NCBI GenBank assembly: GCA_963662455.3
Contig: OZ224042.1
Span: forward strand, 2,446,953-2,510,952
Length of the DNA stretch: 64,000 nucleotides
Source: Acidimicrobiales bacterium
GTDB taxonomy: Bacteria > Actinomycetota > Acidimicrobiia > Acidimicrobiales > Aldehydirespiratoraceae
Direction: 5' to 3'
A model generated the notes under the pieces. It did no database searches. It saw nothing but the letters and a program-made list of their open reading frames with translations, and was not told where the DNA came from. Numbering within the stretch: position 1 is the stretch's first letter; each line of letters starts with the position of its first letter. The position numbers and the translations under genes were made by a program. This document shows, one piece after another, positions 1 to 64,000 of the stretch.

Positions 1-1149
1 GACAACATTAGTATCAGGCTTCGGCGCTTGATCCCAACTAATCCGATGAGTCACACTGTCTCGTGAAACCACCAACTCGATGCGGGTGTCTTCCCTGAGG
101 CCTCCATCGTCGTCGCGGGCGCGCGGTACATTGTTGAATCGATCAAACGTGCTCCTGGAAATGCTGTTTTCGTCGAGTCGGTCCAGGTCGGCCTCGCGTC
201 TAGCGGCGAGTCGCATACAGTTCAGAACAGTCGACTTGCCAGTCCCGCGACCGCCGACGAGCACGTTGAGCCACGGGCTGAATTCAAGCTTGACAGGTTC
301 TCCGTTCCCCATCAACCGGGCTTTGGAAATAGAGATCGCTTTCACATGATGCTTGGGCAAGGATTGGTCGGGTTGATCCGGGTCGTCACTCCGCCGAACA
401 GAGAACCCTCTGCCGTCAAGCAGCGCCAAGCGTAGACCCTCAATGGACGGCCGTTCCATCTTTATCCATGTGTAGCGGGACCCCGGCACGTTAACGGTTC
501 CTCCGGCGAGACCATGCGTATCCGAGCCGAGCACTTCTGCCCAGTGCGGCGCGTGCTGGTGGACGAGGTCTGGTTTCGCTTCGTTTGGGTCCACGACTTC
601 GACAGCGAACACGGAATTAGCGGTCAGCACTGACTTCAGCGTGTTTCCCGGCATCTCCCACAGGCCGCGGGCTTGGTCAACGTGGGCAGGGATTGCAATT
701 CCCCCGTGTTCGCTGACTACTTTCGCGATCTGGGCCACCGAGCTGTCGAGGGCTTGATCGCTCTCGCCTGGAACTCCTCGGAACCCTGTCGCGCCCAATA
801 GTCGGTCGACGTCGCTTGACGCCTTGCTCGGATCAAGGAGAGCGAGCACATGTGTACCGCCGTTCGCGGTGATTTCGACGCCAGGAAAAAGGTGAAGTCG
901 CCGGAAGTCAGGGTGCCCTTCCTCTTCGATCCGGACCAGTGCCGACTTGAGCCCGTCCACCCAAGCGCCGGTGTTGTGATCTGTGACGGCGACGCAATCA
1001 ATGCCGACTCGCATGAATCCCAGCAGCCACTCGTCGTGTCTCACCTCGTTGTTCCGATAGTCGCACGAAGCCGGCGTGTGTGTGTGAAAGTCAAACCTCC
1101 ACCAGCGTGCGCCGGGGTAGTCCCAAGTATCGATGTCGACGGCGACCAT
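1..1149 (-). CDS. PHP-domain phosphoesterase fused to a P-loop (ABC/SMC-like) ATPase; C-terminus lies beyond the window edge
   Basis: Absent from the supplied ORF track because it is open to the edge. Read by hand on the minus strand from ATG at 1149, it gives 383 codons with no stop. The N-terminus (WWRFDFHTHTPASCDY, VAVTDHN, GVEIT, PAHVD, GSDTHG) shows the PHP metal-ligand pattern. Near nt 270-230, LNVLVGGRGTGKST is a Walker A motif. Confidence 0.7.
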   Translation of the reverse strand, partial: MVAVDIDTWDYPGARWWRFDFHTHTPASCDYRNNEVRHDEWLLGFMRVGIDCVAVTDHNTGAWVDGLKSALVRIEEEGHPDFRRLHLFPGVEITANGGTHVLALLDPSKASSDVDRLLGATGFRGVPGESDQALDSSVAQIAKVVSEHGGIAIPAHVDQARGLWEMPGNTLKSVLTANSVFAVEVVDPNEAKPDLVHQHAPHWAEVLGSDTHGLAGGTVNVPGSRYTWIKMERPSIEGLRLALLDGRGFSVRRSDDPDQPDQSLPKHHVKAISISKARLMGNGEPVKLEFSPWLNVLVGGRGTGKSTVLNCMRLAARREADLDRLDENSISRSTFDRFNNVPRARDDDGGLREDTRIELVVSRDSVTHRISWDQAPKPDTNVV

Positions 1150-1188
1150 GAGTCCACACTACTCGCAACGGTCCGCTCCGAGCGCCCC

Positions 1189-2745
1189 CTACAGAGGCAC
1201 GTTGCCGTGCTTGCGCTCCGGCAACTCCTCACGTTTCGACTCGAGCAACTGGAACCCCGCCACGACCTTCTGCCGGGTCTGCGCCGGCTCGATCACGTCG
1301 TCCACATAGCCGCGCTCCGCGGCAACATAGGGATTCGCCAGACGGTCGGTGTAATCGTCGATCAGCTCGGTCCGGCGCGAATCCACATCGGCCGCCTCTG
1401 CCAGTTCGCGTCGGTAGAGGATCTCCACCGCGCCCTGCGGACCCATCACCGCGAGCTCGGCGGTGGGCCAGGCGAACGACAGGTCTGAACCGACCGACTT
1501 CGAGTCCATCACCACATAGGCGCCGCCGTAGGCCTTGCGGGTGATGACCTGGATGCGCGGCACGGTCGCCTCGCAGTAGGCGTACAGGAGTTTCGCTCCG
1601 TGTCGGATGATGCCCCCGTACTCCTGGTCGACGCCGGGCAAAAAGCCGGGTACGTCCACAAGGGTCAGCAGGGGGATGTTGAAGGCGTCGCAGGTGCGGA
1701 CGAAGCGGGCGGCCTTCTCCGACGAGTCGATGTCGAGCACCCCGGCCAACATCATCGGCTGGTTGCCGACGACACCGACGGACCGTCCGTCCACACGGGC
1801 GAAACCGCAGGTGATGCTGCGGCCCCAACTGGCGTGGTACTCCATGAAGTCGCCGTCGTCGACCACCGCTGCGATGACCTGCTTCATGTCGTAGGGCACG
1901 TTGGAGCTGTCCGGCAGGATCGCGTCGAGTTCGGGGCAGAGGCGGTCAGGGTCGTCGCTGGACTCGACTCGGGGCGCCTGATCGAGATTGTTGGACGGCA
2001 GGAAGCTCAACAGGTCTTTGACCTCGTCGAGCACCTGCTCCTCGGAGTCGGCGACGAACGTGGCGACCCCCGACTTGCTGCTGTGACTGCCCGCTCCGCC
2101 GAGTTCCTCGAGCGACACCTCCTCGCCGGTGACCGTCTTCACGACGTCGGGACCGGTGATGAACATGTGCGACTTCTCGCGCACCATGAAAATGAAGTCG
2201 GTCATGGCCGGGCTGTACACCGCGCCTCCTGCGCAGGGGCCGAGGATCACCGAGATCTGCGGGATGACCCCCGAGGCTTGGACGTTGCGGAAGAAGATGC
2301 CGCCGTAGCCGTCGAGCGATACGACGCCCTCCTGGATGCGGGCGCCGGCGCCGTCGTTGAGCCCGATCATCGGCGCTCCAGTGGCCAACGCCAGATCCAT
2401 AACCTTGTGGAGCTTCTCCGCGAAGACTTCGCCGAGCGCACCACCCATGACTGTGAAGTCCTGCGAGAACACGAACACTTTGCGCCCGTCGACGGTTCCC
2501 CAGCCGGTTATGACCCCGTCGGTGTAGGGGCGCTCCGCCAGTCCGGCTTCGTGCGCCCTGTGACGGGCCAGCATGTCGAGTTCGTTGAACGAGCCCTCGT
2601 CGAGCAGGTAGTCGATCCGCTCCCGGGCCAGCATCTTGCCTTTATCGTGCTGGCGCGCAACGGAACGCTCGGAGCCTGCACTCAACGCTTGGTCCTTGCG
2701 TTCACGAAGATCGTCGAGTTTGGCGTTCATTGACTGATCAACCAC
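1189..2745 (-). CDS. pccB: acyl-CoA (propionyl-CoA) carboxylase carboxyltransferase beta subunit
   Basis: 518-aa ORF with full-length resemblance to PccB/AccD5. Motifs: [70 protein letters not shown]. Confidence 0.95.
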
Positions 2746-2843
2746 AGCCGCAATCTATCTGCCCGAAGCAGCCGCGACCGAACCCGACACGTTCATCGCA
2801 GCTGCGGATTCTAAGAATCGGCGTTTGCGGCCAGTCTGAGCGC

Positions 2844-3635
2844 TCAACTCGGCGGGCCGCCGACAACCGCGTCGAACACGGTTGCGGGGTCTGTCACCGC
2901 CGGGAAGGAGCGCAGGAGCCAGGTTGCTCCCTGGTCAGCGAACGACGGTGGTGTGCCGTCGAACTCGGTCCGCAGACAGACGTCGAACCCGTCGAGGCTG
3001 CCGCGCACCGCGACGACCTCGTCGAGTGCCCGACAGAGACTGTCGTGGTTCACTTCGATCGGGAACATCCCCTCGTAGCGGGCCGCGCGGCGTACCGGTC
3101 TCATCGCGGTGCCACGGGCCGCGCACCAGATCGGCGGACGGGGCCGCTGCACTGAACGAGGCTCAACCGACACGCCGTCCACGGTGAAATACTCGCCGAA
3201 ATGGACCACGAACTCTCCCTCCAACAGGCGGGCCACGATGCCGAGGCCCTCATCGAGGCGCCTGCCGCGGATCCGCGGATCGATCACCTCGTCGAATCGG
3301 GCCAACTCGCCGCCTGTGTCGGTGCCGGATCCCACACCGAGAGTCAAACGGCCCTCACTCAGCAGATCGACCGTCAGCACCTCCCGCACCAGCTTGATGG
3401 GACGACGACGCGGCACCGGTGTGACCATCGGACCAAGACGAAGCCGCCGTGTGGCCGTTGCCAGAGCCGCCAGAGCGACCCAGGTGTCGATGATCTCGTT
3501 GCTCTCGGGACGCAGTACATGGTCCCACACGTAGAGGCCGTCCCACCCCGACTCCTCCACCGCCCGACCGAGGTCCATCAGACGGTGGGGGTCGGCCAAC
3601 GGCCCGAAAGGCGCCACAAATATCCCGTGCTGCAC
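2844..3635 (-). CDS. LLM-class (luciferase-like) flavin/F420-dependent oxidoreductase
   Basis: 263 aa. WDGLYVWDH, LGPMVTPVPRRRP and LTLGVGSG are typical of luciferase-like monooxygenase family proteins. Confidence 0.8.
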   Translation of the reverse strand: MQHGIFVAPFGPLADPHRLMDLGRAVEESGWDGLYVWDHVLRPESNEIIDTWVALAALATATRRLRLGPMVTPVPRRRPIKLVREVLTVDLLSEGRLTLGVGSGTDTGGELARFDEVIDPRIRGRRLDEGLGIVARLLEGEFVVHFGEYFTVDGVSVEPRSVQRPRPPIWCAARGTAMRPVRRAARYEGMFPIEVNHDSLCRALDEVVAVRGSLDGFDVCLRTEFDGTPPSFADQGATWLLRSFPAVTDPATVFDAVVGGPPS

Positions 3636-3799
3636 GCCCCCGACAGTACGCGCTCATCGACTGAGGAGTGCAGACGGCTGAGAATCAAAGGCACTCAACC
3701 AGGATTGTCGCCGATCCGTCGTCGTCGAAAAACCATGACACCCTGTCGGCGGACGGTATGCCCGGCGCTCAAATACGGGTTGAACAGTAGGCTTGCCCG

Positions 3800-4381
3800 A
3801 TGCAGAAGTTTCAACGAGTGTGCGTGTTCTGCGCTTCATCTCCGGGAACTGACCCCGAGATCACCGATGCAACAATCGAACTGGGCGAGCTTCTCGTCGA
3901 GCGCGGCATCGAACTCGTCTACGGCGGCGGTGCGGTCGGGTTGATGGGTCTGATCGCCGACACGGTGATGTCACGCGGCGGGCGTGTCACCGGCATCATC
4001 CCCACCGACCTCTTCGACGACGAGGTCGGCCACGAGAGTCTCACTGCTCTCGAGAAGGTCGATTCGATGCATACCCGCAAAGCGCTGATGTACGAGTTGT
4101 CGGACGCCTTCATCGCCCTTCCGGGCGGCTTCGGCACCCTCGACGAACTTGCCGAGACTCTTACCTGGAACCAACTCGGCATCATGGCCAAGCCTGTCGG
4201 CGTTCTCAATGTCAACGGCTTCTGGACGCCTCTGCTCGACCAGTTCGACAAGATGGTCGACCGCACCATCCTCAAGCCGTCCAACCGCCGGACCCTACTG
4301 GCCGAGGACCGCCCTGTTGCGCTGCTCGACGCGCTCGCCAACCACGGCAACCCCAGCGACCCCAAGTGGATCCAAGCTTAA
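3800..4381 (+). CDS. LOG-family (TIGR00730) nucleotide 5'-monophosphate nucleosidase
   Basis: 193 aa. VCVFCASS, LVYGGGAVGLMG and the diagnostic PGGFGTLDEL motif. Confidence 0.9.
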   Translation: MQKFQRVCVFCASSPGTDPEITDATIELGELLVERGIELVYGGGAVGLMGLIADTVMSRGGRVTGIIPTDLFDDEVGHESLTALEKVDSMHTRKALMYELSDAFIALPGGFGTLDELAETLTWNQLGIMAKPVGVLNVNGFWTPLLDQFDKMVDRTILKPSNRRTLLAEDRPVALLDALANHGNPSDPKWIQA

Positions 4382-4414
4382 CGAGTTCGGCGTACTGAGA
4401 AAACTGGCGACGCG

Positions 4415-7186
4415 TCAGGGAGTGGCGCCCTGGATCGACAGAGTGAAGCCTGGAACCGCGTTCGGCACGAATCGGAACGTCGTCGCCTCGATCGTGTAGG
4501 TGCCAGGCGCCAGCGTTGCCCTGATCCGCGAATTGTTGCCTCTGCCGCCATCGTCGTCGTGATGCAGATAGGGGCCGCTCCGTGCGTCGCTGCCGCGGCG
4601 CAGATACAGAAATGGGTCGTAGCCGGCTTCAAGATCGATCGTCACGAACCTGGGGTTCGGACCCTGCACAGTGAAGGTGAAGAACCGCGCATAAGTGCCA
4701 AGGAATGCCCGCTCAGACGACCAGCAGTCCGGGCCCCATTCGCCCGACACGGTGCCGCCGCCGGCCAGGTCGGACCCGCAGGTCACCGACACAGGATCGG
4801 GGGTTGCCGACCCCGCCCGCGGAGGCGCAGCAGCGGCACCGGCGCCCGACAGCTCCAGCGTGAAGCTGCCTGTTCGGTCCCGCAGGTCCGTCGTCGCCTC
4901 GATCGTGTAGGTGCCAGGCGCCAGCGTGGTGACGATCCTCGCATCGCTGGAAGCACCGCCGCTGTCATCGCTGCTCAGCTGATCCCCCAACCGCACATCG
5001 TCGCCGCGCCGCAAGATCAAGTAGGTGTCCACCGTGGGGATGGAGTACGCATCAAGTTCGGAACGCAGGTTGATCTCCACCTGAGCACGAGACGCCATCG
5101 TGAAGGTGTAATAGCGCGCGTTCCTGCCTGGCCGCGTCGTCGAGACGCATTGGTTGCCCGACCATTGTCCAGCGACCAGCGTGTCGCCGCTGAGCACGAC
5201 GCTGCACGTTCCTGGGTCGCTGTGGGGACTCAGCGCCGTGCCGGTCCTCAGCTCCACGGTGAATTCGCCTCCTAGATTCGGCGAGATCGTCGTGGCCTCG
5301 ATCGTGTAGGTGCCCGCTCGGAGTGTCTCGAGGATCCGAGAGTTCGGGCCGTGGCCTCGTCCGTACGCCCGACGGGACCAATATCCGCTCCTCTCATCAT
5401 CGCCGTCACGCAGATACAGATAGGTATGGACATCGGACCGAAGGTCGATCGCTACGCGTTCCTCGGCGGCCAGCGTGAAGGTGTAGAAGCGCGCTCGGCT
5501 GCCCGCACGCACCGACGAGATGCACTCGGAAACCCACTGGCCCGTGACCACACCGTCCCCGCCGAGCGTCGCGCCGCAGCCGTCGGCACTCGGCACCGGA
5601 TCAGCCGTCACCGGATCGGTCACCGGCACCGGATCAGTCACCGGACCTGGCGTCACGATGGCCGTGACGAGTCCCGACACCTCCAGTTCGAAGTCGCCGG
5701 TTCGCCCTTGGTAAAACGTCGTCGCCTCGATCGTGTAGCTGCCCGCCTCCAGCCGATCCCACAGCCGCGAGTTCGTGCCCGAACCGCCGTCGTCATCACG
5801 GCGCAACACCGGCCCGGACCTCACGTCGCTCCCGCTGCGTAGAAACAGATAGGTGTCCACCGTCGAACTCAGAGCGAACTCCGCCCGCCGCGCCGGCTGC
5901 GACAGCGTAAAGGTGTAAAAGCGTGCTCGACGGCCCGGACGCACCGACGAGTCACAACCGGACGCCCACTCGCCCGTAACCACACCGTCCCCGCCGAGCG
6001 TCGCGCCGCAGCCGTCGGCACTCGGCACCGGATCAGGGGTCACCGGATCGGTCGTCGGCACCGGATCAGGCGTCACCGGATCGGTCGTCGGCACCGGATC
6101 AGGCGTCACCGGATCGGTCGTCGGCACCGGATCAGGCGTCACCGGATCGGTCGTCGGCACCGGATCAGGGGTCACCGGATCGGTCGTCGGCACCGGATCA
6201 GGCGTCACCGGATCGGTCACCGGCACCGGATCAGGCGTCACGACGGCGGCGCCCAGACCTGAGACCCGCAGCTCGAACGCACCGGGTCGTCCCGCTGCGA
6301 ACGTCGTCGCCTCGATGGTGTAGCTGCCCGCCTCCAGCAGATCGCGAAGCCGCGAGTTCGTGCCCGAACCGCCGTCGTCATCATGGCGCAACACCTCACC
6401 GGAGCGCACGTCGCTTCCGCGACGCAGATACAGATAGGTGTCCACCGTCGAGCTCAGACCGAAGTCCACCTGCGTCGCAGCCGCCAGCGTGAACGCATAG
6501 AAGCGCGCAAAGCTGCCCGAACGCACCGTCGAATCACAACCGGACGCCCACTCGCCGGTGACCACACCGTCCCCGCCGAGCGTCGCGCCACAACCGTCGT
6601 CATTCGGCGCCGGCTCGGGATCGCTCACCTGCACCGGCTGGGGCCGTGCAGTGGCTGTGTCGAGACCCGACGCCTCGAGTTCGAAGGCGCCCGTGCGATT
6701 CGAGCTATACGTCGTCGCTTCGATGGTGTAGGTGCCCGGCGCCAACTCGTCAGCGATTCGGGAGTTCGTGCCCGATCCGGAATCGTCGTCGTAGGCGACC
6801 CTCGGGCCCGAGCGGACGTCATCGCCAGACCGCAGGTACAGATAGGTGTCCTGCTCCGAGCGAAGATCGATCTCCACATCAGCTTGTGCGGGCAATGCGA
6901 ACGTATAGAACCGAGCAAAGCTGTCTTGGCGCTGTGTCGACGCACACCCCGCGGCCCACGATCCCGACACCGTGCCATCGCCGGTGAGCACAATCGTGCA
7001 CCCGTCGCCTGATCCCTCGGTTGCGGCGGCCGGCGCAGCCGAAGCCATGGCAGCCACGAGCACTGCGACCGAGAGCGCAGCGCCAATGCGATGCGCTATG
7101 CGACGACTCCTCGAGGTGGAAGCAGAGACCGACCACGGAACCCGTTCGCCGCGGCCGGATGCTTCACATTCGCGCACATGACTCAT
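4415..7186 (-). CDS. secreted protein built from six PPC (pre-peptidase C-terminal)-like ~110-aa domains joined by Pro/Thr/Asp linkers
   Basis: 923 aa with an N-terminal signal-like segment (AALSVAVLVAAMASAAPAAA). A unit recurs six times: C..L..DG.V.G.W...C.S....ARFYTF.L......DTYLYLR.G.DVRSG......DDD.G.G.NSR....L..G.YTIEATT.....G.F.L. No catalytic domain is visible. Confidence 0.8.
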   Translation of the reverse strand: MSHVRECEASGRGERVPWSVSASTSRSRRIAHRIGAALSVAVLVAAMASAAPAAATEGSGDGCTIVLTGDGTVSGSWAAGCASTQRQDSFARFYTFALPAQADVEIDLRSEQDTYLYLRSGDDVRSGPRVAYDDDSGSGTNSRIADELAPGTYTIEATTYSSNRTGAFELEASGLDTATARPQPVQVSDPEPAPNDDGCGATLGGDGVVTGEWASGCDSTVRSGSFARFYAFTLAAATQVDFGLSSTVDTYLYLRRGSDVRSGEVLRHDDDGGSGTNSRLRDLLEAGSYTIEATTFAAGRPGAFELRVSGLGAAVVTPDPVPVTDPVTPDPVPTTDPVTPDPVPTTDPVTPDPVPTTDPVTPDPVPTTDPVTPDPVPTTDPVTPDPVPSADGCGATLGGDGVVTGEWASGCDSSVRPGRRARFYTFTLSQPARRAEFALSSTVDTYLFLRSGSDVRSGPVLRRDDDGGSGTNSRLWDRLEAGSYTIEATTFYQGRTGDFELEVSGLVTAIVTPGPVTDPVPVTDPVTADPVPSADGCGATLGGDGVVTGQWVSECISSVRAGSRARFYTFTLAAEERVAIDLRSDVHTYLYLRDGDDERSGYWSRRAYGRGHGPNSRILETLRAGTYTIEATTISPNLGGEFTVELRTGTALSPHSDPGTCSVVLSGDTLVAGQWSGNQCVSTTRPGRNARYYTFTMASRAQVEINLRSELDAYSIPTVDTYLILRRGDDVRLGDQLSSDDSGGASSDARIVTTLAPGTYTIEATTDLRDRTGSFTLELSGAGAAAAPPRAGSATPDPVSVTCGSDLAGGGTVSGEWGPDCWSSERAFLGTYARFFTFTVQGPNPRFVTIDLEAGYDPFLYLRRGSDARSGPYLHHDDDGGRGNNSRIRATLAPGTYTIEATTFRFVPNAVPGFTLSIQGATP
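6024..6240. repeat. 33-bp in-frame tandem repeat, ~6.5 copies, encoding (PVTPDPVPTTD)n
   Basis: The unit ggcaccggatcagg(g/c)gtcaccggatcggtcgtc starts at 6024, 6057, 6090, 6123, 6156 and 6189, with a partial copy at 6222. It lies inside the PPC-repeat CDS. Confidence 0.9.
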
Positions 7187-7347
7187 AGAAAATACCTCCG
7201 CGCACGCAGCGCTTAGTCGTTTGGCAGCCGACTGAAGACACTACGATCGGCGCACCGAGGGTACATGATATTATCTGGGTGTACAACACAATCGACTCGC
7301 TGCATCGCCTATTGCGGCAAGTCCGCGCCGCTGGCTTCTCTCGAACT

Positions 7348-7366
7348 CCATGAGCCTTGCTCATGG
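7348..7366 (-). terminator. possible intrinsic terminator hairpin downstream of the epoxide hydrolase gene
   Basis: Perfect 8-bp stem with a 3-nt loop (CCATGAGC-CTT-GCTCATGG), ~70 nt past the stop at 7438. No U-tract follows, so the assignment is weak. Confidence 0.3.
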
Positions 7367-7437
7367 CCTGCAGCCCGAGACGTGCTCATGGCCAGGCCGA
7401 CGATGCTGACCGGTACGGGCGCATAAAGCGCCGCGCT

Positions 7438-8574
7438 CTACAGGACGCTGAATGCGGCGCGCATCTCGGAGACGAACAGGGATGGTTGTTCCCACGCGGC
7501 GAAATGGCCGCCGACTTCAAGCTCGTTCCAGTAGCCGATGTTGGCGTAGCGCTTGTCGGCCCAACGCCTGCTGGCGCGGATGATCTCCTTGGGGAAGATA
7601 CTGCACCCGGTGGGGACTTCAACGCCGTCATCGCCGAACTGGGCGAAGCTCTCCCAGTACAGTCGGGCCGACGAAGCACCGGTGGCGGTGAACCAGTAGA
7701 TCGAGATGTTGTCGAGCATCTGATCAAAGGAGAGGGCGCTGGCGGGGTCGCCGTCGTTGTCGGTCCAGGCCCACATCTTCTCGGCGATCCAACCGCACTG
7801 GCCGGCGGGGGAATCGACCAGTCCGTATCCGAGACTCTGGGGTCGGGTCGACTGCTGTTTGGAGTATCCGGAGTCCCAGCGGTCGTAGTGGCCCAGCGCC
7901 TCCAGCGCCGCCTGCTCCTGTGCGGTCGGGTCGGCCAGCGATTCCGGCGTGGGTCCCGCTACCGGCATGTTGGTGTGGATGGCCCGGACGCTGCCGAGAT
8001 TCTGTGACCCGATCGTGGTGGTGACCGCACTGCCCCAGTCGCCTCCCTGAGCGACGTAGGACTCGTATCCGAGTCGGACCATCAAGGTGTTCCAAGCCGT
8101 GGCTATCCACGGCACGCCCATCCCGGGGCTCGACGGTTTGGCACTCCAGCCGTAGCCGGGAAGCGACGGGATGACCAGATGGAATGCGTCTGCGGCTGTG
8201 CCGCCGTGGTTGGTCGGATCAGTGAGCGGCTTGATGACGGCCATGAACTCTGCCACCGACCCCGGCCAGCCGTGCGTTAGGACCATCGGGGTGGCGTCGT
8301 CGTGGGGCGAGCGCACATGAAGGAAATGGACGTCCAGCCCGTCGATCTCGGTCAGGGCGTTGTCATAGGAGTTGATCTCGCTCTCGAAGCGTCGCCAGTC
8401 GTACTCGGTCGCCCAGTATTCGCACAGCGTCTGCGTGTAGGTGAGGGGAATGCCCTGCGACCAGTCATCCACGGTCTCGGCTTCTGGCCAGCGGGTGCGT
8501 GCCAGGCGCTCGCGCAGATCGTCGATTGCTGCGTCGGGTATGTCGATGGTGAAGGGCCTGATGTCGTCGCTCAT
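7438..8574 (-). CDS. epoxide hydrolase (alpha/beta hydrolase with N-terminal epoxide-hydrolase domain)
   Basis: 378 aa. PFTIDIPDAAIDDLRERLARTRWP, VHFLHVRSP...PMVLTHGWPGS, GGDWGS. Confidence 0.9.
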   Translation of the reverse strand: MSDDIRPFTIDIPDAAIDDLRERLARTRWPEAETVDDWSQGIPLTYTQTLCEYWATEYDWRRFESEINSYDNALTEIDGLDVHFLHVRSPHDDATPMVLTHGWPGSVAEFMAVIKPLTDPTNHGGTAADAFHLVIPSLPGYGWSAKPSSPGMGVPWIATAWNTLMVRLGYESYVAQGGDWGSAVTTTIGSQNLGSVRAIHTNMPVAGPTPESLADPTAQEQAALEALGHYDRWDSGYSKQQSTRPQSLGYGLVDSPAGQCGWIAEKMWAWTDNDGDPASALSFDQMLDNISIYWFTATGASSARLYWESFAQFGDDGVEVPTGCSIFPKEIIRASRRWADKRYANIGYWNELEVGGHFAAWEQPSLFVSEMRAAFSVL

Positions 8575-8619
8575 ATCCGCATCGTGCTAGGTACGGCCGC
8601 CGACAGCAAACCGACGTAA

Positions 8620-8769
8620 GAGGCCGAGCGGAGTGATCCCGCACACGGTCGTGACTGAACGAGGCCGTGGCCCGGGCGGCCCGTGGCCCGAGCGGCCCGT
8701 GAGCGCAGCGAACAAGAGCGGGAGACAACAGGTCTCGACGCATCCACGATGCGCAATCCGCGGACGTTC
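8620..8769 (-). repeat. dispersed intergenic repeat, copy A (reverse orientation relative to copies B and C; carries an internal 12-bp duplication)
   Basis: Its reverse complement aligns along its length with 43321-43456 and 63015-63147. Shared core: gtctcccgctcttgttcgctgcgctcacgggccgctcgggccacggcctcgttc...ggccgtgtgcgggrtca.tccgctcggcc. Confidence 0.85.
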
Positions 8770-8783
8770 TACGCTCAGAACTC

Positions 8784-9860
8784 ATGGACCTGCCTGTCAC
8801 GCCGCCGGTGAAACCGATGTTGGCCAAGGCGATCAACGGGATACCCGACGGAGGCGACTTCGCCTTCGAACCCAAATGGGACGGCTTTCGCTGCATCGTT
8901 TTTCGTGATCGTGACGAGGTCTACCTAGGTTCGCGCAATGAAAAGCCGTTGACCCGCTACTTCCCTGAACTCCTTGAACCGATGCGAGAGTTTTTGCCTC
9001 AGCGCTGCGTTGTAGACGGGGAGATCATCGTGACCGTAGACGACCATCTTGGTTTCGATGCTCTTCAACAGCGGATTCATCCCGCTGTTTCACGGGTGGA
9101 GCGTCTCTCGCTGGAAACCCCCGCCGAGTTCGTGGCGTTCGACGTGCTTGCCGTCAACGACACGGCGTTGACCGACGAGCCGTTCCGGGATCGCCGCAGG
9201 ATCCTCGAAACGATCTCGTCGGGGTTCGCACCGCCGATTCATCTGGTTCCCTCCACGCTAGACCTCCAAATTGCTCGAGAGTGGTACCAGCGCTTCGAGG
9301 GCGCCGGACTCGACGGGCTGATCGCCAAGCCCCGCGACGGAACGTACCTGCCCAACAAACGGGCCCAGTACAAGGTCAAACACACTCGCACCGCCGATGT
9401 GGTCGTTGCCGGGTACCGGATGCACAAAGACGGCAACGGTGTGGGTTCGCTGCTCGTCGGTCTGCACGACGGGGACCGACGACTCCACCACATGGGCGTC
9501 GCCTCCAGTTTCAAGGCCGGCCTGCGCGCCGAACTCGTAGACACTCTGGCTCCCAACATCATCGAGGATTTCGCAGACCATCCCTGGTCGGAGTGGATGG
9601 ATCCGCAAGCCCACCAGGGGGGCCTCATGCCGGGCGCCCCTTCACGTTGGAGCAGCGGGAAACCGTCCCAGGACTGGACACCGCTTGACTGTCAGTTGGT
9701 GGCAGAGGTCAAGTACGAGGCTGTGCTCAACGGCAGGTTCCGGGGCACTACCCGTTTCGTGCGTTGGCGGCCGGACCGTGAGGCCGCGTCCTGCGGTTAC
9801 AGCCAACTCGTGCAGGCGACCCCGATGGGTATCAGCAAGGTGCTGAACGCCGAGGGCTGA
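8784..9860 (+). CDS. ATP-dependent DNA ligase (LigC-like, adenylation + OB domains)
   Basis: 358 aa. FEPKWDGFRC holds the KxDG adenylation lysine motif. Also DGEIIV, FDVLA, GLDGLIAKP, KVKHTRTADVVV. Confidence 0.9.
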   Translation: MDLPVTPPVKPMLAKAINGIPDGGDFAFEPKWDGFRCIVFRDRDEVYLGSRNEKPLTRYFPELLEPMREFLPQRCVVDGEIIVTVDDHLGFDALQQRIHPAVSRVERLSLETPAEFVAFDVLAVNDTALTDEPFRDRRRILETISSGFAPPIHLVPSTLDLQIAREWYQRFEGAGLDGLIAKPRDGTYLPNKRAQYKVKHTRTADVVVAGYRMHKDGNGVGSLLVGLHDGDRRLHHMGVASSFKAGLRAELVDTLAPNIIEDFADHPWSEWMDPQAHQGGLMPGAPSRWSSGKPSQDWTPLDCQLVAEVKYEAVLNGRFRGTTRFVRWRPDREAASCGYSQLVQATPMGISKVLNAEG

Positions 9861-9881
9861 CCAGCCATTACCGAACTCCTC

Positions 9882-10697
9882 GTGGATGAGGGCTGGGCAA
9901 CGGTTCACCCTGTGTTGATCCGCCACGGGTGGGAGTACGTGCAGACCATCGTCTGGGACAAGGGCATTGCCCATATCGCCGGGAACGTGAACGGCGAGAC
10001 CATCAGGCGCTTCCCGGTCGTGACGGAGGTGTGCGTGTTCTACCGGCGCCGTCTGGAGTTCCCTACCCCCGACGGCGTGATGTCGGCCAAGCAGTGGCTG
10101 CGCTACGAGCGGCAGCGCGCTGGGTTGCGCTTGCAGGCCGCCAACGAAGCTTGTGGGGTGGCGAACGCGGCCACGCGCAAGTACCTGACGCAGGACTGGC
10201 TGTGGTACTTCCCTCCACCCGAAATGATGCGCCGGCTCGTTCTCTACGCCAACCAGCACGGCCGACCGGACGGCGCCCCGTACTTTTCGCTAGACGGCAA
10301 GGCTCCAGTCAGCGCTGAGGAATGGGGTTCGCTGCGAGATGTGTGGAGCCACACCCACGGGATCACCAATGTGTGGGCGGCGCCACCTCTCAATGGCAGT
10401 GAGCGCTACAAGGGCAACCGGGTACGGTCAGCACCGCGGGTGCATCGGCCGGGCCGCAACGCCGCCGTTCATCTCAACCAGAAGCCACTGGAGTTCATGC
10501 GTCGTATTATCGCGGCATCCACCCGACCCGGCGACGTCGTGTGGGAGCCATTCGGCGGGCTGTGCAGCGGCGTCGTCGCGGCTACGGAGTCAAGGCGCGA
10601 TGGATATGCCGCGGAACTAGTCGAGCACTTCGCTGACCTGGCGGTCGAGAGGCTCCAATCCGCGGCCCGCGCTCGGCCGGTCGCGGCCACAACATGA
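9882..10697 (+). pseudogene. 5'-truncated beta-class N4/N6 DNA methyltransferase remnant (no DPPY catalytic motif)
   Basis: The C-terminal AdoMet motif is present (HLNQKPLEFMRRII...PGDVVWEPFGGLCSG), and IVWDKG is present. The ~100 N-terminal residues that carry DPPY in this family are missing. Homology starts right after the ligase stop codon. Confidence 0.6.
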
Positions 10698-11022
10698 CAT
10701 CTCCCATCCCGGAGCCAATCGCTCCCACGCCTGATCCAGACGACAAAGCACGCTGCCGAGTATCGCAACTACTGGTGGCAGCACATCCGCGAAACAAAAC
10801 ACAGCCGTGTAATCGAGGCACCTTGCGTTGAGGCGCCCTATCGGCAGCGAAGCAACACTTCGGACAAGCCCGCCTACGACGGAGGCGGCAACTTCGGCCG
10901 AATTGCCAGAATAGGCATAATGAACGACTGGACCAAGGACATCCTCACCCGGCCCCTCGCTGGAATAGTGGTTAGTGAGTGGATCGAGTTCCTCAAGAGG
11001 ACCACCACTTGATGCTCGAATG

Positions 11023-11901
11023 TCAAGCCCGCGCTTTGAACTCGGCGAACAACTGGTGGGCCCGCTCGGCGATCCGTTCAGCGCCGATCGCTGAGCAGCG
11101 TTGATCAAATCCGGATCCCGGACCGGCCCAGAGCATCTCGTCGACCGTTGCGCTCACGGGTGCGTCGCGCTCGACGGTGGCTATGCGTCGAAACAGCAGT
11201 GCCTCCTCGAAGTGCTCACTGAGCGTGAGGGCCAGTCTGGCGCCGCCACGAACATCGAGGTCCCATTCGGCCGCGTCGAACGGGACCTGATCGATGTGAC
11301 CGAACCGCGACAGGATCTTGGCCGCCGATTTGGCGCCCCAGCCGGCGAGCCCCGGGAACCCGTCCGCGGAGTCTCCGACCACTCCGAGATAGTCGGGAAT
11401 CAACTCGGGGGGCACGCCGAACTTGTCGATCACCCCTTGACGGTCGTAGGTGATGCCGCGGCGGCGATCGAGTTGCACGACCCGCCCGTCGGCAGTCACG
11501 CACTGGGCGAGATCCTTGTCGGGTGTGCAGATGATCACCTGATCAACCCGAGGGTCAGCCGCAGCCATTGCCGAACCAGCCGCCAAGCCATCGTCGGCTT
11601 CATGGATAATTTGGGGCCACACCACAAACCCCGCCATCTCCAGCAACTCTTCCACCTCAGGGAATTGGGCCATTAGATCCGGCTCTACCCCGCTGCCGTC
11701 CTTGTAGCCATGATACAGGTCGTTGCGGAAAGACTCGATCACATGGTCGGTAGCGATTCCGATGTGAGTGGCACCGTTGGCGACGAGGTCCAGCACAGTA
11801 TTGAGCACACCTCGTTGCGCACCCAGACGGGCGTCGCGGTTGGACCGTGCGTAGTGGAAGCGGAACAGTTCATAGGTTCCGTCAACTAGATGAACATACA
11901 T
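11023..11901 (-). CDS. 5'-3' exonuclease / flap endonuclease (Pol I N-terminal-like)
   Basis: 292 aa. The N-terminus YVHLVDGTYELFR opens a PIN-like nuclease domain. TPDKDLAQCV is present, and GVPPELIPDYLGVVGDSADGFPGLAGWGAKSAAKIL is the H3TH motif. Confidence 0.85.
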   Translation of the reverse strand: MYVHLVDGTYELFRFHYARSNRDARLGAQRGVLNTVLDLVANGATHIGIATDHVIESFRNDLYHGYKDGSGVEPDLMAQFPEVEELLEMAGFVVWPQIIHEADDGLAAGSAMAAADPRVDQVIICTPDKDLAQCVTADGRVVQLDRRRGITYDRQGVIDKFGVPPELIPDYLGVVGDSADGFPGLAGWGAKSAAKILSRFGHIDQVPFDAAEWDLDVRGGARLALTLSEHFEEALLFRRIATVERDAPVSATVDEMLWAGPGSGFDQRCSAIGAERIAERAHQLFAEFKARA

Positions 11902-11965
11902 TGTTGTGGGTCCTTGTACGATGTCCAGAAGTGTTTTGTGAGCCTGTAGTAGTTAGGATTTTTGG

Positions 11966-13648
11966 ATGTTCGATGAAATTCATGCTCTGCAGCCCGTCAT
12001 CCCCCCTAATCGTGGAAGGCTTTATTTACTATTTACATCTGTCGCGTTGGCTGTCGCGTTGGCGACTTCTTTGATTGTTGTTGTCCCACCCGAAGCGCAT
12101 GCTACAGAAGTGACTGTTCCTGCGGACTGGCCGCACATTCCCGACGGTGTGGGTTCTGGTGAGTCGTTCCGGTTGATGTTCAGCTCCTCACCGGTGACAT
12201 CCAACGACCTGAACATAAGTGCCTACAACACTTTGATACGCGCAGACGCCGGATCCAACCCGTACATACCCGACCACATAGCCAACGGTTACGCTGCGCT
12301 GGTAGCAACAGTCAACCACCCCAACATTCGTGACAACACCGGCACCAACGGCGCCGGTGTCCCCATATATTGGATGGAAGGCTCGAAGGTAGCTGACGAC
12401 TACAACGACTTCTACGACGGATCCTGGGACAACCCCAGAGACGTCAGAACAAGCACCGGCAAAGGACAGAACTTCGGCGACGTCGGCTTCCACTACCACG
12501 GCACCGGCACATTCTACCGGGGAAACGGAGCCCAGATAGGCGGCCTAACCCTCGACGATGTATGCGATGATGTAGGCAGGCGTTATCTCTGCGAAGGCGG
12601 CGAAGGCATCGGGATCGTATGCACCGGTCACGGTGACACCCAACCGGGATGCAGCTCGACCAGACGTCTGGGCCAAGACCTCATCACATGCAGTGTTACA
12701 CGCGATTACGGCTTCGACCGACGCGAATGCGGCCCCCTACAAGACCGGACAGCCATATTCGGGTTGTCGCCTGTGTTGACAGTCGATGACCCAGCAGCAC
12801 AATCAACAGCACCAACACCGACACTGACTCTCGCGGCAGACGTTGCCTCGGTCAGCGAAGGCGGCCGAGCAACGTTCACGATCACTGCCGACCCTGTGCC
12901 CTACAACGATGTCACAGTGAACGTGGGAACCGAACAAGAAATGGGAGAAGGCCTCGACTACATCGGCAGCGGAACCACCCAACAGGTCACCATCCCCGCC
13001 GGGCAGGCCACAGCCACCTGGACCGTGACCGCCTACAACGACGACCAACACCGAACCGACGGACGGATCCAAGCACACATCAAACCCGGCGACGGCTACA
13101 CACTGGGCGACCCGTTCAATATCAGCTTGGACCTGCTCGACAACGACCCGCCAACACCAGCACTGCAACCACCGTCGGTACCGCAACCAACAGCGGCACT
13201 GCAACCACAACCGCAGTCGGTGCTGCAACCACAACCGGCACCGACTCGAGCACCCGACCCGGCACCGACCCAAGCACCAGCACCGCAACCACAACCGGCA
13301 CCACAACCAACACCGGTACCGGTGTTGGAGCCTGTCGTCTTGTCGGTGTCAGACGCCCAAGCGACAGAAGGCCGAACCCTCGACTTCGTCATCACCTTGA
13401 ACCGGGCAGCACGAACACCCGTCGAGATCACCTACAGCACCCTGCGCGGAGAAGCCACCGACGACGACTACACCCACACCGTCGGCACCATCACCATCAA
13501 CGCCGGCGAAACCCGCAGAACCGTCCACATCCGAACAACAGCCGACGACATCAACGAACAACCAGAACGAATGATCCTCTACCTGGTCTCCGTCGACGGC
13601 GCCCAACCAGACCGACGCAGCGCCACCGGCACCATCAACAACAACTGA
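11966..13648 (+). CDS. secreted protein with two Calx-beta domains separated by a Pro/Gln-rich linker
   Basis: 560 aa with a signal/TM segment (LYLLFTSVALAVALATSLIVVV). The Calx-beta-like units are VSEGGRATFTITADP...VTIPAGQATATWTVTAYNDD and ATEGRTLDFVITLNRAA...ITINAGETRRTVHIRTTADD. The N-terminal ~270 aa are unassigned. Confidence 0.75.
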   Translation: MFDEIHALQPVIPPNRGRLYLLFTSVALAVALATSLIVVVPPEAHATEVTVPADWPHIPDGVGSGESFRLMFSSSPVTSNDLNISAYNTLIRADAGSNPYIPDHIANGYAALVATVNHPNIRDNTGTNGAGVPIYWMEGSKVADDYNDFYDGSWDNPRDVRTSTGKGQNFGDVGFHYHGTGTFYRGNGAQIGGLTLDDVCDDVGRRYLCEGGEGIGIVCTGHGDTQPGCSSTRRLGQDLITCSVTRDYGFDRRECGPLQDRTAIFGLSPVLTVDDPAAQSTAPTPTLTLAADVASVSEGGRATFTITADPVPYNDVTVNVGTEQEMGEGLDYIGSGTTQQVTIPAGQATATWTVTAYNDDQHRTDGRIQAHIKPGDGYTLGDPFNISLDLLDNDPPTPALQPPSVPQPTAALQPQPQSVLQPQPAPTRAPDPAPTQAPAPQPQPAPQPTPVPVLEPVVLSVSDAQATEGRTLDFVITLNRAARTPVEITYSTLRGEATDDDYTHTVGTITINAGETRRTVHIRTTADDINEQPERMILYLVSVDGAQPDRRSATGTINNN

Positions 13649-13896
13649 CCGAACAGAGTCACCAACACTGTCAACCCCCCGTCGACTGTGAAACCGACAC
13701 GAAGCGACCTCGTTTGATCAGAACTGTTCAACCCACCGGTCAAACCGCACCCGCCGCCGAACTTTCACCGTTCACATCGGACGAGGACGGGAGTGAAGAC
13801 ACCGGATTGACTTCCAGCGGCGGTTGCAAGAGGTTCGCCTCGGAGTAGCAGCACTTACGTCACAGATGGAATCCAGTTTATGATGAACCGGTAAGA

Positions 13897-14298
13897 CTAG
13901 GATTGGACCAACTCGATCAGCGTGCCAAACGAACCTTTGGGGTGGACAAAGGCCACAGTCGTGCCCCGTGACCCGGGTCGTGGCACTTTGTCTATAGGCG
14001 TTGCTCCAGCCGCGATCATCTGCGCAAGCGCATCGGCGCAATCATCGACGCGATAACCGACATGGTGTAACCCTTCGCCTCGTTTTTCGAGGAATTTGGC
14101 AACCGGAGAATCAGGACGCGTAGCTGCGGTCAGTTGGATGTAGCTGTCGGCCACCTTGATCAACGCCTCTTCCACACCGTCAGAATCAACAACCTCGCGG
14201 TGATGGACTTCCGCCCCGAAAGCTTGACGGTAGTAGGCAACCGCAGCCTCAATATCTTTGACCGCAATCGCAATGTGATCGATTTCTTTGAGTCGCAC
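13897..14298 (-). CDS. mce: methylmalonyl-CoA epimerase (VOC/glyoxalase fold)
   Basis: 133 aa. IDHIAIAVKDIEAAVAYY, GEGLHHVGYRVDD, VAFVHPK...GTLIELV. Confidence 0.85.
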   Translation of the reverse strand: MRLKEIDHIAIAVKDIEAAVAYYRQAFGAEVHHREVVDSDGVEEALIKVADSYIQLTAATRPDSPVAKFLEKRGEGLHHVGYRVDDCADALAQMIAAGATPIDKVPRPGSRGTTVAFVHPKGSFGTLIELVQS

Positions 14299-14316
14299 GC
14301 GCTAAAGAATACCGGC

Positions 14317-14952
14317 CTAGGCGCTTCCTGCAGCAGGCACGGTCTCGCCATCTTCGATTACCTTGCGACCTTCCAGGGCACGACCAAGAGTGAGTTCATC
14401 TGCATATTCGAGATCACCGCCCACCGGCAGCCCCATAGCGATCCGCGTGACCCGAACCCCCATCGGTTTCAGATATTTGACCAGCAGCGCCGCTGTTGCT
14501 TCACCTTCAAGGTTGGGATTGGTAGCAACGATTACTTCGGAAATGTCTTCATCGGCGACTCGTTTCATCAATTCTCTGATTCTCAGTTGCTCCACGCCGA
14601 CACCGTCGATCGGGCTGAAGGCACCCCCCAAAACGTGATATCGGCCTCTGAATTCCTGCGTGCGCTCGATTGCAACGATGTCTTGACTGTCTTCCACTAC
14701 ACAGACGAGACCGTCTTCACGGCGGGGGTTGCGACATATGGAACACTCATCACCTGATTCGGAGAGGTTGAAGCAACGTTCACAGAATGACACTCGTTCT
14801 TTGGCTTCAATGATCGCTTTGGAGAGCAGCAAGGCATCTTCATGGGGCACTTTGAGCAGGTAGAACGCAACTCGTTGCGCTGATTTAGGACCAATCCCAG
14901 GCAATCGACCCAACTGGTCAATCAATTCCTGAACGGCGTTGGAATAACTCAC
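14317..14952 (-). CDS. recR: recombination protein RecR
   Basis: 211 aa. [17 protein letters not shown] (HhH), a C4 zinc finger (CERCFNL...CSIC) and a Toprim segment. Confidence 0.95.
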
Positions 14953-16715
14953 TGATCCGCCTGGGTTTCGGCTGGAGTATGTATCTCAGCACCCGGGAAG
15001 GCCTCGGCAAGGAGTTCGACTACTTGATCGGTGTGAGACCCCGCGTCAATGAGCGTGTCCAAGTCCAAACCGTCAGCGTCATCCACCGGATCGACCACTG
15101 CGATTTCGCTGAGCTCATCCTTGTTTGATTCTGTTTCGATGAACGGAACACTTGGAGTTTCAGAGAGCAGGTCAACGCTTGTCGGTGACGCAACTTCGGG
15201 AGAACCGTCGACAGCAGAAGAGTCGTCGTCGGGAGAACCCTCAGCAGCATCAGCGGGAGTTTTGCGAACCGCTTCAGGGCCGAGATCATCGACTAGTGCC
15301 CTCCACACTCTCTGCAGATCCGCACTTGATCGCTCACCATGCTTCGGGCCGAGAATCTCATTCGCTTTCGCGATCACCAAGTCGCGACCCAAAGAGAGGT
15401 GCTGACCAGCCAAAGCAACTACTTCTTTCGCGGTCTTCGGTTCTAATGATCGAATGTCTTGTTCGGGAAGGGGTCTCGCCGCAGCGGCGGCAACGGGTGG
15501 CGGGGGCGGCAATCTCGGAGTTGCGGGTGGCGGAACGGGTTGGGCGACTGGAGCGGTCACCACGTCCGGAGTGGCCTGGGGGGCCGCCGCAGTCGACGCA
15601 GACGCAACACCTGCAGCGAGGCGCGCTTCAAGTTGTTCGATGCGCTCAAGCAACGAATCGACCGTCACGTCGTTGGTAAATCGACACAGCCGAACCAGCG
15701 CTACTTCAAGTTGAACACGCGGATCGGGCGCCTGGCGCATATCCACGAGAGCGGAACCCAAAGTCTCCAGAGCCCGTGTGAACTGTGCCGGAGACATCTG
15801 GTCGGCAACTTCAGCAGCTCGTGCTTGTTCGGACACAGTCGCACGCGGTGGTGGTGCATCCATCCGAGTCAAGAACGCGTCTCGCAAGCCTGCGAGCAAC
15901 ATCTCACCAATGGTCCGGGGATCGCGGCCGCGACCCATAGCCTCACCTACCGCGCTCAGCGCACCGGCTGTGTTGTGATCTGCCAGTGCCTGAATCAGTT
16001 GATCGGTCGACTGATCGATCTCAACGGCCCCGCCGGCGGCCACTACCCTGTCGAGCGCGCTCAACGTGTCACGGACCGATCCTCCACCTGCCGAAACCAC
16101 ATAATCAACCGCATCGTCGTCTACTTCAAGCGCAGCGTCCTCGATTATCCAATGCACATGGGCGGTCATCTCCTGCGCCCCGAGCAAACTGAGTTCAAAC
16201 ACCTGGCAACGACTGCGGATCGTCTCTACAACCTTGTGCGGTTCGGTCGTGGCAAGCACCCAAACCACATGACCGGGTGGTTCCTCAAGGGTTTTGAGCA
16301 GAGAGTTCTCCGCTCCCCTGGTCAACATGTGAACCTCGTCAAGGATGTAGACCTTCATCCTTCCCGGGTTGCCGAGGTTGACCTTGCTCAACAGGTCACG
16401 CATGTCTTCGACACCGTTGTTGCTTGCGGCGTCGAGTTCATGCAGGTCGAAAGAACGACCCTGCTCAATAGACACGCAACTGTCGCAACTGCCGCATGGT
16501 TCAGAGTCCTCGCCAAGACGTTCGCAGTTGAGAGCTTTGGCGAGGACCCGCGCGGAGCTGGTCTTGCCGGTGCCTCTCGGGCCGTGGAACATGTAGGCGT
16601 GGCCCACTTTGTCTGTCGCCACGGCATTCCGTATGGCAGTGACAACATGGGTTTGACCACGGATCTCAGAGAATTTCTGTGGTCGATAACGTCGGTAGAG
16701 GGACTGATAGGCCAT
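14949..16715 (-). CDS. dnaX: DNA polymerase III subunits gamma/tau
   Basis: 588 aa. [24 protein letters not shown] (Walker A), YILDEVHML, and a zinc module (CGSCDSC). Its stop overlaps the recR start by 4 nt. Confidence 0.95.
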
Positions 16716-16799
16716 TTGTTGTCAATCCTACTGTGCGTCCGTGACACGGCTGCCGGACTAAGCGTTCACAAACACTCACGACCCCCGTTTCCGGGAGTG

Positions 16800-16900
16800 A
16801 CGGCCAGGCAATCTGCGGCACACAGGCGGCTCCGCTGAGAGCTGCTGCCTTCCGGCCCTGACCCGGTTCACGGACACCTGTTGCACAGGACCCGACCGCC
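16800..16900 (-). ncRNA. ffs: signal recognition particle RNA (small bacterial type); ends approximate
   Basis: The minus strand reads ...CCGGGUCAGGGCCGGAAGGCAGCAGC..., matching the conserved domain IV / GGAA tetraloop region of bacterial SRP RNA (E. coli GGUCAGGUCCGGAAGGAAGCAGC). Flanking arms are complementary. The position upstream of dnaX is the usual one. Confidence 0.7.
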
Positions 16901-16968
16901 ACACCCCGAAACGGGAATGCTCAATGCACGCTATCCTGTGAAGTCGATACCCGCACCAGGGTGTACCC

Positions 16969-17056
16969 GGAGGGTTGCCAGAGCGGCCGAATGGGCACGC
17001 TTGGAAAGCGTGTGAGGTGCAAGCCTCCGTGGGTTCAAATCCCACACCCTCCGCCA
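16969..17056 (+). tRNA. tRNA-Ser (anticodon GGA), class II with long variable arm, CCA encoded
   Basis: Acceptor stem GGAGGGT/ACCCTCC. Anticodon stem-loop CACGC-TTGGAAA-GCGTG. T arm GTGGG-TTCAAAT-CCCAC. Discriminator G followed by CCA. Confidence 0.95.
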
Positions 17057-17147
17057 TTGTGATGTGTCAAGACATGTGCAAGTGCTGGCGAGCTTGGGAC
17101 CATGGCGACGATGATCGGAAGCACCGCCCTCACTCGCCAGCAGCGGG

Positions 17148-18431
17148 TTACGGGCCGAGCGCGGTGATGGGTGCGACGGTGACGCCGTCGGGTCGCTGGT
17201 AGGCGGCGGTGCCGAACGCGGTCACGATGAGGTGTGCCGCAGGAGGCAGTCTGCGAGAGGTGTCGATGCTGCGGGTCGCGGCCAGCAGCTTCGCAGCGGC
17301 TTGGTCCAGCATCTGTTCGTTGCCGCCGAGCTTGACTTCCACGGCGACCCACCGTCCGTCGCGTGCCTCGAGCACGGCATCGAGCTCGCCGCCGCGCTGG
17401 GCTTGGTGATGGAACACCGCGACGTCGCCGGCCTCGCAGTACACACGCAGGTCGCGCACGGCCAGCGATTCGAACAGCAGACCCAGCGAACGCATGTCGC
17501 GGGCGAGCCGGTCAGGCCCTATCCCGAGCGCGGCGGCCGCGAGCGACGGATCAGCCAGGTGCCGCTTCGGCGACTGACGGGCCGGGCGCCCCGATGCCAT
17601 GTGCGGCGACCACGCCGGGAGATCGTCGAGAACGAAGAGGCGCTCGAGGGCGTCGAGGTAGCGGCTGACCGTCTGGTGGTTCAGCCGTGCCCCGTCGCCG
17701 GCGGTGTCTCTCGCCAGCGATGCCTGGGAGGCGGTGGTGGACACGTTGCGTGCCAGCGACCGCAGCAGCCTTCTCACCTTCACCGGGTCATGGGAGGTCC
17801 CCGTCTCCGCTGGGAGGTCGACGCGTGCGGTCTCCTCCAGATACGCCACGAGCAGGTCCTGGCCGGCCTCCGCAGCCAGCCCGACATGGCGGGGCCATCC
17901 ACCCCGGCAGATCAACTCCGCAAGGCGCCGGGCGTCGATCTGCGGAGCGAGCGCGGCAGCAGCCTCTCCCGCGAGCAGGCCGGCCACCGATACCTGCCCG
18001 GTGGCATAGCCCAGTTCGTGAAGCGACATGGGGCGAAGCCGAATGCGCATGAGGCGGCCGGCTCCTGAGTGGCGGGTTACGGCATCCGCCCGCGAGTAGG
18101 AACCGGTGAAGATGAACTTGCCCGTGGCGGCGTCCAGGTCGGAAATGCCCCGGGCGGCGTCCCAGACCTCGGGTGCGCGCTGCCACTCGTCGACGAGCTT
18201 GGGCCGATCGCCGTCCAGCAGCACCTCACGGGTGATCGTGCGGGCCGCACTGAGAGCGTTGGCGTCCTCGGCCAGCATCATCTTGCTGCGAGACCGGCTC
18301 AGCCCGAGCCACGTCTTGCCGCACCCCTTGGCGCCTTCGATGAGGACCATCGGCGCCGTGCTGAGCGCCCGGTCCAAGCGCGTGCCGGCGATGCGAGCGA
18401 CGTAGCCGTCTGGCTTGAGGAGATCTGCCAT
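17148..18431 (-). CDS. AAA-type ATP-binding protein of the AAA_14/DUF4143 architecture
   Basis: 427 aa. Walker A-like GAKGCGKTW. The C-terminal region (GGELDAVLE...RWVAVEVKLG) resembles the restriction-endonuclease-like DUF4143 module. Confidence 0.8.
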   Translation of the reverse strand: MADLLKPDGYVARIAGTRLDRALSTAPMVLIEGAKGCGKTWLGLSRSRSKMMLAEDANALSAARTITREVLLDGDRPKLVDEWQRAPEVWDAARGISDLDAATGKFIFTGSYSRADAVTRHSGAGRLMRIRLRPMSLHELGYATGQVSVAGLLAGEAAAALAPQIDARRLAELICRGGWPRHVGLAAEAGQDLLVAYLEETARVDLPAETGTSHDPVKVRRLLRSLARNVSTTASQASLARDTAGDGARLNHQTVSRYLDALERLFVLDDLPAWSPHMASGRPARQSPKRHLADPSLAAAALGIGPDRLARDMRSLGLLFESLAVRDLRVYCEAGDVAVFHHQAQRGGELDAVLEARDGRWVAVEVKLGGNEQMLDQAAAKLLAATRSIDTSRRLPPAAHLIVTAFGTAAYQRPDGVTVAPITALGP

Positions 18432-18470
18432 CGCCGTCCTTCGCTGACCCTGTCATGTCGGGCCGACCGG

Positions 18471-18525
18471 TGAATGTAGCACTTTACACCATTTGAATGT
18501 AGCAGATTCCCCACTCTGAATGTAG
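18471..18525. promoter_or_regulatory. three phased direct repeats TGAATGTAG(CA) with exact 23-bp spacing, 40-95 nt upstream of the DUF4143 ATPase start
   Basis: Copies lie at 18471-18479, 18494-18502 and 18517-18525. The region looks AT-richer than its surroundings. Confidence 0.4.
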
Positions 18526-18628
18526 TGTCTGCACGCCGAGATCCAAGGGAGCTACGCCAGTTCCGAGAGCCATCTGATACAGATGGCCGATTTCATCGCC
18601 CACTCGGGTTCGTGTTGGTTGTTGCGGC

Positions 18629-18916
18629 TTAGAGGTAGGAGTCGAGGGCGTCTCGGATGACTTGGCTCTCGGTGGTCTCGTCGGAAGCTGCCCGCTGCTT
18701 GATCCGGCTCTTGTAGCTGTGGGGAGCGCGGAATGTGTACACCTCGGCCCGTGTCTCTCCGATTCTCGGTGAGCGGCGCCGCGTCCGCTTGACCTCGGCG
18801 AGTTCGTCGGGCGCGAACTCGCGCCCCTCGAAGTCCGTGGCGATGGCCTCTATCTCATCGCCGGTCAAGGTCCTGTCGGTCGACCCGTGCCGGTAGGCCG
18901 ACTCGAATATCTGCAC
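18629..18916 (-). CDS. ribbon-helix-helix (CopG/antitoxin-like) protein, no adjacent toxin
   Basis: 95 aa. The C-terminal YTFRAPHSYKSRIKQRAASDETTESQVIRDALDSYL fits the RHH strand-helix-helix pattern. Confidence 0.6.
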   Translation of the reverse strand: MQIFESAYRHGSTDRTLTGDEIEAIATDFEGREFAPDELAEVKRTRRRSPRIGETRAEVYTFRAPHSYKSRIKQRAASDETTESQVIRDALDSYL

Positions 18917-19329
18917 CGCTTAAGCGTAACACGTTTAAGGACGGTTTGAGTCCACGTTTAGATTCCAAGTGTTTTTATTGGATTCCGAGGCATAGTGAGC
19001 TTGTCATCGACACTTCCCCCAAGGTTTGTCCCCACGATTGACAGGACGCCACTCAGCATCCGCGGCTACCCCTAAAAGCACGATGAGCCCCGATGAAGGG
19101 GGCTCTCGCAAGCCACTCTCGTGGCTCAGGCCATCGAAACGAGCACTTGGTGCTCCGATGACCTCAACACGCAGGGTACACGAAATATCGCCACAAACGC
19201 TAGTCCCTTGAACGAATCTGACTCCACCCCTGCGACGTTTCCTAAGTCCGACTCACCTGTTTCCTATGTCCTGACGCAGCACACGCCCACCCGACGTTCT
19301 TTGGGCATCTGGGTTCGTAGGGTTGGGGG

Positions 19330-19734
19330 ATGGATCTTGCGGAGATGCGACGACGAGTCTCAGAAGCCCGGTCGGGAGTTCTGAGCACAATCACGACCCA
19401 AGGGCGACCCCATGCGGTGCCGTGCTGCTTCGTGCTGGACGGCGAAGTGGTGTATTCGGCGGTTGACGCCAAACCGAAGTCAACTCTGGCGCTGCGCCGG
19501 CTGGACAACCTCGAAGCCCATCGGCATGCCTGCCTGCTGGTGGACTACTACGACGACGACTGGTCGGAACTCTGGTGGATACGCCTGGACTGCCACGGAC
19601 GGGTGCTCGCCGACGGCGACGAGCGTGAGCGGGCGTTGGACTTGTTGGCCGTTGAGTACCCGCAGTACCGCTCCACGCGACCCCCCGGCCCCGTGATCGC
19701 CCTAGACGTCACCAAATGGCGTTCCTGGCCATGA
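19330..19734 (+). CDS. PPOX-class (pyridoxamine 5'-phosphate oxidase fold), probable F420-dependent enzyme
   Basis: 134 aa. GVLSTITTQGRPHAVPCCFVLDGEVVYSAVD and WWIRLDCHGR are typical of the split-barrel PPOX family. Confidence 0.8.
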   Translation: MDLAEMRRRVSEARSGVLSTITTQGRPHAVPCCFVLDGEVVYSAVDAKPKSTLALRRLDNLEAHRHACLLVDYYDDDWSELWWIRLDCHGRVLADGDERERALDLLAVEYPQYRSTRPPGPVIALDVTKWRSWP

Positions 19735-19810
19735 CCTCCCCGCGTTGTCCGTCACGAGCAGCATTTCGATGAGCGATGCACCGTATTGAGGTCAAAGTTC
19801 CCTTGAATCG

Positions 19811-19836
19811 GAACATGATTGTTCTATAATCGAACA
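19811..19836 (+). promoter_or_regulatory. operator/promoter: GAACA-N4-TGTTC-TATAAT-N1-GAACA immediately upstream of the XRE-ImmA gene; implies a leaderless mRNA
   Basis: GAACA at 19811-19815, TGTTC at 19820-19824, a consensus -10 TATAAT at 19825-19830, GAACA at 19832-19836, ATG at 19838. Confidence 0.45.
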
Positions 19837-19837
19837 T

Positions 19838-20938
19838 ATGGGAAGAGAGAGCGAGCTCTTGGGGGCTCGCGTGGCCGCCACTCGACGCGATGCAGGCCTC
19901 ACACAAGAGGAGTGCGCGGCGCGCGTGGGGATTGCTCGCAGCGCCTTGGCCAAGGTCGAGACCGGCATGCGCGGTATCAACGCGATGGAGTTGGTCCGGC
20001 TCGCGCAAGCACTGGAGATGCGTGTCGAGTGGTTCTTCGAAGATGCCCCTCAGGCCGTGCTGTCGAGGCGAAACGCCGCAGAGCCGGGTGCTCCCAGTCC
20101 GAGCGTGGACCTCTTCACCGAACGGATCACGCGGGAAGTCGAGTTCCTCCAGCGATTAGGTGAGCTTGAGTTGGCTGAAACACCCGCAATCGCGTTCCCC
20201 AAGACATCCGAGGAAGCCGAGCAAGCAGCGGCCAAGACGCGACGGCAGCTGGGATACGACCATGAAGAGCCCGCGACCGCACTGGACACGCGTGCATCTG
20301 ATTTAGGTCTGCTCACCTTCTCTTGGGAGTTCGGCGAGAGCGGAGCCGATGGGGCATCCGTCTTGTTGACCTGCGGGGGTGTGGCGGTTGTCAACGGCAG
20401 CTTCGGGACCGGCCGCCGACGCTTGACGCTCGCCCACGAGTTGGGCCACTACGTCTTTGGTGACGAGTATTCCACGGACTGGCGTGTGGCCGAAGCCCCT
20501 GCTGCTAGAAAGGAGGGCCGCATAGACTGGTTCGCGCGTGCATTACTCCTGCCGGCTGCGGCGTTGCGGGACCGCTGGAGCGGAGGCGATGACACCCGCG
20601 TCAACGCGGTGCGCTTGGCCAGCGAATACCGTGTGGACATGTCGACCCTGGCACGGCGGCTGCAAGAACTGGGGATCGCGTCACCCCAGGAGGCGGCAGT
20701 GGTACGCACAACGAGTACGCGTCAATCCGACATAGTCGAACTCGATTTGATCGTCGCCGACGAACTCTTACCGCCGTCGTTGCCTGATACCTATATGAAG
20801 GCGGTGCTCAACCTGTATCGCCGTGAGGAGATCTCTGCCGCCCGCGCCCTGGATCTTCTGTTGGATACTTGGCAAGAGGACGACCTCCCCGACCTTCCCC
20901 CGCTTCCCGCCGACGCTGTCTGGTCATTCGTGTCCTGA
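19838..20938 (+). CDS. XRE-family HTH fused to an ImmA/IrrE (M78) zinc metallopeptidase domain
   Basis: 366 aa. The N-terminal HTH is RRDAGLTQEECAARVGIARSALAKVETGMRGI. The HEXXH motif lies in LAHELGHYVFGDEY. Confidence 0.85.
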   Translation: MGRESELLGARVAATRRDAGLTQEECAARVGIARSALAKVETGMRGINAMELVRLAQALEMRVEWFFEDAPQAVLSRRNAAEPGAPSPSVDLFTERITREVEFLQRLGELELAETPAIAFPKTSEEAEQAAAKTRRQLGYDHEEPATALDTRASDLGLLTFSWEFGESGADGASVLLTCGGVAVVNGSFGTGRRRLTLAHELGHYVFGDEYSTDWRVAEAPAARKEGRIDWFARALLLPAAALRDRWSGGDDTRVNAVRLASEYRVDMSTLARRLQELGIASPQEAAVVRTTSTRQSDIVELDLIVADELLPPSLPDTYMKAVLNLYRREEISAARALDLLLDTWQEDDLPDLPPLPADAVWSFVS

Positions 20939-20962
20939 GCGGGCACCGTTCCGTTTCGCAAC

Positions 20963-21499
20963 ATGGACGCCTTCGTGTTCGACGCCGGCCCGCTGGCGCA
21001 CTTCGCGCGTGCGGGTTGGCTCGGCGTACTCAAATCACTGGTCGGTTCAAGCCGAGTCATCATTCCCGAAGAGGTCGTTTCGGAACTCAAATCGGCGGCA
21101 CGCTACGAGCACGCCATGGCGGCGGTGCTCGACGCAACCTGGATCGAACACCATGAGCTACGCACCGAAGCGGAGTTGTCTGCGTTCGGGAAGTTCGCCT
21201 CCCAACTCGTATCCGGGGAACGTAACGTGGGCGAGACGGCAGTGCTGGCAATTGCCGCGACAATGCCAGCGCAGGCGGTATTGGACGATTCCGTCGCCCA
21301 CAAGGTCGCGCAGAAAGCAGGACTCTCCTGCAAGCGCACCCTCGCTCTACTCTGTGAGGCAGTCCATGACGGCCTGTTGACGGCTGAACTCGTCAGCGAC
21401 ATAGCCGATGACCTCATCGAGACCGAATACCGGCTTCCGTTCGCCCCCGGCGAATTCATCCGATGGGCAGCCTCGCAAGGCCTCCTTCCTCCACAGTGA
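20963..21499 (+). CDS. PIN-domain protein (DUF3368-like predicted nuclease)
   Basis: 178 aa. FVFDAGPL...VIIPEEVVSEL...GETAVLAIA...AVLDDSVAHKVAQKAGL places the acidic residues in PIN-like order. It starts 24 nt after the XRE-ImmA gene. Confidence 0.7.
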   Translation: MDAFVFDAGPLAHFARAGWLGVLKSLVGSSRVIIPEEVVSELKSAARYEHAMAAVLDATWIEHHELRTEAELSAFGKFASQLVSGERNVGETAVLAIAATMPAQAVLDDSVAHKVAQKAGLSCKRTLALLCEAVHDGLLTAELVSDIADDLIETEYRLPFAPGEFIRWAASQGLLPPQ

Positions 21500-21581
21500 A
21501 TGGGACGGCGGAATTCTGGGGGTGTTGAAACATCAAGGTTAGAGGAAGGTCTGAATTAGCTACCAGGGCACACCAAATGAG

Positions 21582-22304
21582 CTAGCTCGGCAACGAGGCG
21601 AGCTGGTCGTCAGTTAGAAACAAGAAACGTCTGAGCAGACCGCTGAGCCTCTTACCTTCGCCCTGGGCTGGCCCCAGCGTCCACAACCTGACCAGGAATC
21701 GTGCCACTCGTTGCAGGATCGCGGTCTGAGTCGCCGCAAGGTGCGGATACCAGCGTCGGCTCCACTGCGCAGGGTCGGACTGCATGAGTTGGAACCACTC
21801 TGGGTCTTCCTCGTGGATCGCCTTCTCCAGCGTGTCCCACCTACGCATCGGGTCATCTGCTTGTGAGGAACTGTCGAGCAACACATTGAGGTTGTGGTAG
21901 CGCCCTCCGGCACCGAACTCCCCGAAGATATCGAGCATCTCTCTCAGATGCTTGTCCGAGGCACAGAAGTCAATGTCAGCCTGGAGCGCTGGTCTCTGCA
22001 TCAGGTCCATGTCGGCCCTTGCCTTGGCGAGAACGTCGTCAAGCAGCGGCAGAAGACGATGGCCGTACTGCTTCTTGAAAGCCTTCGAGGAGGGGTGGCC
22101 ACCTTCGGCGTAGAGGATCAGCGTCATAGTCAGCTTCAACAGTCGCTCGAAGCCTTGCGACAGGGAGAACAGGCCACGAATCCTGTTGTCTTCGCCACCG
22201 TCCCATTCCGCGATGGAGCGGATGCCCTCATCCAAGAGAGTGATAGCCGTCTCGGTCTCCTCGATCAGGGAGAAGCGCTGGTCGGTGGTCAAAGCGCTCT
22301 GCAC
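21582..22304 (-). CDS. hypothetical protein (alpha-helical; possible HEPN-like)
   Basis: 240 aa with normal composition. It contains YGHRLLPLL and an R-x4-H string (RRWYPH). No firm family assignment. Confidence 0.55.
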   Translation of the reverse strand: MQSALTTDQRFSLIEETETAITLLDEGIRSIAEWDGGEDNRIRGLFSLSQGFERLLKLTMTLILYAEGGHPSSKAFKKQYGHRLLPLLDDVLAKARADMDLMQRPALQADIDFCASDKHLREMLDIFGEFGAGGRYHNLNVLLDSSSQADDPMRRWDTLEKAIHEEDPEWFQLMQSDPAQWSRRWYPHLAATQTAILQRVARFLVRLWTLGPAQGEGKRLSGLLRRFLFLTDDQLASLPS

Positions 22305-22666
22305 CTCCGGGATCGTAACGGCCAGCAGCCGCCGATTGACGAACAGACCGAGCCCATCATCCGATTCTGGGTTGCGACGTTCGGGGTGGCTCTAGGCTCG
22401 AACGATGGGTCAGAAAGAACTTCGGGAACAGCCGCAACTCATCAAGGCAGCCATCGCATCAGCCTCGGATTCCAAGTTCGGGTTGTTACCCGCCTCTGTG
22501 GTGCGGACGCTGCTCGTAGTGATCGCAGTGTAGTCACCGCACCTCCTGAACGATCCGCACCCGTTCACGAGGTGTGGCGATGCGCAGTAGACGAGGCCCT
22601 GATCAACAGTCGGTTGTGCGAGTAGCGCCGATGGCCGCTGTCACACGGCCCCGTTAGGTTACAAGC

Positions 22667-23236
22667 ATGTCATATATTTTGGCTGAGCAACCTCTTCCCA
22701 CCCGGCGACGCATCGACTTCGCATCGGTGACTGGGTTCTTGAGCGCCACCGCGGGACTCATCGCGCTCATCGTCGAGATAAACGTTCGCGGCTGGTGGGG
22801 ATTGGCGATCTCGTGGGTGGACATGCTCGTCTTGGTTGTATGGCTCAGCCTGACAGGATGGCTCTCCAGCTGGGCGTTCGATAACGCCGAGGGTTGGTGG
22901 CACATACCCTCCTTCCTGGGTGCCGCAGCGTCGGTGATCGGTCTGGCGTTTCTCTTGGTGCTTGCTGTCATGTGGCTCGTCTCCGAGCACCCGGACATCC
23001 TCAACGATGACTCTAAGCAGAAGCGGAACGGCCAAAGGAACAGACGACGGCGAACAACAAGCTCGCGGCGACGACCCTCAGCCCCAGAAACACTCACGGG
23101 CGCCGCACTATGGTTTCTGCTGGCAACAGTTGCAGCAGTGGTGCTGCTGGTGCTTGGTGTGCTCGATGGCCTCTCTGCTTGGGCAGGTGAAGTCCTAGCT
23201 GACCTTGTTGTAGGTTTGCTCGAACAACATCAGTGA
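22667..23236 (+). CDS. hypothetical integral membrane protein (about 4-5 TM segments, Arg-rich loop)
   Basis: 189 aa. Hydrophobic segments include FLSATAGLIALIV, LVLVVWLSLTGWL, AAASVIGLAFLLVLAVMWLV and ALWFLLATVAAVVLLVLGVL. Confidence 0.6.
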   Translation: MSYILAEQPLPTRRRIDFASVTGFLSATAGLIALIVEINVRGWWGLAISWVDMLVLVVWLSLTGWLSSWAFDNAEGWWHIPSFLGAAASVIGLAFLLVLAVMWLVSEHPDILNDDSKQKRNGQRNRRRRTTSSRRRPSAPETLTGAALWFLLATVAAVVLLVLGVLDGLSAWAGEVLADLVVGLLEQHQ

Positions 23237-23708
23237 CCTACGCGCCCGATGCTAAAGCAGGGCGCACTTCAGGCAGGTCAAACCCACTCAGGAACCGCTC
23301 ACATGGGAACTTCACAACCGCCGGGTAGCACGCCAAAAGACCTGCCTGACGCAGAGATCCTGTGGGGAATGCCTGCGGGGCGTCCTCCTCCTCACGTTGT
23401 TCTGGGGGGATGCTTAGTACCTCACGATCCTCAAGATCGGGTCGCTCAGATCAGTGGCGCCAAGGTAAACCAAGGGTACGACGAAGCAGAAGACCAGATC
23501 TGGGTGGACGTCAAAGATGGTGAAGGCCAGATCTGGCATATCCGATGGGACGCTTCATAACAGTCATCGACCGAAGACTGACCGATCTGCATCCCCGATC
23601 CCCTCATCTTGCCCGTGGGTGCCCGTTTCGACTGATCGGTTTGGGCCCCGGGCTTGACGCTGCTCGCATAGGCGCGAGTGCAGACTGCGATGGCGACGCA
23701 GCAAGGGC

Positions 23709-25097
23709 CTACCAGTAGACGGCGATGATCTCTACGTCCAAGAACCGCACCGGGGCGCCAACGCGCGTCGAGGTCGATACCCGACCCGGGGATCCGCTTG
23801 AACCTGGAAGGTCCAGCCCCGCGTCGAGCACGGCCGCCGTTCGCAGGTGACAGGCTGTCTCGGGTGAGGTCGTCGCGCTAAGTGCTGAGTCGACACGGCG
23901 AGTCACTTCCGCGAGGACTGAGCGACGGCCGTCAACTGTCTCGATCCAGCCAGTGGGCCACTCAGCGGCAGCGACCAAGTCCGTCACCTCAGCGGAGTCA
24001 GGTTCTCGGCCGTGGCTTTCCACCAGCATCGTGACGTAGCGCCGGAGCAAGGCGTCTCCCCCCTCTCCTGCGAGCGAATGTGGTTGTTGCGACGCATCTA
24101 CGGCCTCCTCCATCGCATGGAGGGCGGTCTCGCCCAGATCTTCGATCTGTTCGCCAAACACGGGGTGGATGTTGTGGAGGACATCCATGAGCTTGATTGG
24201 GTGCCACCGGTCTTGGAGGCCCTCGCCGCCAAGCCTGCAGAAGACGGTGAACCGGCTGCCTGAGAAAAGGACACGACGGATGTCTTTCCAGAAAAGGTCC
24301 CGTTCAGCGACACCGACCACGACAACATCGGAGAGCGCTGCGTCTCCCGGTTCGTCAAACTGGTCGAGGACATCACGGTGGACCAAAAACTCCTGATCAC
24401 CGATCTCCGCTACTCTGAAGTCGACGAGGGATCCGCGAATCGGAACGAGGTCGGCTAGAAGGCTCTCGAGCAGCCGGCCGATCGACCGCATCTCTGCCAG
24501 CTGGTCAACGTTCTCATGACTGAACAGCTGCAAGTTCTCTTCCAGGATCTCGCGGATGGTCGTGATGATTGCACTGACACGGAAGATCGGGTCTGCCTCG
24601 AGAACGACCTCAACTTCAATGAGATTTCCACGGCAGAGCGTGTGCGGATCGATGACATAGCCCGTAGAAAGGTGTGACTCGAGGTCCCGTTCGAGTTCGG
24701 AACGACTTCGCACGTTGGGGATTCCCGAGTTGTCGCGTGAACCAGCCAACCCGAGCCTTGGTTGTTCGAGGTCGTGGAGTTCTTTGAAGCTCGTCTGGAC
24801 GATCGCCTTGCGGAGCACTTGTGAGGTCCGCGACTGGGTCGCCTCGATCCGTGACTTGACCTCTGCTCTGGTGACCCCGAAACCACCGCCCATTGAGCCG
24901 CCGACTTCGCTGTTCAGTGAAGCGTTCTGACTCTCGCTAAACTCGGTCGCGATGGCTCCCTTACGGGAAGCAAGCAGGCTGTAGACGGATACCTCGTCGA
25001 GGTACACAAACTCGCGGGGAGTTCCCGGTCGTTCGCTCGCCTCTCGCGTCTGACCTCGTCGGTGCCGCCAGGCTCGAAGGCGCTGAAGGGGGCTCAT
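23709..25097 (-). CDS. hypothetical protein, partner of the upstream AAA+ ATPase
   Basis: 462 aa and soluble-looking. I recognise no motif. Its ATG overlaps the ATPase stop (ATGA at 25094-25097). Confidence 0.75.
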   Translation of the reverse strand: MSPLQRLRAWRHRRGQTREASERPGTPREFVYLDEVSVYSLLASRKGAIATEFSESQNASLNSEVGGSMGGGFGVTRAEVKSRIEATQSRTSQVLRKAIVQTSFKELHDLEQPRLGLAGSRDNSGIPNVRSRSELERDLESHLSTGYVIDPHTLCRGNLIEVEVVLEADPIFRVSAIITTIREILEENLQLFSHENVDQLAEMRSIGRLLESLLADLVPIRGSLVDFRVAEIGDQEFLVHRDVLDQFDEPGDAALSDVVVVGVAERDLFWKDIRRVLFSGSRFTVFCRLGGEGLQDRWHPIKLMDVLHNIHPVFGEQIEDLGETALHAMEEAVDASQQPHSLAGEGGDALLRRYVTMLVESHGREPDSAEVTDLVAAAEWPTGWIETVDGRRSVLAEVTRRVDSALSATTSPETACHLRTAAVLDAGLDLPGSSGSPGRVSTSTRVGAPVRFLDVEIIAVYW

Positions 25098-26275
25098 GCG
25101 GCAGACTTGGCCTTCGTGGACCGACTCCCGATACGCTCGCGCTGCCGCTCAACGCGCTCGAATCCACCGAGGTAGTCCTCAACGAAGATGGCGCTTCGGT
25201 CGTCCGCTACAGCGAGTAACGCTGACTCGCTCCAGATAGCTGCCAGCTCGGCCGAAGACCAGCCGTCCGTCTTGGCAGCCACGAACTCGTGCGGCAGCGG
25301 ATCCTGCGTCTCCAGGCCCCGAGCGGTCTTGATGAGGATGTCCAATCGGTCCTCCACGCTCGGAAGAGGAAACTCGATCTCCCAATCAAACCTCCCAGGT
25401 CGGCGGAGGGCGACATCCAAGTCCTGCGGCCGGTTGGTCGCGGCGATCACCACGACGTTGCTCGTCGAGCCAAAGCCATCCATCAGGGTAAGCAGCTGGG
25501 CCACCACTCGCCGGCTCGCTTCGTGAGCGTCGTCGTCCCGCTGGGCTGCCACGCTGTCGATCTCGTCGAAGAAGATAATGGCCCTCTCATCCTTCGCCGC
25601 AGCATCGAAGATACGTCGTAGGAGTTCTTCGCTTTGCCCATACCACTTGCTAAAAATTTCAGGCCCCGAGATCTCAAAGAACGATGCGTCCGCCTGGGCC
25701 GCAATGATCCGAGCCAACATCGTCTTGCCGGTACCCGGCGGGCCTGTAAAGAGCACGCCCTTGATTGCGCGTGCTCCGATCTTGGCCAATTCTGCTTGTC
25801 GCTCAAGCGGTAGCTCGATCAGCTCGCGTGCACGCTTCACTACAGAACTCAACCCACCGAAGTCGTCGAAGGTGAGCCGTTGATCAGAATTACCTTCGGT
25901 TCGGAATCGATTCACAACCTCCTCGTCGATCGCTGGCAGCTCAATGTACTTAATAGGTTCTTCTGAGAGGACGCGGATGACCCCTCGGACCTCCCCCGCC
26001 TCAACGGTGTTACCGACCTCATACTCAAGATCCGCTTGCGTTGGAACCTTCCGGTACCGACCGCTCGCCTCAATGACTGTGACATCGTCTAACTTGATCT
26101 TGACGACACCGACCCATAAGTCGTCAGGCCACGCGCTGGCATCGACCCGTTCCGCGCTTTGGCCGGGACCTTCACCCGAGATCATGATCACGTCATCGGC
26201 ATCGAAGCCATGCCCCGTCCTGGTCAAACCAACCGCTGTTGCCGTTACGGAGATCGAAGAACACCCTGTCAGCAC
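25094..26275 (-). CDS. classical-clade AAA+ ATPase (Cdc48/FtsH-like single AAA module) with a ~150-aa N-domain
   Basis: 393 aa. GVLFTGPPGTGKTMLA (Walker A), AIIFFDEIDS (Walker B), VIAATNRPQDLDVALRRPGRFD (second region of homology). The annotated start is a GTG, so the start is uncertain. Confidence 0.9.
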   Translation of the reverse strand: MLTGCSSISVTATAVGLTRTGHGFDADDVIMISGEGPGQSAERVDASAWPDDLWVGVVKIKLDDVTVIEASGRYRKVPTQADLEYEVGNTVEAGEVRGVIRVLSEEPIKYIELPAIDEEVVNRFRTEGNSDQRLTFDDFGGLSSVVKRARELIELPLERQAELAKIGARAIKGVLFTGPPGTGKTMLARIIAAQADASFFEISGPEIFSKWYGQSEELLRRIFDAAAKDERAIIFFDEIDSVAAQRDDDAHEASRRVVAQLLTLMDGFGSTSNVVVIAATNRPQDLDVALRRPGRFDWEIEFPLPSVEDRLDILIKTARGLETQDPLPHEFVAAKTDGWSSAELAAIWSESALLAVADDRSAIFVEDYLGGFERVERQRERIGSRSTKAKSAA

Positions 26276-26579
26276 TGACTCCGGTCACGCGTGCGAGCAT
26301 TCCTGTGTGAATCGTGGTCTCGGTCACGGGGGTTCTCCACCTGCACTTTCTGCTGGTTTCAGGTTAACGACCTCGACTGACAAATTACAGCGTTGAAAGT
26401 ACTCGTCGTCCGAGTCCGTTTGCTCGGCGTTGGCCTCCTCCCGCCTCGCGTCGATGACCGGGCAGGACATGGCCGTAGGTTGAAGGCAAAGGCGATCACT
26501 TCGACGAGGACGAGTGAGCGCAGATGGCAATGGCATGTGGGCCGAACCCGGCGTCACACGGCAGCGTTATGGTGGGGTG

Positions 26580-27235
26580 ATGTCGAACTCGCTCGATCTC
26601 ATCGGCTTGAAGGCCGCGGCTGCCGAGTTCGCCGAGTCACTTCGCGACACGCCGATCCCCGAGTTGTTCGGCACAACGGACGGCAAGGCGCTGGGCACCT
26701 GGATCGAGGCGAATTTCAACGAGTTCCTCGCAGAGCGGCACGCGTACAGCCCTGGAAACGCGGCTCGCGGAATCGACTTCCCGGAACTGGAGGTTGATCT
26801 CAAGGCGACATTCATTAATCAACCCAGTCATCGTGCCCGTTCCGCGACGCGTCGCAGAAGATCTTCGGGCTGGGCTACGACCTGCTCGTGTTCGTGTACG
26901 AAAAGAACGACACACACGAGACCCAGTCTGCGGTGATCGATGTTCGCCACGCGCTGTTCATCGACCGGTCGAGAACCGGCGACTACCAGACGACGAGTGG
27001 AATCCTCGAGATACTCGACCGAGGCGGGAATATCGATGACCTCGTTGCCTTCATGGAGGACCGAAATCTGCCGTTAGACGAAATTGGCCGCGCGGCCTTG
27101 GCCGAACGAGTTCTCAGCGACCCCCCGACACAGGGCTACATCACGATCAGCAATGCCCTTCAGTGGCGGCTCCAGTACAACCACGCGATCAACAACGCAG
27201 GAGGGGTCGGCGGTGTCCAAGACCTCCTCTCGTAA
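26580..27235 (+). pseudogene. type II restriction endonuclease-like gene (PD-(D/E)xK) interrupted by a 1-nt frameshift
   Basis: From ATG 26580 the frame reads ...GIDFPELEVDLKATFINQ and then turns to Arg/Ser-rich nonsense. Frame -1 resumes as TQSSCPFRDASQKIFGLGYDLLVFVYEK... and runs to the stop at 27235. The shift maps to the C-run at 26823-26825. Confidence 0.6.
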
Positions 27236-28826
27236 GGAACTCGGCGACTTCCAAACACCTTGGGAGCTCGCGGTCGAGTGCACTCAAGTCCTAGCGACGA
27301 TCCAGCGCGGAACGCGCCGGGTGCTGGAACCGACGTGCGGTGAGGGGAGCTTCATGCTCGCTGCGGCCTCGGTCCTCGAGCCGTCCATCGAAATGTTGGG
27401 AGTGGAGATACAACCCAGCCATGCCGAAACCGCCCGCTGTCGACTCAATGGCTCTGACACCAGAGATGTTACGTGGCGAGTTGAGGTGGGCGATATGTTC
27501 CGGCACGACTTGGGCAAGCTCCAGTGGGAGACGGACGGGCCACTGCTGGTCCTCGGGAATCCGCCGTGGGTCACGTTGTCCGACCTCGGCGCGATGGACT
27601 CGATCCAGATCCCCGACCGCACCAACCTGCGTTCCGTTCGGGGGATAGATGCGCTTACGGGTGAGTCGAACTTCGACGTCGCCGAGTACATCTGGATGCG
27701 GCTCCTGACGGAATTGCGTCAACAGGAGCCTACGGTCGCGCTTCTTTGCAAGACTTCCGTCGCACGCCGGGTTCTCACGTTGGCAGCTCACCTGGATCTA
27801 CATGTGGCTGATTCGTTCCTGTGGCGGATCGACGCGAAGAAGTCGTTCGGGGTAGCAGTCGACGCCTGCCTCTTCGCTGTTCAACTCGATGGAGCAAGCC
27901 GCAACTACCGTTGCCAAGTCTTTGAGTCACTCGATGCGAGCCGTCCGACAAGCACCATGGGATTGGTGGGTGGGGCTCTCGTTGCCGATGTGGATGCTCA
28001 CGCCGTGGCTCGGCAATACGACGGGTCGTCGCCAGTGCAGTGGCGGCAAGGCGTCAAGCACGATTCAGCAGCCGTGATGGAGCTTCGCACTGACGAGGGC
28101 GGCAAGCTCCACAACGCGCTCGGCGAACCCGTCGAGGTCGAAGACGACTGGGTGTATCCGCTTCTCAAAGGTTCAGATGTGAACGCGGGCCGGCCCCCAG
28201 AACGTTACGTGGTCGTGACTCAGCGATCGCTGGCAGATGAGACGAGGAGCCTGCGACACACAGCACCCATGCTCTGGAGCTACTTGCAGACCCACGCTGA
28301 ACGGTTCGCTGCCCGCAAGTCGTCGATCTACCGAAACCGACCGGCCTTCTCGATGTTCGGCATCGGGCCGTACACATTCGCGCCGTGGAAGGTCGCAGTG
28401 TCGGGCCTCCACAAGACTCCTAGGTTCCATCTCGTAGGTCCGAGCGAGGGCCGGCCGGTCCTATTCGACGACACGTCGTACTTCCTGCCGTGCGAATCAG
28501 CGGCCGAGGCAGCCGTCCTTCTCAGTGCGCTGACGAGTGGAGCCGCAACCCTCCTCCTCAAGTCGTTGCTGTTCACTGACGCCAAGCGACCGGTGACGAA
28601 GAAACTGCTGCAGCGCATCGACCTCGCCGCCATTCTTCGCGACGACCGTGCCCGAGTCGAGAGGGGCGCGCAGGACGCTCTCGAAAAGGCCGGTCAGCAC
28701 CTGGATGCCAGGGCGATCACTCAAGAATCCGACCAACTCCTGCAGCAATGGAGCGGGACTCAGGACACCCCGCCACTATTCAGTGTCACCGACACTGCCC
28801 CACTCGAACCCGCCGCGTCAGCCTGA
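27213..28826 (+). CDS. gamma-class N6-adenine DNA methyltransferase (Eco57I/TaqI-like)
   Basis: Start taken as GTG 27213, preceded by GGAGGGG, and it overlaps the endonuclease gene end. GDFQTPWELA, motif I VLEPTCGEGSF, motif IV LVLGNPPWV. Confidence 0.85.
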   Translation: MSKTSSRKELGDFQTPWELAVECTQVLATIQRGTRRVLEPTCGEGSFMLAAASVLEPSIEMLGVEIQPSHAETARCRLNGSDTRDVTWRVEVGDMFRHDLGKLQWETDGPLLVLGNPPWVTLSDLGAMDSIQIPDRTNLRSVRGIDALTGESNFDVAEYIWMRLLTELRQQEPTVALLCKTSVARRVLTLAAHLDLHVADSFLWRIDAKKSFGVAVDACLFAVQLDGASRNYRCQVFESLDASRPTSTMGLVGGALVADVDAHAVARQYDGSSPVQWRQGVKHDSAAVMELRTDEGGKLHNALGEPVEVEDDWVYPLLKGSDVNAGRPPERYVVVTQRSLADETRSLRHTAPMLWSYLQTHAERFAARKSSIYRNRPAFSMFGIGPYTFAPWKVAVSGLHKTPRFHLVGPSEGRPVLFDDTSYFLPCESAAEAAVLLSALTSGAATLLLKSLLFTDAKRPVTKKLLQRIDLAAILRDDRARVERGAQDALEKAGQHLDARAITQESDQLLQQWSGTQDTPPLFSVTDTAPLEPAASA

Positions 28827-28903
28827 CCACAACCGCCAAGCACAGGGCAGCCGGAGTCCTCCTCGGGGTGTCCGAGGATTCGTGGGTAGCGGCAAGTCTG
28901 TCA

Positions 28904-29203
28904 CTAGGCAGATGCAGGCAAGGACTCAGCGTCGGACGCGGCTTGGCTCAGGGGGTAATCCCGCATGGCTTGGTGCAGGTCGCCGCCCACCTCTTGCCAG
29001 ACCTCCCTCAGGAACTCGTCATCCTCAGATGGCGCCAAAGGTTCAACCTTGGCGTCGAAAATCTTCCCCAGCAATTCGGTGATCTCCACTAGCAGCGGAA
29101 CGCTGATGCTGCGATCTGAAGGACGAACAGAGTCCCTCGCATCAGTGGACCTCTTCCTCGTGGCCAGTCCAGAGTAACGCTGCGCCGCGACAACACACGC
29201 CAT
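28904..29203 (-). CDS. small acidic hypothetical protein (uncertain)
   Basis: 99-aa ORF 80 nt downstream of the Mod gene on the same strand. The central part looks protein-like (LLVEITELLGKIFDAKVEPL...EFLREVWQEV). No homology is recognised. Confidence 0.3.
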   Translation of the reverse strand: MACVVAAQRYSGLATRKRSTDARDSVRPSDRSISVPLLVEITELLGKIFDAKVEPLAPSEDDEFLREVWQEVGGDLHQAMRDYPLSQAASDAESLPASA

Positions 29204-29283
29204 TCATAAATCGTACATTGGTTGTTGTGGCAATACCTGAGATTGATGTGACATCAACTACAAGAGACTGAAACCCTCTGTTT

Positions 29284-31851
29284 CTAGGAGTTTGATGTCT
29301 CTCTGGTGGCGGTCATCTCCATGCCGGTGACGGTTACCACCTTGACTGCAATTCGTCCTCGCTCGGGCGGGTCGAACGGTGCGGAGCGCATCGCGGTGAG
29401 GGCTTCCTTTTCGATGTCGTCAGCGTTCTTGCCCAACTCCTTCAGCAGCTTCTTGATCTGGCGATCGTTGGCAGCTCCGGGGAAATGGATGCGTCGGGCG
29501 TAGAAGCTCTCACCGTCATGGTCCGTGTCGAGCATCCAGCAGGCCACGTCGTCGGGGCCTCCATCGGAGGCGTTGCCGGTGGCCGGGTCGAAGGTGTCGT
29601 AACCGCTGACCTCCACGGCTATCTGGCCGCCGGGGCAGTCGCCAATGATGCGGATGTCAGGTTCCCCGACAATGACGAAGGCCTCGTGACCGGTTTCGGC
29701 TGACAGTTCGCGGATCATCAGGTCTCGGTTCATCTGCGCTCTCGCAACGGTGATACGGCCGACCTTCGCTGGAGCGTCGGCGGCGTACGCGTACGCGACC
29801 ACCAGCAGCACTTCGGCTCGCTCGTCGCTGTCGGTTATCTCTCGAGCTGCCTCGCGGATCATCTCGCCGGGCACGGTCACATCCTCGGCGGCGACCATGA
29901 CCGCAGCAACATGTTCCGCTGCGCCTCCGTCAATGGTGTAAGTGGCTTTCCATACAAGCAACTCGGAGTAGACCGGCCACGGTTCCAGAGCGCGGATGGT
30001 CATGTCGGCGCTGGCGCGTCCTCCGCTGATCGTGTGGTTCAACAGAGCCGCCTCCACAGCTTCGGAGAAATGGCCGTGAGCGACCACCATCTCATCGTCG
30101 GAACCTTCCAGGGGGATGACCGTCGCCCAGGGTTGCTCGCTCTCCACGGTCATCGGTGAGGTCACGCGAGTCACGCCACGTTTCTTGCGTGGCTGATCTA
30201 CGAGCAGGATTGGGTCAGGGTCAAGGTCGTAGGCCAAGACGCCGGCCGAGACTTGGGGGACGCGTTCGTAGACGAGTCCTTGGGCGGGGTCGTTTGCCCA
30301 TCCGCCCTCGGGTGGGGGAGCTTCGGGATTGCCGGAGAGTTGTGCTTCCAGGCGCGCGCCGTTTACCGAGTCAGCCAGTGTCCAGTAGGGGAAGGTCGCG
30401 GTTGAGAGCCGTTGGCGTGCGATTGACACGGCGACTGGCGAGGTGTCACAGGTAATCCAACGCCGCCCCCATTTCTCAGCGGCTATCGCAGTAGTGGCTC
30501 CACCGCACGTCGGGTCGAACACAAGGTCGCCAGGGTCAGTGGCCATGAGAACGCATCGCTCAATCACGCTGTCCGCTGTCTGCACTACGTAGCGTTTATC
30601 TGACGCGTAGGCCTGTTGGTGCCACATGTTGTTGATGCGCCGCCCAGGAACCTCGTTCTCGTATCGCTTCCAACGGAGCGCAGAACCCGGCCCGGCAGCG
30701 TCTAAGCGGTTTAGCTCCGCGAGACGGTCCATACCCTCCATTGATACACGCCACTGCTCACCCGCTGGACAGGTCCAGGCCTGCCCTCTCCAAGAATACG
30801 GGTCCGAGCGCCCTGTGGTTGAGGCACCAGGTGACGTGAGTGCCACGCGGCTATAGAGCCGCGAACCGTCAGGCAAGTGCGAATCTGGGTCATCCCTCTC
30901 TTCGGGAGTCAGAGCGCGGGTCTTCGCGTCTTCAAGTTCAACCATCGCGTAAGAACTCATATGCGCGACCTTCTCAGCGCGAGTGAGCGGTTCGTAGAGT
31001 TGGTGGTACTTGGACTGTCGTTTGTCCTTCGCGTACCAAAGCAGGAAATCTGCAACGCTGGGCAGCGTCTTGGACGATGAGCCGCTCGTGGTTGCAAAGG
31101 GGATGAGAGATACGCGGTTCTCTGCTCCGAACACTTCATCCAACAACAGTCCAACTCTCAGCACATTGTCGTCGCCGATCTGCATGAACAACGAACCCGT
31201 GTCGGCCAACAGTTCGCGCATCAGGATGAGTTTCTCGCGGGTTAGGTCCAAGTAGGAGTGAATGTTGCGTTCATAGGTGTCCCGGAAGGCGCGGATCGTA
31301 CGAGTGTCTAGCGGGCGGCCCTCGGCGGATTCGGGTGTCCTGTCCTTCTGATTGATAGATACCTGGAAGTTGGACTTGTAGCCCATCCCGTAGGGCGGGT
31401 CGAAGTAGACCATCTGGACTTTGCCCGTCATGTTCTCGCGTGCGAGCAGGGAGGCCATCACTCGGGCGGATTCTCCGTGTATGAGCCGGTTGGACCAGTT
31501 GGCTGCGTGCTGATACCACTCGTAGGCGGCGTCCGGGGAGGGCAGGCCGTTGAAGTCGCTGAAGAGTTGTGGCTGGTCGCCGCCGCCTTGGAGCAGTTTC
31601 ACGAAAGCGGCTGGGTGGACCTTCTCACGCACATACAGCGGATGCGCGGCGTGACCGTCTTGGTTGGCGGGTTGACGGTTCCACGCAAGGATGGGCTCGT
31701 CGTCCACCTCACGGGTCTGGGGCTGGTACAGGATCGGGCGACGGTCGGTTTCGCTCATCGTCTTGCTGGTCTGCTCAGTCGGCAGGTTGACGCGTTTGGC
31801 TGAGGGGTGCGTGTACTGGTCGGTGGTCTTGGCGCTGGCTCGTTTCGCCAT
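29284..31851 (-). CDS. type III-like DNA methyltransferase (Mod; beta-class N6A/N4C, DPPY) with long C-terminal extension
   Basis: Start taken at ATG 31851 (MAKRASAK...), which overlaps the Res stop (TGATG). Motif IV is VQMVYFDPPYGMGY. Motif I is GDLVFDPTCGGATTAIAAEKWGRRWITCD. Confidence 0.9.
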   Translation of the reverse strand: MAKRASAKTTDQYTHPSAKRVNLPTEQTSKTMSETDRRPILYQPQTREVDDEPILAWNRQPANQDGHAAHPLYVREKVHPAAFVKLLQGGGDQPQLFSDFNGLPSPDAAYEWYQHAANWSNRLIHGESARVMASLLARENMTGKVQMVYFDPPYGMGYKSNFQVSINQKDRTPESAEGRPLDTRTIRAFRDTYERNIHSYLDLTREKLILMRELLADTGSLFMQIGDDNVLRVGLLLDEVFGAENRVSLIPFATTSGSSSKTLPSVADFLLWYAKDKRQSKYHQLYEPLTRAEKVAHMSSYAMVELEDAKTRALTPEERDDPDSHLPDGSRLYSRVALTSPGASTTGRSDPYSWRGQAWTCPAGEQWRVSMEGMDRLAELNRLDAAGPGSALRWKRYENEVPGRRINNMWHQQAYASDKRYVVQTADSVIERCVLMATDPGDLVFDPTCGGATTAIAAEKWGRRWITCDTSPVAVSIARQRLSTATFPYWTLADSVNGARLEAQLSGNPEAPPPEGGWANDPAQGLVYERVPQVSAGVLAYDLDPDPILLVDQPRKKRGVTRVTSPMTVESEQPWATVIPLEGSDDEMVVAHGHFSEAVEAALLNHTISGGRASADMTIRALEPWPVYSELLVWKATYTIDGGAAEHVAAVMVAAEDVTVPGEMIREAAREITDSDERAEVLLVVAYAYAADAPAKVGRITVARAQMNRDLMIRELSAETGHEAFVIVGEPDIRIIGDCPGGQIAVEVSGYDTFDPATGNASDGGPDDVACWMLDTDHDGESFYARRIHFPGAANDRQIKKLLKELGKNADDIEKEALTAMRSAPFDPPERGRIAVKVVTVTGMEMTATRETSNS

Positions 31852-34800
31852 CACGCTGCTCCTTGCTCGGCGGGCTTTGGATGTTCGGCTCGGGCCACTC
31901 TGATCGCGGCGCTCAGATCCGCTGACAGGCCCTCGGGCTCGTCCAGTTCCACGAACGACCATCGCCGCAACCACATCGGTAACTGCAGCGATGACTGCAC
32001 TGCCGGTATCCACCGGTTCGTGATGGACTGTTTCTTGCGTTCGCTCTGGTCATCGGGCACGCCTTTGCACTCGATGATGAGATGCACAGCGTCGGCGTCC
32101 TCGTGTTCTGCAAAGAGGCGGGCCACAAAATCGGGTTCGTATCGGTGCCAGGTGCCTTCCCACAGGTAGGGAACGCTCCAATCGAGCCGGAAGTTGCGTG
32201 CCCAACTGGTCACGTCAGGGTGTTTGTCAAGCGCTCTGGCACAGGCCGCTTCAAAGTGCGAGTGGCAGGCCGCGATGTTCAGTTCCGAGTTCTTGGTGAT
32301 GTGGCGATCCGAGAGGCTGGTCTCATACCTGACGCTGGAAGTGTCCAACACTGCCGGATGCGCGAACGCTGCTACAAGCCGGTCTTGTGCGCCGTCCGTG
32401 GTCTCGCACGCGTCGTCTATCTCCTTGACGGCCTGGTCCAAGTTGCTTGACCCGAGTCCGTCGTAGTGAAATTCGTTGACCTCTGCAAGAAATGTCCAGA
32501 GCCTGACGATTCTGATGGCGTCGTAGAACAACAACCGTCGTCGCGCGCGCCACCCCTCGCCGTCGTCGGCCATCCTTTGGCTCCAGCGTCGCACGAGCCC
32601 GGCAGCGAGCCGGGTGCGGGTCTGCTGCTCACGCATGTTCGCTTCCGCACTGATGGTCCTGGTGTCTCCGACCGTCCCTGCCAGCACAGCTTCCTTGGCT
32701 CCGCGCGGCACCCATTCAATGACCCGCTCGGGGTTCAGCTGGAACCCGCCGGCTCCGGGTTCTGTGAGGTACTGCTCCACGTTGGGGAACTCGATTCGAT
32801 GGTTGCGTCGTCCAGAGACGCTGTGAACCCAATACCGGGGTTTCGGCGGTTCAGGGCTGTCTCCAGGGTGTTTGACCGGCATGAAATCAAACGGAACGCC
32901 GATGACCTCTGCATACTCCGCGACAAGCCTGCCTTCGTCGTCGTAGTTGTCATAGTTGGAGCGTCGCAGAGCACGGCCCGTGACCTGCTCGCACAACAAT
33001 TGCGTGGAGAACGCCCGGTATCCGAGGATGTGGGTGACGGTGCGGGTGTCCCATCCCTCCGTGAGCATCTGGACTGACACCACGCAACGAATGTGCTCAC
33101 CGAGACCCCCCGGCCTACCGACCGAGTTCAACGCGCCGCGCACGATGTCGCGGTCATCACGGTCGTCGCCGGGGAGCTTCAACCGGCCGGCTTGTGCCTT
33201 GACGGCTCCGCTGAGGCTGGCCTCCCCTTCAAGCTGGGAATGGACCAACAACGTGTGGACGCGTTCAGTCGGACCGTCGGCACGGTAGTTGGCGAACAGA
33301 TCACAGGCTCCCTCGTGATGCTCAAGTGAGCCATCGGGGCGCTTCTCCGACCATCCCGCGATGTGATCCGCGACAGCACTGGCATTGGCGATGTTGTTGG
33401 CCACCACGATGAATACCGGAGGTGTGGGCATCGTCTTGTCCGGATCATCCGGATGCATCCACTGGTTGAACTTCTGTTCATAACTGTTGTACAGCGCGGT
33501 GAGCGCACGGTTCAGTTCGGCCGGCACCGCACCGCGTCTGACGGTCTTGGGAGTCGTACTGGCGTAGAGGTTGCGCCACTTGACGCGCTCGCTCGCGGAA
33601 TCATCATCGACGGGCACCTGCGGAATCTTGACCAGACCGGATTCGATGCTGTCCATCAGCGGGAAGTCCGAGACCACCCAGGGGAACATCCGCTCCCGGC
33701 GGTCAGTGCCCTCAATAAAGATCGGCGTGGCGGAGAAGTCATAGACCGGGCCGAGCCGTTCCGCGTCGCGTAATCCCTCCAGAGCTCCAAACCAGATCGC
33801 TGCAGCCTTGACATCGTCGTCTTCTGCTGTGCGCCGACCGGCTTCGGGCAGATAGCAGTGGTGAGCTTCGTCGTTCAGCACGCACACCTTCGGTGCGCCC
33901 TGCCCCGTCGGGAACCCACGCAGCACCCGGTCGAGAACCGCCGACATGGATTCAAGCTCCGGGGTCCTCCCAGCTCGCAGCAGCTTCTTGGCGTCGCTCG
34001 ACGCAGCAGACAGCCGGTCCCGTCGCTGGAACGCTTGGAAGTTCAACACCTGGACCTTGACCGCTCCCAGCGCGCTGCGTTTGCTCTCCGGCAGCAACCG
34101 CATCTCGTCATAGACGTTCTCGGGGTGCGCCGGACGCAGCACCGCGAGACGCTCGCGGACAGTATGACCCGGAGTGATCGCCAAGAAGCAGGTGGTGTAT
34201 CGCCCATCACGGCGCTGCGACGCGGCCGCGTTGACGGCGTGCCAGGCAATGACCATACCCATCACCGCGGTCTTCCCCGTACCGGTGGCCATCCTCACCG
34301 CGAGACGGCTGATATCGCTGTTGTAGTCTCGGTTCGCCTCCGCCAAGTCTCGTCGAACGCCAGCGAGCACCCTGTCCCGGCTTGCGTTGGCCTCGGTCAG
34401 CCAGATGAGGGTCTCGGCCGCCTCCACCTGCGCGAAGAACAGCCTCGGGTCGTTGGCCTCGCTACGCCAATGCCACAAGAGTTGTCTCGTCGCGGAAGTC
34501 GCCCCCGGATAGTTCGCGTTCCTCCACCCCGACACTGCATCACGGATGCGGTTCACCAGCTCGTTCTGCTCCGCCGCGGTCCCCGTCCCCTGCATCCGCA
34601 ACTGCGTACCCCGCTCCTTGGGCACAATCACGAGCGCCTGGCTCAGCCGCCTCCCTTCGATCGCCACTCCCGTGGACGTATTGTCCTCCGCCAACTCCCA
34701 GTGACGCGAAGGCTCCTCATGAGGCCGATTCAGAACCGGTTGGCTGACATGGTCCAACGGCCGTGCAGCCGGCGCCAGGTTGCCTCTCTCCGCGGCCACC

Positions 34801-35039
34801 GAAACGTCGTCAACCGAGTCACCTGCAGTCGCCTCCGAGGTCACCGGGCTACACCGTCCGTCACGTTGCTGAATGGGGAAGTCGAACTCGCACAACGCGC
34901 TACAGGCTAGTAGCAGCCCGTGACACCGTGCGTGGTTTCGCCCTGCTGTAGTTACCGACAGGTCCACTTGGCCTCTTCGGTCGCAGACGACGCACTCGTG
35001 ACCGTCAACCGGTACGACTGACATCGCAACCCGCTTCAA
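31851..35039 (-). CDS. type III restriction Res-like SF2 helicase with C-terminal PD-(D/E)xK nuclease; true start probably ~34757-34799
   Basis: MATGTGKTAVMG (motif I), VLNDEAHHC (DEAH), TEGWDTRTV...QVTGRALRR (motif VI). The C-terminal YEPDFVAR...HLIIECKG is the nuclease motif. The family-typical N-terminus PVLNRPHEEPSRHWE begins ~95 codons into the ORF. Confidence 0.85.
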   Translation of the reverse strand: MKRVAMSVVPVDGHECVVCDRRGQVDLSVTTAGRNHARCHGLLLACSALCEFDFPIQQRDGRCSPVTSEATAGDSVDDVSVAAERGNLAPAARPLDHVSQPVLNRPHEEPSRHWELAEDNTSTGVAIEGRRLSQALVIVPKERGTQLRMQGTGTAAEQNELVNRIRDAVSGWRNANYPGATSATRQLLWHWRSEANDPRLFFAQVEAAETLIWLTEANASRDRVLAGVRRDLAEANRDYNSDISRLAVRMATGTGKTAVMGMVIAWHAVNAAASQRRDGRYTTCFLAITPGHTVRERLAVLRPAHPENVYDEMRLLPESKRSALGAVKVQVLNFQAFQRRDRLSAASSDAKKLLRAGRTPELESMSAVLDRVLRGFPTGQGAPKVCVLNDEAHHCYLPEAGRRTAEDDDVKAAAIWFGALEGLRDAERLGPVYDFSATPIFIEGTDRRERMFPWVVSDFPLMDSIESGLVKIPQVPVDDDSASERVKWRNLYASTTPKTVRRGAVPAELNRALTALYNSYEQKFNQWMHPDDPDKTMPTPPVFIVVANNIANASAVADHIAGWSEKRPDGSLEHHEGACDLFANYRADGPTERVHTLLVHSQLEGEASLSGAVKAQAGRLKLPGDDRDDRDIVRGALNSVGRPGGLGEHIRCVVSVQMLTEGWDTRTVTHILGYRAFSTQLLCEQVTGRALRRSNYDNYDDEGRLVAEYAEVIGVPFDFMPVKHPGDSPEPPKPRYWVHSVSGRRNHRIEFPNVEQYLTEPGAGGFQLNPERVIEWVPRGAKEAVLAGTVGDTRTISAEANMREQQTRTRLAAGLVRRWSQRMADDGEGWRARRRLLFYDAIRIVRLWTFLAEVNEFHYDGLGSSNLDQAVKEIDDACETTDGAQDRLVAAFAHPAVLDTSSVRYETSLSDRHITKNSELNIAACHSHFEAACARALDKHPDVTSWARNFRLDWSVPYLWEGTWHRYEPDFVARLFAEHEDADAVHLIIECKGVPDDQSERKKQSITNRWIPAVQSSLQLPMWLRRWSFVELDEPEGLSADLSAAIRVARAEHPKPAEQGAA

Positions 35040-35362
35040 AAACTTGCGTCGAGCGGCCCCACCTAAGCAGCAACAACCTCACCGGACACGTCAACGCACC
35101 CGCCTACGTTTCCGACGCTTCACCCGCTACCGAATCCGAGCGTTGCCTTATGCCGGCAAACCTCACTGGTGACCGCTCAACTCGCCGCGCATCTCCGAAA
35201 ACCCCAAACCCTCATCGGTCGTTGTCACACCTGACTCGTACATTCCTGGTATGCGAGTACGACAGTCGCGGGACCATCAAATGACTTCGACCACCTGCTA
35301 TCGTTGCTGGATGCCGACTCTCCGCGACAACGCAAGTCGGCTTGTGTCAGCGCCTCCACACG

Positions 35363-37909
35363 ATGATGACTGCTAACAGGCTCACCGAAGCTTTCCGAGA
35401 GCTGGGCTATGAGAAAGCGCTGTGCCAGCGTCGCGTAGGTTCCCCTGCCAGCAAGGTAGTCGCCGATGTCGTGGCGTTCACCCAAGACGCCCCCCAAGAC
35501 CTACGAACTAGTGCGATAGCTGGCTTCACCGCCCCTGGAGACGATATCAGTGAGTTGCTGAGTGCCGCGCGTCTGTTGGCCACACCGTTTGCCTTGATCG
35601 AGCGGTTAAACGGCACTCTCGACTTGTATGAAGTCAAGTCAACGGGAGAATCGCCAAGCCGAATCCGAGGGCCGATCGCGCCAGCGCAGATTCGTGAATT
35701 GAGAAGTTCCAAGCTGGCAACCGAACTTGCTCCGAGGGCAATCCGCGCAGCCAAAGCGGGAATGCGCCAGTTGACGCTGTTCCCGATAGATGCGAGGCTG
35801 CTCGTAGAGGCACGCAGCAAATCAGTGGATTCGATTAGTGCGCGGATGAAACACTCGTTCCACCACGCGTTGGAGGAGAAGATTCAGCCTACGAGCGCAG
35901 CAAGACTCGTGATCGAGTCCCTTGCCGCGGCAATCGTCCGAGACAAGTACCAGCTAGAGCGCATCACTGGCGGCCGTATCGTTGATGGTGTATTGACACG
36001 GCACGGCGAGTATTTTGAAAACCTCGCAAGGTGGCAGAGCAAGCACCCTGAACTGGTTGAATCGACACTCCGCGAACTTGGGGACAACGTGGACTACTCG
36101 GCAATCGATGCGCGCACGATCAACGCTGTTTACGAGGAACTCTTTCTTACGTCGGAGCTACGCAGTGAATTTGGTATCTATCACACGGATCAACGGTTTG
36201 CATCGCGGATTCTTGACCATCTGCCGATCGAGGAAATCCCACCCGAAGATCGGTATGTCGTTGATCCTGCGTGCGGGGCGGGCAATCTCCTACTCGCCGC
36301 CCAAGAGCGGTTAGAGAACATTTCGCCAGGCCGATGGTCGGCCAGAACGACCCACGACTGGCTCAAGACCCACATGTACGGAGCGGATATTGAACCGATC
36401 GCGGTGGAGATCGCGAAGCTCTCTCTCTTAGTCTCGTCGTTGCCCCTGGGGAACTCATGGCAGATAGAACAGCGGGATTCCCTTGAGGAAACCCCCTGCT
36501 TTGGGTCGCCTCCTACGATCTGGGTGACTAATCCACCTTGGCAGCAGTCCCTGGGCTCAAATGACGAGCGGGCAATCCGGTTTCTTGACAGTGCCATCGG
36601 CCAGCTAGCTGATGGGGGATTGCTGGCGTGCATTCTACCCGCCTCTTGGTTGAGCTCAACTGGGCACAAGAAGTCGCGACTTGACGTCGACCGGAGATGC
36701 AGCGTGTTCGAGGTGTGGAGGCTACCCAGAGACCTGTTTCGCGAAGCCCGCCACCCATCCGCAGTGGTTTTTGCACAGAAACTGAGGACCGTCCAGCGCT
36801 CGAACTTTGCGTTCCGCTGGGTGACCGCATCCAAGGCGCACCGGGAGTCATTTCTCGACAGGGGTGCCGCGCAGTTCCAGTCCACCGAAATCCCTCCACT
36901 ACGTCGGGCGTTCACAGGCGGCCCCGTCGACGTTCTCGCAGCGTCAGGCATCACCGTGGAGAAAGTCGCGATTGTGACGTCAGGCCAGGTGCAAACTGGT
37001 AAGCCGTGTCCCGTTCCTTCGGGTGAGGGTACACCCGTCCTCGCACGCGGCACAAAGGCGCCGATCCACCGTTCCATCGGGCGTGAGTTGATCACCTGGG
37101 TGGCCGACCCAAGGGACAACTTCCGACTCGCTGATGGATGGGAGACCATCCTGGATGACAGTCCGAAACTGCTCGTTCAAGCCAACCGATTTCAGGACAA
37201 CGCTTGGCGGCTACGTCCGATCCTCGACACAACCGGAGTCCTCCCTTCCAACTCATGGCAGACGCTCTCTGGCAAACCGCAGACCATATGGGCGCTCAAT
37301 GCATTTTTGTCCACATCAATCGCATCGTGTTTTGTTCATTCTCACTCAACAACCGGACGAATCCGTGTCGATTTGCTAGAAGAAATCCCACTGCCAGCCA
37401 AATGGACTCAGCACTACGAGAAATTGTTCGCGGTACTGGGAGAGCAAATGGCCGAACCGACATCGGACCTCGCATCACTGGTCGACAAGGCAGAACTGTT
37501 GGCGTACCAAGCGTTCGAATTGGATGACGCTATGAAAGCGTCGATCCAACGGGTCATGGCCGAATACAAGGCGCCTGACGGAAGAGTCCGTTTCCCCGAG
37601 GTTGTGGAACGCGAAATTGGAGATGCGCGCCTCGAACCGTTTAGTCAGGCCCCCGGTACGGTGCTAGGCGTCGAACGCACATCGGTCCAGGTATGGGTGC
37701 TCGGAGGGCCCGATGACGGTTACACCGTCGATCTGCACGAAGGCATACCCGGATGGCTTCTCAAAAAGGATGCAACATTCGAGTTGACCGGCCACCCGGA
37801 CACAGGGCGTTACCGGTTCCATCGGTCCGCCCATCTCTCAGACTACGTAGCACTTGGAATGCACAACGGCCTCGACCCGGCCACAAGTGAACGCTCGAAT
37901 CCGCAGTAA
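35363..37909 (+). CDS. large gamma-class N6-adenine methyltransferase of type IIG/IIL or BREX-PglX-like architecture
   Basis: About 848 aa from ATG 35363. Motif I is YVVDPACGAGNLLLAAQ. Motif IV is IWVTNPPWQQS. About 300 aa precede the MTase core, including a possible D...(D/E)xK (ADVVAF ... LDLYEVKS). About 450 aa follow it and are TRD-like. Confidence 0.8.
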   Translation: MMTANRLTEAFRELGYEKALCQRRVGSPASKVVADVVAFTQDAPQDLRTSAIAGFTAPGDDISELLSAARLLATPFALIERLNGTLDLYEVKSTGESPSRIRGPIAPAQIRELRSSKLATELAPRAIRAAKAGMRQLTLFPIDARLLVEARSKSVDSISARMKHSFHHALEEKIQPTSAARLVIESLAAAIVRDKYQLERITGGRIVDGVLTRHGEYFENLARWQSKHPELVESTLRELGDNVDYSAIDARTINAVYEELFLTSELRSEFGIYHTDQRFASRILDHLPIEEIPPEDRYVVDPACGAGNLLLAAQERLENISPGRWSARTTHDWLKTHMYGADIEPIAVEIAKLSLLVSSLPLGNSWQIEQRDSLEETPCFGSPPTIWVTNPPWQQSLGSNDERAIRFLDSAIGQLADGGLLACILPASWLSSTGHKKSRLDVDRRCSVFEVWRLPRDLFREARHPSAVVFAQKLRTVQRSNFAFRWVTASKAHRESFLDRGAAQFQSTEIPPLRRAFTGGPVDVLAASGITVEKVAIVTSGQVQTGKPCPVPSGEGTPVLARGTKAPIHRSIGRELITWVADPRDNFRLADGWETILDDSPKLLVQANRFQDNAWRLRPILDTTGVLPSNSWQTLSGKPQTIWALNAFLSTSIASCFVHSHSTTGRIRVDLLEEIPLPAKWTQHYEKLFAVLGEQMAEPTSDLASLVDKAELLAYQAFELDDAMKASIQRVMAEYKAPDGRVRFPEVVEREIGDARLEPFSQAPGTVLGVERTSVQVWVLGGPDDGYTVDLHEGIPGWLLKKDATFELTGHPDTGRYRFHRSAHLSDYVALGMHNGLDPATSERSNPQ

Positions 37910-37927
37910 CGACTTACGGTTCCTGAG

Positions 37928-38884
37928 ATGTCTTCGGAAGTCCATTTCCTCAATGTCGGCCAAGCCGATGCCATTGTTACCATCGATGCGGGGTCCGCCC
38001 TGATCGTTGATTGTCCACACGCCGGTGTCGACCCAGCAGCAAGAGTGCTCGACAAAATAGACCTTGCAGAGTTCGATATCGTAGTTACCCACCAAGATCT
38101 CGATCACTGCGGCGGAATCCATGAACTTCTTCGAAAATATGGGAACGCTTCGACGACCCTCTACATGAATCCTGTAGCCCGACCAATTCCACCGGGACCC
38201 AAAGTAAGGACCGCACTTCTGGGGATCCTGTCAGCACTCGACGAGATCGGTGGAACTACAGAGCACGCGTTTGCGGGCAGAGTCGGAAGTATCGGAGGGA
38301 TCGAATGGTCGGTGTTGTCACCGCCTTACATCGAGGTCTTGGACGCTGCCTTGCTCGGAAGCTCGGCTAATAGGATCAATAGGACAAGTGCTGTCTTGGC
38401 GCTACAAGTTGGAGAGTACAGGTTCCTCATTCCGGGCGACATAGACGACACGGCTGTGAACTGGTTGCTCACCTCTGGTGCACAGCTATCAGCCGATGCA
38501 CTTCTGCTTCCTCATCACGGAGCAAAGCTCAAATTGATCGACCGGCTTCTCGATGCAGTGAAACCCAAATACGTCGTAATCAGTTCGGGTCGTCGGAAGA
38601 CGCACCCAAACATCTCAACACTGATGGCAGCTGCGTCATACGGCTGCCGCCTCATGTGCACCCAGGCAACTTTCCACTGCAACCCAGATCCGGTGAAACC
38701 CGATCATTGCGCAGGATCCATCGTCTTCACTCTGAGAGGCAAGTCCCTCTCAGTGGATCCGACACCGGGGGACCACCGCTCGAGAATCCAACAACTAACC
38801 AGCCCAGTCTGCCTCCGAGCACAATCGGGGCCGCCTGCAACCGATGTGCACAGGGGTTCCAAAACCGGTGACACCACTCAATGA
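37928..38884 (+). CDS. ComEC/Rec2-type metallo-beta-lactamase-fold hydrolase (stand-alone)
   Basis: 318 aa. VHFLNVGQADAIVT...LIVDC, VVTHQDLDHCGG (a variant of HxHxDH), FLIPGDID, LLLPHHGAK, KYVVISSG....HPN. It starts 18 nt after the methyltransferase stop. Confidence 0.85.
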   Translation: MSSEVHFLNVGQADAIVTIDAGSALIVDCPHAGVDPAARVLDKIDLAEFDIVVTHQDLDHCGGIHELLRKYGNASTTLYMNPVARPIPPGPKVRTALLGILSALDEIGGTTEHAFAGRVGSIGGIEWSVLSPPYIEVLDAALLGSSANRINRTSAVLALQVGEYRFLIPGDIDDTAVNWLLTSGAQLSADALLLPHHGAKLKLIDRLLDAVKPKYVVISSGRRKTHPNISTLMAAASYGCRLMCTQATFHCNPDPVKPDHCAGSIVFTLRGKSLSVDPTPGDHRSRIQQLTSPVCLRAQSGPPATDVHRGSKTGDTTQ

Positions 38885-38948
38885 ACCGCCTGTTGCCCAG
38901 TTCCGCCATACCACAGACTCCCATCAAACAGAGACACTTCGAGTCTAG

Positions 38949-39690
38949 ATGACCATTCAGAAACTTGTTCGAGAGTCCGAAGTGCTCGTCGAGGTACTAG
39001 ACCCTGTGGTTGAGGGCATCTCCGACTTGCAGCTGCAGGGGATTGCTGATTCGGCCTGGTACCGCCTTGGATCGGTAAATTCCCTGGTCCGAGATCAGGG
39101 TGGCGGAGCATTGGCAGCCACGCTGGCTCGCGGTTTGATCGAGCAGGCCGCATACTGGGACTGGGCGATCGCCACGGAAGTTGGCACGGATGGTCTTGAC
39201 ATCTCCAGGCCAAGCCCTGAAGACACTGGTGAATGATGGCGCGCATCACCGAGACAAGATCTCAAAGAGCCTCCAATCCGACGGAGTGCCGCAAAACCTG
39301 ATCAACGACCTCCTCGGACCAGCTACAGAAATCCCCGTCCCTGAACACGGGACCCCATCTCTCCCGGCTATCACAGAATTGCTGAATCTCGGCTACTCGA
39401 ACGCGTCTGAGGTCCGATCTGCCCCTGCGATGCACAGCGTCCTATCGCAGTTCGTGCACGCTACTCCGATCTCCAATTGGCACATCCGTCGGGACATTTT
39501 TCCTACGCTTACAGCGCCCGCTTTCGCCATCTCTTTGGAGTCCGCAGCCCGCGGTTTCGAGAGGATCGCGTTGATCACTCTCCTCCTTGCGGGGGTCAGC
39601 CGTGAGACTCTCGATGAGCCACTAAACGCGTTGAGCGAACGATGCGCACAGATCACAACGCTTGCCGCGCTATACCACTTCCTCGGATAG
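38949..39690 (+). CDS. hypothetical protein; either one gene with a +1 frameshift near 39205 or two overlapping ORFs (38949-39236 and 39181/39190-39690)
   Basis: Both frames are open across 39139-39236. The N-part ends ...AYWDWAIATEVGTDGLDIS and the C-part continues ...QALKTLVNDGAHHRDKISKSL. No family is recognised. Confidence 0.45.
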
Positions 39691-39852
39691 AGAAGCCGCA
39701 ACCGAATGGGTTCCGGAATTGCTGCAAAGACTTCAGCGTCAAATCGAACTCGGTCATGCACGCAAGACTCCGTGGCTGCATATGAGCGCTGGATTCCCCA
39801 GGCCCCAGTGCTCGTTTCGACGGATTGGGGTGGGCTCTGGCAAGGTTGGGGG

Positions 39853-40629
39853 ATGACAGACTTTGCTGAGAAGTATGGGCCGTGGGGTGTGGTCACCGGT
39901 GCGGGTGCCGGGGTCGGGTTGGCGTACACCGAGGAGTTGATCGCTCGGGGCGTCGGGGTTGTGATGGTCGACGTCTCACCGGGAGTCGTCGATGTCGCCG
40001 CTGGTCTCGGCGGTGAGACTCGCACCGTGATCGCCGACGTGGGCGACCCCGGATGGGTCGACGTGCTCACCGAGCAGACCAACGGACTCGAGATCGGGAT
40101 TGCGGTCGCCAACGCCGGTGTCTCCTATGTCCGCCCCTTCCTCGACATGGACGCCGAGATGCGCCGCAAGACCCTCGACATCAACTGCCGGGCGACCGTC
40201 GATCTGGCTGCATGGGCTCTGCCGGCCATGGCCGAACGCGAGCGAGGGGGATTCGTTGTCACCAGTTCGGGGTCTGCCCTGTCCGGCACCGCATGCGTGG
40301 GTCTCTACAGCGCAACCAAGGCCTTCTCAATCAACCTCATTGAGGCGATCGGCTGGGAGCTGAAAGGCTCCGGAGTCGACACGTTGGCCATCGTCGCGCC
40401 CAGCATGGACACCCCCGCCTTCCGATCCTCAGGCCCCGACTACGACCGTATGGGAGGCCCGCCCGTGGATCCTCGTACGGTTGTTGGCCCGGCTCTCGAT
40501 GCACTCGGGGAGGGCGGCCGCTGGTTGGCCGACGATGGTCTGAAATTCGTTGCCGCAGTTGAACGCTCGGAGCGCGTCGAGATGATGTGCAACGCCACGG
40601 CCGCCATGTACCACCTCTTTGAGGACTGA
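39853..40629 (+). CDS. short-chain dehydrogenase/reductase (SDR)
   Basis: Start taken at ATG 39853 after GGTTGGGGG. WGVVTGAGAGVGLA (TGxxxGxG), NAG, YSATKAF (YxxxK). Confidence 0.85.
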   Translation: MTDFAEKYGPWGVVTGAGAGVGLAYTEELIARGVGVVMVDVSPGVVDVAAGLGGETRTVIADVGDPGWVDVLTEQTNGLEIGIAVANAGVSYVRPFLDMDAEMRRKTLDINCRATVDLAAWALPAMAERERGGFVVTSSGSALSGTACVGLYSATKAFSINLIEAIGWELKGSGVDTLAIVAPSMDTPAFRSSGPDYDRMGGPPVDPRTVVGPALDALGEGGRWLADDGLKFVAAVERSERVEMMCNATAAMYHLFED

Positions 40630-40656
40630 CCCGCACATCCAGCCATACTTGATCCT

Positions 40657-42240
40657 GTGAACCACAGTTCTGCTCCCGCCCCGGGCAATACAAACTCGCA
40701 GAAGTCAAGCACAGCTTCCGCGGATCCGGCCACGGCCGGCAACACCAACGCGCCCTGCGACCACACAGACGTATTGATTGTTGGGGCGGGGATCACCGGC
40801 ATCGGAACTGGCTGTTACTTGCAGAAGGAATGCCCGGACCGAACGTTCGTGATCCTCGAGGGGCGATCGAATACCGGCGGCACCTGGGACCTGTTCCGAT
40901 ACCCCGGTGTGCGTTCCGACAGCGACATGCACACCCTCGGCTACAGCTTCAAACCGTGGACCGCCGAGAAGTCGATCGCCGACGGCCCCGCCATCCTCGA
41001 CTATCTCAACGAGACCGTCGAGGAGCACGACCTCGGTCGCCGCATCCACTTCAACCGGCGCGTGCGCCGAGCGTCATGGTCGAGCGCCGAGCAGTGTTGG
41101 ACAGTCGGGATCGAACACACCGACACCGGTGAGCACAGCACAATGACGGCCAACTTCTTGGACATGTGCTCGGGCTACTACTCATATGACAAAGGGTTCA
41201 CCCCCGAATTTCGAGGCATTGAACGTTTCGAGGGCGAGATCATCCACCCGCAGGCCTGGCCTGAAGACCTCGACTACGCAGGCAAGCGGGTGGTCGTCAT
41301 CGGCTCAGGAGCAACCGCGGCGACACTGGTGCCGGCAATGGCCGTCGACACCGCGCACATCACCATGCTGCAGCGCTCACCGACCTATATGGCCCCCGCA
41401 CCCGACATCGACCCGATAAACCGGCGGCTCAAACAAGTACTGCCAAAACGAGTCGCCTATTGGTTGACACGTTGGAAGAACATCGTCCGGACACATCTCA
41501 TCTACAGAATGTCACGAACGAAACCAGAACGCCTTAAGGACCGGCTGCTTGGTGCTGCCCGTCAAGCTCTCGGACCCGACTACGACATCGACAGGCACTT
41601 CACCCCCGAATACAACCCCTGGGACCAAAGGCTTTGCCTCATTCCCAACGGCGACCTCTACAAAGCGATCAAGAACGGGTCGGCTTCAGTGGTGACCGAC
41701 ACGATCAACACCTTCACAGAAAAAGGGGTCCTGCTCGAGTCCGGTACGGGGCTTGAAGCTGACATCGTCGTCACAGCCACCGGACTGAACCTTGTTGCAC
41801 TGGGTCAAGTCAGGCTCGAAGTCGACGGACGACCCGTCAATCCCGGCGAGACCTGGACCTACAAGGGAATGGCCTTCTCCGATGTCCCGAACCTTGTGAC
41901 CACATTCGGATACGTCAACGCGTCTTGGACGCTGCGAGTCGATCTGAACGCCGCCTATTTGTGTCGCCTGCTCAACCACATGCGCGAGACAGGAACCACA
42001 CAGTGCACGCCACGCCTGCGGCCAACAGACCATGACATGCCACCGCGACCCTTCATTGATGATTTCCCGGCGGGTTACATCAAACGGGCAATGCATCTGC
42101 TTCCTCGCCAGGGCGACCGCGAACCGTGGCTGAACACTCAGAATTATCTACGGGACCGCAGATTCATCGGTCGTCAACCGGTCGACGACGGCGTCATGAA
42201 GTTCACCGCAACCCTTGCCTCGGCACACTCTCGAAGCTAA
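40657..42240 (+). CDS. Baeyer-Villiger-type flavin monooxygenase
   Basis: 527 aa. FAD site VLIVGAGITG. BVMO fingerprint FEGEIIHPQAWPED (FxGxxxHxxxWP). NADP site VVVIGSGATA. Confidence 0.85.
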   Translation: MNHSSAPAPGNTNSQKSSTASADPATAGNTNAPCDHTDVLIVGAGITGIGTGCYLQKECPDRTFVILEGRSNTGGTWDLFRYPGVRSDSDMHTLGYSFKPWTAEKSIADGPAILDYLNETVEEHDLGRRIHFNRRVRRASWSSAEQCWTVGIEHTDTGEHSTMTANFLDMCSGYYSYDKGFTPEFRGIERFEGEIIHPQAWPEDLDYAGKRVVVIGSGATAATLVPAMAVDTAHITMLQRSPTYMAPAPDIDPINRRLKQVLPKRVAYWLTRWKNIVRTHLIYRMSRTKPERLKDRLLGAARQALGPDYDIDRHFTPEYNPWDQRLCLIPNGDLYKAIKNGSASVVTDTINTFTEKGVLLESGTGLEADIVVTATGLNLVALGQVRLEVDGRPVNPGETWTYKGMAFSDVPNLVTTFGYVNASWTLRVDLNAAYLCRLLNHMRETGTTQCTPRLRPTDHDMPPRPFIDDFPAGYIKRAMHLLPRQGDREPWLNTQNYLRDRRFIGRQPVDDGVMKFTATLASAHSRS

Positions 42241-42249
42241 AGTCCGCCG

Positions 42250-43278
42250 ATGCCTGATGCTTTCCCGACGACCAATGCCTCGAACGGTCCCGGGGCCAAA
42301 GGTTACGAACCGACCGTACCCATCTCCGTGTCGCCGATCCTTGACTGGCCGCCGAAGCCAGTGGCAACACTGCGGTATTTGATTTCTCCCGTGATGCTTC
42401 CTTACGGGATTTGTTGGGTGGCGCTGGCAGTTCTGATTTGGAACTACCTGACCCCGGCGATGGATCGAATGGAGGCTCTGCATCCGGGTTGGATGTTGGA
42501 AATCTATTTGCGGAATGCCGTGTTGTTGACGTTGGTGGCGGGGTCGCTTCATCTGCTCTTGTATTCCCGGCAGGCTCAGGAGCAGCGCTACAAATACAAC
42601 CTGCGTTGGCTCAGCACCACAAACCGTTCGTTTCTGTGGACTAGTCAGACACGCGACAACATGTTCTGGAGTCTCGTCAGCGGATGCACGATCTGGACTC
42701 TGTACGAGTCGCTGACCTTGTGGGCCTACGCCAACGACTTGGTCCGATCAGCGCAGTGGGACTCGGCGTGGCTGTATTTGGGGATGCTCACTGTCTGTGT
42801 GTACTTGTGGGCCGTCACCCACTTCTACCTCAACCACCGGTTGTTGCATACACGTTGGTTCTACGATCACGCCCATTACCTGCATCACCGCAACGTGAAC
42901 ACCGGGCCATGGAGCGGTATTTCGATGCACCCACTGGAGCATTTGATCTATTTCAGCGTCTTTCTGATCTGGTGGATAGTACCTGCCCACCCCGTCATCG
43001 TGATTCTCAGCGGACTGTTCAACGGCGTGTCGCCAGTGGTCTCGCATTCCGGTTTCGAACGCGTTGAAATCGGCCGTCACCAAGAGAGGACCGCTCCCGC
43101 CGGGGATTACTTCCACCATCTTCATCACCGCTATTTCGAATGCAACTACGGCAACCGCCCGGTGCCGATCGACAAGCTGATGGGGACATTCCACGACGGC
43201 ACACCAGAGGCCCACGCCCGAATGAAGCAGCGGATGCGCAAACACCGTGGTGCCCAAGCCGGTTCTGAAAGCGTCTGA
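42250..43278 (+). CDS. fatty acid hydroxylase / sterol desaturase-family di-iron membrane enzyme
   Basis: 342 aa with several TM segments. His boxes: HFYLNHRLLH, HYLHHRN, HHLHHRYF. Confidence 0.8.
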   Translation: MPDAFPTTNASNGPGAKGYEPTVPISVSPILDWPPKPVATLRYLISPVMLPYGICWVALAVLIWNYLTPAMDRMEALHPGWMLEIYLRNAVLLTLVAGSLHLLLYSRQAQEQRYKYNLRWLSTTNRSFLWTSQTRDNMFWSLVSGCTIWTLYESLTLWAYANDLVRSAQWDSAWLYLGMLTVCVYLWAVTHFYLNHRLLHTRWFYDHAHYLHHRNVNTGPWSGISMHPLEHLIYFSVFLIWWIVPAHPVIVILSGLFNGVSPVVSHSGFERVEIGRHQERTAPAGDYFHHLHHRYFECNYGNRPVPIDKLMGTFHDGTPEAHARMKQRMRKHRGAQAGSESV

Positions 43279-43320
43279 CTTGTTTCGCGGCGCGCCGATT
43301 CATCCAGGCTCTCAACCTTA

Positions 43321-43456
43321 GAACGAGCGCGGATCGGCCATCGTGGGTGCGCCGAGACCTGTCGTCTCCTGCTCTTGTTGGCCCTGCGCTCACGGGCCGC
43401 TCGGGCCACAGCCTCGTTCAGCCGCGGCCGTGTACAGGGTCAATCCGCTCGGCCTC
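43321..43456 (+). repeat. dispersed intergenic repeat, copy B
   Basis: 136 bp between convergent genes. It aligns with copies A (reverse complement) and C. Imperfect terminal inverted repeat GAGCGCGGAT ... ATCCGCTC. Confidence 0.85.
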
Positions 43457-44029
43457 TCAAGGAACGTCTGAGTCCGCTTCTTCAAGGAGCGGAGGGCGCA
43501 CAGCAGCCAGAGCGGCGACCACTACCACCCCCAAAATCGTGGCCGACAATAAAGACTCCGATGCTGTGATCGTGTTGTCTGAATACTGATCGGTTGTGCC
43601 GTCCACCCATTCGAGCGGATCCCTATGAACCAGCATGGCGATCATCGCCGCGAAGATCCCGATCGTGACGACCATGCTCGAAATCATCTCAGACAACGGA
43701 CCCGGCTCGGTTCGACGCCAACCAACGACAACCAACACGACCGCCGGGATCCACAACGGCAGCGAAACAACCGAGATCACAGCGGCCGGGATGATGCCTG
43801 CGCCCGCTGCCAGGATGAAACGCCCTCGATCGGTTGAATGGGACAGCAACGCCACCAAGGCCGCGACCACGAACGGGGCAACAAGAGACACCGAGATACG
43901 CAGGCTCCCCGGTTCTCCTTCAGACCCCGAGTAGCGGATCCAACCGATCACCGCCGAGTAAACGACCGTCGCCGCACAAGCCGGCACAACCCAGCGCCCG
44001 ATGGGATCATCGCTTGGCATCAGCATCAA
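43457..44029 (-). CDS. hypothetical integral membrane protein
   Basis: 190 aa, about five hydrophobic helices. No family is recognised. Confidence 0.6.
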   Translation of the reverse strand: MMLMPSDDPIGRWVVPACAATVVYSAVIGWIRYSGSEGEPGSLRISVSLVAPFVVAALVALLSHSTDRGRFILAAGAGIIPAAVISVVSLPLWIPAVVLVVVGWRRTEPGPLSEMISSMVVTIGIFAAMIAMLVHRDPLEWVDGTTDQYSDNTITASESLLSATILGVVVVAALAAVRPPLLEEADSDVP

Positions 44030-44062
44030 CCTTTCTGTGACTTCGTTCCGGTGCTCTGGTGA

Positions 44063-44590
44063 TCAGTGCCGTCTTACTCCACCGTATTTCATGCGAGTGT
44101 CGCTCATGGAAGCGGAGCGCTTCGTGTCGTCGACAACCGCCGCTTCAACGAGTTCACCGACGAACAGGGTGTGAGTGCCGAAGTCGATCGCATGGCGGAC
44201 TTCGCAATCCATCCAAGCAACGGCTTCGGTGAATACCGGTGCACCAGTACGCCCTGTCCGAACGGGCCGGCCATTGAGTGTGTCGCCATCGTCGCGGGCA
44301 GGTTTTGAGAACTTGACGAAGACCCGTGTGTCATCGGAATCCCAAAGGTTGACCGTGAAGGATCCACCGTTGGTGATGAGTCGATGGGTCACCGCCGTGT
44401 TGTCGACTCCCACGCCGATCAGTACTGGTTCCATCGAAAGTTGTGTAATCCAACTCGTGGTCATGGCATTGCGTTCGTTGCCTGCCCTCGACCCGACCAA
44501 CGCCAAGGCGTTGGGGATCTTCCAGGTGACCCGGTTGATCAGTTCGCTGTCAAGCGACGCGTCTTCTGCCATACCCAAAGCGTAGGCCAC
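44063..44590 (-). CDS. flavin reductase family protein (FMN-binding split barrel)
   Basis: 175 aa. NAMTTSWITQLSMEPVLIGVGV, TGAPVFTEAVAWMDCEV, THTLFVGELV. Confidence 0.85.
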   Translation of the reverse strand: MAYALGMAEDASLDSELINRVTWKIPNALALVGSRAGNERNAMTTSWITQLSMEPVLIGVGVDNTAVTHRLITNGGSFTVNLWDSDDTRVFVKFSKPARDDGDTLNGRPVRTGRTGAPVFTEAVAWMDCEVRHAIDFGTHTLFVGELVEAAVVDDTKRSASMSDTRMKYGGVRRH

Positions 44591-44777
44591 CGGGCGTGGT
44601 TCGACTCGACGACCATGGGATCCTGCTCAGCCGAGTCAGCGATGAACCGGTCGGACCCGCCTTGACCACTTCAACCGCGCTGAGGACGGTGGGTTCGTGT
44701 CGAGTTGGAGGCGGCATCTCCGATGCACGGTCCGCGCAGTCGGAGTGGCGGGGATTCTCCGTCTCCTCGAAGACGGG

Positions 44778-46789
44778 TCACGCTCGATTGAGTTGGGGGA
44801 GGCCGGTGCCGGTGACGGTGACGACACCTTCCACGAATAGCGTGCGACCGTTCAAGTCGATGGACTTCTCGTCCCAGAGGGTCTCCATTTCAAACTCTGG
44901 CGCGCCCGCAACAGTCATCGCCGCGCCCACCGCTGAGCGGGCATGGTCGATCGCAGCTTGTTTGGCCTTTTCAAGCTCGAAGAATGACTCAGGTTCAGAG
45001 CCCACATGGACTCGATACAGTCCTCTGCGCGGCGCTGAAACGGTGAAACGACGACGGATACGAACCTTGCCCACCGCAGCACCAACCGCGTTCGCGACAT
45101 CGGCGTTTTCTGGGATCTGCACTTTTGTGCCGAGCAGCTCGCCGATCGCCGCGTAGTAGGCAGCAGCCGGAGCGCCGAGACCGACCAGCGGAACGGCCAG
45201 ACCGGCCACCAGCTTGGAGGCGCGAAGTTTGCCGTCAAGCGCCGCCGTCACCACTTCGGACGTCGCGGCAGACTCAGACAGGCCGTCGCTTGAGAACGCC
45301 ATCGCCAGCAGTTTCTCAGCCGACAGCCGTACCAGTTTCGCCACGACAGCCTCAGCGAATTCTCTCGGCGTACCAACGATCATCTTGCCGCGATGGTCGC
45401 ATCGCCGAGACCAGACTTCAGCGGCCACCTGTGCAACCAGCGGATCATGGGTCGTCTGCTCGCCGAGCACATGGGCGGCATCGGTCGGCGTGAACGCCGA
45501 CACACGCAACGCACCGCGAGCAGCCAGACGCCTCAACGCCAGAGCATCGCGACTCCCCTCAACAACGGCATCCGCCAGAACAACCTGCCCCCCGATTCGT
45601 TCCATCAACTGACGTTCGACACGGTCCAACGAAACTTCATCGGCTCCAGCTGCCGGTTGCAGAAAAACGGCGCTCCATTCCTGAGGAGCCGTGTCGGCGT
45701 TGAGTTGGCGCCTCAGTTGTGACGACAGGAAGTCGCCGTGGTCCTGGGCTAGGACCACCAGCGGAATCACACGCCGGGGGCCGACCACCAAGTCGGGTCC
45801 GTGCGCACGGTCCGCGAGCGTCACCTCGCTGTCACCACCGATGCCGTGTGTCGCCATTGCAAACGCTTCAACCATAGTTCGATGCCCGCCGACCGTGGCT
45901 CCTTTGGGGTCGAAGCCGGACACCCCGTCACGCAGGACCGCGATATCGGTCGTCGTGCCGCCGATGTCGGAGATGATGGCATCTCCTGCACCCACAAGGT
46001 GCTCTGCGCCGAGCACGCTCGCTGCCGGTCCGGACAAGATGGTTTCAACGGGGCGTTCCCGAACGAAATCCGCCGACACCAACGAACCGTTGCCTCGCAC
46101 CACCATGATCGGAGCTTCAACCCCCAGGTGGGCGAGTACACCTGTGGTCGCAGACAACAGTTCATCGATCAATGAAATCATTCGGGCGTTGAGCAGTGCT
46201 GTGACCGACCGTTTGGGGCCGTTGAGTGCGTCGGACAACTCGTGGCTGCAGGTGACCGGCAGACCGGTGCGCTCCCGGATCAAGTCTCTGGCAGCGATCT
46301 CGTGGTCGGGGTTGCGCACACTGAACTGTGAGGTGACCGCGAATCCTTCTACCAGAGGCGCCGTCTCTGAAACGGCCGCGCTCAGCGCGTCGACGTCGAG
46401 CGGTTCGGCTTCGGCTCCGTGTGGGGTGTGTCCTCCGGCGACCAGCACCACCGAGTCACTGCCGATCGTTTCGCGCAAACCGCCCCTGTCGAGAATCGCC
46501 TCTTCAAAACCGATCATCACCAACGCAGCCGGACGACCCTGCCTTCAACCAGAGCGTTGGTTGCCAGCGTGCTCGACAATGAAACAAAGCTGACCGCGTT
46601 CGGATCAACCGACGCGACGATGAGCACCCGTTCGATCGCCTGACCGATACCGACAGCAAGATCGTCATGGGTTGTGGGTGCTTTGGCCTTGCCCAACAGA
46701 GCACCCGAGGCCTCGTCGTAGACGACCGCGTCGGTATAGGTGCCGCCGGTATCAACACCAAGAATCAAACGACCTGCTGAAACTGGCAT
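44778..46789 (-). pseudogene. hydantoinase/oxoprolinase-family (HyuA-like) gene split by a 1-nt frameshift
   Basis: The N-terminal ORF 46517-46789 (LGVDTGGTYTDAVV...STLATNALVEG) continues in another frame as (GRPAAL)VMIGFEE... in ORF 44778-46523. The junction is at ~46535-46545. Confidence 0.75.
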
Positions 46790-46988
46790 GCCCCGTTATT
46801 CTGCCCTACCGACAGCCACGCCGCGATCATAGCGGTTACAGACCTTTTGCTACTACTGAATTCCACTGACACGTCAACCCTCCTGCACGAACCGAAATGA
46901 TTCAAGATCCACCGTTTCAGGCTGTGCTCCCGTACCATTGCGATTACGTGGTCCCAGGCAGCGGGGCCGACAACATGAGGAGTCTCTG

Positions 46989-48407
46989 ATGAGGATCTTG
47001 CCGGACGTCACCCCTACCGATGAGCAGCTCAAGATCATCGGTGACGTAAAGCCTGGATTCCGAATAATCAGAGGTGCAGCCGGCAGCGGAAAGACCACAA
47101 CAGCTCTACTATGCCTGCGCCAGCTAGTAGTTGCTCGACTCAAGCGGCGGCAACGTCATGGGCACGAATCGCCGGTGCGGGTGCTGGTGCTCACTTTCAA
47201 CCGCACCCTCGAGGGCTACATCTCTGAACTTGCCCGCAACTGTGTACCTGACGATGATGCGCTGGATCTAACGACCAGCACTTTCGCTCGCTGGGCTAGG
47301 ACGATGGTGGGCGATGCAGACATCGCCGACCGCTATCAAGAATCGGCGATGATTCGCCCACTCCTGCAATCGTTCGTCACTTCAAAACAGGACCAATTCT
47401 TCACCGACGAAGTCGCCTACATCCTGGGTCGTTTCGACCCGGGTAACCGCTCCGAGTACCTCTCCGTAGTCCGGCAGGGTCGAGGACTCAATCCCCGGGT
47501 CAACCGTCCGCTCAGAGAGAAACTGCTCCAAGATGTGCTCCCGGCATACGAGGAAGCCAAGGCCGAGCGCGGTCTAATCGACTGGAACGACCTCGCAGTG
47601 CTCGCTGCGGACGCCCAACTTGGGTTCAGCTACGACGTTGTGATCGTCGACGAAACGCAGGACTTCTCTGCCAATCAGGTTCGGGCCATTACCCGGCACC
47701 TTCAAGACTCCCACAACACCACCTTCATCATTGACGCGATGCAGCGCATCTATCCCCGGTACTTCACCTGGCGCGAGGTGGGCGTAACCGCACGACCCGA
47801 GATCATCCATACCCTCAAAGAGAACTATCGCAACACCGAAGCCATCGCAGCCTTCGCCATTCCCCTCGTTGATGGACTCCCAGCAGAAGACGACGGAACA
47901 GTACCAGACTTCACCGCGTGCAGTCGCTCGGGTGCAACTCCTTTAGTCGTCGAGGGCAAGTACAATCAGCAACTCCAAATCATGCTGGATCGTCTCACGC
48001 AGATCACTGACTTCTGCACAGAGTCCATCGCCATACTCCAACCTCGCGGCGGTGGCTGGTTCAGCGAAACGCGGAAAGCTCTCCAGAATCGGGGGCTAGC
48101 GTTCTGCGAGCTAGCCCGTGAGAACGAGTGGCCTTCGGGCCCCGAGGTCGTCGCCCTATGCACTATCCACTCGGCCAAGGGCCTCGAGTTCGACCATGTG
48201 CTTCTTCCCGGCCTCAGCCAACAGGTCACACCGCACGGTCCCGAAGACGGCGATGCAGACCTCGATCGATTGCGTCGCATGTTGGCGATGGCCATCGGGC
48301 GCGCCCGCAAATCAGTCATGGTCGGCTACAAGCCAGGCGAGGAGTCGTCCTTGATCGGATTGCTCGACTCTTCCACCTACGAGCTTGTCAAGGCGCAGAC
48401 ACCATGA
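46989..48407 (+). CDS. compact UvrD-like SF1 helicase / AAA_19-type ATPase
   Basis: 472 aa from ATG 46989, with GAGGAG 6 nt upstream. GAAGSGKTT (Walker A), VIVDETQDFS (motif II), ENYRNT, TIHSAKGLEFDHVLL, AIGRARKSV. Confidence 0.85.
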   Translation: MRILPDVTPTDEQLKIIGDVKPGFRIIRGAAGSGKTTTALLCLRQLVVARLKRRQRHGHESPVRVLVLTFNRTLEGYISELARNCVPDDDALDLTTSTFARWARTMVGDADIADRYQESAMIRPLLQSFVTSKQDQFFTDEVAYILGRFDPGNRSEYLSVVRQGRGLNPRVNRPLREKLLQDVLPAYEEAKAERGLIDWNDLAVLAADAQLGFSYDVVIVDETQDFSANQVRAITRHLQDSHNTTFIIDAMQRIYPRYFTWREVGVTARPEIIHTLKENYRNTEAIAAFAIPLVDGLPAEDDGTVPDFTACSRSGATPLVVEGKYNQQLQIMLDRLTQITDFCTESIAILQPRGGGWFSETRKALQNRGLAFCELARENEWPSGPEVVALCTIHSAKGLEFDHVLLPGLSQQVTPHGPEDGDADLDRLRRMLAMAIGRARKSVMVGYKPGEESSLIGLLDSSTYELVKAQTP

Positions 48408-49090
48408 GTTGGGCACCTGAAGCGGTCCCACAATCTGAGACAGAAGTGCGTGATGAGCCACGCTGCCCCGAGGTCGTCAATGCCGCTGTTGAACGCGGCA
48501 TTACCAGCATCGTTCATTTCACCCGTGCCCGTCCCGGGCTTATCGGCATTCTCGACAGTTCCGCAGTCAAAGCCCGGCGAGATCTGCCCGAAGACGTACG
48601 ACTACGACACGTGTACGAAGACAACGCAGCTGACAGAAGCCGGGACTGCCTTTGGCATGGCTATGTCAACCTCTCCATAACAGACATCAACGAATGGATG
48701 TTCCGGGCATCGAAGAAGTGGCACACGGAGGCCGAATGGGTGATCCTTGATTTCAGTCCAGAAATCCTGGGCGACCCTGGGGTTGTGTTCTGCACTACTA
48801 ACAACGCCTACCCGACCGCCCATCGTCACGCGGGGCTTCGAGGCTTCGCTCAGATGTTCGCCTCGATGGTCCCTGGATACCAGGGTCTCGGTAGCACTCG
48901 CAGCGTCCGAGACCCGAATCAGACCACAGACCACCAAGCAGAAGTCCTTTATCCGTCTGCTCTCTACCTCGACTACCTCCAGTCGATTATCGTTGGGAAT
49001 GAGGGCACGTGCGACACCGTAGAAGCGGCACTAGCCCACTCTCCGCATCACGCTCCCAACATCGCCATCGCACCGGAGGCGTTCGAGTGA
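48404..49090 (+). CDS. DarT/DUF4433-like ADP-ribosyltransferase (H-Y-E class), putative DNA ADP-ribosylating toxin
   Basis: 228 aa. The ATG overlaps the helicase stop (ATGA). ITSIVHFTRARPGLIGIL (His), HGYVNLS (Tyr), VVFCTTNNAY, DHQAEVLYPSALYLDYLQSIIV (catalytic Glu). The order and spacing match DarT. Assignment is by eye only. Confidence 0.65.
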   Translation: MSWAPEAVPQSETEVRDEPRCPEVVNAAVERGITSIVHFTRARPGLIGILDSSAVKARRDLPEDVRLRHVYEDNAADRSRDCLWHGYVNLSITDINEWMFRASKKWHTEAEWVILDFSPEILGDPGVVFCTTNNAYPTAHRHAGLRGFAQMFASMVPGYQGLGSTRSVRDPNQTTDHQAEVLYPSALYLDYLQSIIVGNEGTCDTVEAALAHSPHHAPNIAIAPEAFE

Positions 49091-50718
49091 CCAAGACAAC
49101 CCCAAACTCGCTGGAACAGGCAAACCTCTTCCATGACTCTGATACCGACCGGGATGCGCGCACTCGTAGCTCGATGCTGTGGGCCGCGTATGGTGATGCG
49201 CTGGGTTTCATAAGCGAACTGGTAGACGGAAAAAGCCTGAGGCGCAGGACTAAGGGTGCAGCACTTGACCGTCTGATGCCCTGGAGTCGAAGGGTTGGTG
49301 GACGGAGAGGCGTCAACGTGCAACTCCCGGCCGGGTGCTGGTCTGACGACACCCAGCTTCGAACTGCGGTGGGCCGCTCAATCACCAGCGACGGTTTCGA
49401 CGTCGACACCTTTGCCCGAGTGGAGCTACCCGTCTGGCCCTCATATGCGCTCGGTGGTGGTCGCGCCTCCAAAGCTGCAGCCAAGAACCTTGCGACACAC
49501 AGCACGCTGTGGTACGCCAACACCTTCTCCGGCTGTTACGACGCTGGAGGCAACGGTGCCGCCATGCGGATCCAACCCCATGTCTGGGCATCCCCGGATC
49601 TCGAAGGGGCGTACTTGCTAGATGTGATCACCGACAGCATCTGCACTCACAGCCACCCTAGAGCAATCGTCGGTGCATGCTTCCACGCTTCAACTCTGGC
49701 ACACTGCTTGCGGACCGGTTCTTCTCCAACCCTGGACGAGTGTTTGGAGATCGCGAGAAGCCTGGACGGCACCCTCTCACTGATCAAAGAGCATCAGAGC
49801 TTGAGCAGCGTCTGGCTTGGCCTATGGGAGAGATCGACCAACGAGAATTTCCACGACCAGTGGCAGACAACGGTCAGCGAACTGTGCGAGGCCGTCCACC
49901 AAGCTCGCGCTGCCGTCAACTGCACAGGGGGCCTCGCTGACGTCTACCAGGCAGTCTGTGAGAACCTCGAACTCTATGCAGAACATCAAAGGGGCAGTGG
50001 CATTCTCACCCCCGTTGCGGCCGCAGCCTTGGCTATGGTCGCCCCCGACCCCCATGAAGGAATGGTGGTTGCAGCCAACGAACTAAGAACCGACACCGAC
50101 ACCATCGCCACAATGGCTGGTGCGTTGCTCGGTGCCTGTCATCCCGGTGAGCACCCCCCTGAAGAACCTCTTGACAGCAACTACCTGCTTTATGAAGCTG
50201 ATCGCCTGACAGTCGTGTCTCAGGGGAGCCGGACCGACAATCACCATTACCCCGACATCCTGACTTGGGCTGCGCCGCAAACCCAGGCCGATGCGCTGGT
50301 AACTGACGACGGCCAGCTCGCCGTGGAGGGTCTCGGGCCAGTGAAGGAACTGGATGACGAATTGTTATGGTCACCCCGCAAAGACTTCGCCTGGCAGTGG
50401 GTCCAAACGGAATTCGGCCAAACACTCATCATCAAGCGCCGTCCCGAAGTCCGCTCCCGCACAGCCGGCAACACCCTCGAACCGCCGCCCGCCGCCTCGT
50501 CCTCCCACAAGACACCCGAAACGAACGGCCAGGCGCCTCGCCCGGGAAACCTGCCACTTGACCGCGGTCTCAACATAGACGGAGCCGTCGAACACGCCCT
50601 GGAGCACATCAACGACGACTCAAGGATCGGCTACACCGTCCGACGCACCGCGCGGGACGGAACGATCAACGACCTCGTCGCCTTGGTGACATCCATCCGA
50701 GACGACCTGCGCCGCTAA
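49087..50718 (+). CDS. ADP-ribosylglycohydrolase (ARH/DraG fold) with ~200-aa uncharacterised C-terminal extension
   Basis: 543 aa from GTG 49087, which overlaps the preceding stop as GTGA. MLWAAYGDALGF, AGCWSDDTQLR, GAAMRIQP, DTDTIATMAGALLGA. Confidence 0.8.
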   Translation: MTKTTPNSLEQANLFHDSDTDRDARTRSSMLWAAYGDALGFISELVDGKSLRRRTKGAALDRLMPWSRRVGGRRGVNVQLPAGCWSDDTQLRTAVGRSITSDGFDVDTFARVELPVWPSYALGGGRASKAAAKNLATHSTLWYANTFSGCYDAGGNGAAMRIQPHVWASPDLEGAYLLDVITDSICTHSHPRAIVGACFHASTLAHCLRTGSSPTLDECLEIARSLDGTLSLIKEHQSLSSVWLGLWERSTNENFHDQWQTTVSELCEAVHQARAAVNCTGGLADVYQAVCENLELYAEHQRGSGILTPVAAAALAMVAPDPHEGMVVAANELRTDTDTIATMAGALLGACHPGEHPPEEPLDSNYLLYEADRLTVVSQGSRTDNHHYPDILTWAAPQTQADALVTDDGQLAVEGLGPVKELDDELLWSPRKDFAWQWVQTEFGQTLIIKRRPEVRSRTAGNTLEPPPAASSSHKTPETNGQAPRPGNLPLDRGLNIDGAVEHALEHINDDSRIGYTVRRTARDGTINDLVALVTSIRDDLRR

Positions 50719-50727
50719 GATTGTTCG

Positions 50728-51051
50728 ATGCCTCGCAGTACGCGTCCCGACATGACTGGGTATGGGGTTGTCGAGGATCCTGAAGGGCTGTTGGACTGGG
50801 AGTGGGCGGAGCAGCGTCTGCTTGCCGAACGCAACTTCTGGTTCGTGACCGCCGACGCCGGGGGCCGACCGCATTCAATGCCGGTCTGGGGTGTTTGGAT
50901 GCCCGAACGCGAACGTTTTGGGATGTGCTGCTATGCCGGGGCGCGCAAGGCGCGCAACATCGGTGACAACGATCAAGTCGTCGTCACCACGACCAACAGC
51001 GTTGAATGCGTTTCAATTGAGGGACGTGCGGTCAATCCGCGCACGTTCTAA
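50728..51051 (+). CDS. pyridoxamine 5'-phosphate oxidase-family protein, possibly 3'-truncated
   Basis: 107 aa. NFWFVTADAGGRPHSMPVWGVW...KARNIGDNDQVVV...VSIEGRA. It is shorter than usual for the fold and overlaps the convergent nitroreductase end by 4 nt. Confidence 0.55.
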   Translation: MPRSTRPDMTGYGVVEDPEGLLDWEWAEQRLLAERNFWFVTADAGGRPHSMPVWGVWMPERERFGMCCYAGARKARNIGDNDQVVVTTTNSVECVSIEGRAVNPRTF

Positions 51052-51697
51052 GGCCAGAGGGGCTCGTTGACTTCTGCACCGAGCGGAGTACCCCAGCTGT
51101 TGCGGTACGACACCTCGTGCGCAGGCAGTCGCCTAGCGGTGCCCCACATCCCGGTCGGGTAACCCATGGGGACACAGCAGGCCATCCGCCAGCCCTCATC
51201 CTCAGGAACGTTGAGAACCTCAAGGGTTTCGTCGTTCTTGAACAAGAGCACACTCGTCAGCGACGAGCCCACACCTTCGGCACGGGCAGCCAACATGGCG
51301 CTCCAGACGGCCGGGAAGATTGATCCGCCTGTCGTATCGAACTTGTCGAACGCGAACAACAACAACGGGTACGTCGCAAAGTTCTGTTGCGCCCAGGTCA
51401 CCGACTCGATGATTCTTGAGAACTGGCGAGATTCAGGAGTGTCCCCGGCTGCCGCTTCCGCAACTCGGTCCTTGTAGACAGTCTCCCACAACATGTCGAT
51501 GCAGTCCGAGTAAAGCGTTCCGATCTTGGTGATCTGCTCGCGTCGTCCACGAGCAGAAAACGCCATGCTTGGCTGTTGCCTCCGCTCGGGGCCCGGATCG
51601 CGGCGTCAAGCAAGCGCAACTGGACCTCTTCAGGGATCGGGTCGGGTTTGACCCGTCGCATCGCCCTCGTCGTATACAACGCCTCACGAATATCCAT
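51048..51697 (-). pseudogene. nitroreductase-family gene with a 1-nt frameshift
   Basis: Starts at ATG 51697 after GGGAGGAA. MDIREALYTTRAMRRVKPDPIPEE...APSGGNSQAWRFLLVDD then loses frame. The remainder (REQITKIGTLYSD...CCVPMGYP) is ORF 51048-51566. The junction is at ~51538-51550. Confidence 0.75.
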
Positions 51698-51743
51698 CGT
51701 TTCCTCCCGGCTCGGTTCTAGTACTCGCAAACAGTTTCTAGTA

Positions 51744-51796
51744 TCCTTCGCAAACGACTGGAAGTTGAATTCCTTCGCAAACGACTGGAAGTTGAA
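51744..51796. promoter_or_regulatory. two exact 26-nt direct repeats (TCCTTCGCAAACGACTGGAAGTTGAA), 27-bp period, in the divergent promoter region
   Basis: Copies at 51744-51769 and 51771-51796. They end 8 nt before the SLH/RCC1 gene ATG (51804). A related CTCGCAAACAG flanked by TTCTAGTA repeats lies just upstream, at 51716-51743. Confidence 0.5.
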
Positions 51797-51803
51797 ATTG
51801 ACA

Positions 51804-54023
51804 ATGAAAAAACCACTGATTTGGGCAGCTTTCATTTTAGCTCTCGCGGCACTACCCAACGTTGCAGCAGTGCCTGCAGCGGGAGTTGCCGGCTACGGCG
51901 ACGTCGAACCCGACAGGTATTACACCAAACCCGTTCAATGGGCTGTCAATTCAGGCATAACCAAAATCCCCGGGGCCTGTTTCGAGCCACATGCCAATGT
52001 CTCGCGTGGTGAGACCGCAAAATATTTTTGGAACATGCAAGGCCAACCGTCTGCGACCACCCATTCGTTCACCGACATCACCGACAGCTCGCAGAACGCG
52101 GCGATTTCCTGGATGGCTGCAACCAGGATCACTACCGGCACATCACCGACCACATTCTCCCCCGACAGCACCTTGACCCGCGCCCAGGTGGCGGCTTTCC
52201 TGCACCGACTGGCAGGAGAACCGTCCGCTCCAGCGCATTCATTTTCTGATGTCCGGACAAACTGGCAGCAAGTGCCGGTCTCGTGGCTCTCGTCAAGGGG
52301 GATCACTACCGGCACATCACCAACCACATTCTCCCCCGACAGCACCTTGACCCGCGCCCAATTGCTCACTTTCCTCTACCGCTACATGAACGAGCCCGAC
52401 GTCACCGTGGATCCCTCAAACCCAGTTTGCCGCGACGACATGAGCACGAGCTACACGCAGGTCAGCACCGGCGAAACGCACTCATGCGCCATCCAAACCA
52501 GTGGTTCGGTCAGCTGCTGGGGTTTGAACAACTTCGGGCAGTCCAACGCACCCGACGGCAGTTTCTCCTCAGTTGATGCGGGTTACGGACACACCTGTGC
52601 GATCACCACAGACGGTGCCGTCTCCTGCTGGGGCGACAACCGATTCGGGCAGTCCAACGCACCCGACGGCATGTTCAGAAGCATCACAGCGAGTGCCACT
52701 CATAGTTGCGCGATCCGCGTCGACGGTTCGATCTCGTGCTGGGGTTCGAACACCTCCGCGCAATTGGACGCGCCCAGCGGAACCTTTACGAGCATCAGCG
52801 CTGGTGGATTCCACACTTGCGCAATTCATGCGAGTCACACGGTCAGTTGTTGGGGAGACAACGACAATGGACAGACAGACTCTCCCCAAGGAACGTTTTT
52901 GTCCGTTGCTGCGGGTGGAGACCATAGTTGCGCGATCCGCATCAACGGCACCGCTGTCTGCTGGGGTTGGAACGAATCCGGCCGACTCGACGCCCCTCAA
53001 GGCAACTATAGAACAATCGCCGCCGGCTCCGACTATTCCTGCGCTATCGGGCGCGGCGACAACGCTGTCTGCTGGGGAGCCGACCGTTTCGGTGAGGCTC
53101 GAAGCCCGGCCGGCAACTACAGCGCGATTGCCGCAGGACGCTTTCACACCTGTGCTGTCACCACCAACGGTGCTCTCTCGTGCTGGGGCAACAACGAATC
53201 CGGGCAAGCAACCCCACCGCACGGTGGTTACACCGTTGTCGCGTCAGGGACTCAACAAAGTTGTGCGATCGATGTGAACAACCGTGTCATCTGTTGGGGG
53301 CCCGACTTGAACGACCTGGCAAGTCCACCGCATGACAACTACACCACCATCAGTCTCGGTGCTGACCATGCCTGCGGAATCCTGACAGACGACGCCATAT
53401 CGTGTTGGGGCAGCAACGAATACGATCAAGCCGGCGATCCGACAGGCAGCTACAAGGTCGTCGCCACTGGCGGCTGGCACAACTGCGCGATAGGGGACAA
53501 CGGCGCGATCAGATGTTGGGGTGTCAACCACTTCGGTCAAGCGTGGCCTGTACCGCAAGCCCCTGACGCGCAATCACACTATCGCGACATAACCGCCGGT
53601 GCCCACCACTCATGCGTGATTACGGCCGACGATCAGGTTGAATGCTGGGGCAACAACGAATCCGGGCAAGCAACACCACCAGGGACAGGGACCTACAAAG
53701 CAATCAGCGCAGGAACAGTCCACACGTGCGCTGTCACCGAATCAGGTGATGTCGAATGCTGGGGCAACAACGAATCCGGGCAAGCAACACCACCAGGGAC
53801 AGGGACCTACAAAGCAATCAGCGCGGGGCACGCTCACACGTGCGCTGTCACCGAATCAGGTGATGTCGAATGCTGGGGCAACAACGAATCCGGGCAAGCA
53901 ACACCACCAGGGACAGGGACCTACAAAGCAATCAGCGCGGGGCACGCTCACACGTGCGCTGTCACCGAATCAGGTGATGTCGAATGCTGGGGAGACTTGA
54001 AGATCCGGCTTCCGGCCAGCTGA
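51804..54023 (+). CDS. cell-surface protein: signal peptide + three SLH domains + multi-blade RCC1-repeat beta-propeller
   Basis: Start at ATG 51804 (MKKPLIWAAFILALAALP). The SLH units are ITTGTSPTTFSPDSTLTRAQ(V/L)..FL(H/Y)R. More than 15 RCC1-like repeats follow (H(S/T)CAI...G...CWG.N..GQ). Confidence 0.85.
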   Translation: MKKPLIWAAFILALAALPNVAAVPAAGVAGYGDVEPDRYYTKPVQWAVNSGITKIPGACFEPHANVSRGETAKYFWNMQGQPSATTHSFTDITDSSQNAAISWMAATRITTGTSPTTFSPDSTLTRAQVAAFLHRLAGEPSAPAHSFSDVRTNWQQVPVSWLSSRGITTGTSPTTFSPDSTLTRAQLLTFLYRYMNEPDVTVDPSNPVCRDDMSTSYTQVSTGETHSCAIQTSGSVSCWGLNNFGQSNAPDGSFSSVDAGYGHTCAITTDGAVSCWGDNRFGQSNAPDGMFRSITASATHSCAIRVDGSISCWGSNTSAQLDAPSGTFTSISAGGFHTCAIHASHTVSCWGDNDNGQTDSPQGTFLSVAAGGDHSCAIRINGTAVCWGWNESGRLDAPQGNYRTIAAGSDYSCAIGRGDNAVCWGADRFGEARSPAGNYSAIAAGRFHTCAVTTNGALSCWGNNESGQATPPHGGYTVVASGTQQSCAIDVNNRVICWGPDLNDLASPPHDNYTTISLGADHACGILTDDAISCWGSNEYDQAGDPTGSYKVVATGGWHNCAIGDNGAIRCWGVNHFGQAWPVPQAPDAQSHYRDITAGAHHSCVITADDQVECWGNNESGQATPPGTGTYKAISAGTVHTCAVTESGDVECWGNNESGQATPPGTGTYKAISAGHAHTCAVTESGDVECWGNNESGQATPPGTGTYKAISAGHAHTCAVTESGDVECWGDLKIRLPAS
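53640..53981. repeat. 114-bp in-frame tandem repeat x3 (copies 2 and 3 identical), each encoding one RCC1 blade
   Basis: Units at 53640-53753, 53754-53867 and 53868-53981. Each encodes ECWGNNESGQATPPGTGTYKAISAG..HTCAVTESGDV. Confidence 0.9.
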
Positions 54024-54043
54024 CTTCCCATCCAAGGGCCCCA

Positions 54044-54928
54044 TCAAACCGGAGTGACGATGAGGCATTCCTCCGGGCCGATTTCGTACACGTTGCCATC
54101 GGAACCGACAAGCTGCGTCGGGAAACAAACCATGTAAGGTCGCCCGAGCGCCCAAGCTGCGTCTTCGGCTCTGCGATACCTCTCGAATTCGTCCGGGTCT
54201 GAAGGTGTGGTCGGATAGTTGACAACAATCATTGGCACTGGATCGTCATCCGAGCCCGTGCTCGTGTCAGTGAACTCGTCATTGAAGTCGTCGATTTTAG
54301 CCAATTCTTCCCGGGTGCGTGGTGACGTTTCCCATTCGTGAGTTGAAGTTGAGCCGTCGTCACTGTTGTGAATAGTGACCGAATCAGAAGTCACCGACAC
54401 AGTGACGACGTTCTCATTCGGGCGGTCAGCACATGTCAGAGTCGGTTGCGACGGACAGGGGTAGCCGAGGCTGTTGTCGGTGGTTGAGTCTTGTGTTTGC
54501 TGCGTCGAATCCACCGGGGCTGTGGCGGTGGGCGTTTGTTGGTCGTTGTCCGGCTGCACAACCGTGTTCGAGAGGGTCGCGCCAGAGATCTGCACCGAAG
54601 AAGGCGTCGAATCCGCCAACTCGAAACTGAACGAGTAACAATAAGACGAATCCGAACAAGAGAAGCTGATTCGGAAATCGGTTGTACCACCAGTCGCGAT
54701 CGTCACACTGATCGGTTCACCGCCCGAATCTGCGTAGTTGAACCCGAGAGTGGCGCCATCGCCTACTGGTTGGTCAGAGGACAGTGAACACACTGCCGTC
54801 GAACCATCGGCGACTGTGCATGTCACACTCAATTGAGCGGACCCTGTCCCCTCCTGAGCCGACACTGGGGACAGCCCCGCTACCGAAAACAGAAAACCCA
54901 CTCCTAAAACCGCTAACACTCGCCTCAT
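54044..54928 (-). CDS. secreted hypothetical protein (Ser/Thr/Asp-rich)
   Basis: Start taken at ATG 54928 after AAGGAGAG. Signal peptide MRRVLAVLGVGFLFSVAGLSPVSA. No family is recognised. Confidence 0.7.
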   Translation of the reverse strand: MRRVLAVLGVGFLFSVAGLSPVSAQEGTGSAQLSVTCTVADGSTAVCSLSSDQPVGDGATLGFNYADSGGEPISVTIATGGTTDFRISFSCSDSSYCYSFSFELADSTPSSVQISGATLSNTVVQPDNDQQTPTATAPVDSTQQTQDSTTDNSLGYPCPSQPTLTCADRPNENVVTVSVTSDSVTIHNSDDGSTSTHEWETSPRTREELAKIDDFNDEFTDTSTGSDDDPVPMIVVNYPTTPSDPDEFERYRRAEDAAWALGRPYMVCFPTQLVGSDGNVYEIGPEECLIVTPV

Positions 54929-55046
54929 GAATCTCTCCTTTGCTTCCTGGGAAGTCAAGCTTTACCGTAGACAACCAACAAGTCTAGTGCTTTTGTTGAA
55001 TTTTCTGTTCCAATACCGAATCAGTCCGCGGCCGGCAGCGGAGAGT

Positions 55047-56123
<1,077 letters not shown>

Positions 56124-56131
56124 TTATGAGG

Positions 56132-56929
56132 CTAGAAGTAGCGGGCGCGGTTCTGGGCCCACCACTGGTCGAGGCGGGAGAAGATCTCTTCGTCATCCAG
56201 GACGCCCTCGGAACGCTTCAACTCGAGCAGCCACCGGAGAACGTCGCCGACATGTCGGCCCGGGCCGACACCGAGGTGTTCCATGACTGTGGCGCCGTCG
56301 AGCTGGGGCCTTTCCGCGGCTTTGCGTTCTTGATGGGCGAGGTCGGCGATCCGAGACTCGAGTTCGTCGATCGATCGCTGCAATTCTTCGACCTTGTGCC
56401 GGTTGCGGGTGGTGCAGTCGGATCGGATCAAGGCGTTGAGCCGTCCCAGCAGTGGACCGGCCTCACGGGCATAGCGACGCACAGCAGCGTCAGACCAGCC
56501 GTCCGTGTAGCCCTTGAAGCGACCACTCAACCTGACAAGTTCGCTCACCTCCTCCACCACCTGTTCGGGGTAGCCGAGTTCGGTCATGCGTTTGCGGGTC
56601 ATGCGGGCGCCGACGGCTTCGTGATGCCTGAAAGTGACGCCACCGTGTTCGAAGCTGCGGGTCCTGGGCTTGGCAATATCATGGAAGAGTGCCGCTAGAC
56701 GCACTATCTCATCGTCGGGTGTCTTGGCAACGACCGCGATCGTGTGGGCCAACACATCCTTGTGGCGATGGATCGGGTCCTGTTCCATGCGCAGCAGCGG
56801 GAGTTCGGGCACCAGATCGTCGATGCGGCCGCTGTCGACCGCCGCCCAGAGCGCACCGGCGACATCGCTGTCCATGACGATGGCGGAGAGCACGGCGGCT
56901 GCATCGTCGGTTGTCGAAGTCGCTTCCAT
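56132..56929 (-). CDS. HD-domain protein equivalent to the C-terminal half of actinobacterial CCA-adding enzyme; nucleotidyltransferase head absent
   Basis: 265 aa. HRHKDVLAHT, LAALFHDIAKP, FRHHEAVGA. No polymerase-beta head is encoded upstream: the next gene starts after 187 bp, and that gap holds repeat copy D. Confidence 0.75.
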   Translation of the reverse strand: MEATSTTDDAAAVLSAIVMDSDVAGALWAAVDSGRIDDLVPELPLLRMEQDPIHRHKDVLAHTIAVVAKTPDDEIVRLAALFHDIAKPRTRSFEHGGVTFRHHEAVGARMTRKRMTELGYPEQVVEEVSELVRLSGRFKGYTDGWSDAAVRRYAREAGPLLGRLNALIRSDCTTRNRHKVEELQRSIDELESRIADLAHQERKAAERPQLDGATVMEHLGVGPGRHVGDVLRWLLELKRSEGVLDDEEIFSRLDQWWAQNRARYF

Positions 56930-57000
56930 GCACCAAAGAGTCTACGGACTCCCGGCGCCACCGGCAGCGAGTTTGACAGCGCACATCAAGATGTGAGTCT

Positions 57001-57117
57001 TCGAGTTGCAGAACGTTGTTTCCCGCTCTTGGTTCGCTGCGCTCACCGGGCCGCTCAGGCCCCGGCCCCGCATTATCAGCTGTCCGTGCTCGAATCCTCC
57101 GCCGCTTTGCGGGGCCT
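57001..57117 (+). repeat. dispersed intergenic repeat, copy D (degenerate/partial)
   Basis: gttgtttcccgctcttggttcgctgcgctcaccgggccgctcaggcc matches the core of copies A-C. The 3' half is diverged. Confidence 0.45.
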
Positions 57118-59321
57118 CAGGCCGGCACGACCTCTACGGGAATGCCGTTGACTGCGGCGTTGCCCGAGAGGACGTCGACAAACGTGCCCGGCGCCAGCAG
57201 GTTGTTGTTGACCCCGGCGTGTTCACGGGCGATCGACATGCGTGTTCCGGGTTTGTCGTGCCCCCAACCGTGAGGCAGCGACACCACCCCGGGCATCATC
57301 TCATCGCTCACCTCCACCGGCACCTCCACCTCGCCGGCGGTCGACGAGACCCGAGCCACAGAGCCGTCCGTCACGCCACTTGCGGCCGCGTCGTCCGGAT
57401 GGATCAACAGCGTGCAGCGATCCTTTCCTTTGACCAGCACGCTCACGTTGTGCATCCAAGAGTTGTTGGAACGGACATGACGGCGGCTGATCAACAACAG
57501 CCCATCGTTCTCGCGGTCGATTCGTTCCTCGAGGCGACCTAGATCGGCGATCACGTACTCGGGGGCCAGGTCGACCTTGCCGTCGGGATGACAGACGACC
57601 TCGTCGATGCGGGGGACCATCGGCCCCATGTCGATGCCGTTGGGTTCGTCCTTCAAATGCGCCAGGGTCAGACCGTCGGGGTACTTCCCGTAGTGGTCCC
57701 CCCAGGGACCCGTACGGATCGCGTTGTCGTTGAGACGCTCCGGACCAGGATCGGGGCAAGCCGCCAAAGCCACCTCCGGATCGGCGCCTCCCATCTGCGC
57801 AAACGCCGAGAAGAAACCGTCGTCGATGGCCTTGATATCGACATGCTCCTGGGGAATGCCCGCCATCATCGCTCCTACCCGGATCATCACCTCCCACTCT
57901 TCGGGGCGGCCATCTTCCGGCTCGAACAGCGCCGGTGACCACTTCCCGGCAGACCGCACCGCCCAGGACCACAGCAGTTCGTCGTAGTGGGGCTGTTCGA
58001 GAGGCGACAACCCCGGCAGGATCACATCAGCGTGCCGAGTGGTCTCGTTCAAAGCGTTGTCAATAGCGATCATGCAGTCGAGCATCGGCAAAGCCTCGTC
58101 GAGCTTGCCTGAATCGGGTGCTGAAATCACCGGGTTGCCGGCCACCGTCACCAGGGCCTTCAGCTGGCCCTCACCCGGGGTGGCGATCTCCTCGGCCATG
58201 CAAGACACCGGGAACTGCCCCATGATCTCCGGAGCGCCCCGCACACGACTGTGGAACTTGCCGAACTCGATCGGCTGATCACGCGGCGCGAGAGTCGCCG
58301 ACCAGGCGATCGGCTTGCCCCACATCAGTCCGCCTTCGGAGTCGAGATTGCCGGTGAGCGCATTGATCACGTCGGGCAGCCACGACGCCAGCGTCCCGAA
58401 CTCCTGGTTGCAGGTGCCGATTCGGGCATACCAGCAGGCCCGATCCGCTGCTGCGAACTCCCGAGCCAGGGTACGGATCTCAGCCGCGGTCACGCCGCAG
58501 GCGGCAGCGACCCGTTCGGGTGTGAAGTCGCGGGCCACTCGCTCAACCACGTCGACGTTGCGCAGCTTGTCGCTGAGATGGCCCAGATCAACGAGTCCCT
58601 CCTCGAACAGCACCTGCACCACCGCCAACTGCAGCGCCGCGTCGGTCCCCGGATAGATCGGCAGCCATTGGTCTGCATGTTTGACCGTACCGGTGCGGCG
58701 CGGGTCGATCACCACGACCTTGCCGCGCTCACGGACCTTGTCGAGCTCTCCCAACACATCGGGACACGCAAGCAGCGAACCCTGGCTGGCGTGGGGGTTC
58801 GCGCCCTGCACGACTATGAAGTCCGTGTTTGGAAGATCCGGTGCCGGGATGCGCCAAGGGTGGCCGTACATCGTCCAACAGGTGACGTTCTTGGGCCACT
58901 GGTCGACGGTGCCCGCCGAATAGATCGGCCCGGGCAGATCGGCGAGCCCCATCATCAGACCGGTGTAGCGACTGATCGAATAGTTGTGGGCGGCCGGGTT
59001 GCCGATATAGATCGTGACAGCCTCCTTGCCGTGCTCTGCGATCACGCCCGACATCAACTCCTCGGCCCTCGCGAACGCCTCGTCCCAACTCGCCTCTACA
59101 TGCTCACCTGCGGCGTTGCGGACCAGAGGCACACGGAGCCGGTCGGGATCAGTATGGAGGTGACCGAGAGTGGTGCCCTTGGGACAGATGTGCCCCTTGG
59201 ACCAGACGTCGTCGCGGTTCGGGCGGATCAGCTTCACCTCACCGTCCTCAACATGGAGTTCAAGGCCGCACATCGCCTCGCACAGGTGACAGGTGCGGAT
59301 ATGGATGTCTCTGCTCGTCAT
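57117..59321 (-). CDS. molybdopterin-dependent oxidoreductase (MopB superfamily, N-terminal 4Fe-4S)
   Basis: 734 aa. CHLCEAMCGL...CPKG is the Fe-S cluster site. Molybdopterin-binding regions run throughout, with a C-terminal barrel (GDRVRV-like VARVSSTAGEVEVPV). Confidence 0.9.
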   Translation of the reverse strand: MTSRDIHIRTCHLCEAMCGLELHVEDGEVKLIRPNRDDVWSKGHICPKGTTLGHLHTDPDRLRVPLVRNAAGEHVEASWDEAFARAEELMSGVIAEHGKEAVTIYIGNPAAHNYSISRYTGLMMGLADLPGPIYSAGTVDQWPKNVTCWTMYGHPWRIPAPDLPNTDFIVVQGANPHASQGSLLACPDVLGELDKVRERGKVVVIDPRRTGTVKHADQWLPIYPGTDAALQLAVVQVLFEEGLVDLGHLSDKLRNVDVVERVARDFTPERVAAACGVTAAEIRTLAREFAAADRACWYARIGTCNQEFGTLASWLPDVINALTGNLDSEGGLMWGKPIAWSATLAPRDQPIEFGKFHSRVRGAPEIMGQFPVSCMAEEIATPGEGQLKALVTVAGNPVISAPDSGKLDEALPMLDCMIAIDNALNETTRHADVILPGLSPLEQPHYDELLWSWAVRSAGKWSPALFEPEDGRPEEWEVMIRVGAMMAGIPQEHVDIKAIDDGFFSAFAQMGGADPEVALAACPDPGPERLNDNAIRTGPWGDHYGKYPDGLTLAHLKDEPNGIDMGPMVPRIDEVVCHPDGKVDLAPEYVIADLGRLEERIDRENDGLLLISRRHVRSNNSWMHNVSVLVKGKDRCTLLIHPDDAAASGVTDGSVARVSSTAGEVEVPVEVSDEMMPGVVSLPHGWGHDKPGTRMSIAREHAGVNNNLLAPGTFVDVLSGNAAVNGIPVEVVPA

Positions 59322-59515
59322 GGCCCGACCTTACCGACGCACACCCGTGCGCTCATAGACGAGCCCAGCCCCGAGTTCGAATGCTGCTCGAATGCTGCGA
59401 TTGTGTGACGAACCCGCGTCGATCGCGAAACACGGGAACCAACCAGAGAGCACGACCGTCTCACTCAACAGTCAGATCCGGCAACAGGCGGATCCAAACA
59501 GACAGGGGATTCAAA

Positions 59516-60973
59516 GTGACCAGACCCACGAAACGCTCAACACGTTGGGCCGTTGCCCTGCTCGGGTTCATCCTGCTGCTCAGCGCATGCGGAATCGTCA
59601 ACGGCGACGACGCCGGCGACGCCACCTCGTATGCCGACGCCGGAGTTGCCGAAGACTCCGGGGACGACTCCATGAGCGACGACGGCGACATGGCCGAAGA
59701 AGGCGACTACATGGAATCGGACGAGCCCGCCGACACCGTCGACTCCGACGGCGACATGATGGCCTTCGAATCCGACAGCGACGATGCCATGGACGACGAT
59801 TCCGCAGTCGGCGCAGGCGAGGGACTGGCTGTTCCCGAGGTCTCCCCCATCAGCATCGGCCGCCAGATCATCTACACCGCAGAGATCAATATCCGCGTGG
59901 AGGATGTGCCCGCAGCGACTGCCACGGCCAACGAAGCGATCGCGGAGGTCGGCGGATTCCTGTTCGGGCAGAACACCGTCTCCGGCGCAAGGCCACAGAC
60001 AGTACTCACGTACAAGGTCTACCCAGAGGACTTCGACAGGGCGATGCGCGCGCTGGAAGGCGTGGGTGAAGTCGAGCACCAGTCGATTCAAACCGACGAC
60101 GTGACCGAGAGGATCGTCGACCTGCAGAGCCGGATCACGACTGCAGAGTTGAGCGTTGAACGAGTCAGAGCCCTCATCAGCAACGCCGCAGAAATCAAGG
60201 GCATCGTCGAACTCGAACAGCAGCTGCTCGAGCGCGAGACACTCCTCGAACAGCTCAAGGGCCGGCTCAGAACACTCGAGAATCAGGTGAGTCTCGCCAC
60301 TATCACCGTCACCCTCAACGAGATTCGTGAAGACGTCCCCGACGCCGCCATCGACATGGTGGTGTGGCTCGGCGAAGACGAGGACGACGCCTGCCCCGGG
60401 TTCTCCGATCTGACTATCGAGGCCAACGACGATGCGGTTCTGTGCATCGAGGTTCGCAACACCGGCGACGATGTGCTCACCGACATCGACATCAATGTCC
60501 CGACTTTCAGGTTCCGGATCGACGACCTGACCGTGCGCAGCGGAGACCTCAACGCCCTCGACCCCGGCGAGTCCATTGTTGCTGTGGCCGAACTCGAGGC
60601 CACCGATGGTTTCGTCCGTCGGATCAACGTCAGTCGGGGCCGGGAGGTCGAGGTGGTCGCCACGGCAGTCCCCGCGGCCTCCCTGTCGCCTCAGAACCAA
60701 GAGGTTGAACTGCAGGTCTTCGGCAACGTGTACCTGGAGGCCAGCGTTGAAGACCCGCTTCCCGGGTTCTCCGACTCGTTCTCCTCAGGCTGGTCCAAGC
60801 TCACCACGCTGGGCTCGATCCTGCTGATCATCCTCGGCACGGTCCTGCCCTTCGTGCCCTTCGTCGCCCTGGCCGCATGGCTGATCGTGCGCCGCATCCG
60901 CAAGCGCTACCCGCGCCAATGGGACGACCCGGACTCAGACGACCTCGACACCTCCGACGATACAGACGACTAG
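59516..60973 (+). CDS. DUF4349-like lipoprotein with C-terminal TM anchor
   Basis: Start taken at GTG 59516 after AGGGGA. Lipobox LLLSACG and an acidic linker. IIYTAEINIRVEDV...YKVYPEDFDRAM and a coiled-coil region. The C-terminal TM segment is LGSILLIILGTVLPFVPFVALAAWLIV. Confidence 0.75.
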   Translation: MTRPTKRSTRWAVALLGFILLLSACGIVNGDDAGDATSYADAGVAEDSGDDSMSDDGDMAEEGDYMESDEPADTVDSDGDMMAFESDSDDAMDDDSAVGAGEGLAVPEVSPISIGRQIIYTAEINIRVEDVPAATATANEAIAEVGGFLFGQNTVSGARPQTVLTYKVYPEDFDRAMRALEGVGEVEHQSIQTDDVTERIVDLQSRITTAELSVERVRALISNAAEIKGIVELEQQLLERETLLEQLKGRLRTLENQVSLATITVTLNEIREDVPDAAIDMVVWLGEDEDDACPGFSDLTIEANDDAVLCIEVRNTGDDVLTDIDINVPTFRFRIDDLTVRSGDLNALDPGESIVAVAELEATDGFVRRINVSRGREVEVVATAVPAASLSPQNQEVELQVFGNVYLEASVEDPLPGFSDSFSSGWSKLTTLGSILLIILGTVLPFVPFVALAAWLIVRRIRKRYPRQWDDPDSDDLDTSDDTDD

Positions 60974-61060
60974 GTCGGCCCAATAGGCAACCCCCACCGT
61001 TGGGCCCTACTCTTCGGGTCGGACTGGGACACGCTCAGTCCGACCCGAGGAGAACACACG

Positions 61061-61510
61061 GTGAGCACTGAACAAACCGAGACCATTCAGGAACGCAACA
61101 AGGGGACCGTCTCCCGCTACTGGGACGCCCTCTACTCACACGACTGGGATGCGGTCGCCTCGTTCTTCACCGACACGGCCAACTATGTCGATACCGGTAC
61201 GGGTGAATCCATGGGCGGTGCCCACGGACCCGATCAGATCGTGGCCCGCCTGTACCTCGGTCTCGACCCTGTGCAGGAACACAACCATGTCGAGGGTCGC
61301 ATGATCGCCGAGGACCACTTCGTGGTGACCGAACACGCCGAGGAATGGGTCTTCCACACCGGTGAACGCATCGTCCACCCCTTCACCTCAGTGATGGAAC
61401 TCACCGATGAGGGCCTGATCCAGCGCTGGTGGGACTACTCCAACCTCTCCAACCTCATCGACAACGCCCCGAAATGGTGGCTCGAACACATAGCCTCCGG
61501 CTGGCGTTGA
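61061..61510 (+). CDS. limonene-1,2-epoxide hydrolase / SnoaL-like (NTF2 fold) protein
   Basis: 149 aa. NKGTVSRYWDALYSHDWDAVASFF...VTEHAEEW...MELTDEGLIQRWWDY. Confidence 0.8.
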   Translation: MSTEQTETIQERNKGTVSRYWDALYSHDWDAVASFFTDTANYVDTGTGESMGGAHGPDQIVARLYLGLDPVQEHNHVEGRMIAEDHFVVTEHAEEWVFHTGERIVHPFTSVMELTDEGLIQRWWDYSNLSNLIDNAPKWWLEHIASGWR

Positions 61511-61581
61511 CCCCAATCCTCGCGAAACCGGGCGTCTTCGGACCCACGGTTCAATCCCGATGACTTGTTGTTGATCGGGAC

Positions 61582-62895
61582 TCAGCGACTCGGGAGTTGG
61601 GGGATCGGCCGCACGGGCGAGCGGGTTGCGCGGCGGCGCATCCGCTTCAACGGGCGGCGGGCCGCGGCCAGGTTCTCTTCGAGGACGCCGTCGGGCAGGC
61701 CTCGGCGCTCGCCGGCGTATCGCAGCCAGCGGGGGAATGCCGACTTGACGGTTCTGAACCACTCCTCGTCAGGCGGGTGCTCGTGGGACTCGTCGCAGAC
61801 TGTGCAGAAGAACCCGTGCTCGGGAAGCCAGTCATCGAGGAACACGGCCACCCTCGGCGGGGTCCATCGCAGGATGTCACGGTCACGGCATACCATGGCG
61901 AATCCGAGCATCGCGTGCCCTAGGTCGCGCATCTCGTCTGGTTGCTCTCCCAGACGCAGGCCGTGCGAGACGAAGTCGGCGAAGTGGGCAGCCCCTTCGT
62001 CGACGCTGAGGGTCGACGCGTCCGGTGCACTCCCCCCTTCGGGCAGCAGCGCCAGCCGCTGCTCCAGCAGTGCCCACAGGTCTTCGTCGAGGTCGCCGAT
62101 CAAGCCGACCTCGTCGATTCCGAACCCACTGCGCGCTTGAAGGCCGGTGGTGACGATCGCCCGCGCGTCAGCGAGGCTCAACTCCTCGACGATCTGGTCC
62201 TTACTGCCGGATACAGCGCGCTGCGTGCTGGGCTCGCCGAAAGTGAACCGCGTCGCAATGCCCAAGCAGAACGGCTCGATGCGGACCGACACTCCGTGCT
62301 CGGTCCCGTCGGGGCGCCGGTAGTCGATGCACACCTCGCACTCCTCGCCCCACCGGTCGGTAGTGCTGGTCGCCCGCAGCGGCTCCGCCTTGCCGAGCAT
62401 CTCGGTCCAGGCCGGCACATCGGTATGCGACTCGCGGATGCGGCGCATTGCGTCACGGGCCAGAGGCCTGGCGTCCGGCGGACCGTAGACTGCGACCGCT
62501 GCTGCCAACACGGCGCCCGCCGGGCCGCGGTCACGCTCAGCGTGCGCCAGCACCGCCGACGGATCCAACCCGCCGGGCCAGCGCGTGCTCACGATCGCGG
62601 ACTGGGTGCAGGAACTCCAGTAGTCGGCCTCGTTCATGTCGACCGTGCCCGAGGCAGAGAACTTCTCAAGGACGTGCTCGGCGTCGCGGGTCAGAATGTC
62701 CAACTCGAACCCGCGGTCCTTGTCGTCGCGGTACTCGTCGTCGCGGTACTCGTCGTCATCGGGGAACTGGGCCTGGACCTCGTAGTGGTAGTCGCGATCT
62801 CGGAACTCGAAATCGGCGCCGAGCGTGTCGTCGTACAGTATCCGCTTCTTCTTGGGGGTTACTCGACTTCCGCCTCGCCGTTTCGGTCGTCCCAT
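61582..62895 (-). CDS. hypothetical protein
   Basis: 437 aa with normal acidic/hydrophobic composition. The antisense ORF 61942-62970 is Arg/Val/Leu/Gly-rich. The N-terminus is basic and is followed by a DEYRD x2 repeat. No family is recognised. Confidence 0.7.
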   Translation of the reverse strand: MGRPKRRGGSRVTPKKKRILYDDTLGADFEFRDRDYHYEVQAQFPDDDEYRDDEYRDDKDRGFELDILTRDAEHVLEKFSASGTVDMNEADYWSSCTQSAIVSTRWPGGLDPSAVLAHAERDRGPAGAVLAAAVAVYGPPDARPLARDAMRRIRESHTDVPAWTEMLGKAEPLRATSTTDRWGEECEVCIDYRRPDGTEHGVSVRIEPFCLGIATRFTFGEPSTQRAVSGSKDQIVEELSLADARAIVTTGLQARSGFGIDEVGLIGDLDEDLWALLEQRLALLPEGGSAPDASTLSVDEGAAHFADFVSHGLRLGEQPDEMRDLGHAMLGFAMVCRDRDILRWTPPRVAVFLDDWLPEHGFFCTVCDESHEHPPDEEWFRTVKSAFPRWLRYAGERRGLPDGVLEENLAAARRPLKRMRRRATRSPVRPIPQLPSR

Positions 62896-63014
62896 GGCCG
62901 AATCCTAACGCGGAAGCATTTGCGCGCGGCGCGTATGCTAGCTGTGGCGTCGACACGCCGAGCGAGTTGAGGGTGGAGGTCGAGTCGACGGTGAAGTGGC
63001 CGATAGAGGTCTAA

Positions 63015-63147
63015 GGACGTGCGCGGATCGGGTAGGGGGTTGCGCCGGCAGCAGTTGTCTCCCGCTCTTGTTCGCTGCGCTCACGGGCCGCTCGGGCCAC
63101 GGCCTCGTTCGGTCGCGGCCGTGTGCGGGGTCAATCCGCTCGGCCGC
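63015..63147 (+). repeat. dispersed intergenic repeat, copy C
   Basis: Aligns along its length with copy B and with the reverse complement of copy A. Confidence 0.85.
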
Positions 63148-63151
63148 TAAG

Positions 63152-63238
63152 CTTGGTGGGACTATTCCAACCTCTCCAACCACATCGACAACGCCACCCG
63201 ATGGTGGCTGGAACACATAGCCACCGGCTGGCGCTGAG
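63152..63238 (+). pseudogene. 3' fragment (last ~27 codons plus stop) of a second LEH/SnoaL-like gene
   Basis: It translates as DYSNLSNHIDNATRWWLEHIATGWR*. The end of the intact gene at 61432-61510 reads DYSNLSNLIDNAPKWWLEHIASGWR*. By eye the DNA identity is roughly 85-90%. The fragment starts 4 nt after repeat copy C. Confidence 0.65.
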
Positions 63239-63256
63239 AAACCGCCCGGCCTCGAG

Positions 63257-63649
63257 TCAGACGAGAAGATCGATCTCACATCGAACACCGGGGGCGGCCG
63301 CAAGGCGCCGGTCACGGGTCAGCAAAGTCGCCCCCGTCACCTCTGCCAAGGCCACGTAGCAGGCATCGTAGACAGTGAGGTTGTCCCGGAGTTCCCAACA
63401 TCGTTCCAATAGCGGCTCGTGCGAGACCCGCCTGATCGGCAGATGGGCGAGGTTCCGCAGCGAGTTGTGAGCAACCGGTTCGACAATCACCTCGCGGCGA
63501 AGCATCCCCCTCAGAGCGGACAGCACTTCGATGTCTAGAACCTGAGGGGCGAGCGATGCGTCCCGAGCGATCCGCTGCAGCGGCTCAAGGTTCCGTCTGC
63601 TCGTTCCGGCAACGGCCTCTACGACCACGCTTGCGTCGACGACAATCAA
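63257..63649 (-). CDS. vapC: VapC-type PIN-domain toxin
   Basis: 130 aa. MIVVDASVVVE..., EVLSAL, VYDACYVALAE, LLTRDRRL. Confidence 0.9.
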   Translation of the reverse strand: MIVVDASVVVEAVAGTSRRNLEPLQRIARDASLAPQVLDIEVLSALRGMLRREVIVEPVAHNSLRNLAHLPIRRVSHEPLLERCWELRDNLTVYDACYVALAEVTGATLLTRDRRLAAAPGVRCEIDLLV

Positions 63650-63894
63650 CGAGAGTCGCGATCGGCTCTGATGATCTCCACGATCAACTCAGGGTCGATG
63701 TCGAACTCGCCGAATGCGAGAGCCTCTGCCCGTTTGCGGGCGAGCAACTCCTCCGCGCTCGCAAGATCGGCTTGTTTGCAAACGGCGTCAAGCATGTACT
63801 GCTGCAATGACTGCCCCGCCGTCGCAGCGCGGATCCTGAGCCTGCGGTGGACATCGGGAGGAACTTGCTTGATCTGAATAGTCGCCACAAACAA
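63646..63894 (-). CDS. vapB: VapB/FitA-like RHH antitoxin
   Basis: 82 aa. IQIKQVPPDVHRRLRIRAATAGQSLQQYMLDAV. It overlaps vapC by 4 nt. Confidence 0.85.
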   Translation of the reverse strand: MFVATIQIKQVPPDVHRRLRIRAATAGQSLQQYMLDAVCKQADLASAEELLARKRAEALAFGEFDIDPELIVEIIRADRDSR

Positions 63895-64000
63895 ACAATA
63901 GCGCCGATTTGACGCTATCAGCGCTAATTCAACGCTGCCACACCTCTGCCGTCAACTCGGACGGTGTCCAGACCGGCCAACTCGGATCGTTGACGAGCAG

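What the first reader, a model, noticed from the sequence alone, without database searches (positions are those of the whole stretch)
17057..39852. ~22.8-kb defence island inserted at the 3' side of tRNA-Ser(GGA), without a visible integrase
Core genes (dnaX, recR, SRP RNA, tRNA-Ser) stop at 17056. The next 22.8 kb hold a DUF4143 ATPase, an orphan RHH protein, XRE-ImmA plus PIN, an AAA+ pair, three restriction-modification-like modules and an MBL hydrolase. An SDR/BVMO catabolic cluster then starts at 39853. Several intergenic stretches look visibly AT-richer than the backbone. I found no integrase, transposase or direct repeat of the tRNA 3' end, so the island looks old or immobilised. Uncharacterised genes embedded in it (21582-26275, 37928-39690) are defence candidates by association.
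Basis: partly seen in the sequence, partly recalled or inferred. Interest (0 to 1): 0.6.

Follow-up and report, generated by a model that had tools for sequence, protein, structure and literature searches.

The report
Defence hotspot relocated beside tRNA-Ser
The stretch is a real cluster of anti-phage genes, but it fills a chromosomal slot that related species fill differently or leave empty, and it lies beside tRNA-Ser only because a 508-kb inversion moved it there, so it is an ordinary defence hotspot and not an inserted mobile island.

Summary
It holds a DUF4143 ATPase, an RHH gene, XRE-M78 plus a PIN-like gene, AAA plus DUF6414, three R-M-like modules and an MBL hydrolase.

It is not one island inserted at tRNA-Ser(GGA). 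In all nine complete genomes of the same genus the layout is tRNA-Pro(CGG), slot A, PNPOx, slot B, SDR-BVMO. That locus lies 340-510 kb from tRNA-Ser. Slot A ranges from 36 bp to 13 kb and slot B from empty to 22 kb, and both hold different defence genes in different species.

This genome has a 508-kb inversion centred on dnaA. Its crossover lies inside a 27-nt IS481-type terminal repeat that directly follows both tRNAs.

Cargo genes are 85-98% identical at four-fold degenerate sites between species, against 45-62% for backbone genes. PNPOx and SDR are intermediate. This points to cassette exchange by homologous recombination in the flanks.

GC content is not anomalous. Two genes are pseudogenes. 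AAA plus DUF6414 is Dodola-like, and the 855-aa methyltransferase plus MBL is a conserved unnamed pair.

By-product: the IS481-family element inserts 0-4 nt after tRNA or tmRNA genes in 20 of 29 copies checked.

The parts
16969..17056 (+). tRNA-Ser(GGA), the left neighbour in this genome only
   Evidence: ARAGORN. In relatives its 3' flank holds other DNA, equal to G000 C1:2.953-2.967 Mb.
17060..17086 (+). Solo 27-nt terminal inverted repeat of an IS481-family IS (TGATGTGTCAAGACATGTGCAAGTG core). It holds the crossover point of the 508-kb inversion.
   Evidence: The identical 27 nt follow tRNA-Pro(CGG) and the tmRNA gene in G000. Sequence on either side swaps partners relative to G006, G012 and G015.
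17148..18431 (-). Slot A cargo: DUF4143/AAA_14 ATPase (PADLOC candidate PDC-S01)
   Evidence: Pfam 1.6e-30 and PADLOC 3.1e-62. Present in 3 of 9 congeners at 95-97% nt identity and 0.87-0.95 four-fold-site identity.
18629..18916 (-). Slot A cargo: 95-aa RHH/CopG-like protein
   Evidence: The C-terminal strand-helix-helix is read from the translation. There is no Pfam hit. It is 95-96% nt identical in G001, G006, G014 and G017, at different places.
19052..19213 (.). 160-nt non-coding element rich in hairpins. It is conserved at 86-91% at other loci in congeners.
   Evidence: query 1996-2157. No Rfam hit at E<=1. Function unknown.
19330..19734 (+). PNPOx-family gene: conserved backbone gene that separates slot A from slot B
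   Evidence: Pfam PF01243, 1.1e-12. Present in 9 of 9 congeners next to tRNA-Pro.
19838..20938 (+). Slot B: XRE HTH + M78 (ImmA/IrrE) peptidase fusion, RmrA-like
   Evidence: Pfam and PADLOC RmrA 3e-17. Present in 4 of 9 congeners without the PIN-like partner.
20963..21499 (+). Slot B: PIN-like DUF3368 protein (PDC-S70), probable toxin or effector partner
   Evidence: PADLOC 3.4e-20. All 99 homologues carry precomputed PF11848. Absent at this locus in all 9 congeners.
21582..22304 (-). Slot B: 240-aa all-helical protein of unknown fold, restricted to Acidimicrobiia
   Evidence: 92 homologues. AF2 pLDDT 92.9. No PDB fold match, best E 0.41. Homologues sit beside DISARM-like and MTase/HATPase genes.
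22667..23560 (+). Slot B: 189-aa four-TM membrane protein plus a 103-aa protein. The latter is the gene that usually abuts SDR in congeners.
   Evidence: Hydropathy. tblastn synteny. No family hits.
23709..26275 (-). Slot B: Dodola-like pair. Classical AAA ATPase (25094-26275) overlaps by ATGA the DUF6414 protein (23709-25097).
   Evidence: Pfam DUF6414 5.7e-45 and AAA 3e-45. The pair is adjacent in 78 of 80 loci across phyla. DUF6414 plus a ClpB-like protein equals Dodola.
26580..28826 (+). Slot B: decayed type II R-M. REase pseudogene (26580-27235, 1-nt frameshift near 26819-26825) plus intact N6A MTase (~27213-28826).
   Evidence: Both REase halves lie in one ORF in G012, L062 and L107. MTase_II 2.2e-125.
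29284..35039 (-). Slot B: type III R-M. Mod is 29284-32013 and Res is 31851-35039.
   Evidence: MTase_III 4.4e-147. Res has only weak hits, ResIII 2e-4 and REase_III 1.6e-6. Four-fold-site identity to G001 and G012 is 0.97 for Res; Mod is 0.85 to G001 and 0.62 to G012.
35342..38884 (+). Slot B: 855-aa gamma-class N6A MTase (35342-37909) plus a ComEC-type MBL hydrolase (37928-38884). This is a conserved unnamed two-gene module.
   Evidence: The pair is stop/start-coupled in 3 of 3 unrelated contigs. Absent at this locus in the 9 congeners.
38910..39690 (+). Slot B: deletion pseudogene of a ~560-aa unknown gene. It keeps residues 34-130 and 400-561.
   Evidence: tblastn with the G012 orthologue. 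The allele on contig C3 is split by an insertion (~2.0 kb extra in C3) that carries a multi-copy 1.18-kb IS encoding a 375-aa transposase (family not tested).
39813..39852 (+). Right edge of slot B: conserved 40-nt SDR upstream region (CGTTTCGACGG...CTCTGGCAAGGTTG). The SDR ATG is at 39853.
   Evidence: Comparison of empty sites (G004, G008) and filled sites (G006, G015).

Best explanation
Window 17057-39812 is the filled state of a genus-wide defence-gene hotspot, not a single integrated element.

Layout:
- The ancestral layout is tRNA-Pro(CGG), slot A, PNPOx, slot B, SDR-BVMO operon.
- Slot A here is 17057-19329 and holds the DUF4143 ATPase and the RHH gene.
- Slot B here is 19735-39812, about 20.1 kb. 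It holds an XRE-M78/PIN-like pair, three unknown genes, a Dodola-like AAA+DUF6414 pair, a decayed type II R-M, a type III R-M, an N6A-MTase+MBL pair and a gene remnant.

Turnover (inferred):
- Cassettes enter and leave by homologous recombination in the conserved flanking genes after DNA transfer between related species.
- No element-encoded recombinase is needed.

Relocation:
- In this genome the whole locus was carried to tRNA-Ser(GGA) by a ~508-kb inversion centred on the replication origin.
- The crossover lies in a 27-nt IS481-type terminal repeat that stood directly 3' of both tRNA genes in inverted orientation.

Status of each step:
- Shown: the synteny, the empty sites, the sequence swap at the junctions, and the contrast in synonymous-site identity.
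- Inferred: the recombination mechanism of cassette exchange, whether RecA or the transposase made the inversion, and the anti-phage activity of every module.
For: Position in relatives:
- 9 of 9 complete congeners have tRNA-Pro(CGG) upstream of PNPOx and SDR-BVMO downstream.
- Slot A ranges from 36 bp (G011) to 13 kb (G014). Slot B ranges from empty (G004, G008; PNPOx stop to SDR ATG is 54-60 nt) to ~22 kb (G012).

Other cargo in the same slots:
- G011 slot B has a C5 MTase plus a HATPase-type REase.
- G014 slot A has a KAP NTPase, RloB+AAA_21 and an MTase-HNH fusion.

Four-fold-site identity between G000 and congeners:
- Backbone genes: 0.45-0.62.
- Cargo: MT2 0.95-0.98, Res 0.97, DUF4143 0.87-0.95, RHH 0.90-0.92.
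- Flanking PNPOx and SDR: 0.66-0.79 in genomes that carry cargo, but 0.52-0.68 in the empty-site genomes.

Inversion:
- DNA upstream of DUF4143 in G006, G012 and G015 equals G000 C1:2,972,015-2,979,240.
- DNA downstream of tRNA-Ser in G006 and G015 equals G000 C1:2.953-2.967 Mb.
- Both G000 junctions carry the identical 27 nt, and the distal sequences swap partners.
- The inverted segment is 2,464,008-2,972,047. Its midpoint is 2.718 Mb, dnaA is at 2.733 Mb, and the cumulative GC-skew minimum is at 2.68-2.70 Mb.

No mobility signature:
- No integrase, no tRNA-derived direct repeat and no significant repeats lie inside the stretch.
Against:
- The assembly also contains contigs of a second strain, although none covers the junction.
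- Twenty-seven nt is short for RecA-mediated exchange.
- Flank identity is elevated but could partly reflect gene-specific constraint.
- No direct evidence of recombination tracts, such as breakpoints, was sought.
- Defence function rests on family membership only. Several genes have no assignable function and two are pseudogenes.
- The framework is not found outside this genus, so the age of the hotspot is unknown.
Confidence: 0.8

Rival explanations
1. A single ~22.8-kb genomic island integrated site-specifically into the 3' end of tRNA-Ser(GGA). It later lost its integrase and att repeat.
For: The stretch starts 1 nt after a tRNA 3' end, on the expected side. It is accessory and rich in defence genes.
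Against: - A conserved PNPOx gene lies inside it.
- 9 of 9 congeners have the same framework at tRNA-Pro(CGG), not tRNA-Ser.
- There is no tRNA-Ser repeat.
- The tRNA-Ser junction is a recombinant IS end whose partner junction is found 508 kb away.
- Modules occur independently in different combinations in relatives.
Confidence: 0.04
2. The tRNA-Ser adjacency is an assembly artefact or a minority arrangement. The true chromosome keeps the tRNA-Pro-DUF4143 order, and the contig was mis-joined at the repeated IS end.
For: - The assembly is a mixture of two strains. C2-C7 are colinear with C1 at 82-99% identity, and CheckM contamination is 9.7%.
- The repeat is present at several tRNA loci.
- Reads could not be examined.
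Against: - The shared sequence is only 27-60 nt, far below read length.
- A mis-join would need two reciprocal errors 508 kb apart.
- GC skew is smooth across both junctions and the inversion is symmetric about dnaA. This is the pattern expected of real, tolerated inversions.
Confidence: 0.08
3. The cassettes are moved by the tRNA-targeting IS481-family element itself, as a composite or one-ended transposition, rather than by homologous recombination in the flanks.
For: - IS ends stand at the tRNA side of slot A in G000, G006, G012 and G015.
- The IS is active in the genus, with up to 10 copies per genome.
- DUF4143 and RHH copies are near-identical at several unlinked sites.
Against: - No second IS end bounds slot A or slot B.
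- Slot B begins after PNPOx, 2.7 kb from the IS end.
- The only full copy in G000 is a compact 1.26-kb IS without passengers.
- Elevated flank identity fits homologous exchange.
Confidence: 0.1

Closest known systems
Defence islands and integration hotspots between conserved core genes (Makarova et al. 2011; Oliveira et al. 2017; Hochhauser et al. 2023; cited from my own knowledge)
   Same: - The stretch is a dense mix of R-M, toxin-antitoxin-like and newer defence systems.
- Content differs between close relatives at one fixed chromosomal position.
- Empty sites exist.
- No recombinase lies in the cargo.
- Cargo is much younger than the flanks.
   Different: - It lies in an uncultured Acidimicrobiales genus.
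- It has two slots split by one conserved gene.
- The whole hotspot changed its tRNA neighbour through an origin-centred inversion.
tRNA-linked genomic islands integrated by tyrosine integrases
   Same: The variable DNA starts directly 3' of a tRNA gene. Ancestrally that gene is tRNA-Pro(CGG), and here it is tRNA-Ser(GGA).
   Different: - There is no integrase.
- There is no duplicated tRNA 3' end.
- It is not a single unit.
- The element that abuts the tRNAs is a DDE (rve) IS481-family insertion sequence.
Dodola (DolA/DolB; Millman et al. 2022; described in bioRxiv 10.1101/2024.10.26.620412 and PMC11514479)
   Same: It is a two-gene operon of a DUF6414 protein and an AAA+ ATPase, and the pairing is tightly conserved (78 of 80 loci).
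   Different: - The ATPase is a classical-clade AAA (PF00004; Cdc48/FtsH/PAN-like, IetA-like in PADLOC) rather than ClpB-like.
- One search listed no Dodola family for either protein: the DUF6414 protein matched no PADLOC family and the AAA matched IetA, TRIP13 and mad8. I did not confirm that this PADLOC version includes Dodola models.
- It is untested experimentally.
Type III restriction-modification (Mod/Res)
   Same: There is a strong type III Mod match (4e-147). The adjacent, overlapping 1062-aa partner has a ResIII helicase motif and a weak C-terminal REase_III match.
   Different: The Res assignment is weak (E 2e-4 and 1.6e-6) and no solved homologue was found.
Type IIG / BREX PglX / MADS MAD2-type N6A methyltransferases, and MBL effectors of Avs1 and Lamassu variants
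   Same: The 855-aa protein has the gamma-class N6A MTase core. The partner is a ComEC-type MBL hydrolase, like the nuclease effectors attached to other defence systems.
   Different: - All family matches lie far below the curated cut-offs: PglX 33 bits against 400, MAD2 22 against 720, Avs1a 36 against 420.
- No PD-(D/E)xK, BREX or MADS partner genes are present.
- The two-gene MTase+MBL module has no name in PADLOC 2.0 or NCBIfam 20.

Membership tests
tRNA-integrated genomic island | Site-specific recombinase (integrase) encoded at one end | tested here: not met
   Pfam and PADLOC on all ORFs in 17057-39852 found none.
tRNA-integrated genomic island | Direct repeat of the tRNA 3' end at the far boundary | tested here: not met
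   The 25-nt tRNA-Ser 3' end, allowing up to 3 mismatches, occurs once in the window. The repeat scan found nothing.
tRNA-integrated genomic island | Presence/absence polymorphism of the block at the same tRNA in relatives | tested here: not met
   The framework follows tRNA-Pro(CGG) in 9 of 9 congeners. tRNA-Ser(GGA) has other DNA downstream.
Defence island / integration hotspot | Several recognised defence systems clustered together | tested here: met
   PADLOC matches: PDC-S01, RmrA-like, PDC-S70, IetA-like AAA, MTase_II, MTase_III with REase_III, and mad2-like MTase with MBL. Pfam adds DUF6414.
Defence island / integration hotspot | Variable cargo between the same conserved flanking genes in related genomes, including empty sites | tested here: met
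   PNPOx and SDR flank 0-22 kb in 10 genomes. G004 and G008 are empty.
Defence island / integration hotspot | Cargo acquired horizontally, so younger than the flanks | tested here: met
   Four-fold-site identity is 0.85-0.98 for cargo and 0.45-0.62 for backbone.
Defence island / integration hotspot | Atypical base composition | tested here: not met
   Slot B is 60.2% GC, the 26th percentile. GC3 z is within +/-1 for most genes. This feature is not essential when donors are close relatives.
Dodola | DUF6414 protein (DolA) | tested here: met
   PF19952, 5.7e-45, 154.7 bits against a cut-off of 25.
Dodola | ClpB-like ATPase partner (DolB) in the same operon | tested here: inconclusive
   An AAA+ ATPase is coupled by an ATGA overlap and co-occurs in 78 of 80 loci. 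However, it is PF00004 classical AAA. AAA_2 scores only 1e-4, and the best PADLOC hit is IetA.
Dodola | Protection against phage | not testable with these tools
   This needs cloning and plaque assays.
Type III R-M | Mod methyltransferase | tested here: met
   PDLC03632 4.4e-147 and PF01555 5.5e-27.
Type III R-M | Res subunit: SF2 helicase plus endonuclease | tested here: inconclusive
   ResIII 2.3e-4, below the cut-off. REase_III 1.6e-6 at the C-terminus. No PDB relative.
Rosmer (RmrT/RmrA) | XRE + M78 peptidase antitoxin-like RmrA | tested here: met
   Multiple RmrA models match, with the best E 3e-17.
Rosmer (RmrT/RmrA) | RmrT toxin partner | tested here: not met
   The partner is a DUF3368 PIN-like protein that matches PDC-S70, not RmrT.
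IS481 family insertion sequence (the boundary repeat) | rve-type DDE transposase with an N-terminal HTH, bounded by terminal inverted repeats | tested here: met
   The full copy at C1:2,970,785-2,972,044 matches rve_3 2.6e-17, HTH_32 and LZ_Tnp_IS481. IRL and IRR were aligned by eye. Window 17060-17086 equals IRR.

The most novel reading that the evidence does not exclude
The repeat at the tRNA edge belongs to an IS481-family insertion sequence that recognises the T-arm and 3' end of tRNA and tmRNA genes.

Evidence for the targeting:
- It inserts 0-4 nt after the gene, with its transposase gene converging on the tRNA.
- All six copies or remnants in this genome follow a tRNA or tmRNA.
- 20 of 29 copies checked across the genus also follow one, and at least 11 different tRNAs are involved.
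- Several of the remaining copies follow GGTTCRA-like pseudo-T-arms at the same spacing.

Proposed consequence:
- Such an element would scatter identical short repeats next to many tRNA genes.
- It would so create integrase-free variable regions at tRNA 3' ends.
- It would also provide portable crossover sites for large origin-symmetric inversions that shuffle defence hotspots between tRNAs.
Probability: 0.55. Interest if true: 0.6.

Novelty: new member of a known kind. Interest (0 to 1): 0.4.

Why it matters
- The case shows that 'island next to a tRNA without an integrase' can be misleading. Here the tRNA neighbour is an accident of an inversion, and the real unit is a recombination-fed hotspot defined by conserved flanking genes.
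- It gives exact empty-site coordinates in an uncultured Acidimicrobiales genus. Those coordinates can be used to harvest further defence candidates from metagenomes.
- It flags two conserved but unnamed or untested modules: a classical-AAA Dodola variant and an N6A-MTase+MBL pair. It also flags one protein family of unknown fold that keeps company with defence genes.
- It exposes an insertion sequence with apparent tRNA-end targeting.

Tried and rejected
- tRNA-Ser att repeat: none found.
- Compositional anomaly: none.
- RHH ORF as a fragment of the IS481 transposase: no similarity.
- The 160-nt hairpin element as a known RNA: no Rfam hit at E<=1.
- HEPN reading of the 240-aa protein: the confident model has no significant fold match. 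The HepT-type toxin in the MntA-HepT complex ranks only 23rd, at probability 0.30.
- '6A-MBL' as a name for the MTase+MBL pair: that system is ubiquitin-like and unrelated. The hit was 17 bits against a cut-off of 220.
- Close relatives of the MBL protein in genome contigs by single-sequence patterns: none. They were found instead through the protein database.
- ORF 26393-26797 ('u134'): this is a wrong-frame artefact over the real frameshifted REase.
- ORF 11966-13648 is not dnaX. It is a LapA/Calx-beta protein.
- Conservation of the framework in other genera of the family: the BVMO orthologues there lack PNPOx, SDR and tRNA-Pro neighbours.
- PDB sequence searches for Res and the PIN-like protein gave nothing.

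Full report
**1. What is there**

Left of the stretch, these core features are confirmed:
- tRNA-Ser(GGA) at 16969-17056 on the + strand.
- SRP RNA at 16799-16897 on the - strand.
- dnaX at 14949-16715 and recR at 14317-14952, both on the - strand.
- The ORF at 11966-13648 is not dnaX. It is a LapA/Calx-beta protein.

Pfam, PADLOC and NCBIfam give this gene list:

| Coordinates | Strand | Assignment |
|---|---|---|
| 17148-18431 | - | DUF4143/AAA_14 ATPase (PDC-S01) |
| 18629-18916 | - | 95-aa RHH-like protein |
| 19330-19734 | + | PNPOx-family enzyme |
| 19838-20938 | + | XRE HTH fused to an M78 peptidase (RmrA-like) |
| 20963-21499 | + | PIN-like DUF3368 protein (PDC-S70; homologues carry PF11848) |
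| 21582-22304 | - | 240-aa unknown |
| 22667-23236 | + | four-TM membrane protein |
| 23249-23560 | + | 103-aa unknown |
| 25094-26275 and 23709-25097 | - | classical AAA ATPase overlapping a DUF6414 protein |
| 26580-27235 | + | type II REase broken by a 1-nt frameshift |
| ~27213-28826 | + | its N6A MTase |
| 29284-35039 | - | type III Mod plus a weakly matching Res |
| 35342-37909 | + | 855-aa N6A MTase |
| 37928-38884 | + | ComEC-type MBL hydrolase |
| 38910-39690 | + | remnant of a ~560-aa gene |
| from 39853 | + | SDR |

**2. Comparison with relatives changes the picture**

The genome is an uncultured Acidimicrobiales (closest records). Seventeen species of the same genus are held. I cut out the tRNA-Ser locus and the homologous 'island' locus from nine complete congeners and mapped the window's proteins on them. 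tRNA scans are.

- All nine have the order tRNA-Pro(CGG), variable DNA, PNPOx, variable DNA, SDR-BVMO-FA hydroxylase-flavin reductase-hydantoinase.
- That locus lies about 340-510 kb from the dnaX-SRP-tRNA-Ser locus.

Slot A lies between tRNA-Pro and PNPOx:

| Genome | Slot A |
|---|---|
| G011 | 36 bp |
| G008, G017, G001 | 0.7-1.1 kb |
| G006, G012, G015 | DUF4143 gene |
| G004 | a different DUF4143 paralogue |
| G014 | 13 kb: KAP NTPase, RloB+AAA_21 and an MTase-HNH fusion |

Slot B lies between PNPOx and SDR:

| Genome | Slot B |
|---|---|
| G004, G008 | empty; PNPOx stop to SDR ATG is 54-60 nt |
| G006 | 1.4 kb |
| G015 | 1.6 kb |
| G017 | 2 kb |
| G011 | 5.7 kb: C5 MTase plus a HATPase-type REase |
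| G014 | 8 kb |
| G001 | 9 kb |
| G012 | 22 kb |
| this window | 20.1 kb |

- The insertion point is the 14-20 nt between the PNPOx stop codon and a conserved 40-nt SDR upstream region (window 39813-39852).
- Modules recur in different combinations. The PIN-like gene, the 240-aa gene, the Dodola-like pair and the MTase855+MBL pair are absent from this locus in all nine.
- The gene order is therefore not conserved, and the cargo is accessory. But the unit is a hotspot with two slots, not one element.

**3. Why tRNA-Ser?**

- DNA upstream of DUF4143 in G006, G012 and G015 matches G000 C1:2,972,015-2,979,240.
- DNA downstream of tRNA-Ser in G006 and G015 matches C1:2.953-2.967 Mb.
- At C1:2,972,047-2,972,121 lies tRNA-Pro(CGG) on the - strand.
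- Relative to all nine congeners, the 508 kb between the two tRNA 3' ends is therefore inverted.
- Both junctions in G000 carry the identical 27 nt TGTGATGTGTCAAGACATGTGCAAGTG just after the tRNA, and the sequences distal to it have swapped partners.
- The segment's midpoint is 2.718 Mb. dnaA is at 2.733 Mb and the cumulative GC-skew minimum is at 2.68-2.70 Mb.
- The inversion is thus symmetric about the origin and leaves skew undisturbed, as real tolerated inversions do.
- Reads could not be consulted, so a small doubt remains.

**4. The 27 nt are the end of an insertion sequence**

- A full 1.26-kb IS sits 2 nt after tRNA-Pro in G000. It encodes a 386-aa rve/HTH_32/LZ_Tnp_IS481 transposase, and the motif is its right terminal repeat.
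- Its right end also follows the tmRNA gene, tRNA-Arg, tRNA-Ser(CGA) and tRNA-Ser(GCT) in G000.
- Across the genus, 20 of 29 sampled copies abut the 3' end of a tRNA or tmRNA gene. These include Ser(GCT), Ser(GGA), Ser(CGA), Pro(GGG), Pro(CGG), Arg(CCT), Arg(TCT), Thr(TGT), Ala(GGC), Asn(GTT) and tmRNA.
- Several of the remaining copies are preceded by GGTTCRA-like sequences at the same spacing.
- The query contained no tRNA sequence.
- Two literature searches of the held library found no description of tRNA targeting in this IS family.
- This explains why identical short repeats stood next to both tRNAs in inverted orientation.
- Whether RecA or the transposase made the exchange is not known.

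**5. How the cargo turns over**

- No recombinase and no bounding repeats occur in the stretch.
- GC and GC3 are ordinary, which fits donors of similar composition.
- Four-fold degenerate sites are decisive:
  - Backbone genes (dnaX, BVMO, FAH, flavin reductase, hydantoinase) are 0.45-0.62 identical between G000 and the congeners.
  - MT2 is 0.95-0.98, Res 0.97, Mod 0.85 (G001), DUF4143 0.87-0.95, RHH 0.90-0.92 and XRE-M78 0.70-0.82.
  - The immediate flanks PNPOx and SDR are intermediate, at 0.66-0.79, in cargo-bearing genomes. They are lower in the empty-site genomes G004 and G008.
- Cassettes therefore moved between species long after the species diverged. The flanks were partly dragged along. 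That is the signature expected of replacement by homologous recombination in the flanking genes. This step is inferred.

The assembly itself shows ongoing change.
- Contigs C2-C7 are colinear with parts of C1 at 82-99% identity, so they are a second strain (contamination 9.7%).
- C3 is the allele of window 28669 onward:
  - It is 98.7% identical through Mod, Res, MTase855 and MBL.
  - An IS interrupts the ~560-aa gene that is deletion-truncated in C1.
  - It is 95% identical in SDR-BVMO and only 77-84% from FAH to the nitroreductase.
  - It lacks window 46850-50728 and 51704-55055.

**6. The embedded unknowns**

AAA plus DUF6414:
- The two genes are adjacent in 78 of 80 loci from Actinomycetota, Chloroflexota and Pseudomonadota.
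- DUF6414 plus a ClpB-like ATPase is the Dodola system.
- Here the ATPase is of the classical AAA clade. One search listed no Dodola family for either protein. I therefore call it Dodola-like.

MTase855 plus MBL:
- The pair is stop/start-coupled in three unrelated contigs with different neighbours.
- The MBL is ComEC-type (TIGR00361, 3e-15).
- The likeliest reading is a restriction-like pair in which the MBL protein is the nuclease. This is inferred only.

The 240-aa protein:
- It has 92 homologues confined to Acidimicrobiia.
- The all-helical model is confident, with pLDDT 92.9.
- It has no significant fold match.
- Its neighbours elsewhere are DISARM-like or MTase+HATPase genes.
- The HEPN idea is not supported.

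**7. Limits of the stretch**

Variability continues to the right.
- A helicase-DarT-ARH operon (46938-50718) and an RCC1/SLH protein (51576-54023) are present or absent among congeners and in C3.
- The former tRNA-Ser flank, now beside tRNA-Pro, carries a KAP NTPase, an HTH protein, a Dcm methylase and Hen1-Pnkp RNA repair genes.

**8. Verdict**

This is a real and well-populated defence hotspot of a known kind. Interest is moderate. The most original by-product is the apparent tRNA-end targeting of the IS481-family element and its role in an origin-symmetric inversion.

Noticed in passing
window 17060-17086; G000 C1:2,970,785-2,972,044; loci L138-L166: An IS481-family IS encodes a 386-aa rve transposase. 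Its right end lies 0-4 nt after tRNA or tmRNA genes in all 6 copies or remnants in this genome and in 20 of 29 copies sampled in the genus. Some of the rest follow GGTTCRA-like pseudo-T-arms. This suggests tRNA-end target specificity.
   Followed up: partly
G000 contigs C2-C7 (452 kb), e.g. C3 = window 28669 to beyond 64000: All small contigs are colinear with parts of C1 at 82-99% identity. They are alleles of a second co-assembled strain, not plasmids or duplications. C3 differs from C1 by an IS insertion, two indels (3.9 and 3.4 kb) and a 9-kb tract at only 77-84% identity.
   Followed up: partly
window 35342-38884; L131-L133: An 840-867-aa N6A methyltransferase and a ~300-aa ComEC-type MBL hydrolase form a translationally coupled pair in unrelated genomic contexts. 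No named system in PADLOC 2.0 or NCBIfam 20 fits.
   Followed up: partly
window 38910-39690; C3:24900-28300; L035:4571-6256: A ~560-aa gene without any family hit is inactivated twice. An 810-bp internal deletion truncates it in C1. In the second strain an insertion carrying a 375-aa transposase (a multi-copy 1.18-kb IS; family not tested) splits it at residue 282/283. It is intact in G012.
   Followed up: yes
window 26580-27235: A type II restriction endonuclease gene has a 1-nt frameshift near 26819-26825. It is intact in G012 and in two other Acidimicrobiales MAGs. The methyltransferase is kept.
   Followed up: yes
window 13288-13650: The 3' end of the LapA/Calx-beta ORF (11966-13648) is a ~350-bp sequence present in about 20 copies in the genome at 83-98% identity. 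GC and AT skew are very unusual there.
   Followed up: no
window 19052-19213: A 160-nt non-coding stretch rich in hairpins is conserved at 86-91% at a single, different locus in five congeners. There is no Rfam match. It could be a small RNA gene or a mobile remnant.
   Followed up: partly
G000 C1:2,962,000-2,972,000 (L049): The DNA now beside tRNA-Pro, formerly beside tRNA-Ser, is another variable region rich in defence genes. It holds a KAP NTPase, an XRE-type HTH protein, a Dcm C5 methylase and the Hen1-Pnkp RNA repair pair.
   Followed up: partly
window 46938-50718 and 51576-54958: A UvrD-like helicase-DarT-ADP-ribosylglycohydrolase operon and an RCC1-repeat/SLH protein are further presence/absence insertions in the conserved metabolic cluster to the right of the reported stretch.
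   Followed up: partly
window 23709-28826; L062, L107; G002:C59, G010:C364: The Dodola-like pair and the type II R-M module lie side by side in several other Acidimicrobiales genomes too, as if they travel as one larger block.
   Followed up: no

Follow-up and report, generated by a model that had tools for sequence, protein, structure and literature searches.

A PAN/Cdc48-type AAA+ ATPase Paired with a DUF6414 Protein, Probably a Distant Relative of Dodola, in a Bacterial Defence Island

Background

What kind of system is formed by two adjacent genes when one encodes an AAA+ ATPase, the other encodes a 462-aa protein, and both lie in a defence-rich part of an Acidimicrobiales genome? The locus is found in a window of 64,000 nucleotides (the whole stretch of DNA that was analysed). 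A first-pass annotation, made from the letters of the window, described an ATPase gene translationally coupled to that of a partner, the two forming a module within a defence island, and named Dodola, ietAS, or a new pairing as its possible identity. The general description holds. Probably, the locus is a single copy of a two-gene module which is widespread and horizontally mobile and whose distant kinship with Dodola has gone unrecognised. Judging from sequence, the module is probably anti-phage. Its features are listed in Table 1.

Table 1. Positions of the two genes and their sequence features in the window
Feature	Position	Strand	Remarks
AAA+ ATPase gene, PAN/Cdc48-type, single classical AAA module	25094..26327	-	410 codons after removal of one G, frameshifted as sequenced; PF00004, profile, Foldseek
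Shine-Dalgarno-like GGTGGAG	26335..26341	-	7 nt 5' of the GTG start (26325-26327)
ATPase N-domain	25889..26300	-	approx. residues 10-146 (410-aa numbering); OB-ring-like, built of two small all-beta modules
GGGG run with 1-nt insertion	26213..26216	-	reading frame broken after codon 38; deletion of one G gives the 410-aa ORF
Walker A, GPPGTGKT	25721..25744	-	invariant in 40 sequences
Pore loop 1, SKWYG	25637..25651	-	aromatic-hydrophobic-Gly, as in substrate-threading AAA unfoldases
Walker B, IIFFDEID	25556..25579	-
Second region of homology (SRH) with arginine fingers, RRPGR	25391..25405	-
ATGA stop/start overlap of ATPase and partner	25094..25097	-	4 nt, translational coupling
DUF6414 (DolA-like) partner gene	23709..25097	-	462 aa, intact; PF19952
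DUF6414 motif of highest conservation, REFVYLDEVSVYSLLAS	24966..25016	-	residues 28-44; in the segment that aligns weakly to PADLOC DolA
Conserved LFWKDIRR motif of partner	24273..24296	-	residues 268-275
A-V-Y-W at the extreme C-terminus of partner	23712..23723	-

The ATPase

The ATPase (410 aa after the correction described in the last section) has one classical AAA module, as the first-pass annotation had stated. It matches PF00004 in Pfam with E=3e-45, and AAA_lid_3 falls slightly under its cut-off (25.5 vs 27.2 bits). Walker A and B, pore loop 1, the DGF inter-subunit motif, sensor 1, and the SRH with its two arginines are all present. These are the motifs of the classical-clade AAA unfoldases, and they are invariant or nearly so across 40 sequences. 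Neither a protease domain nor a membrane segment is found in either protein by Pfam and hydropathy analysis, and for the ATPase this agrees with the earlier description. The peak 19-residue hydropathy average of the ATPase is 1.37.

In profile comparisons the ATPase scores 255 bits against D1 and 223 bits against D2 of Cdc48/p97. Its best Foldseek matches are Rpt/PAN subunits, covering 335-400 of 410 columns with E of about 1e-27. The N-domain is conserved among homologues and has no sequence match in the PDB; the ATPase probably has an OB-like N-region.

The DUF6414 partner

In the first-pass annotation the 462-aa protein was left without an assignable motif. It is, however, a strong DUF6414 protein (PF19952, E=5.7e-45, 154.7 bits vs a cut-off of 25) over residues 28-333, and the comparison with DUF6414 that the same annotation had proposed is therefore positive. 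PF19952 is found in 120/120 partner homologues among the matches listed. The C-terminus is also conserved: an A-[ILVM]-Y-W-COOH terminus is kept from Actinomycetota to haloarchaea, and 71 of 74 sequences end in [ILVM]-Y-W-COOH.

The structure model of this protein is mediocre (pLDDT 63.8), and its C-terminus is modelled as a beta strand. A fold search with the model against PDB and BFVD gives nothing at E<0.1, and a DUF6414 profile search against PDB sequences gives no meaningful match. Reading the LFWKD motif as part of a PD-(D/E)xK nuclease was rejected, as neither its spacing nor its conservation fits. A membrane or pore-forming protein was likewise rejected, as the partner has no hydrophobic segment.

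Co-occurrence and distribution of the pair

The ATPase gene is found directly upstream of the DUF6414 gene, on the same strand, in 79 of the 80 loci fetched; the sole exception is a locus ended by the contig end. Reciprocal look-ups anchored on the ATPase find DUF6414 downstream in 3/3 cases, and the pair is also found at 6 plasmid loci; haloarchaeal, Corynebacterium, and Novosphingobium plasmids carry it. Intact pairs lie, for example, on plasmids of Rubrobacter marinus (NZ_CP045122.1, around 207-209.7 kb) and Streptomyces californicus (NZ_CP070262.1). The ATGA overlap, noted earlier and confirmed in the window, is retained as NTGA in 53 of 73 related loci. A pairing seen at essentially all of the related loci examined is far more than chance would give. 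The two proteins also co-evolve (Mantel r=0.85 vs a permutation maximum of 0.19), with a mean pairwise identity of 53% for the ATPase and 35% for the DUF6414 protein.

The pair is spread over at least five bacterial phyla and the haloarchaea. Its hosts include Chloroflexota, Acidobacteriota, Alpha- and Betaproteobacteria, and Ignavibacteria, and near-identity is seen across phyla (81% in a Dehalococcoidia MAG). An exhaustive DUF6414 profile search puts the family at 747 clusters (50% identity), and the best 150 matches, which were listed, are all of the AAA-linked clade. A tblastn search of plasmids with the window protein and a haloarchaeal DUF6414 protein returned AAA-linked relatives only and no Firmicute Dodola. 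In phage collections (tblastn) and a viral-contig scan, no relative of the pair was found.

Comparison with Dodola

Dodola (DolA/DolB) reportedly comes from Millman et al. 2022 and is said to have been validated in B. subtilis and S. thermophilus. In the literature it consists of a DUF6414 protein and a ClpB-related (AAA+) protein and is experimentally anti-phage. The validated canonical systems found there are from Firmicutes, and the literature searched gave no mechanism. For S. thermophilus the protein pairs are WP_084825723.1/WP_084825722.1 and WP_002948184.1/WP_002948183.1.

The pair was compared with Dodola through PADLOC and Pfam models. The two have in common: two adjacent, co-oriented genes for a DUF6414 protein and a single-module AAA+ ATPase, an ATPase N-domain of roughly 150-170 aa, and a location in defence islands. 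The region of the N-terminal DUF6414 motif aligns weakly to positions 8-96 of the PADLOC DolA model (PDLC03837), which is matched by 7 of 106 diverse relatives at E=0.006-0.1 and in the N-terminal ~80 residues only. The window protein itself matches no PADLOC model at E<=1.

Is the pair then simply Dodola, already known and callable under broader models (e.g., the DefenseFinder DolA/DolB HMMs)? The strength of the DUF6414 match next to an AAA+ gene, which is how the literature describes Dodola, argues for this, as do the weak DolA matches. In Euryarchaeota, Dodola is reported by a survey that used DefenseFinder, and every haloarchaeal DUF6414 locus found here is AAA-type. Moreover, haloarchaeal ATPases weakly match the PADLOC DolB model (PDLC03838), meeting it at the P-loop only (E=5e-6 to 9e-5). 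The ATPase itself, however, belongs to another clade. It is classical and PAN/Cdc48-like (PF00004/PF17862), while the ATPase of Dodola is ClpB-like, with PF07724/PF10431 as the domain content of dolB in DefenseFinder. In the window ATPase PF07724 reaches 22.9 bits, under the cut-off of 27, and PF10431 is absent. The PADLOC DolB model is matched at E<=0.01 by 0 of 39 ATPases, whereas 39/39 match IetA models. The partner also differs: it has 462 aa against the 258 positions of the DolA model, i.e., it is about 200 aa longer, with an extra helical C-terminal region and the conserved A-[ILVM]-Y-W terminus. Finally, PADLOC calls canonical Dodola but not the pair. We therefore regard it as unlikely that the pair is nothing but known Dodola.

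Two further differences concern organization and hosts. The ATPase gene precedes the DUF6414 gene, whereas the canonical Dodola order is probably dolA then dolB. And the hosts are mainly Actinomycetota, Chloroflexota, Acidobacteriota, Proteobacteria, and haloarchaea rather than the Firmicutes of validated Dodola. The pair is not canonical Dodola. Thus, the Dodola lead of the first-pass annotation was right at the level of DolA/DUF6414 homology, since the DUF6414 comparison is positive. The match to Dodola is not clean: the ATPase is not a ClpB-like DolB, and the partner misses the PADLOC DolA model. The third option of that annotation, a new pairing, is right in part, because the pair maps cleanly onto neither Dodola nor ietAS. 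We read the pair as a separate branch of the Dodola kind that has gone unrecognised, not as a wholly new system.

Genomic neighbourhood

The pair and a type II restriction-modification (R-M) module are divergently oriented in a defence-rich stretch of the window, and the neighbouring genes confirm what had been noted earlier on this point. The defence genes of the window are PDC-S01, an RmrA-like gene with PDC-S70, and type II and type III R-M genes. At other loci the neighbours include HmaA, GajB, DrmA/D, BrxH, AbiEi, AbiTii, and type II/III/IV restriction enzymes, as well as CBASS-type effectors, GmrSD, OLD-like ATPases, integrases, transposases, and a TrwC relaxase.

Such a pair could also be a module for mobile-element maintenance or protein quality control (addiction, exclusion, or chaperone) that plays no part against viruses and is merely a hitch-hiker in variable islands. 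Classical AAA unfoldases commonly serve proteostasis. The pair is found on plasmids and on integrative elements with relaxases and integrases, some of its neighbours are housekeeping genes (RNR, ApbE, and PheT, in a neighbour survey made without a formal genomic background), and phage collections hold no relative of it, all of which is consistent with maintenance. The immediate neighbours, however, are mostly varied bona fide defence systems and not conjugation or replication genes, and the sole characterised DUF6414 system is anti-phage. Moreover, among relatives either gene has been disrupted repeatedly (by IS3/ISL3 insertions, nonsense mutations, and frameshifts), and for either gene there are cases in which the other is still intact. 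This argues against a strict toxin-antitoxin dependency, and a strict toxin-antitoxin model was rejected. Taken together, a purely maintenance or quality-control function is rather improbable.

Comparison with PAN and ietAS

As in PAN, Rpt, and Cdc48-VAT, the AAA core of the ATPase, which is close to theirs in sequence and fold, is preceded by an OB-ring-like beta N-region, and the pore loop, the inter-subunit signalling motif, and the arginine fingers are intact. Unlike these proteins, the ATPase has no coiled coil (none is predicted), no C-terminal HbYX motif, and no second AAA domain. Nor is it a housekeeping protein: its gene lies in mobile defence islands, together with that of a DUF6414 partner.

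The closeness to Rpt/PAN folds raises the question of a proteasome accessory pair, in which a PAN-like ATPase would act with a partner that docks on the 20S proteasome by a C-terminal hydrophobic-Tyr-X tail. Actinomycetota and haloarchaea possess 20S proteasomes, and the [ILVM]-Y-W-COOH end of the partner formally fits the HbYX pattern. The pair, however, is common in Chloroflexota, Acidobacteriota, Alpha- and Betaproteobacteria, and Ignavibacteria, most of which have no 20S proteasome. The C-terminus of the ATPase is variable among homologues (here it ends in ...KAKSAA) and has no HbYX, and that of the partner is modelled as a strand rather than a free tail. NCBIfam PAN models give the ATPase 205-234 bits, far under their cut-offs of 500-750, with matches that take in the AAA core and part of the N-region (from residue 52 in Pan2 and from 114-129 in the others). 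An accessory role at the proteasome is thus highly improbable.

ietAS, reportedly from Gao et al. 2020, likewise consists of two genes, one of them for a classical AAA ATPase (PF00004 and AAA_lid_3), and the Pfam pair of ietA, PF00004/PF17862, is that of the ATPase here. IetA models are also the top PADLOC matches of the window ATPase (6e-35). An ietAS-type system with the subtilase swapped for another effector is nevertheless very hard to sustain. The IetA matches are confined to the AAA core (residues 147-374), and the ATPase scores 104 bits against the NCBIfam IteA equivalog NF042959, whose cut-off is 510. While the N-region of IetA is an FtsH-like extracellular or membrane one, the N-domain here is a soluble double beta module, with no match to the FtsH-like extracellular domain PF06480 and no membrane segment. 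The ietAS partner is the subtilisin-like protease IetS, whereas DUF6414 is the only Pfam match of the partner here, which is not a peptidase. The ietAS option of the first-pass annotation is not borne out, and membership in ietAS is effectively refuted. Identity with TRIP13 of CBASS was rejected, as the matches cover the AAA core only and there is no HORMA partner.

Possible mechanism and significance

A distant relative of Dodola with these components could work as follows. The first gene encodes an AAA+ unfoldase of the classical PAN/Rpt/Cdc48 type, soluble and with a single module, and the second, translationally coupled to it, a DolA-like DUF6414 protein. The two proteins may form a complex in which a hexameric ATPase remodels a protein substrate by ATP-driven threading. 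One candidate substrate is the DUF6414 partner itself, engaged via its N-terminal segment, which is conserved but flexible and has a Gly-rich loop at residues 58-91; the other is a phage protein recognised by the partner. In either case remodelling would block phage propagation. The DUF6414 protein, which evolves faster, would be the component for specificity or effector function, and the ATPase the conserved engine.

A bolder proposal, which we put forward with considerable doubt, is that Bacteria and Archaea share an immune module with a PAN/Cdc48-like unfoldase engine and a DolA-like latent sensor or effector, engaged via the N-terminal segment and/or the Hb-Y-W tail. Firmicute Dodola would then be a derived form in which the motor has been exchanged for a ClpB-like one. 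The comparison suggests more generally that DUF6414 proteins as a rule work with an AAA+ protein, and that one clade of it can be exchanged for another. If the reading as an unfoldase engine is true, it gives a first mechanistic handle on Dodola-type immunity, in which unfolding would be either the antiviral act itself or the switch for activation. In this clade a DolA/DUF6414 protein is linked to motors that are very well understood as a class, the PAN/Cdc48-type threading unfoldases, and sharp experiments are therefore possible. Note that the clade, with its 747 clusters, occurs in two domains of life and escapes PADLOC; therefore defence annotation in Actinomycetota, Chloroflexota, Acidobacteriota, and haloarchaea probably misses it.

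The window copy of the ATPase gene

Both minus-strand ORFs, 25094..26275 (393 aa) and 23709..25097 (462 aa), are real. The 393-aa extent of the first, however, which the first-pass annotation had taken as the ATPase, is artefactual and stems from a 1-nt insertion within the G-run at 26213-26216, and the frameshift was missed there. The true start is the GTG at 26327. In the frame upstream of the insertion the gene encodes VTETTIHTGMLARVTGVSADRVFFDLRNGNSGWFDQDG, with a stop at 26193. When the extra G is deleted, the gene encodes 410 aa and aligns gap-free with the homologue P0122 over residues 1-410 at 88.5% identity. Because removal of the G restores this P0122-like ORF, the first 21 residues of the 393-aa ORF are spurious and the gene is interrupted as sequenced. 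A programmed frameshift was rejected, as 0 homologues require one. With its 1-nt insertion, the window copy is thus either recently inactivated or affected by a homopolymer sequencing error at this site. The frameshift falls in the first beta module of the N-domain.

The DUF6414 protein and its AAA+ ATPase

In the first-pass annotation the 462-aa protein was said to have no assignable motif. This is incorrect. A search for DUF6414, which that annotation had proposed as a check, is positive, and the protein is a strong member of the family (Pfam E=5.7e-45, residues 28-333). The ATGA overlap between the ATPase stop and the start of this gene is present as described.

The ATPase has a single classical AAA module (PF00004, E=3e-45), with AAA_lid_3 slightly under the Pfam cut-off. 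Walker A (GPPGTGKT), the pore loop (SKWYG), Walker B (IIFFDEID), the DGF inter-subunit motif, sensor 1, and the RRPGR arginine fingers are all invariant or nearly invariant among 40 family members. Neither a hydrophobic segment nor a protease domain was found in the ATPase or its partner, and the earlier reading of one classical AAA module lacking protease and membrane domains holds.

The limits assigned earlier to the ATPase gene do not hold. A conserved N-terminal stretch of the homologues is missing from the ORF as read, and a different frame directly upstream reads VTETTIHTGMLARVTGVSADRVFFDLRNGNSGWFDQDG before it meets a stop. If the GGGG run at 26213-26216 is shortened by one G, both frames fuse into a 410-aa protein, which starts at GTG 26327 with GGTGGAG ahead of it. 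The repaired protein aligns with P0122, an intact 410-aa homologue, over the full length without gaps (88.5% identity). Therefore, the true gene extends over 25094-26327, and its sequence as it stands contains a frameshift; the ATPase gene of the window copy is interrupted. Either the gene was inactivated recently, or the contig, apparently a 3.73-Mb MAG contig, carries a homopolymer error here. A programmed frameshift is rejected, since not one homologue requires it.

Among PDB sequences, the ATPase profile matches both Cdc48/p97 AAA domains (255 and 223 bits), and residues 1-146 have no sequence match there. Modeled at pLDDT 80, the intact homologue has two small all-beta modules (strands at 10-61 and 71-121), which precede the AAA core and lid. 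In Foldseek it aligns best with proteasomal Rpt subunits and with PAN, covering 335-400 of the 410 columns. Because these alignments extend beyond the AAA core, the N-region is probably the counterpart of the OB ring. No coiled coil is predicted for the ATPase, and its C-terminus varies among homologues. Together with the intact pore loop, these features point to a hexameric, substrate-threading unfoldase.

The partner model is mediocre (pLDDT 63.8), and its most conserved segment (residues 28-110) is the region of lowest confidence. In this segment REFVYLDEVSVYSLLAS and VLRKAIxQTSFKEL flank a Gly/Ser-rich variable loop. Residues 123-335 are modeled as alpha/beta and 346-425 as helical, followed by a terminal beta strand. 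No fold or sequence relatives were found in PDB or BFVD. The terminus A-[ILVM]-Y-W-COOH is found in 71 of 74 full-length sequences from bacteria and archaea, and is kept in haloarchaeal and Corynebacterium partners of only 22-25% overall identity. Proteasomal ATPases use a hydrophobic-Tyr-X motif for docking. The terminal motif formally fits this pattern, located on the partner and not on the ATPase.

Conservation and distribution of the gene pair

The family alignment was searched against one genome per GTDB species; 144 relatives were found and 79 loci fetched. Of 80 loci (L001 included), 79 have a homologue of the window ATPase immediately upstream and in the same orientation; the remaining locus is truncated by its contig edge. 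Starting from the ATPase, DUF6414 was directly downstream in 3/3 look-ups. Of 73 evaluable loci, 53 retain the NTGA overlap. Across 62 loci, pairwise identity among the ATPases correlates strongly with that among the partners (r=0.85; maximum 0.19 in 500 label permutations). Mean identity is 53% for the ATPase and 35% for the partner, which thus diverges faster.

The hosts in the GTDB-species scan are Actinomycetota (Acidimicrobiales, Solirubrobacterales, Streptomyces, Nonomuraea, and Rubrobacter), Chloroflexota, Acidobacteriota, Alpha- and Betaproteobacteria, and Ignavibacteria. In plasmid searches the pair also turned up in haloarchaea, Corynebacterium, and Novosphingobium, in every case with the ATPase first and DUF6414 second. 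A profile search of 1.84 billion representatives gave 747 clusters at E<=1e-3 (493 at E<=1e-30); the best 150 of the 747 are mostly 450-470 aa, the remainder being shorter and apparently partial. No relatives were found in the phage genomes or viral contigs searched.

The partner in L008, a Dehalococcoidia MAG locus, is 81% identical to the Acidimicrobiales-like window copy, about as high as the identities within Acidimicrobiales (74-81%). This indicates horizontal transfer across phyla, and suggests a recent exchange, possibly in a common habitat. Related MAGs include the sponge-associated lineage Candidatus Poriferisocius.

Comparison with Dodola and ietAS

According to published descriptions, Dodola pairs a DUF6414 protein (DolA) with a ClpB-related protein (DolB) and is protective in B. 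subtilis and S. thermophilus; no published mechanism was found in the literature searched. In DefenseFinder, dolB carries PF07724/PF10431 and ietA carries PF00004/PF17862. The window ATPase falls below the PF07724 cut-off, lacks PF10431, and has the ietA-type pair. PADLOC IetA models match all 39 family ATPases (down to 4e-38, AAA core only). None of the 39 matches PADLOC DolB at E<=0.01, and haloarchaeal ATPases touch it at the P-loop only. The PADLOC DolA model (258 positions) does not match the window partner at E<=1, and is matched by 7 of 106 diverse partner relatives (E=0.006-0.1, N-terminal motif region). Canonical Dodola is called by PADLOC. Compared with Dodola, the partner is about 200 aa longer than this DolA model, the motor belongs to a different AAA+ clade, and the gene order is apparently reversed.

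The earlier proposal of a Dodola-type pair was thus right in kind, given the DUF6414 homology, but the ATPase misses DolB and the partner misses PADLOC DolA. Its other candidate, ietAS (ATPase IetA with a subtilase), is rejected: the score is 104 bits against an equivalog cut-off of 510, the N-domain is another one, and the partner is DUF6414. Since DUF6414 is shared, the DolB and DolA models are unmatched, and ietAS fails, the pair is taken as a Dodola-like branch with another AAA+ clade. On the DolA side it is a distant homologue of Dodola and probably works like it. DefenseFinder's broader models might already label such pairs Dodola, which we consider rather unlikely. A specialist would recognize the resemblance at once. 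The observation stands and makes biological sense, and the AAA-DUF6414 pair is best filed as a large, cross-domain, PADLOC-invisible branch related to Dodola.

The ATPase and DUF6414 protein may form a complex, in which the ATPase would remodel either the partner itself or a phage protein that the partner presents. The role of specificity or effector component would fall to the partner, which evolves fast. A mechanism for a Dodola-type system can be approached concretely through the PAN/Cdc48-type motor, the invariant C-terminal Y-W, and the breadth of the clade.

Genomic context and decay

The pair lies among defense genes and diverges from an R-M module, as first noted (Table).

Features in and around the ATPase-DUF6414 pair (positions in the window)
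Feature	Position	Strand	Remarks
DnaX	14949-16715		housekeeping edge of defense stretch
AAA_14 + DUF4143 ATPase, PDC-S01 candidate	17148-18431	minus	PADLOC 3e-62; island edge, adjoins DnaX
RmrA-like gene, then PDC-S70	19838-21499	plus	HTH + ImmA-type peptidase; RosmerTA RmrA models 3e-17
240-aa ORF	21582-22304	minus	no Pfam or PADLOC match
189-aa ORF	22667-23236	plus	hydrophobic stretches; no PADLOC match
DUF6414 partner ORF	23709..25097	minus	462 aa
A-[ILVM]-Y-W-COOH terminus of partner	23712-23723	minus	also in loci L081, L082, L083
ATGA stop/start overlap	25094-25097	minus	4 nt, common to ATPase and partner ORFs
ATPase ORF as read	25094..26275	minus	393 aa, GTG start
Type II R-M	26514-28826	plus	divergent from the pair
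Type III R-M	29284-35039	minus	909-aa Mod (MTase_III 4e-147) + 1062-aa Res-like protein

The PDC-S70 candidate (178 aa, no Pfam match) and the RmrA-like gene look like a RosmerTA-like antitoxin/toxin pair; the 240-aa and 189-aa ORFs separate them from the DUF6414 gene 3' end. The 1062-aa protein matches type III Res weakly (ResIII 2e-4, REase_III 1.6e-6). The two type III R-M ORFs as listed overlap by ~160 nt, so the Mod start (listed at 32013) probably lies later.

Among 134 nearest flanking ORFs in about 70 other loci, surveyed with PADLOC and Pfam models, strong PADLOC matches are HmaA, GajB, DrmA/DrmD, BrxH, AbiEi, and AbiTii, each in 1-2 loci. Equally strong, and likewise in 1-2 loci each, are the PADLOC matches to restriction enzymes of types II, III, and IV, to CBASS-type and SAVED effectors, to ZorD, and to mad2/mad8. 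Pfam identifies integrases, recombinases, transposases, and some housekeeping genes. Single loci have RES, HEPN, GmrSD, OLD-like ATPases, a DNA methylase with Vsr, or DUF1156, and one lies within an integrative element carrying TrwC.

Disrupted copies make up ~8-10% of loci, with the two genes affected about equally often. IS3-family insertions break the ATPase in L042 (4084-5292) and the partner in L063 (4788-5648), an ISL3 insertion breaks the partner in L069 (4757-5995), and L019 and L024 have nonsense or frameshift mutations. L003 and L045 are also among the loci with transposase-interrupted or nonsense/frameshifted copies. Such changing context, mobility, and repeated decay are expected of an accessory defense module. 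Because each gene occurs disrupted with the other intact, a strict toxin-antitoxin relation is unlikely.

A second frameshift lies within about 700 bp of that in the ATPase gene. The type II REase gene is split over two frames (26514..26936 and 26888..27235, plus strand), the second piece matching positions 103-214 of the 220-position REase_II model. The frame changes near 26830-26850, away from any long homopolymer, and the methyltransferase downstream appears intact.

Follow-up and report, generated by a model that had tools for sequence, protein, structure and literature searches.

An adenine methylase of type IIG-like layout and a ComEC-type metallo-beta-lactamase protein form a conserved gene pair that may be a restriction-like defence module

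Type IIG and IIL restriction enzymes such as BpuSI, MmeI and DrdV carry an N-terminal domain, a helical spacer, a gamma-class N6-adenine methylase and a target-recognition region in one chain. Type III restriction-modification (R-M) systems divide the work between two genes, Mod and Res, with target recognition on the methylase and a separate nuclease presumably dependent on it. A related methylase core and overall fold are found in PglX/BrxX of BREX, which leaves DNA undegraded, and in Mad2 of MADS. The metallo-beta-lactamase (MBL) nuclease fold is, to our knowledge, not known from restriction enzymes. An MBL nuclease domain forms the C-terminus of ComEC/Rec2 (Silale et al. 2021, as cited in PMC12799240). 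ComEC-like MBLs, among them HamM, the Avs1a-associated and LmuA-type proteins and RTasMBL, have been shown experimentally to be DNase effectors in Hachiman, AVAST, Lamassu and DRT, and degradation of dsDNA by such defence relatives has been demonstrated (PMC12799240; bioRxiv 10.1101/2025.09.03.673762; PMC12642450). The pairing of methylase and MBL described here is absent from the PADLOC 2023, NCBIfam 2026 and Pfam models, and we found no papers describing it.

The pair was analyzed in a 64,000-nucleotide stretch of DNA from an Acidimicrobiales bacterium (GCA_963662455.3 OZ224042.1:2446953-2510952), referred to as the window. Its features are as follows.

35363..37909, + strand: methylase gene (ATG start 35363, stop 37909, 848 aa)
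35363..35755, + strand: N-terminal alpha/beta domain, aa 1-131 (helices and strands of the AF2 model)
35750..35800, + strand: conserved loop, aa 130-146 (conservation counts, model)
35795..36097, + strand: helical spacer, aa 145-245 (four long helices in the model)
36098..36832, + strand: methyltransferase catalytic domain, aa 246-490 (Pfam N6_Mtase, MmeI_Mtase, Eco57I)
36833..37582, + strand: target-recognition region, aa 491-740 (Foldseek, weak TaqI_C, variability)
37631..37828, + strand: C-terminal beta-rich domain, aa 757-822 (AF2 model, with strands at 760-818)
37928-38884, + strand: MBL gene (318 aa, 18 nt past the methylase stop)
37928..38647, + strand: MBL core, a ComEC-type metallo-beta-lactamase-fold hydrolase (translation, PDB sequence and fold matches)
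38648..38815, + strand: MBL C-terminal extension with C244, C251, C261 and C295 (family alignment)
38949-39236 and 39181-39690: third gene, two pieces in different frames

Translation confirms the three ORFs of the earlier note, including the 848-aa methylase with DPACGAGN (aa 301-308) and NPPW (aa 390-393). The mechanical ORF of the methylase opens at TTG 35342; the database protein P0001 is 100% identical to the 848-aa methylase and equally long. The third gene had been suspected of a frameshift, and rightly: the alignment of P0166, a 263-aa homologue, runs over the junction of its two frames, so the gene is a copy, broken by a frameshift, of one for a protein of about 250-260 aa. It does not belong to the module: flanking ORF families each occur at 4 of 40 loci at most. 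The pair lies downstream of tRNA-Ser in an island that also contains a type II methylase and a type III-like R-M system. Directly upstream, on the minus strand, are a Res-like endonuclease of the BPTD_3080 family (31851-35039) and its Mod (29284-32013). The statement that PglZ, BrxC and a Res-type partner are missing is correct for PglZ and BrxC, which profile libraries did not detect in the window neighbourhood, and literally wrong for Res. The Res-like and Mod genes are not kept beside the pair in the seven looked-up lineages or in the flank survey of 40 loci, and they are a system separate from it.

The large subunit is a gamma-class N6-adenine DNA methyltransferase with type IIG-like domain order. 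Pfam N6_Mtase matches the window protein with an E value of 6e-13, and MmeI_Mtase and Eco57I match 35/35 members; 85 homologues were collected, from E = 0 down to 28% identity. Motif I (D301-x-x-C-G-x-G) and motif IV (N390-P-P-W) are both present, and D301, C304, G305, G307, N390, P391 and P392 are invariant in 40/40 methylases. An AF2 model (pLDDT 87.9, pTM 0.88) has BpuSI, CamA, M.BseCI, BrxX/PglX, DrdV and M.TaqI as top Foldseek PDB matches; BpuSI is the first whole-chain match, over about 920 aligned columns at low TM (0.32). A target-recognition domain is fused C-terminal to the methylase, as in type IIG enzymes. BpuSI, CamA, M.BseCI and M.TaqI span this region in Foldseek, and TaqI_C matches it weakly in 5/35 members. 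Its first half (aa 491-600) evolves fastest, with a mean pairwise identity of 0.20 versus 0.40 in the core, and the region is also the most diverged part in 19 of 29 closely related pairs (in L009 and L027, for example, 0.77 versus 0.93-0.94), as expected for diversifying specificity. The C-terminal beta domain, in which F806 is kept in 38/40, is additional to the type IIG layout.

The label 'PglX-like' fits the methylase in fold and layout only. The NCBIfam BREX PglX models score far below their cut-offs (NF033451, 32.8 bits against 400; NF033452, 23.8 against 500), as does MAD2 NF047738 (22.5 against 720). Among PADLOC models mad2 is the best (E 6e-21 for the window protein, 7e-30 for the best member), covering the methylase core only; the PADLOC type IIG models are likewise limited to the core. 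No other BREX or MADS genes lie beside the pair, either in the window searches or among the recurrent flank families of 40 loci.

The N-terminal domain bears on whether the methylase could restrict DNA by itself. In the model its secondary structure runs helix, three strands, helix, strands, an order that resembles a restriction-endonuclease core; the resemblance draws on this order and on the whole-chain match to BpuSI. The earlier note had proposed a tentative nuclease motif here, which the alignment of 40 methylases does not bear out: aa 1-131 contain neither a conserved (D/E)xK nor a conserved set of acidic and lysine residues for catalysis, only 25/40 have D at position 35 while the others have N, G, T, S or E, and the third strand reads T-S/A-x. 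Profile searches of this domain against PDB sequences and Pfam gave no match; the lone faint hit is HSDR_N_2 in one member (E 0.11). By sequence, the domain is confined to the N-terminus of family proteins, with 26 matches among 1.84 billion representatives. D46 and T49, each present in 34/40, may leave room for some activity. One could therefore picture a self-sufficient type IIG enzyme whose divergent N-terminal nuclease is still active, with the MBL as an accessory that degrades the cut DNA. The BpuSI match, the order of helices and strands, D46, K131 (37/40) and the faint HSDR_N_2 hit fit this picture, but the protein appears to lack the conserved D...(D/E)xK residues of type IIG enzymes, position 35 varies, the profile searches are empty and the MBL partner is near-obligate. 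We regard it as very unlikely. The segment that follows the domain, aa 130-146, is a candidate docking or regulatory element: it has low confidence in the AF2 model (pLDDT about 63), its mean pairwise identity of 0.42 is level with that of the methylase core, and K131, Q136, L139 and F140 are conserved.

The 318-aa protein encoded 18 nt downstream is a ComEC-type MBL, as the earlier note had it and as three comparisons confirm. TIGR00361 matches it with an E value of 3e-15 over model positions 441-647 only, the C-terminal MBL part, which yields 55 bits against a cut-off of 190; the ComEC MBL domain (PDB 9ic4) is matched by sequence at E 1.7e-9 and by Foldseek at E 9e-18 and TM 0.80. The two belong to the same MBL subfamily and their H-x-D-x-D-H, N-x-x-S, G-D and P-H-H-G motifs align. 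HQDLDH (aa 55-60), previously taken for a variant metal motif, is the normal ComEC form, because the solved domain has HPDADH and position 57 is D in 25/40 and H in 14/40 of the family. D28, H55, D59, H60, N151, D171, H196 and H197 are invariant in 40/40 MBLs, and H226 is present in 39/40. With these ligands and methylase motifs I and IV invariant, both proteins look active. Unlike ComEC/Rec2, the MBL is stand-alone and cytoplasmic, has neither membrane channel nor N-terminal OB/DUF4131 domain, and is linked to a methylase instead of competence genes. It also adds a C-terminal extension: the match to the solved ComEC domain stops at aa 225, beyond which four cysteines (C244, C251, C261, C295) are present in 40/40 family members; with five outgroup MBLs in the alignment their conservation falls under 90%, indicating that they are family-specific. 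This extension probably forms a structural zinc site.

PADLOC effector models RTasMBL, LmuA and Avs1a match the MBL with E values of 1e-8 to 1e-13 (1e-14 at best over the PADLOC models of such effectors), whereas its scores against NCBIfam Avs1a (35.7 bits, cut-off 420) and 6A-MBL (17.3, cut-off 220) stay below threshold. Its fold neighbours also include the phosphorylcholine esterase Pce and RNase J/CPSF73, which raises the question of whether DNA is the substrate at all. The MBL might instead act on RNA, a nucleotide signal or an envelope phosphodiester, or the pair might exclude phage without restriction in the manner of BREX, whose BrxX/PglX proteins are fold relatives of the large subunit and which degrades no DNA. 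Against this, the ComEC nuclease domain is the best match of the MBL in both sequence and fold, and PglZ, BrxC and other BREX genes occur in no flank. An envelope substrate is unlikely because the 318-aa translation contains no signal peptide; no hydrophobic N-terminus or membrane segment was found in it either. Taken together, we judge these possibilities improbable.

The two genes are adjacent or overlapping in about 40 non-redundant loci with GC contents from 26% to 72%. The hosts are mainly Actinomycetota, together with one Chloroflexi MAG and metagenome contigs, including some from the human gut. In an exact-protein look-up, 7/7 lineages have the MBL as the next gene after the methylase, down to 29% methylase identity. 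Among GTDB species with a full-length family methylase, 22 of 24 have a full-length MBL downstream; of the other two loci, one has an MBL fragment and one has no MBL. A reverse scan of metagenomes, seeded with the MBL, found the family methylase upstream of all close relatives (best tblastn E about 1e-20 or better) with enough upstream sequence (roughly at least 2 kb), and upstream of none of the more distant MBLs. In 40 pairs the distance between the genes, measured from generously called starts, ranges from overlap to a few tens of nucleotides in most loci, with a maximum of 266 nt. One locus (L034), where the methylase is followed by a cupin-like ORF and no MBL, counts against strict pairing; in another (L016) a split methylase goes with a truncated MBL, that is, the two have decayed jointly. 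Pairwise identities of methylase and MBL correlate with r = 0.94 (r = 0.70 for distant pairs), and 0 of 2000 permutations in a Mantel test reached this value; such co-divergence is also expected of any two tightly linked genes. Methylase and MBL are a strict two-gene module without a conserved third gene. The survey thus bears out the co-occurrence that the earlier note had proposed to look for. That note had set against its interpretation a self-sufficient type IIG methylase with an MBL gene not conserved beside it; both halves failed, and its interpretation is therefore largely supported. The MBL is thereby a putative restriction arm.

A separate, conserved MBL gene in nearly all loci departs from the single-gene self-sufficiency of type IIG enzymes and recalls type III R-M. 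The fold of the nuclease subunit here is MBL rather than PD-(D/E)xK, this subunit lacks the superfamily-2 helicase motor of Res and any ATPase motifs, and the methylase is of the N6_Mtase/gamma class, in contrast to the N6_N4_Mtase of the neighbouring Mod gene. Separate and adjacent genes are also typical of type IIP, and the fold matches include the type IIP methylases M.TaqI and M.BseCI. The MBL could in that case be an independent endonuclease specific for the same site as the methylase and not bound to it, with the family-specific four-cysteine extension possibly contacting DNA. Type II endonucleases of different specificity usually have little similarity to one another, however, while the MBL is conserved fairly evenly and tracks the methylase. 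ComEC-like MBLs examined to date cleave DNA non-specifically, and a classical type II arrangement would give no role to the methylase's N-terminal domain, to its conserved loop or to its C-terminal domain. We consider it unlikely.

The flanks of the pair vary among loci and are of mobile or defence type. Neighbours in the looked-up lineages include transposases, genes for a type I R-M system, toxin genes of PIN and HepT type, and Abi_C; there is also an integrase accompanied by RepSA and a ScoMcrA-type HNH protein, and a TrwC relaxase alongside a serine recombinase. These contexts, the patchy, rare distribution across phyla and the variable target-recognition region speak against a non-defence function, be it that of a methylase with epigenetic or housekeeping duties whose partner nuclease processes DNA in uptake, repair or recombination, or that of a selfish addiction module. 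Public annotations do name the MBL 'ComEC/Rec2 family competence protein', but it lacks the channel and membrane domains of ComEC. The lack of members on viral contigs also fits such a function; the search, which found none on viral contigs, plasmids or phages, is uninformative for or against defence. The chance of a non-defence role seems to us small indeed.

Based on the linkage and co-divergence, the restriction to two genes, the contexts, the intact motifs and ligands, the layout, the variable target region, the MBL precedents and the joint decay, we read the pair as an RM-like system whose built-in nuclease was lost and replaced by an MBL DNase acting in trans, and to this we give an even chance. 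The large protein would use its variable target-recognition region to read DNA sequence and would methylate adenine in host DNA. The small protein, a predicted cytoplasmic ComEC-type binuclear-metal DNase, would cut DNA in trans, most likely in complex with the large protein, and its targeting would depend on the methylase. Unmethylated foreign DNA would be cleaved and methylated host DNA spared. Known defence MBLs are proenzymes that require a trypsin-like protease, whereas the pair encodes neither a protease nor any other regulator, the MBL is partnered by a methylase, and its model shows no obvious long inhibitory insertions. How a non-specific DNase is restrained without protease or regulator counts against the RM-like reading. 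It could be restrained by the methylase and freed on infection, in an abortive response, or it could cut DNA that the methylase has marked. Known defence MBLs are indeed abortive-infection DNases once unleashed, systems of methylase and modification-dependent nuclease have been proposed (Ambrosia, for example), and a separate Bacteroidota cluster joins a methylase, GHKL ATPases and an MBL. The two-gene module, however, has no sensor, kinase, protease or regulator, and a methyl-dependent nuclease next to a constitutively expressed methylase would be lethal to the host; we place these schemes lowest among the readings considered.

Returning to the RM-like reading, the pair may, with the balance of probability about level, be a self-contained, horizontally mobile two-gene module with a role in defence. 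The almost constant adjacency of methylase and MBL suggests a restriction-like defence system that has not been described before.

Between 35363 and 39690 the window holds three open reading frames, all on the plus strand:

35363–37909, plus strand: N6-adenine methylase, 848 aa, starting with ATG
37928–38884, plus strand: metallo-beta-lactamase (MBL) fold protein of the ComEC subfamily, 318 aa, beginning 18 nt past the methylase
38949–39236 and 39181–39690, plus strand: split gene for an unknown protein

This layout, the 18-nt gap and the ComEC-type assignment had been read from the sequence in an earlier note, and are confirmed by translation, NCBIfam, the solved ComEC MBL domain (PDB 9ic4) and Foldseek. 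The methylase is 100% identical to a database protein on a 3.73-Mb contig. It carries the motifs DPACGAGN (aa 301–308) and NPPW (aa 390–393) and matches Pfam N6_Mtase (E 6e-13), with weaker matches to MmeI_Mtase and Eco57I. The third gene had been suspected of a frameshift, and a 263-aa homologue indeed aligns unbroken over the junction; the gene thus encodes, in frameshifted form, an unknown protein of roughly 250–260 aa. Its conservation is mosaic: the first ~84 residues are 70–92% identical to the N-termini of proteins 150–431 aa long, whereas beyond them identity to homologues is only about 50%.

Judged by comparison across genomes, the methylase and the MBL are a real, conserved and rare two-gene module. 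Exact-protein look-ups place an MBL gene immediately downstream of all seven methylase homologues retrieved (63% to 29% identity), including one locus where the gene caller had overlooked it. The methylase alignment was also run against GTDB with a single genome for each species (about 185,000 representatives), yielding at least 24 full-length family loci; hosts among the matches listed are Acidimicrobiia, Solirubrobacterales, Frankiaceae, Micromonospora, Spirillospora, Mycobacteriales and one Chloroflexi MAG. A full MBL lies directly downstream in 22 of the 24 listed loci. In one of the other two (L016, 5896–8940), the methylase is split into ORFs of 180 and 725 aa and the MBL remnant is 122 aa long; both genes appear to have decayed together. 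In the second (L034, an Actinomycetota MAG, 5863–9524), an intact methylase is followed by a 315-aa Cupin_8 (JmjC-like) ORF in the usual MBL slot. Metagenome contigs were scanned the other way round, starting from the MBL. Wherever a close MBL relative comes with some 2 kb or more of upstream DNA, a full-length family methylase lies there; more distant MBLs align to the core only (aa 4–245), and the family methylase is not upstream of them. The earlier note had allowed for a self-sufficient methylase with no conserved MBL beside it, but the MBL near-always adjoins.

Together these searches give 40 non-redundant methylase–MBL pairs, with GC contents from 0.26 to 0.72. Full-length pairs occur on three human-gut metagenome contigs with a GC content of 0.26 (L111, L114 and L115), so the family extends beyond high-GC Actinomycetota. 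With starts called generously, most loci have the two genes overlapping or separated by a few tens of nucleotides. Pairwise identities of the methylases correlate strongly with those of the MBLs (r = 0.94 overall; r = 0.70 for pairs below 45% methylase identity), and none of 2000 permutations in a Mantel test reached as high a value. When every ORF in the 3.5 kb to either side was clustered, no flanking family was found in more than 4 of the 40 loci. The module therefore has two genes and no more, with the third gene of the window a bystander. Correlated divergence, the flank clustering and the kind of flanks described below fit a single unit.

Two neighbours in the window were considered as further partners and rejected. 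The third gene (38949–39690) adjoins the pair elsewhere only in a 90%-identical relative. The other is a Res-like gene directly upstream; the earlier note had stated that no Res-type partner is present, which does not hold literally, but this gene belongs to a separate type III-like system and is not kept beside the pair in other loci. The type III-like system lies in a longer stretch that begins near a tRNA-Ser (16969–17056) and has the methylase–MBL pair at its end:

within 16969–26275, after the tRNA-Ser: DUF4143/AAA_14 ATPase
within 16969–26275, after the tRNA-Ser: HTH plus IrrE/M78 regulator
23709–26275, minus strand: DUF6414 and AAA-ATPase gene pair
27084–28826, plus strand: type II-like N6 methylase
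29284–32013, minus strand: Mod of the type III-like system, divergent from the type II-like methylase
31851–35039, minus strand: Res-like endonuclease of the BPTD_3080 family, 1062 aa

The region 16969–26275 resembles the beginning of a defence-type island some 22 kb long; a repeat of the tRNA-Ser 3' end was sought as its boundary and not found. Three methylases lie inside 11 kb of the window (the 27084–35039 region and the family methylase). Elsewhere in the window, positions 13001–14000, inside the ORF 11966–13648, have a GC skew of -0.21 and an AT skew of +0.36; the coding sequence here may be repetitive or of low complexity.

In other loci the pair is flanked by transposases, by an integrase with RepSA and a ScoMcrA-type HNH protein, or by a TrwC relaxase with a serine recombinase; further neighbours are a type I restriction-modification system, PIN and HepT-type toxins and Abi_C. 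Such neighbours are what one expects in mobile and defence regions. Set against this context, a role of the pair outside defence seems improbable to us. On an Acidimicrobiales contig (L003), the pair lies between direct repeats of ~430 nt (7342–7770 and 11932–12380; 90–92% identical), with a third, weaker copy at 6954–7316 and a small ORF encoded in each repeat; the repeats may be the trace of a cassette insertion or excision route. Searches of plasmids, phages and IMG/VR returned no family member; the matches there were to distant ComEC-like MBLs that stand alone or to generic methylase domains.

The AlphaFold2 model of the methylase (pLDDT 87.9, pTM 0.88) finds its best Foldseek match in the PDB in the type IIG enzyme BpuSI (about 920 aligned columns), followed by CamA, M.BseCI, BrxX/PglX, DrdV and M.TaqI. 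Its parts, with mean pairwise identity in the family, are:

residues 1–131: alpha/beta domain, 0.25
residues 130–146: conserved, low-confidence loop, 0.42
residues 145–245: four-helix spacer, 0.25
residues 246–490: methylase core, 0.40
residues 491–740: target-recognition region, 0.20 (491–600) and 0.27 (601–740)
residues 757–822: small beta domain, 0.28

Motifs I and IV of the methylase are invariant in 40 of 40 members. Conservation is lowest in the first half of the recognition region, which is also the most diverged part in 19 of 29 closely related pairs, as expected of a diversifying sequence specificity.

In the model, the N-terminal domain runs helix, three strands, helix, strand, the order typical of a restriction-endonuclease core. 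The residues that would make it a nuclease are not conserved. At the start of strand 2, just 25 of 40 members have D, and the others carry N, G, T, S or E; in strand 3, T-S/A-x takes the place of (D/E)xK; only D46 and T49 stand out (34/40 each). A profile of the domain matches nothing significant among PDB sequences (best E 0.36) or in Pfam, where the lone match is HSDR_N_2 in one of 17 members (E 0.11). Among 1.84 billion representative proteins it has 26 matches, only N-termini of family members or their fragments. Based on the model, we suggest that this is a degenerate nuclease-like domain. The methylase has the type IIG body plan but no conserved in-chain nuclease residues, and is probably not self-sufficient; that it is a complete type IIG enzyme with the MBL as an accessory is a reading to which we give little credence.

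The MBL matches NCBIfam TIGR00361 (E 3e-15), restricted to the C-terminal MBL part of that model, and 9ic4 by sequence (E 1.7e-9). Its AlphaFold2 model (pLDDT 85.7) superposes on 9ic4 in Foldseek with E 9e-18 and a TM score of 0.80. The motif HQDLDH, read in the earlier note as a metal-site variant, is the normal ComEC form (HPDADH in 9ic4), and its second position (residue 57) is D or H within the family; on both counts we reject it as a sign of inactivation. D28, H55, D59, H60, N151, D171, H196 and H197 are present in 40 of 40 members and H226 in 39; these make up the full set of MBL-fold metal-binding and catalytic positions. Beside the co-divergence with the methylase, we consider it unlikely that the MBL is an independent type II-style endonuclease. 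Four cysteines of the C-terminal extension (C244, C251, C261 and C295) are invariant in the family; with five outgroup MBLs included, their conservation drops under 90%. This suggests a family-specific zinc site. The 318-aa translation has no signal peptide or membrane segment, so the MBL must act in the cytoplasm, unlike the ComEC domain; the ComEC channel domains are likewise absent.

ComEC-like MBLs are experimentally established DNases, and in Hachiman, AVAST, Lamassu and DRT they are killing effectors, inactive until cut by a partner protease (PMC12799240; 10.1101/2025.09.03.673762; PMC12642450). Insertions at the active site hold these protease-activated MBLs latent (PMC12799240; 10.1101/2025.09.03.673762). 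The AlphaFold2 model of the family MBL has no long disordered insertions over the active site, and no protease lies beside the pair. An abortive or methyl-directed logic for the pair strikes us as very improbable.

In its predicted working the module would resemble type III or type IIG restriction-modification, but it falls within none of the known families. Other BREX genes are absent and PglX models score 24–33 bits against cut-offs of 400–500; other mad genes are also absent, and MAD2 scores 22.5 bits against 720. A non-degradative, BREX-like mechanism, or an MBL substrate other than DNA, is given only a small share of our confidence. PADLOC (2023) matched neither protein past superfamily level, and no NCBIfam model (June 2026) reaches its cut-off for either. 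Membership in the PADLOC candidate PDC-M48 is unsupported: MBL matches are weak and superfamily-level, and no A-gene is among the methylase matches listed. A full-text literature search, with most subscription journals outside its coverage, found no pairing of a ComEC-type MBL with a type IIG-like methylase. A separate four-gene cluster in Bacteroidota (L042, 5911–10916; also L044, L047 and L076; 33–66% identity across the four loci) couples a mad2-like N6 methylase (432 aa) to a ComEC-type MBL (339 aa), with a double-GHKL ATPase (692 aa) and a 216-aa unknown.

The module is probably best classed as restriction-modification with an MBL-fold DNase replacing the usual nuclease. Our confidence is about evenly balanced that it is a restriction-modification-like system in which the methylase directs MBL cleavage, as the earlier note had ventured; this is the simplest model, and linkage, co-divergence, intact catalytic sets, the lack of other partners and the genomic context support it. 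We infer a defence function, a DNA substrate, complex formation and protection by methylation. The large subunit would recognise and methylate host sites, and at unmethylated sites on incoming DNA would recruit or license the MBL to cut. The 130–146 loop, the dead N-terminal domain and the cysteine cluster are candidate contact surfaces.

Restriction nucleases are built on the PD-(D/E)xK, HNH, GIY-YIG, PLD and half-pipe folds; to our knowledge, the MBL fold is not among them. More tentatively, the MBL may be a further restriction fold, and a type IIG-like enzyme may have exchanged its lost cis nuclease for a methylation-licensed trans DNase. The dead domain and the conserved loop would have been retained as a docking platform, and the large protein would license an otherwise non-specific ComEC-type DNase at unmethylated target sites only. 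A dangerous MBL DNase would then be controlled by a methylation-reading partner, not by proteolysis.

If this is confirmed, the nuclease fold and the subunit arrangement would both be new to restriction-modification, and the family would be a clear natural case of a built-in nuclease replaced by one supplied in trans; ComEC-type DNase effectors would have a second restraint besides protease activation. Specialists would find three things of interest: a fold new to restriction enzymes, the visible exchange of a cis nuclease for a trans one, and another way of controlling MBL effectors. Given its compact size (about 3.5 kb) and variable recognition region, the family could supply new sequence-specific methylases and cutters. 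In public records the proteins are named 'N-6 DNA methylase' and 'MBL fold metallo-hydrolase / ComEC/Rec2 family competence protein'. Because current pipelines assign such generic labels, defence-system finders overlook the module, and genomes that carry it may be wrongly credited with competence.

Follow-up and report, generated by a model that had tools for sequence, protein, structure and literature searches.

A three-gene operon of an uncultured Acidimicrobiia bacterium (Actinomycetota) is very probably a chromosomal representative of DarHTG, a family of three-gene systems of the toxin–antitoxin type directed against phages. The operon resides in the window, i.e., the whole 64,000-nucleotide stretch of Acidimicrobiales DNA analyzed here (GCA_963662455.3 OZ224042.1:2446953-2510952). 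The assignment is based on the same gene order and the same three domain types, on intact catalytic motifs, and on full-length homology to the trio of Escherichia coli. Counting against it are the identity to the E. coli proteins, which is only 35–43%, the origin of the DarHTG defense data, which were obtained in E. coli and not in Actinomycetota, and the genomic setting, in which metabolic genes surround the trio, marks of mobility are missing, and both flanks recur in a relative.

Relation to DarHTG

DarHTG (Liu-DS3; named TgaH-DarTG in the preprint) has been described by Liu et al. (bioRxiv, December 2025, 10.64898/2025.12.08.692795; NAR, April 2026, PMC13069673) as a combination of DarH (a UvrD-like helicase that lacks 2B), DarT, and DarG3, which has the ARH fold. 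The system protects E. coli against the phages T4, T5, T7, and SSL_2009a, the phenotype resembling abortive infection, and the defense in this host requires the active site of DarT and the ATP-binding residues of DarH (PMC13069673). A DarG3 mutant of the E. coli system could not be built (PMC13069673), in keeping with an antitoxin role.

A DNA search revealed helicase–DarT–ARH trios of only one type, represented by a single allele (WP_000699006/WP_000151475/WP_001087212), in 21 of 5426 complete E. coli genomes (0.39%), a frequency fitting the prevalence of “less than 0.5%” stated for DarHTG in this species (PMC13069673). We infer that this trio is the tested Liu-DS3, for which the text of PMC13069673 gives no accession; the trio served as a proxy for Liu-DS3, and the identities of 43%, 35%, and 40% given below for the three proteins refer to the proxy. 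The operon from the window resembles DarHTG in the helicase–DarT–ARH order, the UvrD-like helicase lacking 2B, the ARH-fold antitoxin, and the layout of the DarG3 C-terminus. It differs in its host, in the 4-nt overlaps of its genes (0 and 9 nt lie between the E. coli genes), in its chromosomal, non-island setting, and in being known from sequence alone.

The preliminary description of this locus, made without database searches, knew of no characterized helicase–DarT–ARH module and hence took the trio for a new system. This claim has to be abandoned: DarHTG possesses exactly this composition and has been validated experimentally. The functional prediction made there, a module for DNA ADP-ribosylation acting as a toxin–antitoxin or anti-phage system, appears to hold in view of the alignment with DarT1 and the ARH fold. 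The unaided reading correctly rebuilt a three-component defense system based on DNA ADP-ribosylation, which had been named and validated shortly before. That the trio is nevertheless a previously undescribed kind of system has next to no probability. PADLOC 2.0 (2023) lacks an ARH model and matches the DarT only weakly, and the NCBIfam equivalog toxin_DarT scores 17.6 bits, far below its cutoff of 150; therefore, older resources would not name the trio. Against this stand the publication of the same composition in 2025–2026 and the full-length homology of the window proteins to the E. coli trio, including the C-terminal layout of DarG3. Beyond DarHTG, no other earlier description of a helicase–DarT–ARH module was found in the literature searched; apparent text matches in a Vibrio preprint turned out to be superscript artefacts, not a prior description.

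Organization of the Operon

The coordinates and junctions of the three genes, all of them intact and located on the + strand, were read from the sequence:

46977–46982, + strand: Shine–Dalgarno-like GAGGAG, located 6 nt before the ATG (46989) that starts darH
46989–48407, + strand: darH, encoding a 472-aa SF1 helicase, UvrD-like and lacking 2B (Pfam, PADLOC, motifs)
48404–48407, + strand: ATGA, shared by the stop codon of darH and the start codon of darT (translational coupling)
48404–49090, + strand: darT, encoding a 228-aa ADP-ribosyltransferase of the DarT family (Pfam PF14487, invariant residues, DarT1 alignment)
49087–49090, + strand: GTGA, shared by the stop codon of darT and the start codon of darG3, preceded by GGAGG at 49075–49079
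49087–50718, + strand: darG3, encoding a 543-aa ADP-ribosylglycohydrolase (ARH fold, aa ~18–378) with a C-terminal extension (Pfam, model, Foldseek)

Both overlaps had been recognized in the preliminary description, and all the peptide motifs quoted there are present in the translations. Its assignment of the genes to a UvrD-like helicase, an H-Y-E transferase of the DarT kind, and an ARH-domain protein agrees with the Pfam matches detailed below, as does its observation that the C-terminal part of the third protein is unassigned. In the related Acidimicrobiia loci (L001–L016), darH and darT likewise overlap in this way or lie no more than 8 nt apart, and the darT/darG3 junction is an ATGA or GTGA overlap in most related loci.

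Purifying selection acts on each of the three genes (dN/dS of 0.11–0.39 in comparison with two relatives), most strongly on the helicase gene. Since the dN/dS values are in this range and hundreds of homologues of the encoded proteins are present in the databases, the genes are real and not chance open reading frames. A scan for promoters and terminators returned no more matches than in shuffled controls, and an Rfam search retrieved nothing close to the operon.

The DarH Helicase

The first protein is matched by the Pfam families UvrD-helicase (6.4e-12), UvrD_C (1e-11), and AAA_19 (2e-7). It harbors a Walker A motif (G29-AGSGKTT37), DExQD (221–225), QRxY (252–255), NxRNT (279–283), TxHSAKGLEFD (392–402), and RAR (438–440); Walker A and motifs II–VI are invariant in seven helicases of such trios from four phyla. 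The spacing between motifs IV and V is ~110 aa, as compared with ~270 aa in PcrA. Judged by these features, DarH lacks a 2B domain and retains its ATP-binding residues. It aligns with the helicase of the E. coli/Salmonella trio at 43% identity over 468 aa (E 3e-128).

DarH shares the SF1/UvrD core with Gabija GajB, the NERD+UvrD candidates, Nhi, and AbiO, and the PADLOC models for NERD+UvrD and GajB-like proteins match it with E values of 1e-21 to 1e-6. The matches cover the motor motifs only; moreover, DarH is much shorter than these proteins, and its partner effector is an ART toxin, not a nuclease. For Gabija, the helicase has been proposed as a sensor of DNA ends. No gene resembling GajA (an OLD-family nuclease) was found near the trio in the window, so the Gabija pairing is missing from this locus. 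Identification of DarH as HelD/HelR, PcrA, or RecB was rejected, as every NCBIfam score was far under the cutoff. The PGAP label “3'-5' exonuclease” carried by the E. coli and Streptomyces homologues was likewise dismissed, the Pfam search having given no exonuclease domain.

The Predicted DarT Toxin

The second protein matches PF14487 almost end to end (profile positions 2–200 of 201; E 1.6e-22; 80.6 bits at a cutoff of 22.5). Its key residues, H38 (HFT), R78, Y87-x-N89-x-S91, N133/Y136 (TTNNAY), and the catalytic E180 (QAE), are invariant in 18 homologues. It is 35% identical to the DarT of the E. coli trio along the full length (E 3e-38). Among the solved structures, it matches only DarT1 of E. 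coli C7 (8BAQ), with an E value of 5.7e-5 in the single-sequence search and of 2.6e-16 in the profile search; DarT2 structures were not matched at E <= 1. When the guanine-specific active-site residues of DarT1 (R52, M71, N104, and E152) were compared, E180 aligned with E152 (the position of E152A in 8BAQ), N133 with N104, and M100 with M71, and the invariant R78 was found two positions off R52 in the HMM alignment. Thus, a DarT/ART profile match and a catalytic Glu, the two points on which the preliminary description had made its reading depend, are both present.

The base-coordinating position is occupied by Asn, whereas DarT2 has His. By its sequence, this DarT is closer to the guanine-specific DarT1 than to DarT2. 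Given the resemblance to DarT1 and Asn instead of His at the base-coordinating position, guanine is a more likely target base than thymine. The resemblance to the DarTG1 system (DarT1 with the NADAR-type DarG1, E. coli C7; PMC11543638) comprises the nearest solved structure of the toxin, the catalytic Glu, the Asn at the base-coordinating position, and the toxin–antitoxin and anti-phage logic. The differences include the ARH fold of the antitoxin in place of NADAR and the obligatory helicase gene, and guanine specificity is assigned here by similarity. In the Pfam search, the third protein matched only ADP_ribosyl_GH, and no NADAR gene adjoins the trio. As in DarTG2 (DarT2 with the macrodomain protein DarG2, from Thermus, M. 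tuberculosis, and EPEC), a toxin of the DarT family is combined with an ADP-ribose-removing antitoxin bearing an extra C-terminal region; the differences are the lack of a macrodomain in the trio and the DarT features mentioned above.

The Putative Antitoxin DarG3

The ADP_ribosyl_GH family (PF03747) covers aa 30–354 of the third protein with an E value of 1e-31. The AlphaFold2 model (pLDDT 76.9) retrieved human ARH3, MJ1187, DraG, ARH1, and Tri1 with a Foldseek probability of 1.0, confirming the ARH fold at the level of the predicted structure and supporting the earlier idea of an ARH-fold antitoxin. None of the motifs for metal binding and catalysis (D37, E44, S86-D87-D88-T89, and D336-T337-D338) varies among 44 homologues. 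Identity to the DarG3-type protein of E. coli/Salmonella is 40% over 440 aa (E 9e-103).

An ARH-fold hydrolase encoded beside the ART that it reverses is also known from DraT-DraG, Tre1-Tri1, and the Listeria ART-ARH pair (8ZA7), which are structural neighbors of DarG3. If the trio contained a protein-directed pair, as in DraT-DraG or Tre1-Tri1, the transferase would modify Arg or Ser of a protein (e.g., the helicase or a phage protein), the ARH would reverse this modification, and DNA would not be the substrate. The characterized ARH-fold hydrolases, whose substrates are without exception ADP-ribose in free form or linked to protein or phosphate, argue for such a pair, as do the closest structures of DarG3 (ARH3, DraG, ARH1, and Tri1) and the absence of ADP-ribose removal from a nucleobase by an ARH in a table of known hydrolases (PMC12945103). 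We regard this explanation as very improbable: the transferase of the trio clearly belongs to the DarT family, the residues with which it would coordinate the base and abstract a proton align with their DarT1 counterparts, and it is consistently accompanied by a DNA helicase. The ARTs of the three pairs, by contrast, modify proteins, belong to other ART clades, and have no helicase partner.

The extension of ~190 aa (aa ~355–543) matched no Pfam family, with nothing meaningful even at E <= 10. It displays the following elements:

50248–50301, + strand: linear motif YPDxLTWxxPQTQADALV, aa 388–405 (conserved; predicted to be disordered in the monomer)
50296–50439, + strand: small five-stranded beta domain, aa 404–451, possibly SH3-like (predicted models)
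50575–50712, + strand: C-terminal three-helix bundle, aa 497–542 (predicted models, pLDDT >90; no Pfam match)

In the linear motif, Y388, P389, D390, W394, P397, Q400, and D402 are invariant among the homologues, and pLDDT drops below 50 at aa 389–401. The motif is kept in the homologues from Phycisphaerae, Salmonella/E. coli, Streptomyces, and Cereibacter and is a candidate partner-docking segment. Foldseek with a dedicated model of the C-terminus gave no significant match (the best, with E 0.08, was an L2 SH3-like design). The bundle is preceded by a low-complexity linker (aa 462–493), and the whole succession of the motif, beta domain, linker, and three-helix bundle is the same in the proteins from E. 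coli/Salmonella, Streptomyces, Cereibacter, and Phycisphaerae.

Possible Mode of Action

The composition of DarHTG and its action against phages in E. coli are already known, and the details added here, a DarT1-like DarT and a DarG3 tail in which a conserved motif is followed by a small beta domain and a bundle of three helices, are modest. Still, they offer mechanistic hints: the DarT1-like Asn makes guanine a candidate target, and the disordered tail motif and the two small domains are candidates for binding the partner proteins.

The translationally coupled mRNA would yield DarH, DarT, and DarG3 in fixed ratios. DarT would transfer ADP-ribose from NAD+ to a base in single-stranded DNA, with guanine more likely than thymine. 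In uninfected cells, the Mg-dependent ARH domain of DarG3 would hydrolyze the adduct, thereby restraining DarT, and DarG3 probably also holds DarT and/or DarH via the conserved motif and the domains of its C-terminus. As a minimal SF1 motor lacking 2B, DarH may use ATP on the intermediates of phage replication or recombination, either exposing ssDNA for DarT or sensing the infection and freeing DarT; replication would then be blocked by the modified DNA. Tentatively, these elements can be combined into a single, rather doubtful picture in which DarG3 would be the first ARH-fold enzyme reversing nucleobase ADP-ribosylation (probably of N2-guanine, with a DarT1-like toxin). The disordered YPDxLTWxxPQTQxD motif and the beta/helical tail would form a switch that keeps DarT and/or DarH tethered until phage DNA is engaged by the helicase lacking 2B, and the Acidimicrobiia module may also be a domesticated, stable chromosomal regulator.

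Distribution and Genomic Setting

The helicase–DarT–ARH order is kept, with tight or overlapping junctions, in 23 of the 23 related loci examined, which span four phyla (Acidimicrobiia, Phycisphaerae, Streptomyces, Cereibacter, Ralstonia, Shinella, and Salmonella/E. coli). The trio thus proves to be highly stable as a unit across phyla; its most constrained part is the helicase. The DarHTG family is extended to Actinomycetota (Acidimicrobiia) and Planctomycetota.

In the window, the neighbors of the trio are metabolic genes (hydantoinase, flavin reductase, PNPOx-like, and nitroreductase) along with a gene for an SLH/RCC1 protein, in line with the earlier remark that the trio stands alone among unrelated metabolic genes. 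No integrase or tRNA was found near the trio, and a repeat search around it detected no flanking direct or inverted repeats marking a mobile element; a single 30-nt inverted pair with 70% identity was noted and is not convincing. Defense cargo usually sits among integrase, IS, or Tn7-like genes, and so do the trios of E. coli, Salmonella, and Streptomyces, which favors the assignment to an anti-phage system. The setting in the window is chromosomal and atypical for a defense island.

The same biochemistry could serve another role, the Acidimicrobiia module being an endogenous regulator of replication or growth or simply an addiction module, akin to DarTG of M. tuberculosis, in which reversible ADP-ribosylation of ssDNA is reported to control replication and gene expression. 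This explanation, which we consider unlikely, draws on the stable syntenic place between metabolic genes devoid of mobile-element hallmarks, on the strong purifying selection, above all on the helicase, and on the physiological role already assigned to an actinobacterial DarTG (PMC12170906). Both flanks are indeed common to one relative at ~82% DNA identity, but they are not shared with the other 14 Acidimicrobiia loci, and the only experimental data on the helicase–DarT–ARH architecture concern phage defense (PMC13069673). Elsewhere, the homologues are found on plasmids and in islands rich in IS or integrase genes.

Composition of the operon and its relation to DarHTG

The operon consists of three open reading frames:

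46989–48407, +, gene 1 (darH), helicase, ATG start at 46989
48404–49090, +, gene 2 (darT), DarT
49087–50718, +, gene 3 (darG3), ADP-ribosylglycohydrolase (ARH) protein

The start of gene 1 is preceded by a GAGGAG box; genes 1 and 2 are joined by ATGA (48404–48407), genes 2 and 3 by GTGA (49087–49090) with GGAGG ahead of it. The reading frames, overlaps and peptide motifs of the preliminary description were all found in the sequence and its translations, fully confirming that observation, and Pfam returned the domains it had proposed: UvrD-helicase (6.4e-12), UvrD_C (1e-11) and AAA_19 in gene 1, DarT (PF14487, 1.6e-22, 80.6 bits, nearly the whole profile) in gene 2 and ADP_ribosyl_GH (1e-31, residues 30–354) in gene 3. 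Relative to the two closest relatives, dN/dS was 0.11–0.17 for the helicase, 0.20–0.39 for DarT and 0.17–0.23 for the ARH protein.

The suggestion that no helicase–DarT–ARH module had been characterised is superseded, since a system of the same composition has been published (Liu et al., [quoted passage not shown], NAR, 8 April 2026, PMC13069673; preprint December 2025). [quoted passage not shown] DarHTG shields E. coli from T4, T5, T7 and SSL_2009a, with a phenotype resembling abortive infection; protection depends on the active site of DarT and on the ATP-binding residues of DarH, and construction of its DarG3 mutant was not possible (PMC13069673). The functional logic proposed earlier, a DNA-ADP-ribosylation toxin–antitoxin or anti-phage system, was right.

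The E. coli trio found here is inferred, with good support, to be the Liu-DS3 construct tested in that paper. The window proteins align with this E. coli trio as follows: helicase, 43% identity over 468 aa (E 3e-128); DarT, 35% over 207 aa (E 3e-38); ARH protein, 40% over 440 aa (E 9e-103), the C-terminal layout of the latter being common to both trios. Judging from sequence, the window trio is a predicted new DarHTG-family member from an actinobacterium.

The DarT protein

Gene 2 scored 17.6 bits with the NCBIfam canonical DarT equivalog (cutoff 150) and is therefore not a standard DarT; the PADLOC DarT model matched it weakly (2e-7). Residues H38, R78, N89, S91, N133, Y136 and Q178-A179-E180 are invariant in 18 trio DarT homologues. 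The sole solved-structure match was E. coli C7 DarT1 (8BAQ), with E 5.7e-5 for the single sequence and 2.6e-16 for a profile of trio DarTs; neither query retrieved a DarT2 structure at E ≤ 1. In DarT1, E152 is catalytic and N104 coordinates the base, the position of the latter being occupied by His119 in the thymidine-specific DarT2 (PMC11543638). Because E180, N133 and M100 of gene 2 align with E152, N104 and M71 of DarT1, and the invariant R78 adjoins its R52, guanine seems a likelier target base than thymine.

The helicase

Seven trio helicases from four phyla show no variation in the Walker A box or in motifs II to VI. Motifs IV (NYRNT) and V lie only ~110 residues apart, vs. ~270 in PcrA, which corresponds to the absence of the 2B domain. 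The PADLOC matches of gene 1 were UvrD-type defence helicases, e.g., a NERD+UvrD candidate (1.4e-21) and many GajB models.

The helicase is the best-conserved trio protein throughout the related loci L001–L017: its identity to L001 (Acidimicrobiia) is 92% vs. 82% and 84% for the other two proteins, with dN/dS of 0.11 vs. 0.39 and 0.17. Such conservation would be unexpected for a recently added accessory.

In RefSeq/PGAP, DarH-type helicases bear the product name “3'-5' exonuclease” (E. coli AR_0128, L021, 12001–13398; Streptomyces, L019, 1870–3270). The label was rejected, as the homologous window protein matches helicase models only; it is probably misleading and hides DarHTG-type systems in annotations.

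The ARH protein, a putative antitoxin

D37, E44, S86-D87-D88-T89 and D336-T337-D338, plus many C-terminal residues, are invariant in 44 ARH homologues. The AlphaFold2 model of gene 3 (pLDDT 76.9) places the ARH domain at aa 18–378, and its identity was borne out by Foldseek matches to ARH3, MJ1187, DraG, ARH1 and Tri1 at probability 1.0. No PADLOC model matched gene 3, and ~190 C-terminal residues lack a Pfam assignment. This tail comprises:

aa 388–405, YPDxLTWxxPQTQADALV stretch, strongly conserved, low model confidence
aa 404–451, five-stranded beta domain
aa 497–542, confidently modelled three-helix bundle, preceded by a variable linker

Neither the beta domain nor the bundle matched a known fold in Pfam and Foldseek searches. 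In macrodomain DarG, the C-terminal domain binds the toxin; by analogy, the conserved disordered motif (aa 388–405) could plausibly dock DarT or DarH.

The ARH proteins of the more distant trios of Ralstonia (L022, 3920–5722) and Shinella (L023, ~3815–5527) have a different C-terminus, with neither the YPD..W.PPQTQ motif nor the beta domain and a tail resembling a glyoxalase/VOC-like domain. This suggests that the antitoxin tail is modular.

Distribution and genomic setting

Conservation as a unit, the lack of which would have counted against the proposal of the preliminary description, held in the DarT-query survey: helicase, DarT and ARH genes occurred in the same order at 17/17 genome loci, with junctions almost everywhere overlapping or a few nucleotides apart. 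The closest match is a Candidatus Aldehydirespiratoraceae MAG, the host belonging to Acidimicrobiia (Actinomycetota); another locus is a Phycisphaerae MAG (identities 47%, 45% and 39%). The same trio is present on plasmids of Salmonella, Streptomyces, Cereibacter, Ralstonia and Shinella. Among 5426 complete E. coli genomes, 21 (0.39%) have a chromosomal copy whose DNA is 99.9–100% identical to the Salmonella trio, and a more sensitive DNA search revealed no second E. coli allele. This frequency fits the published figure of <0.5%, DarHTG being commoner in Thermodesulfobacteriota and Bacteroidota (PMC13069673). In E. coli AR_0128 the trio resides in an integrase- and IS-rich island adjoining ychF; in Streptomyces it adjoins Tn7-like TnsA and transposase genes.

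In the window, the trio is flanked, as described earlier, by unrelated metabolic genes (hydantoinase/oxoprolinase, flavin reductase, PNPOx-like, nitroreductase, SLH/RCC1 surface protein), with ordinary metabolic genes and one N6-methylase farther away. Searches at the trio for a tRNA, an integrase, flanking repeats and Rfam elements gave no sign of mobility in this genome, and both flanks are common to the closest relative; other Acidimicrobiia loci have different flanks. There is thus some scope for a domesticated module or a physiological function, like that known for M. tuberculosis DarTG, but the default reading remains a defence or toxin–antitoxin module.

Neighbouring genes and elements

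Apart from the trio itself, the one defence-like gene seen in its vicinity is an 855-aa ORF ~9 kb upstream (35342–37909, +) with N6_Mtase and MmeI-like methyltransferase domains, which could encode a BREX-like methylase or a type IIG/IIL restriction–modification enzyme. Two ordinary housekeeping RNAs with no relation to the trio, a bacterial small SRP RNA (16799–16897, −; Rfam RF00169, 76.7 bits) and tRNA-Ser(GGA) (16969–17056, +), lie side by side.

The trio-flanking genes at 44778–46789 (−), 51048–51859 (−) and 50728–51051 (+) look interrupted: the hydantoinase lies in two frames (46517–46789 and 44778–46523), the nitroreductase is divided between ORFs 51398–51859 and 51048–51566, and the PNPOx-like ORF, starting 10 nt past the darG3 stop, has only 107 aa. 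Either they are pseudogenes, or the long-read MAG assembly contains indel errors here.

The otherwise syntenic L001 lacks both ORF 54044–54958 and an 815-aa protein (51576–54023) that carries SLH domains and 12 RCC1 repeats; this lineage-specific insertion (~51703–55047) adjoins the operon. A perfect 26-nt tandem direct repeat (51744–51796; two copies of TCCTTCGCAAACGACTGGAAGTTGAA with 1 nt between them) sits ahead of the SLH/RCC1 gene or at its beginning.
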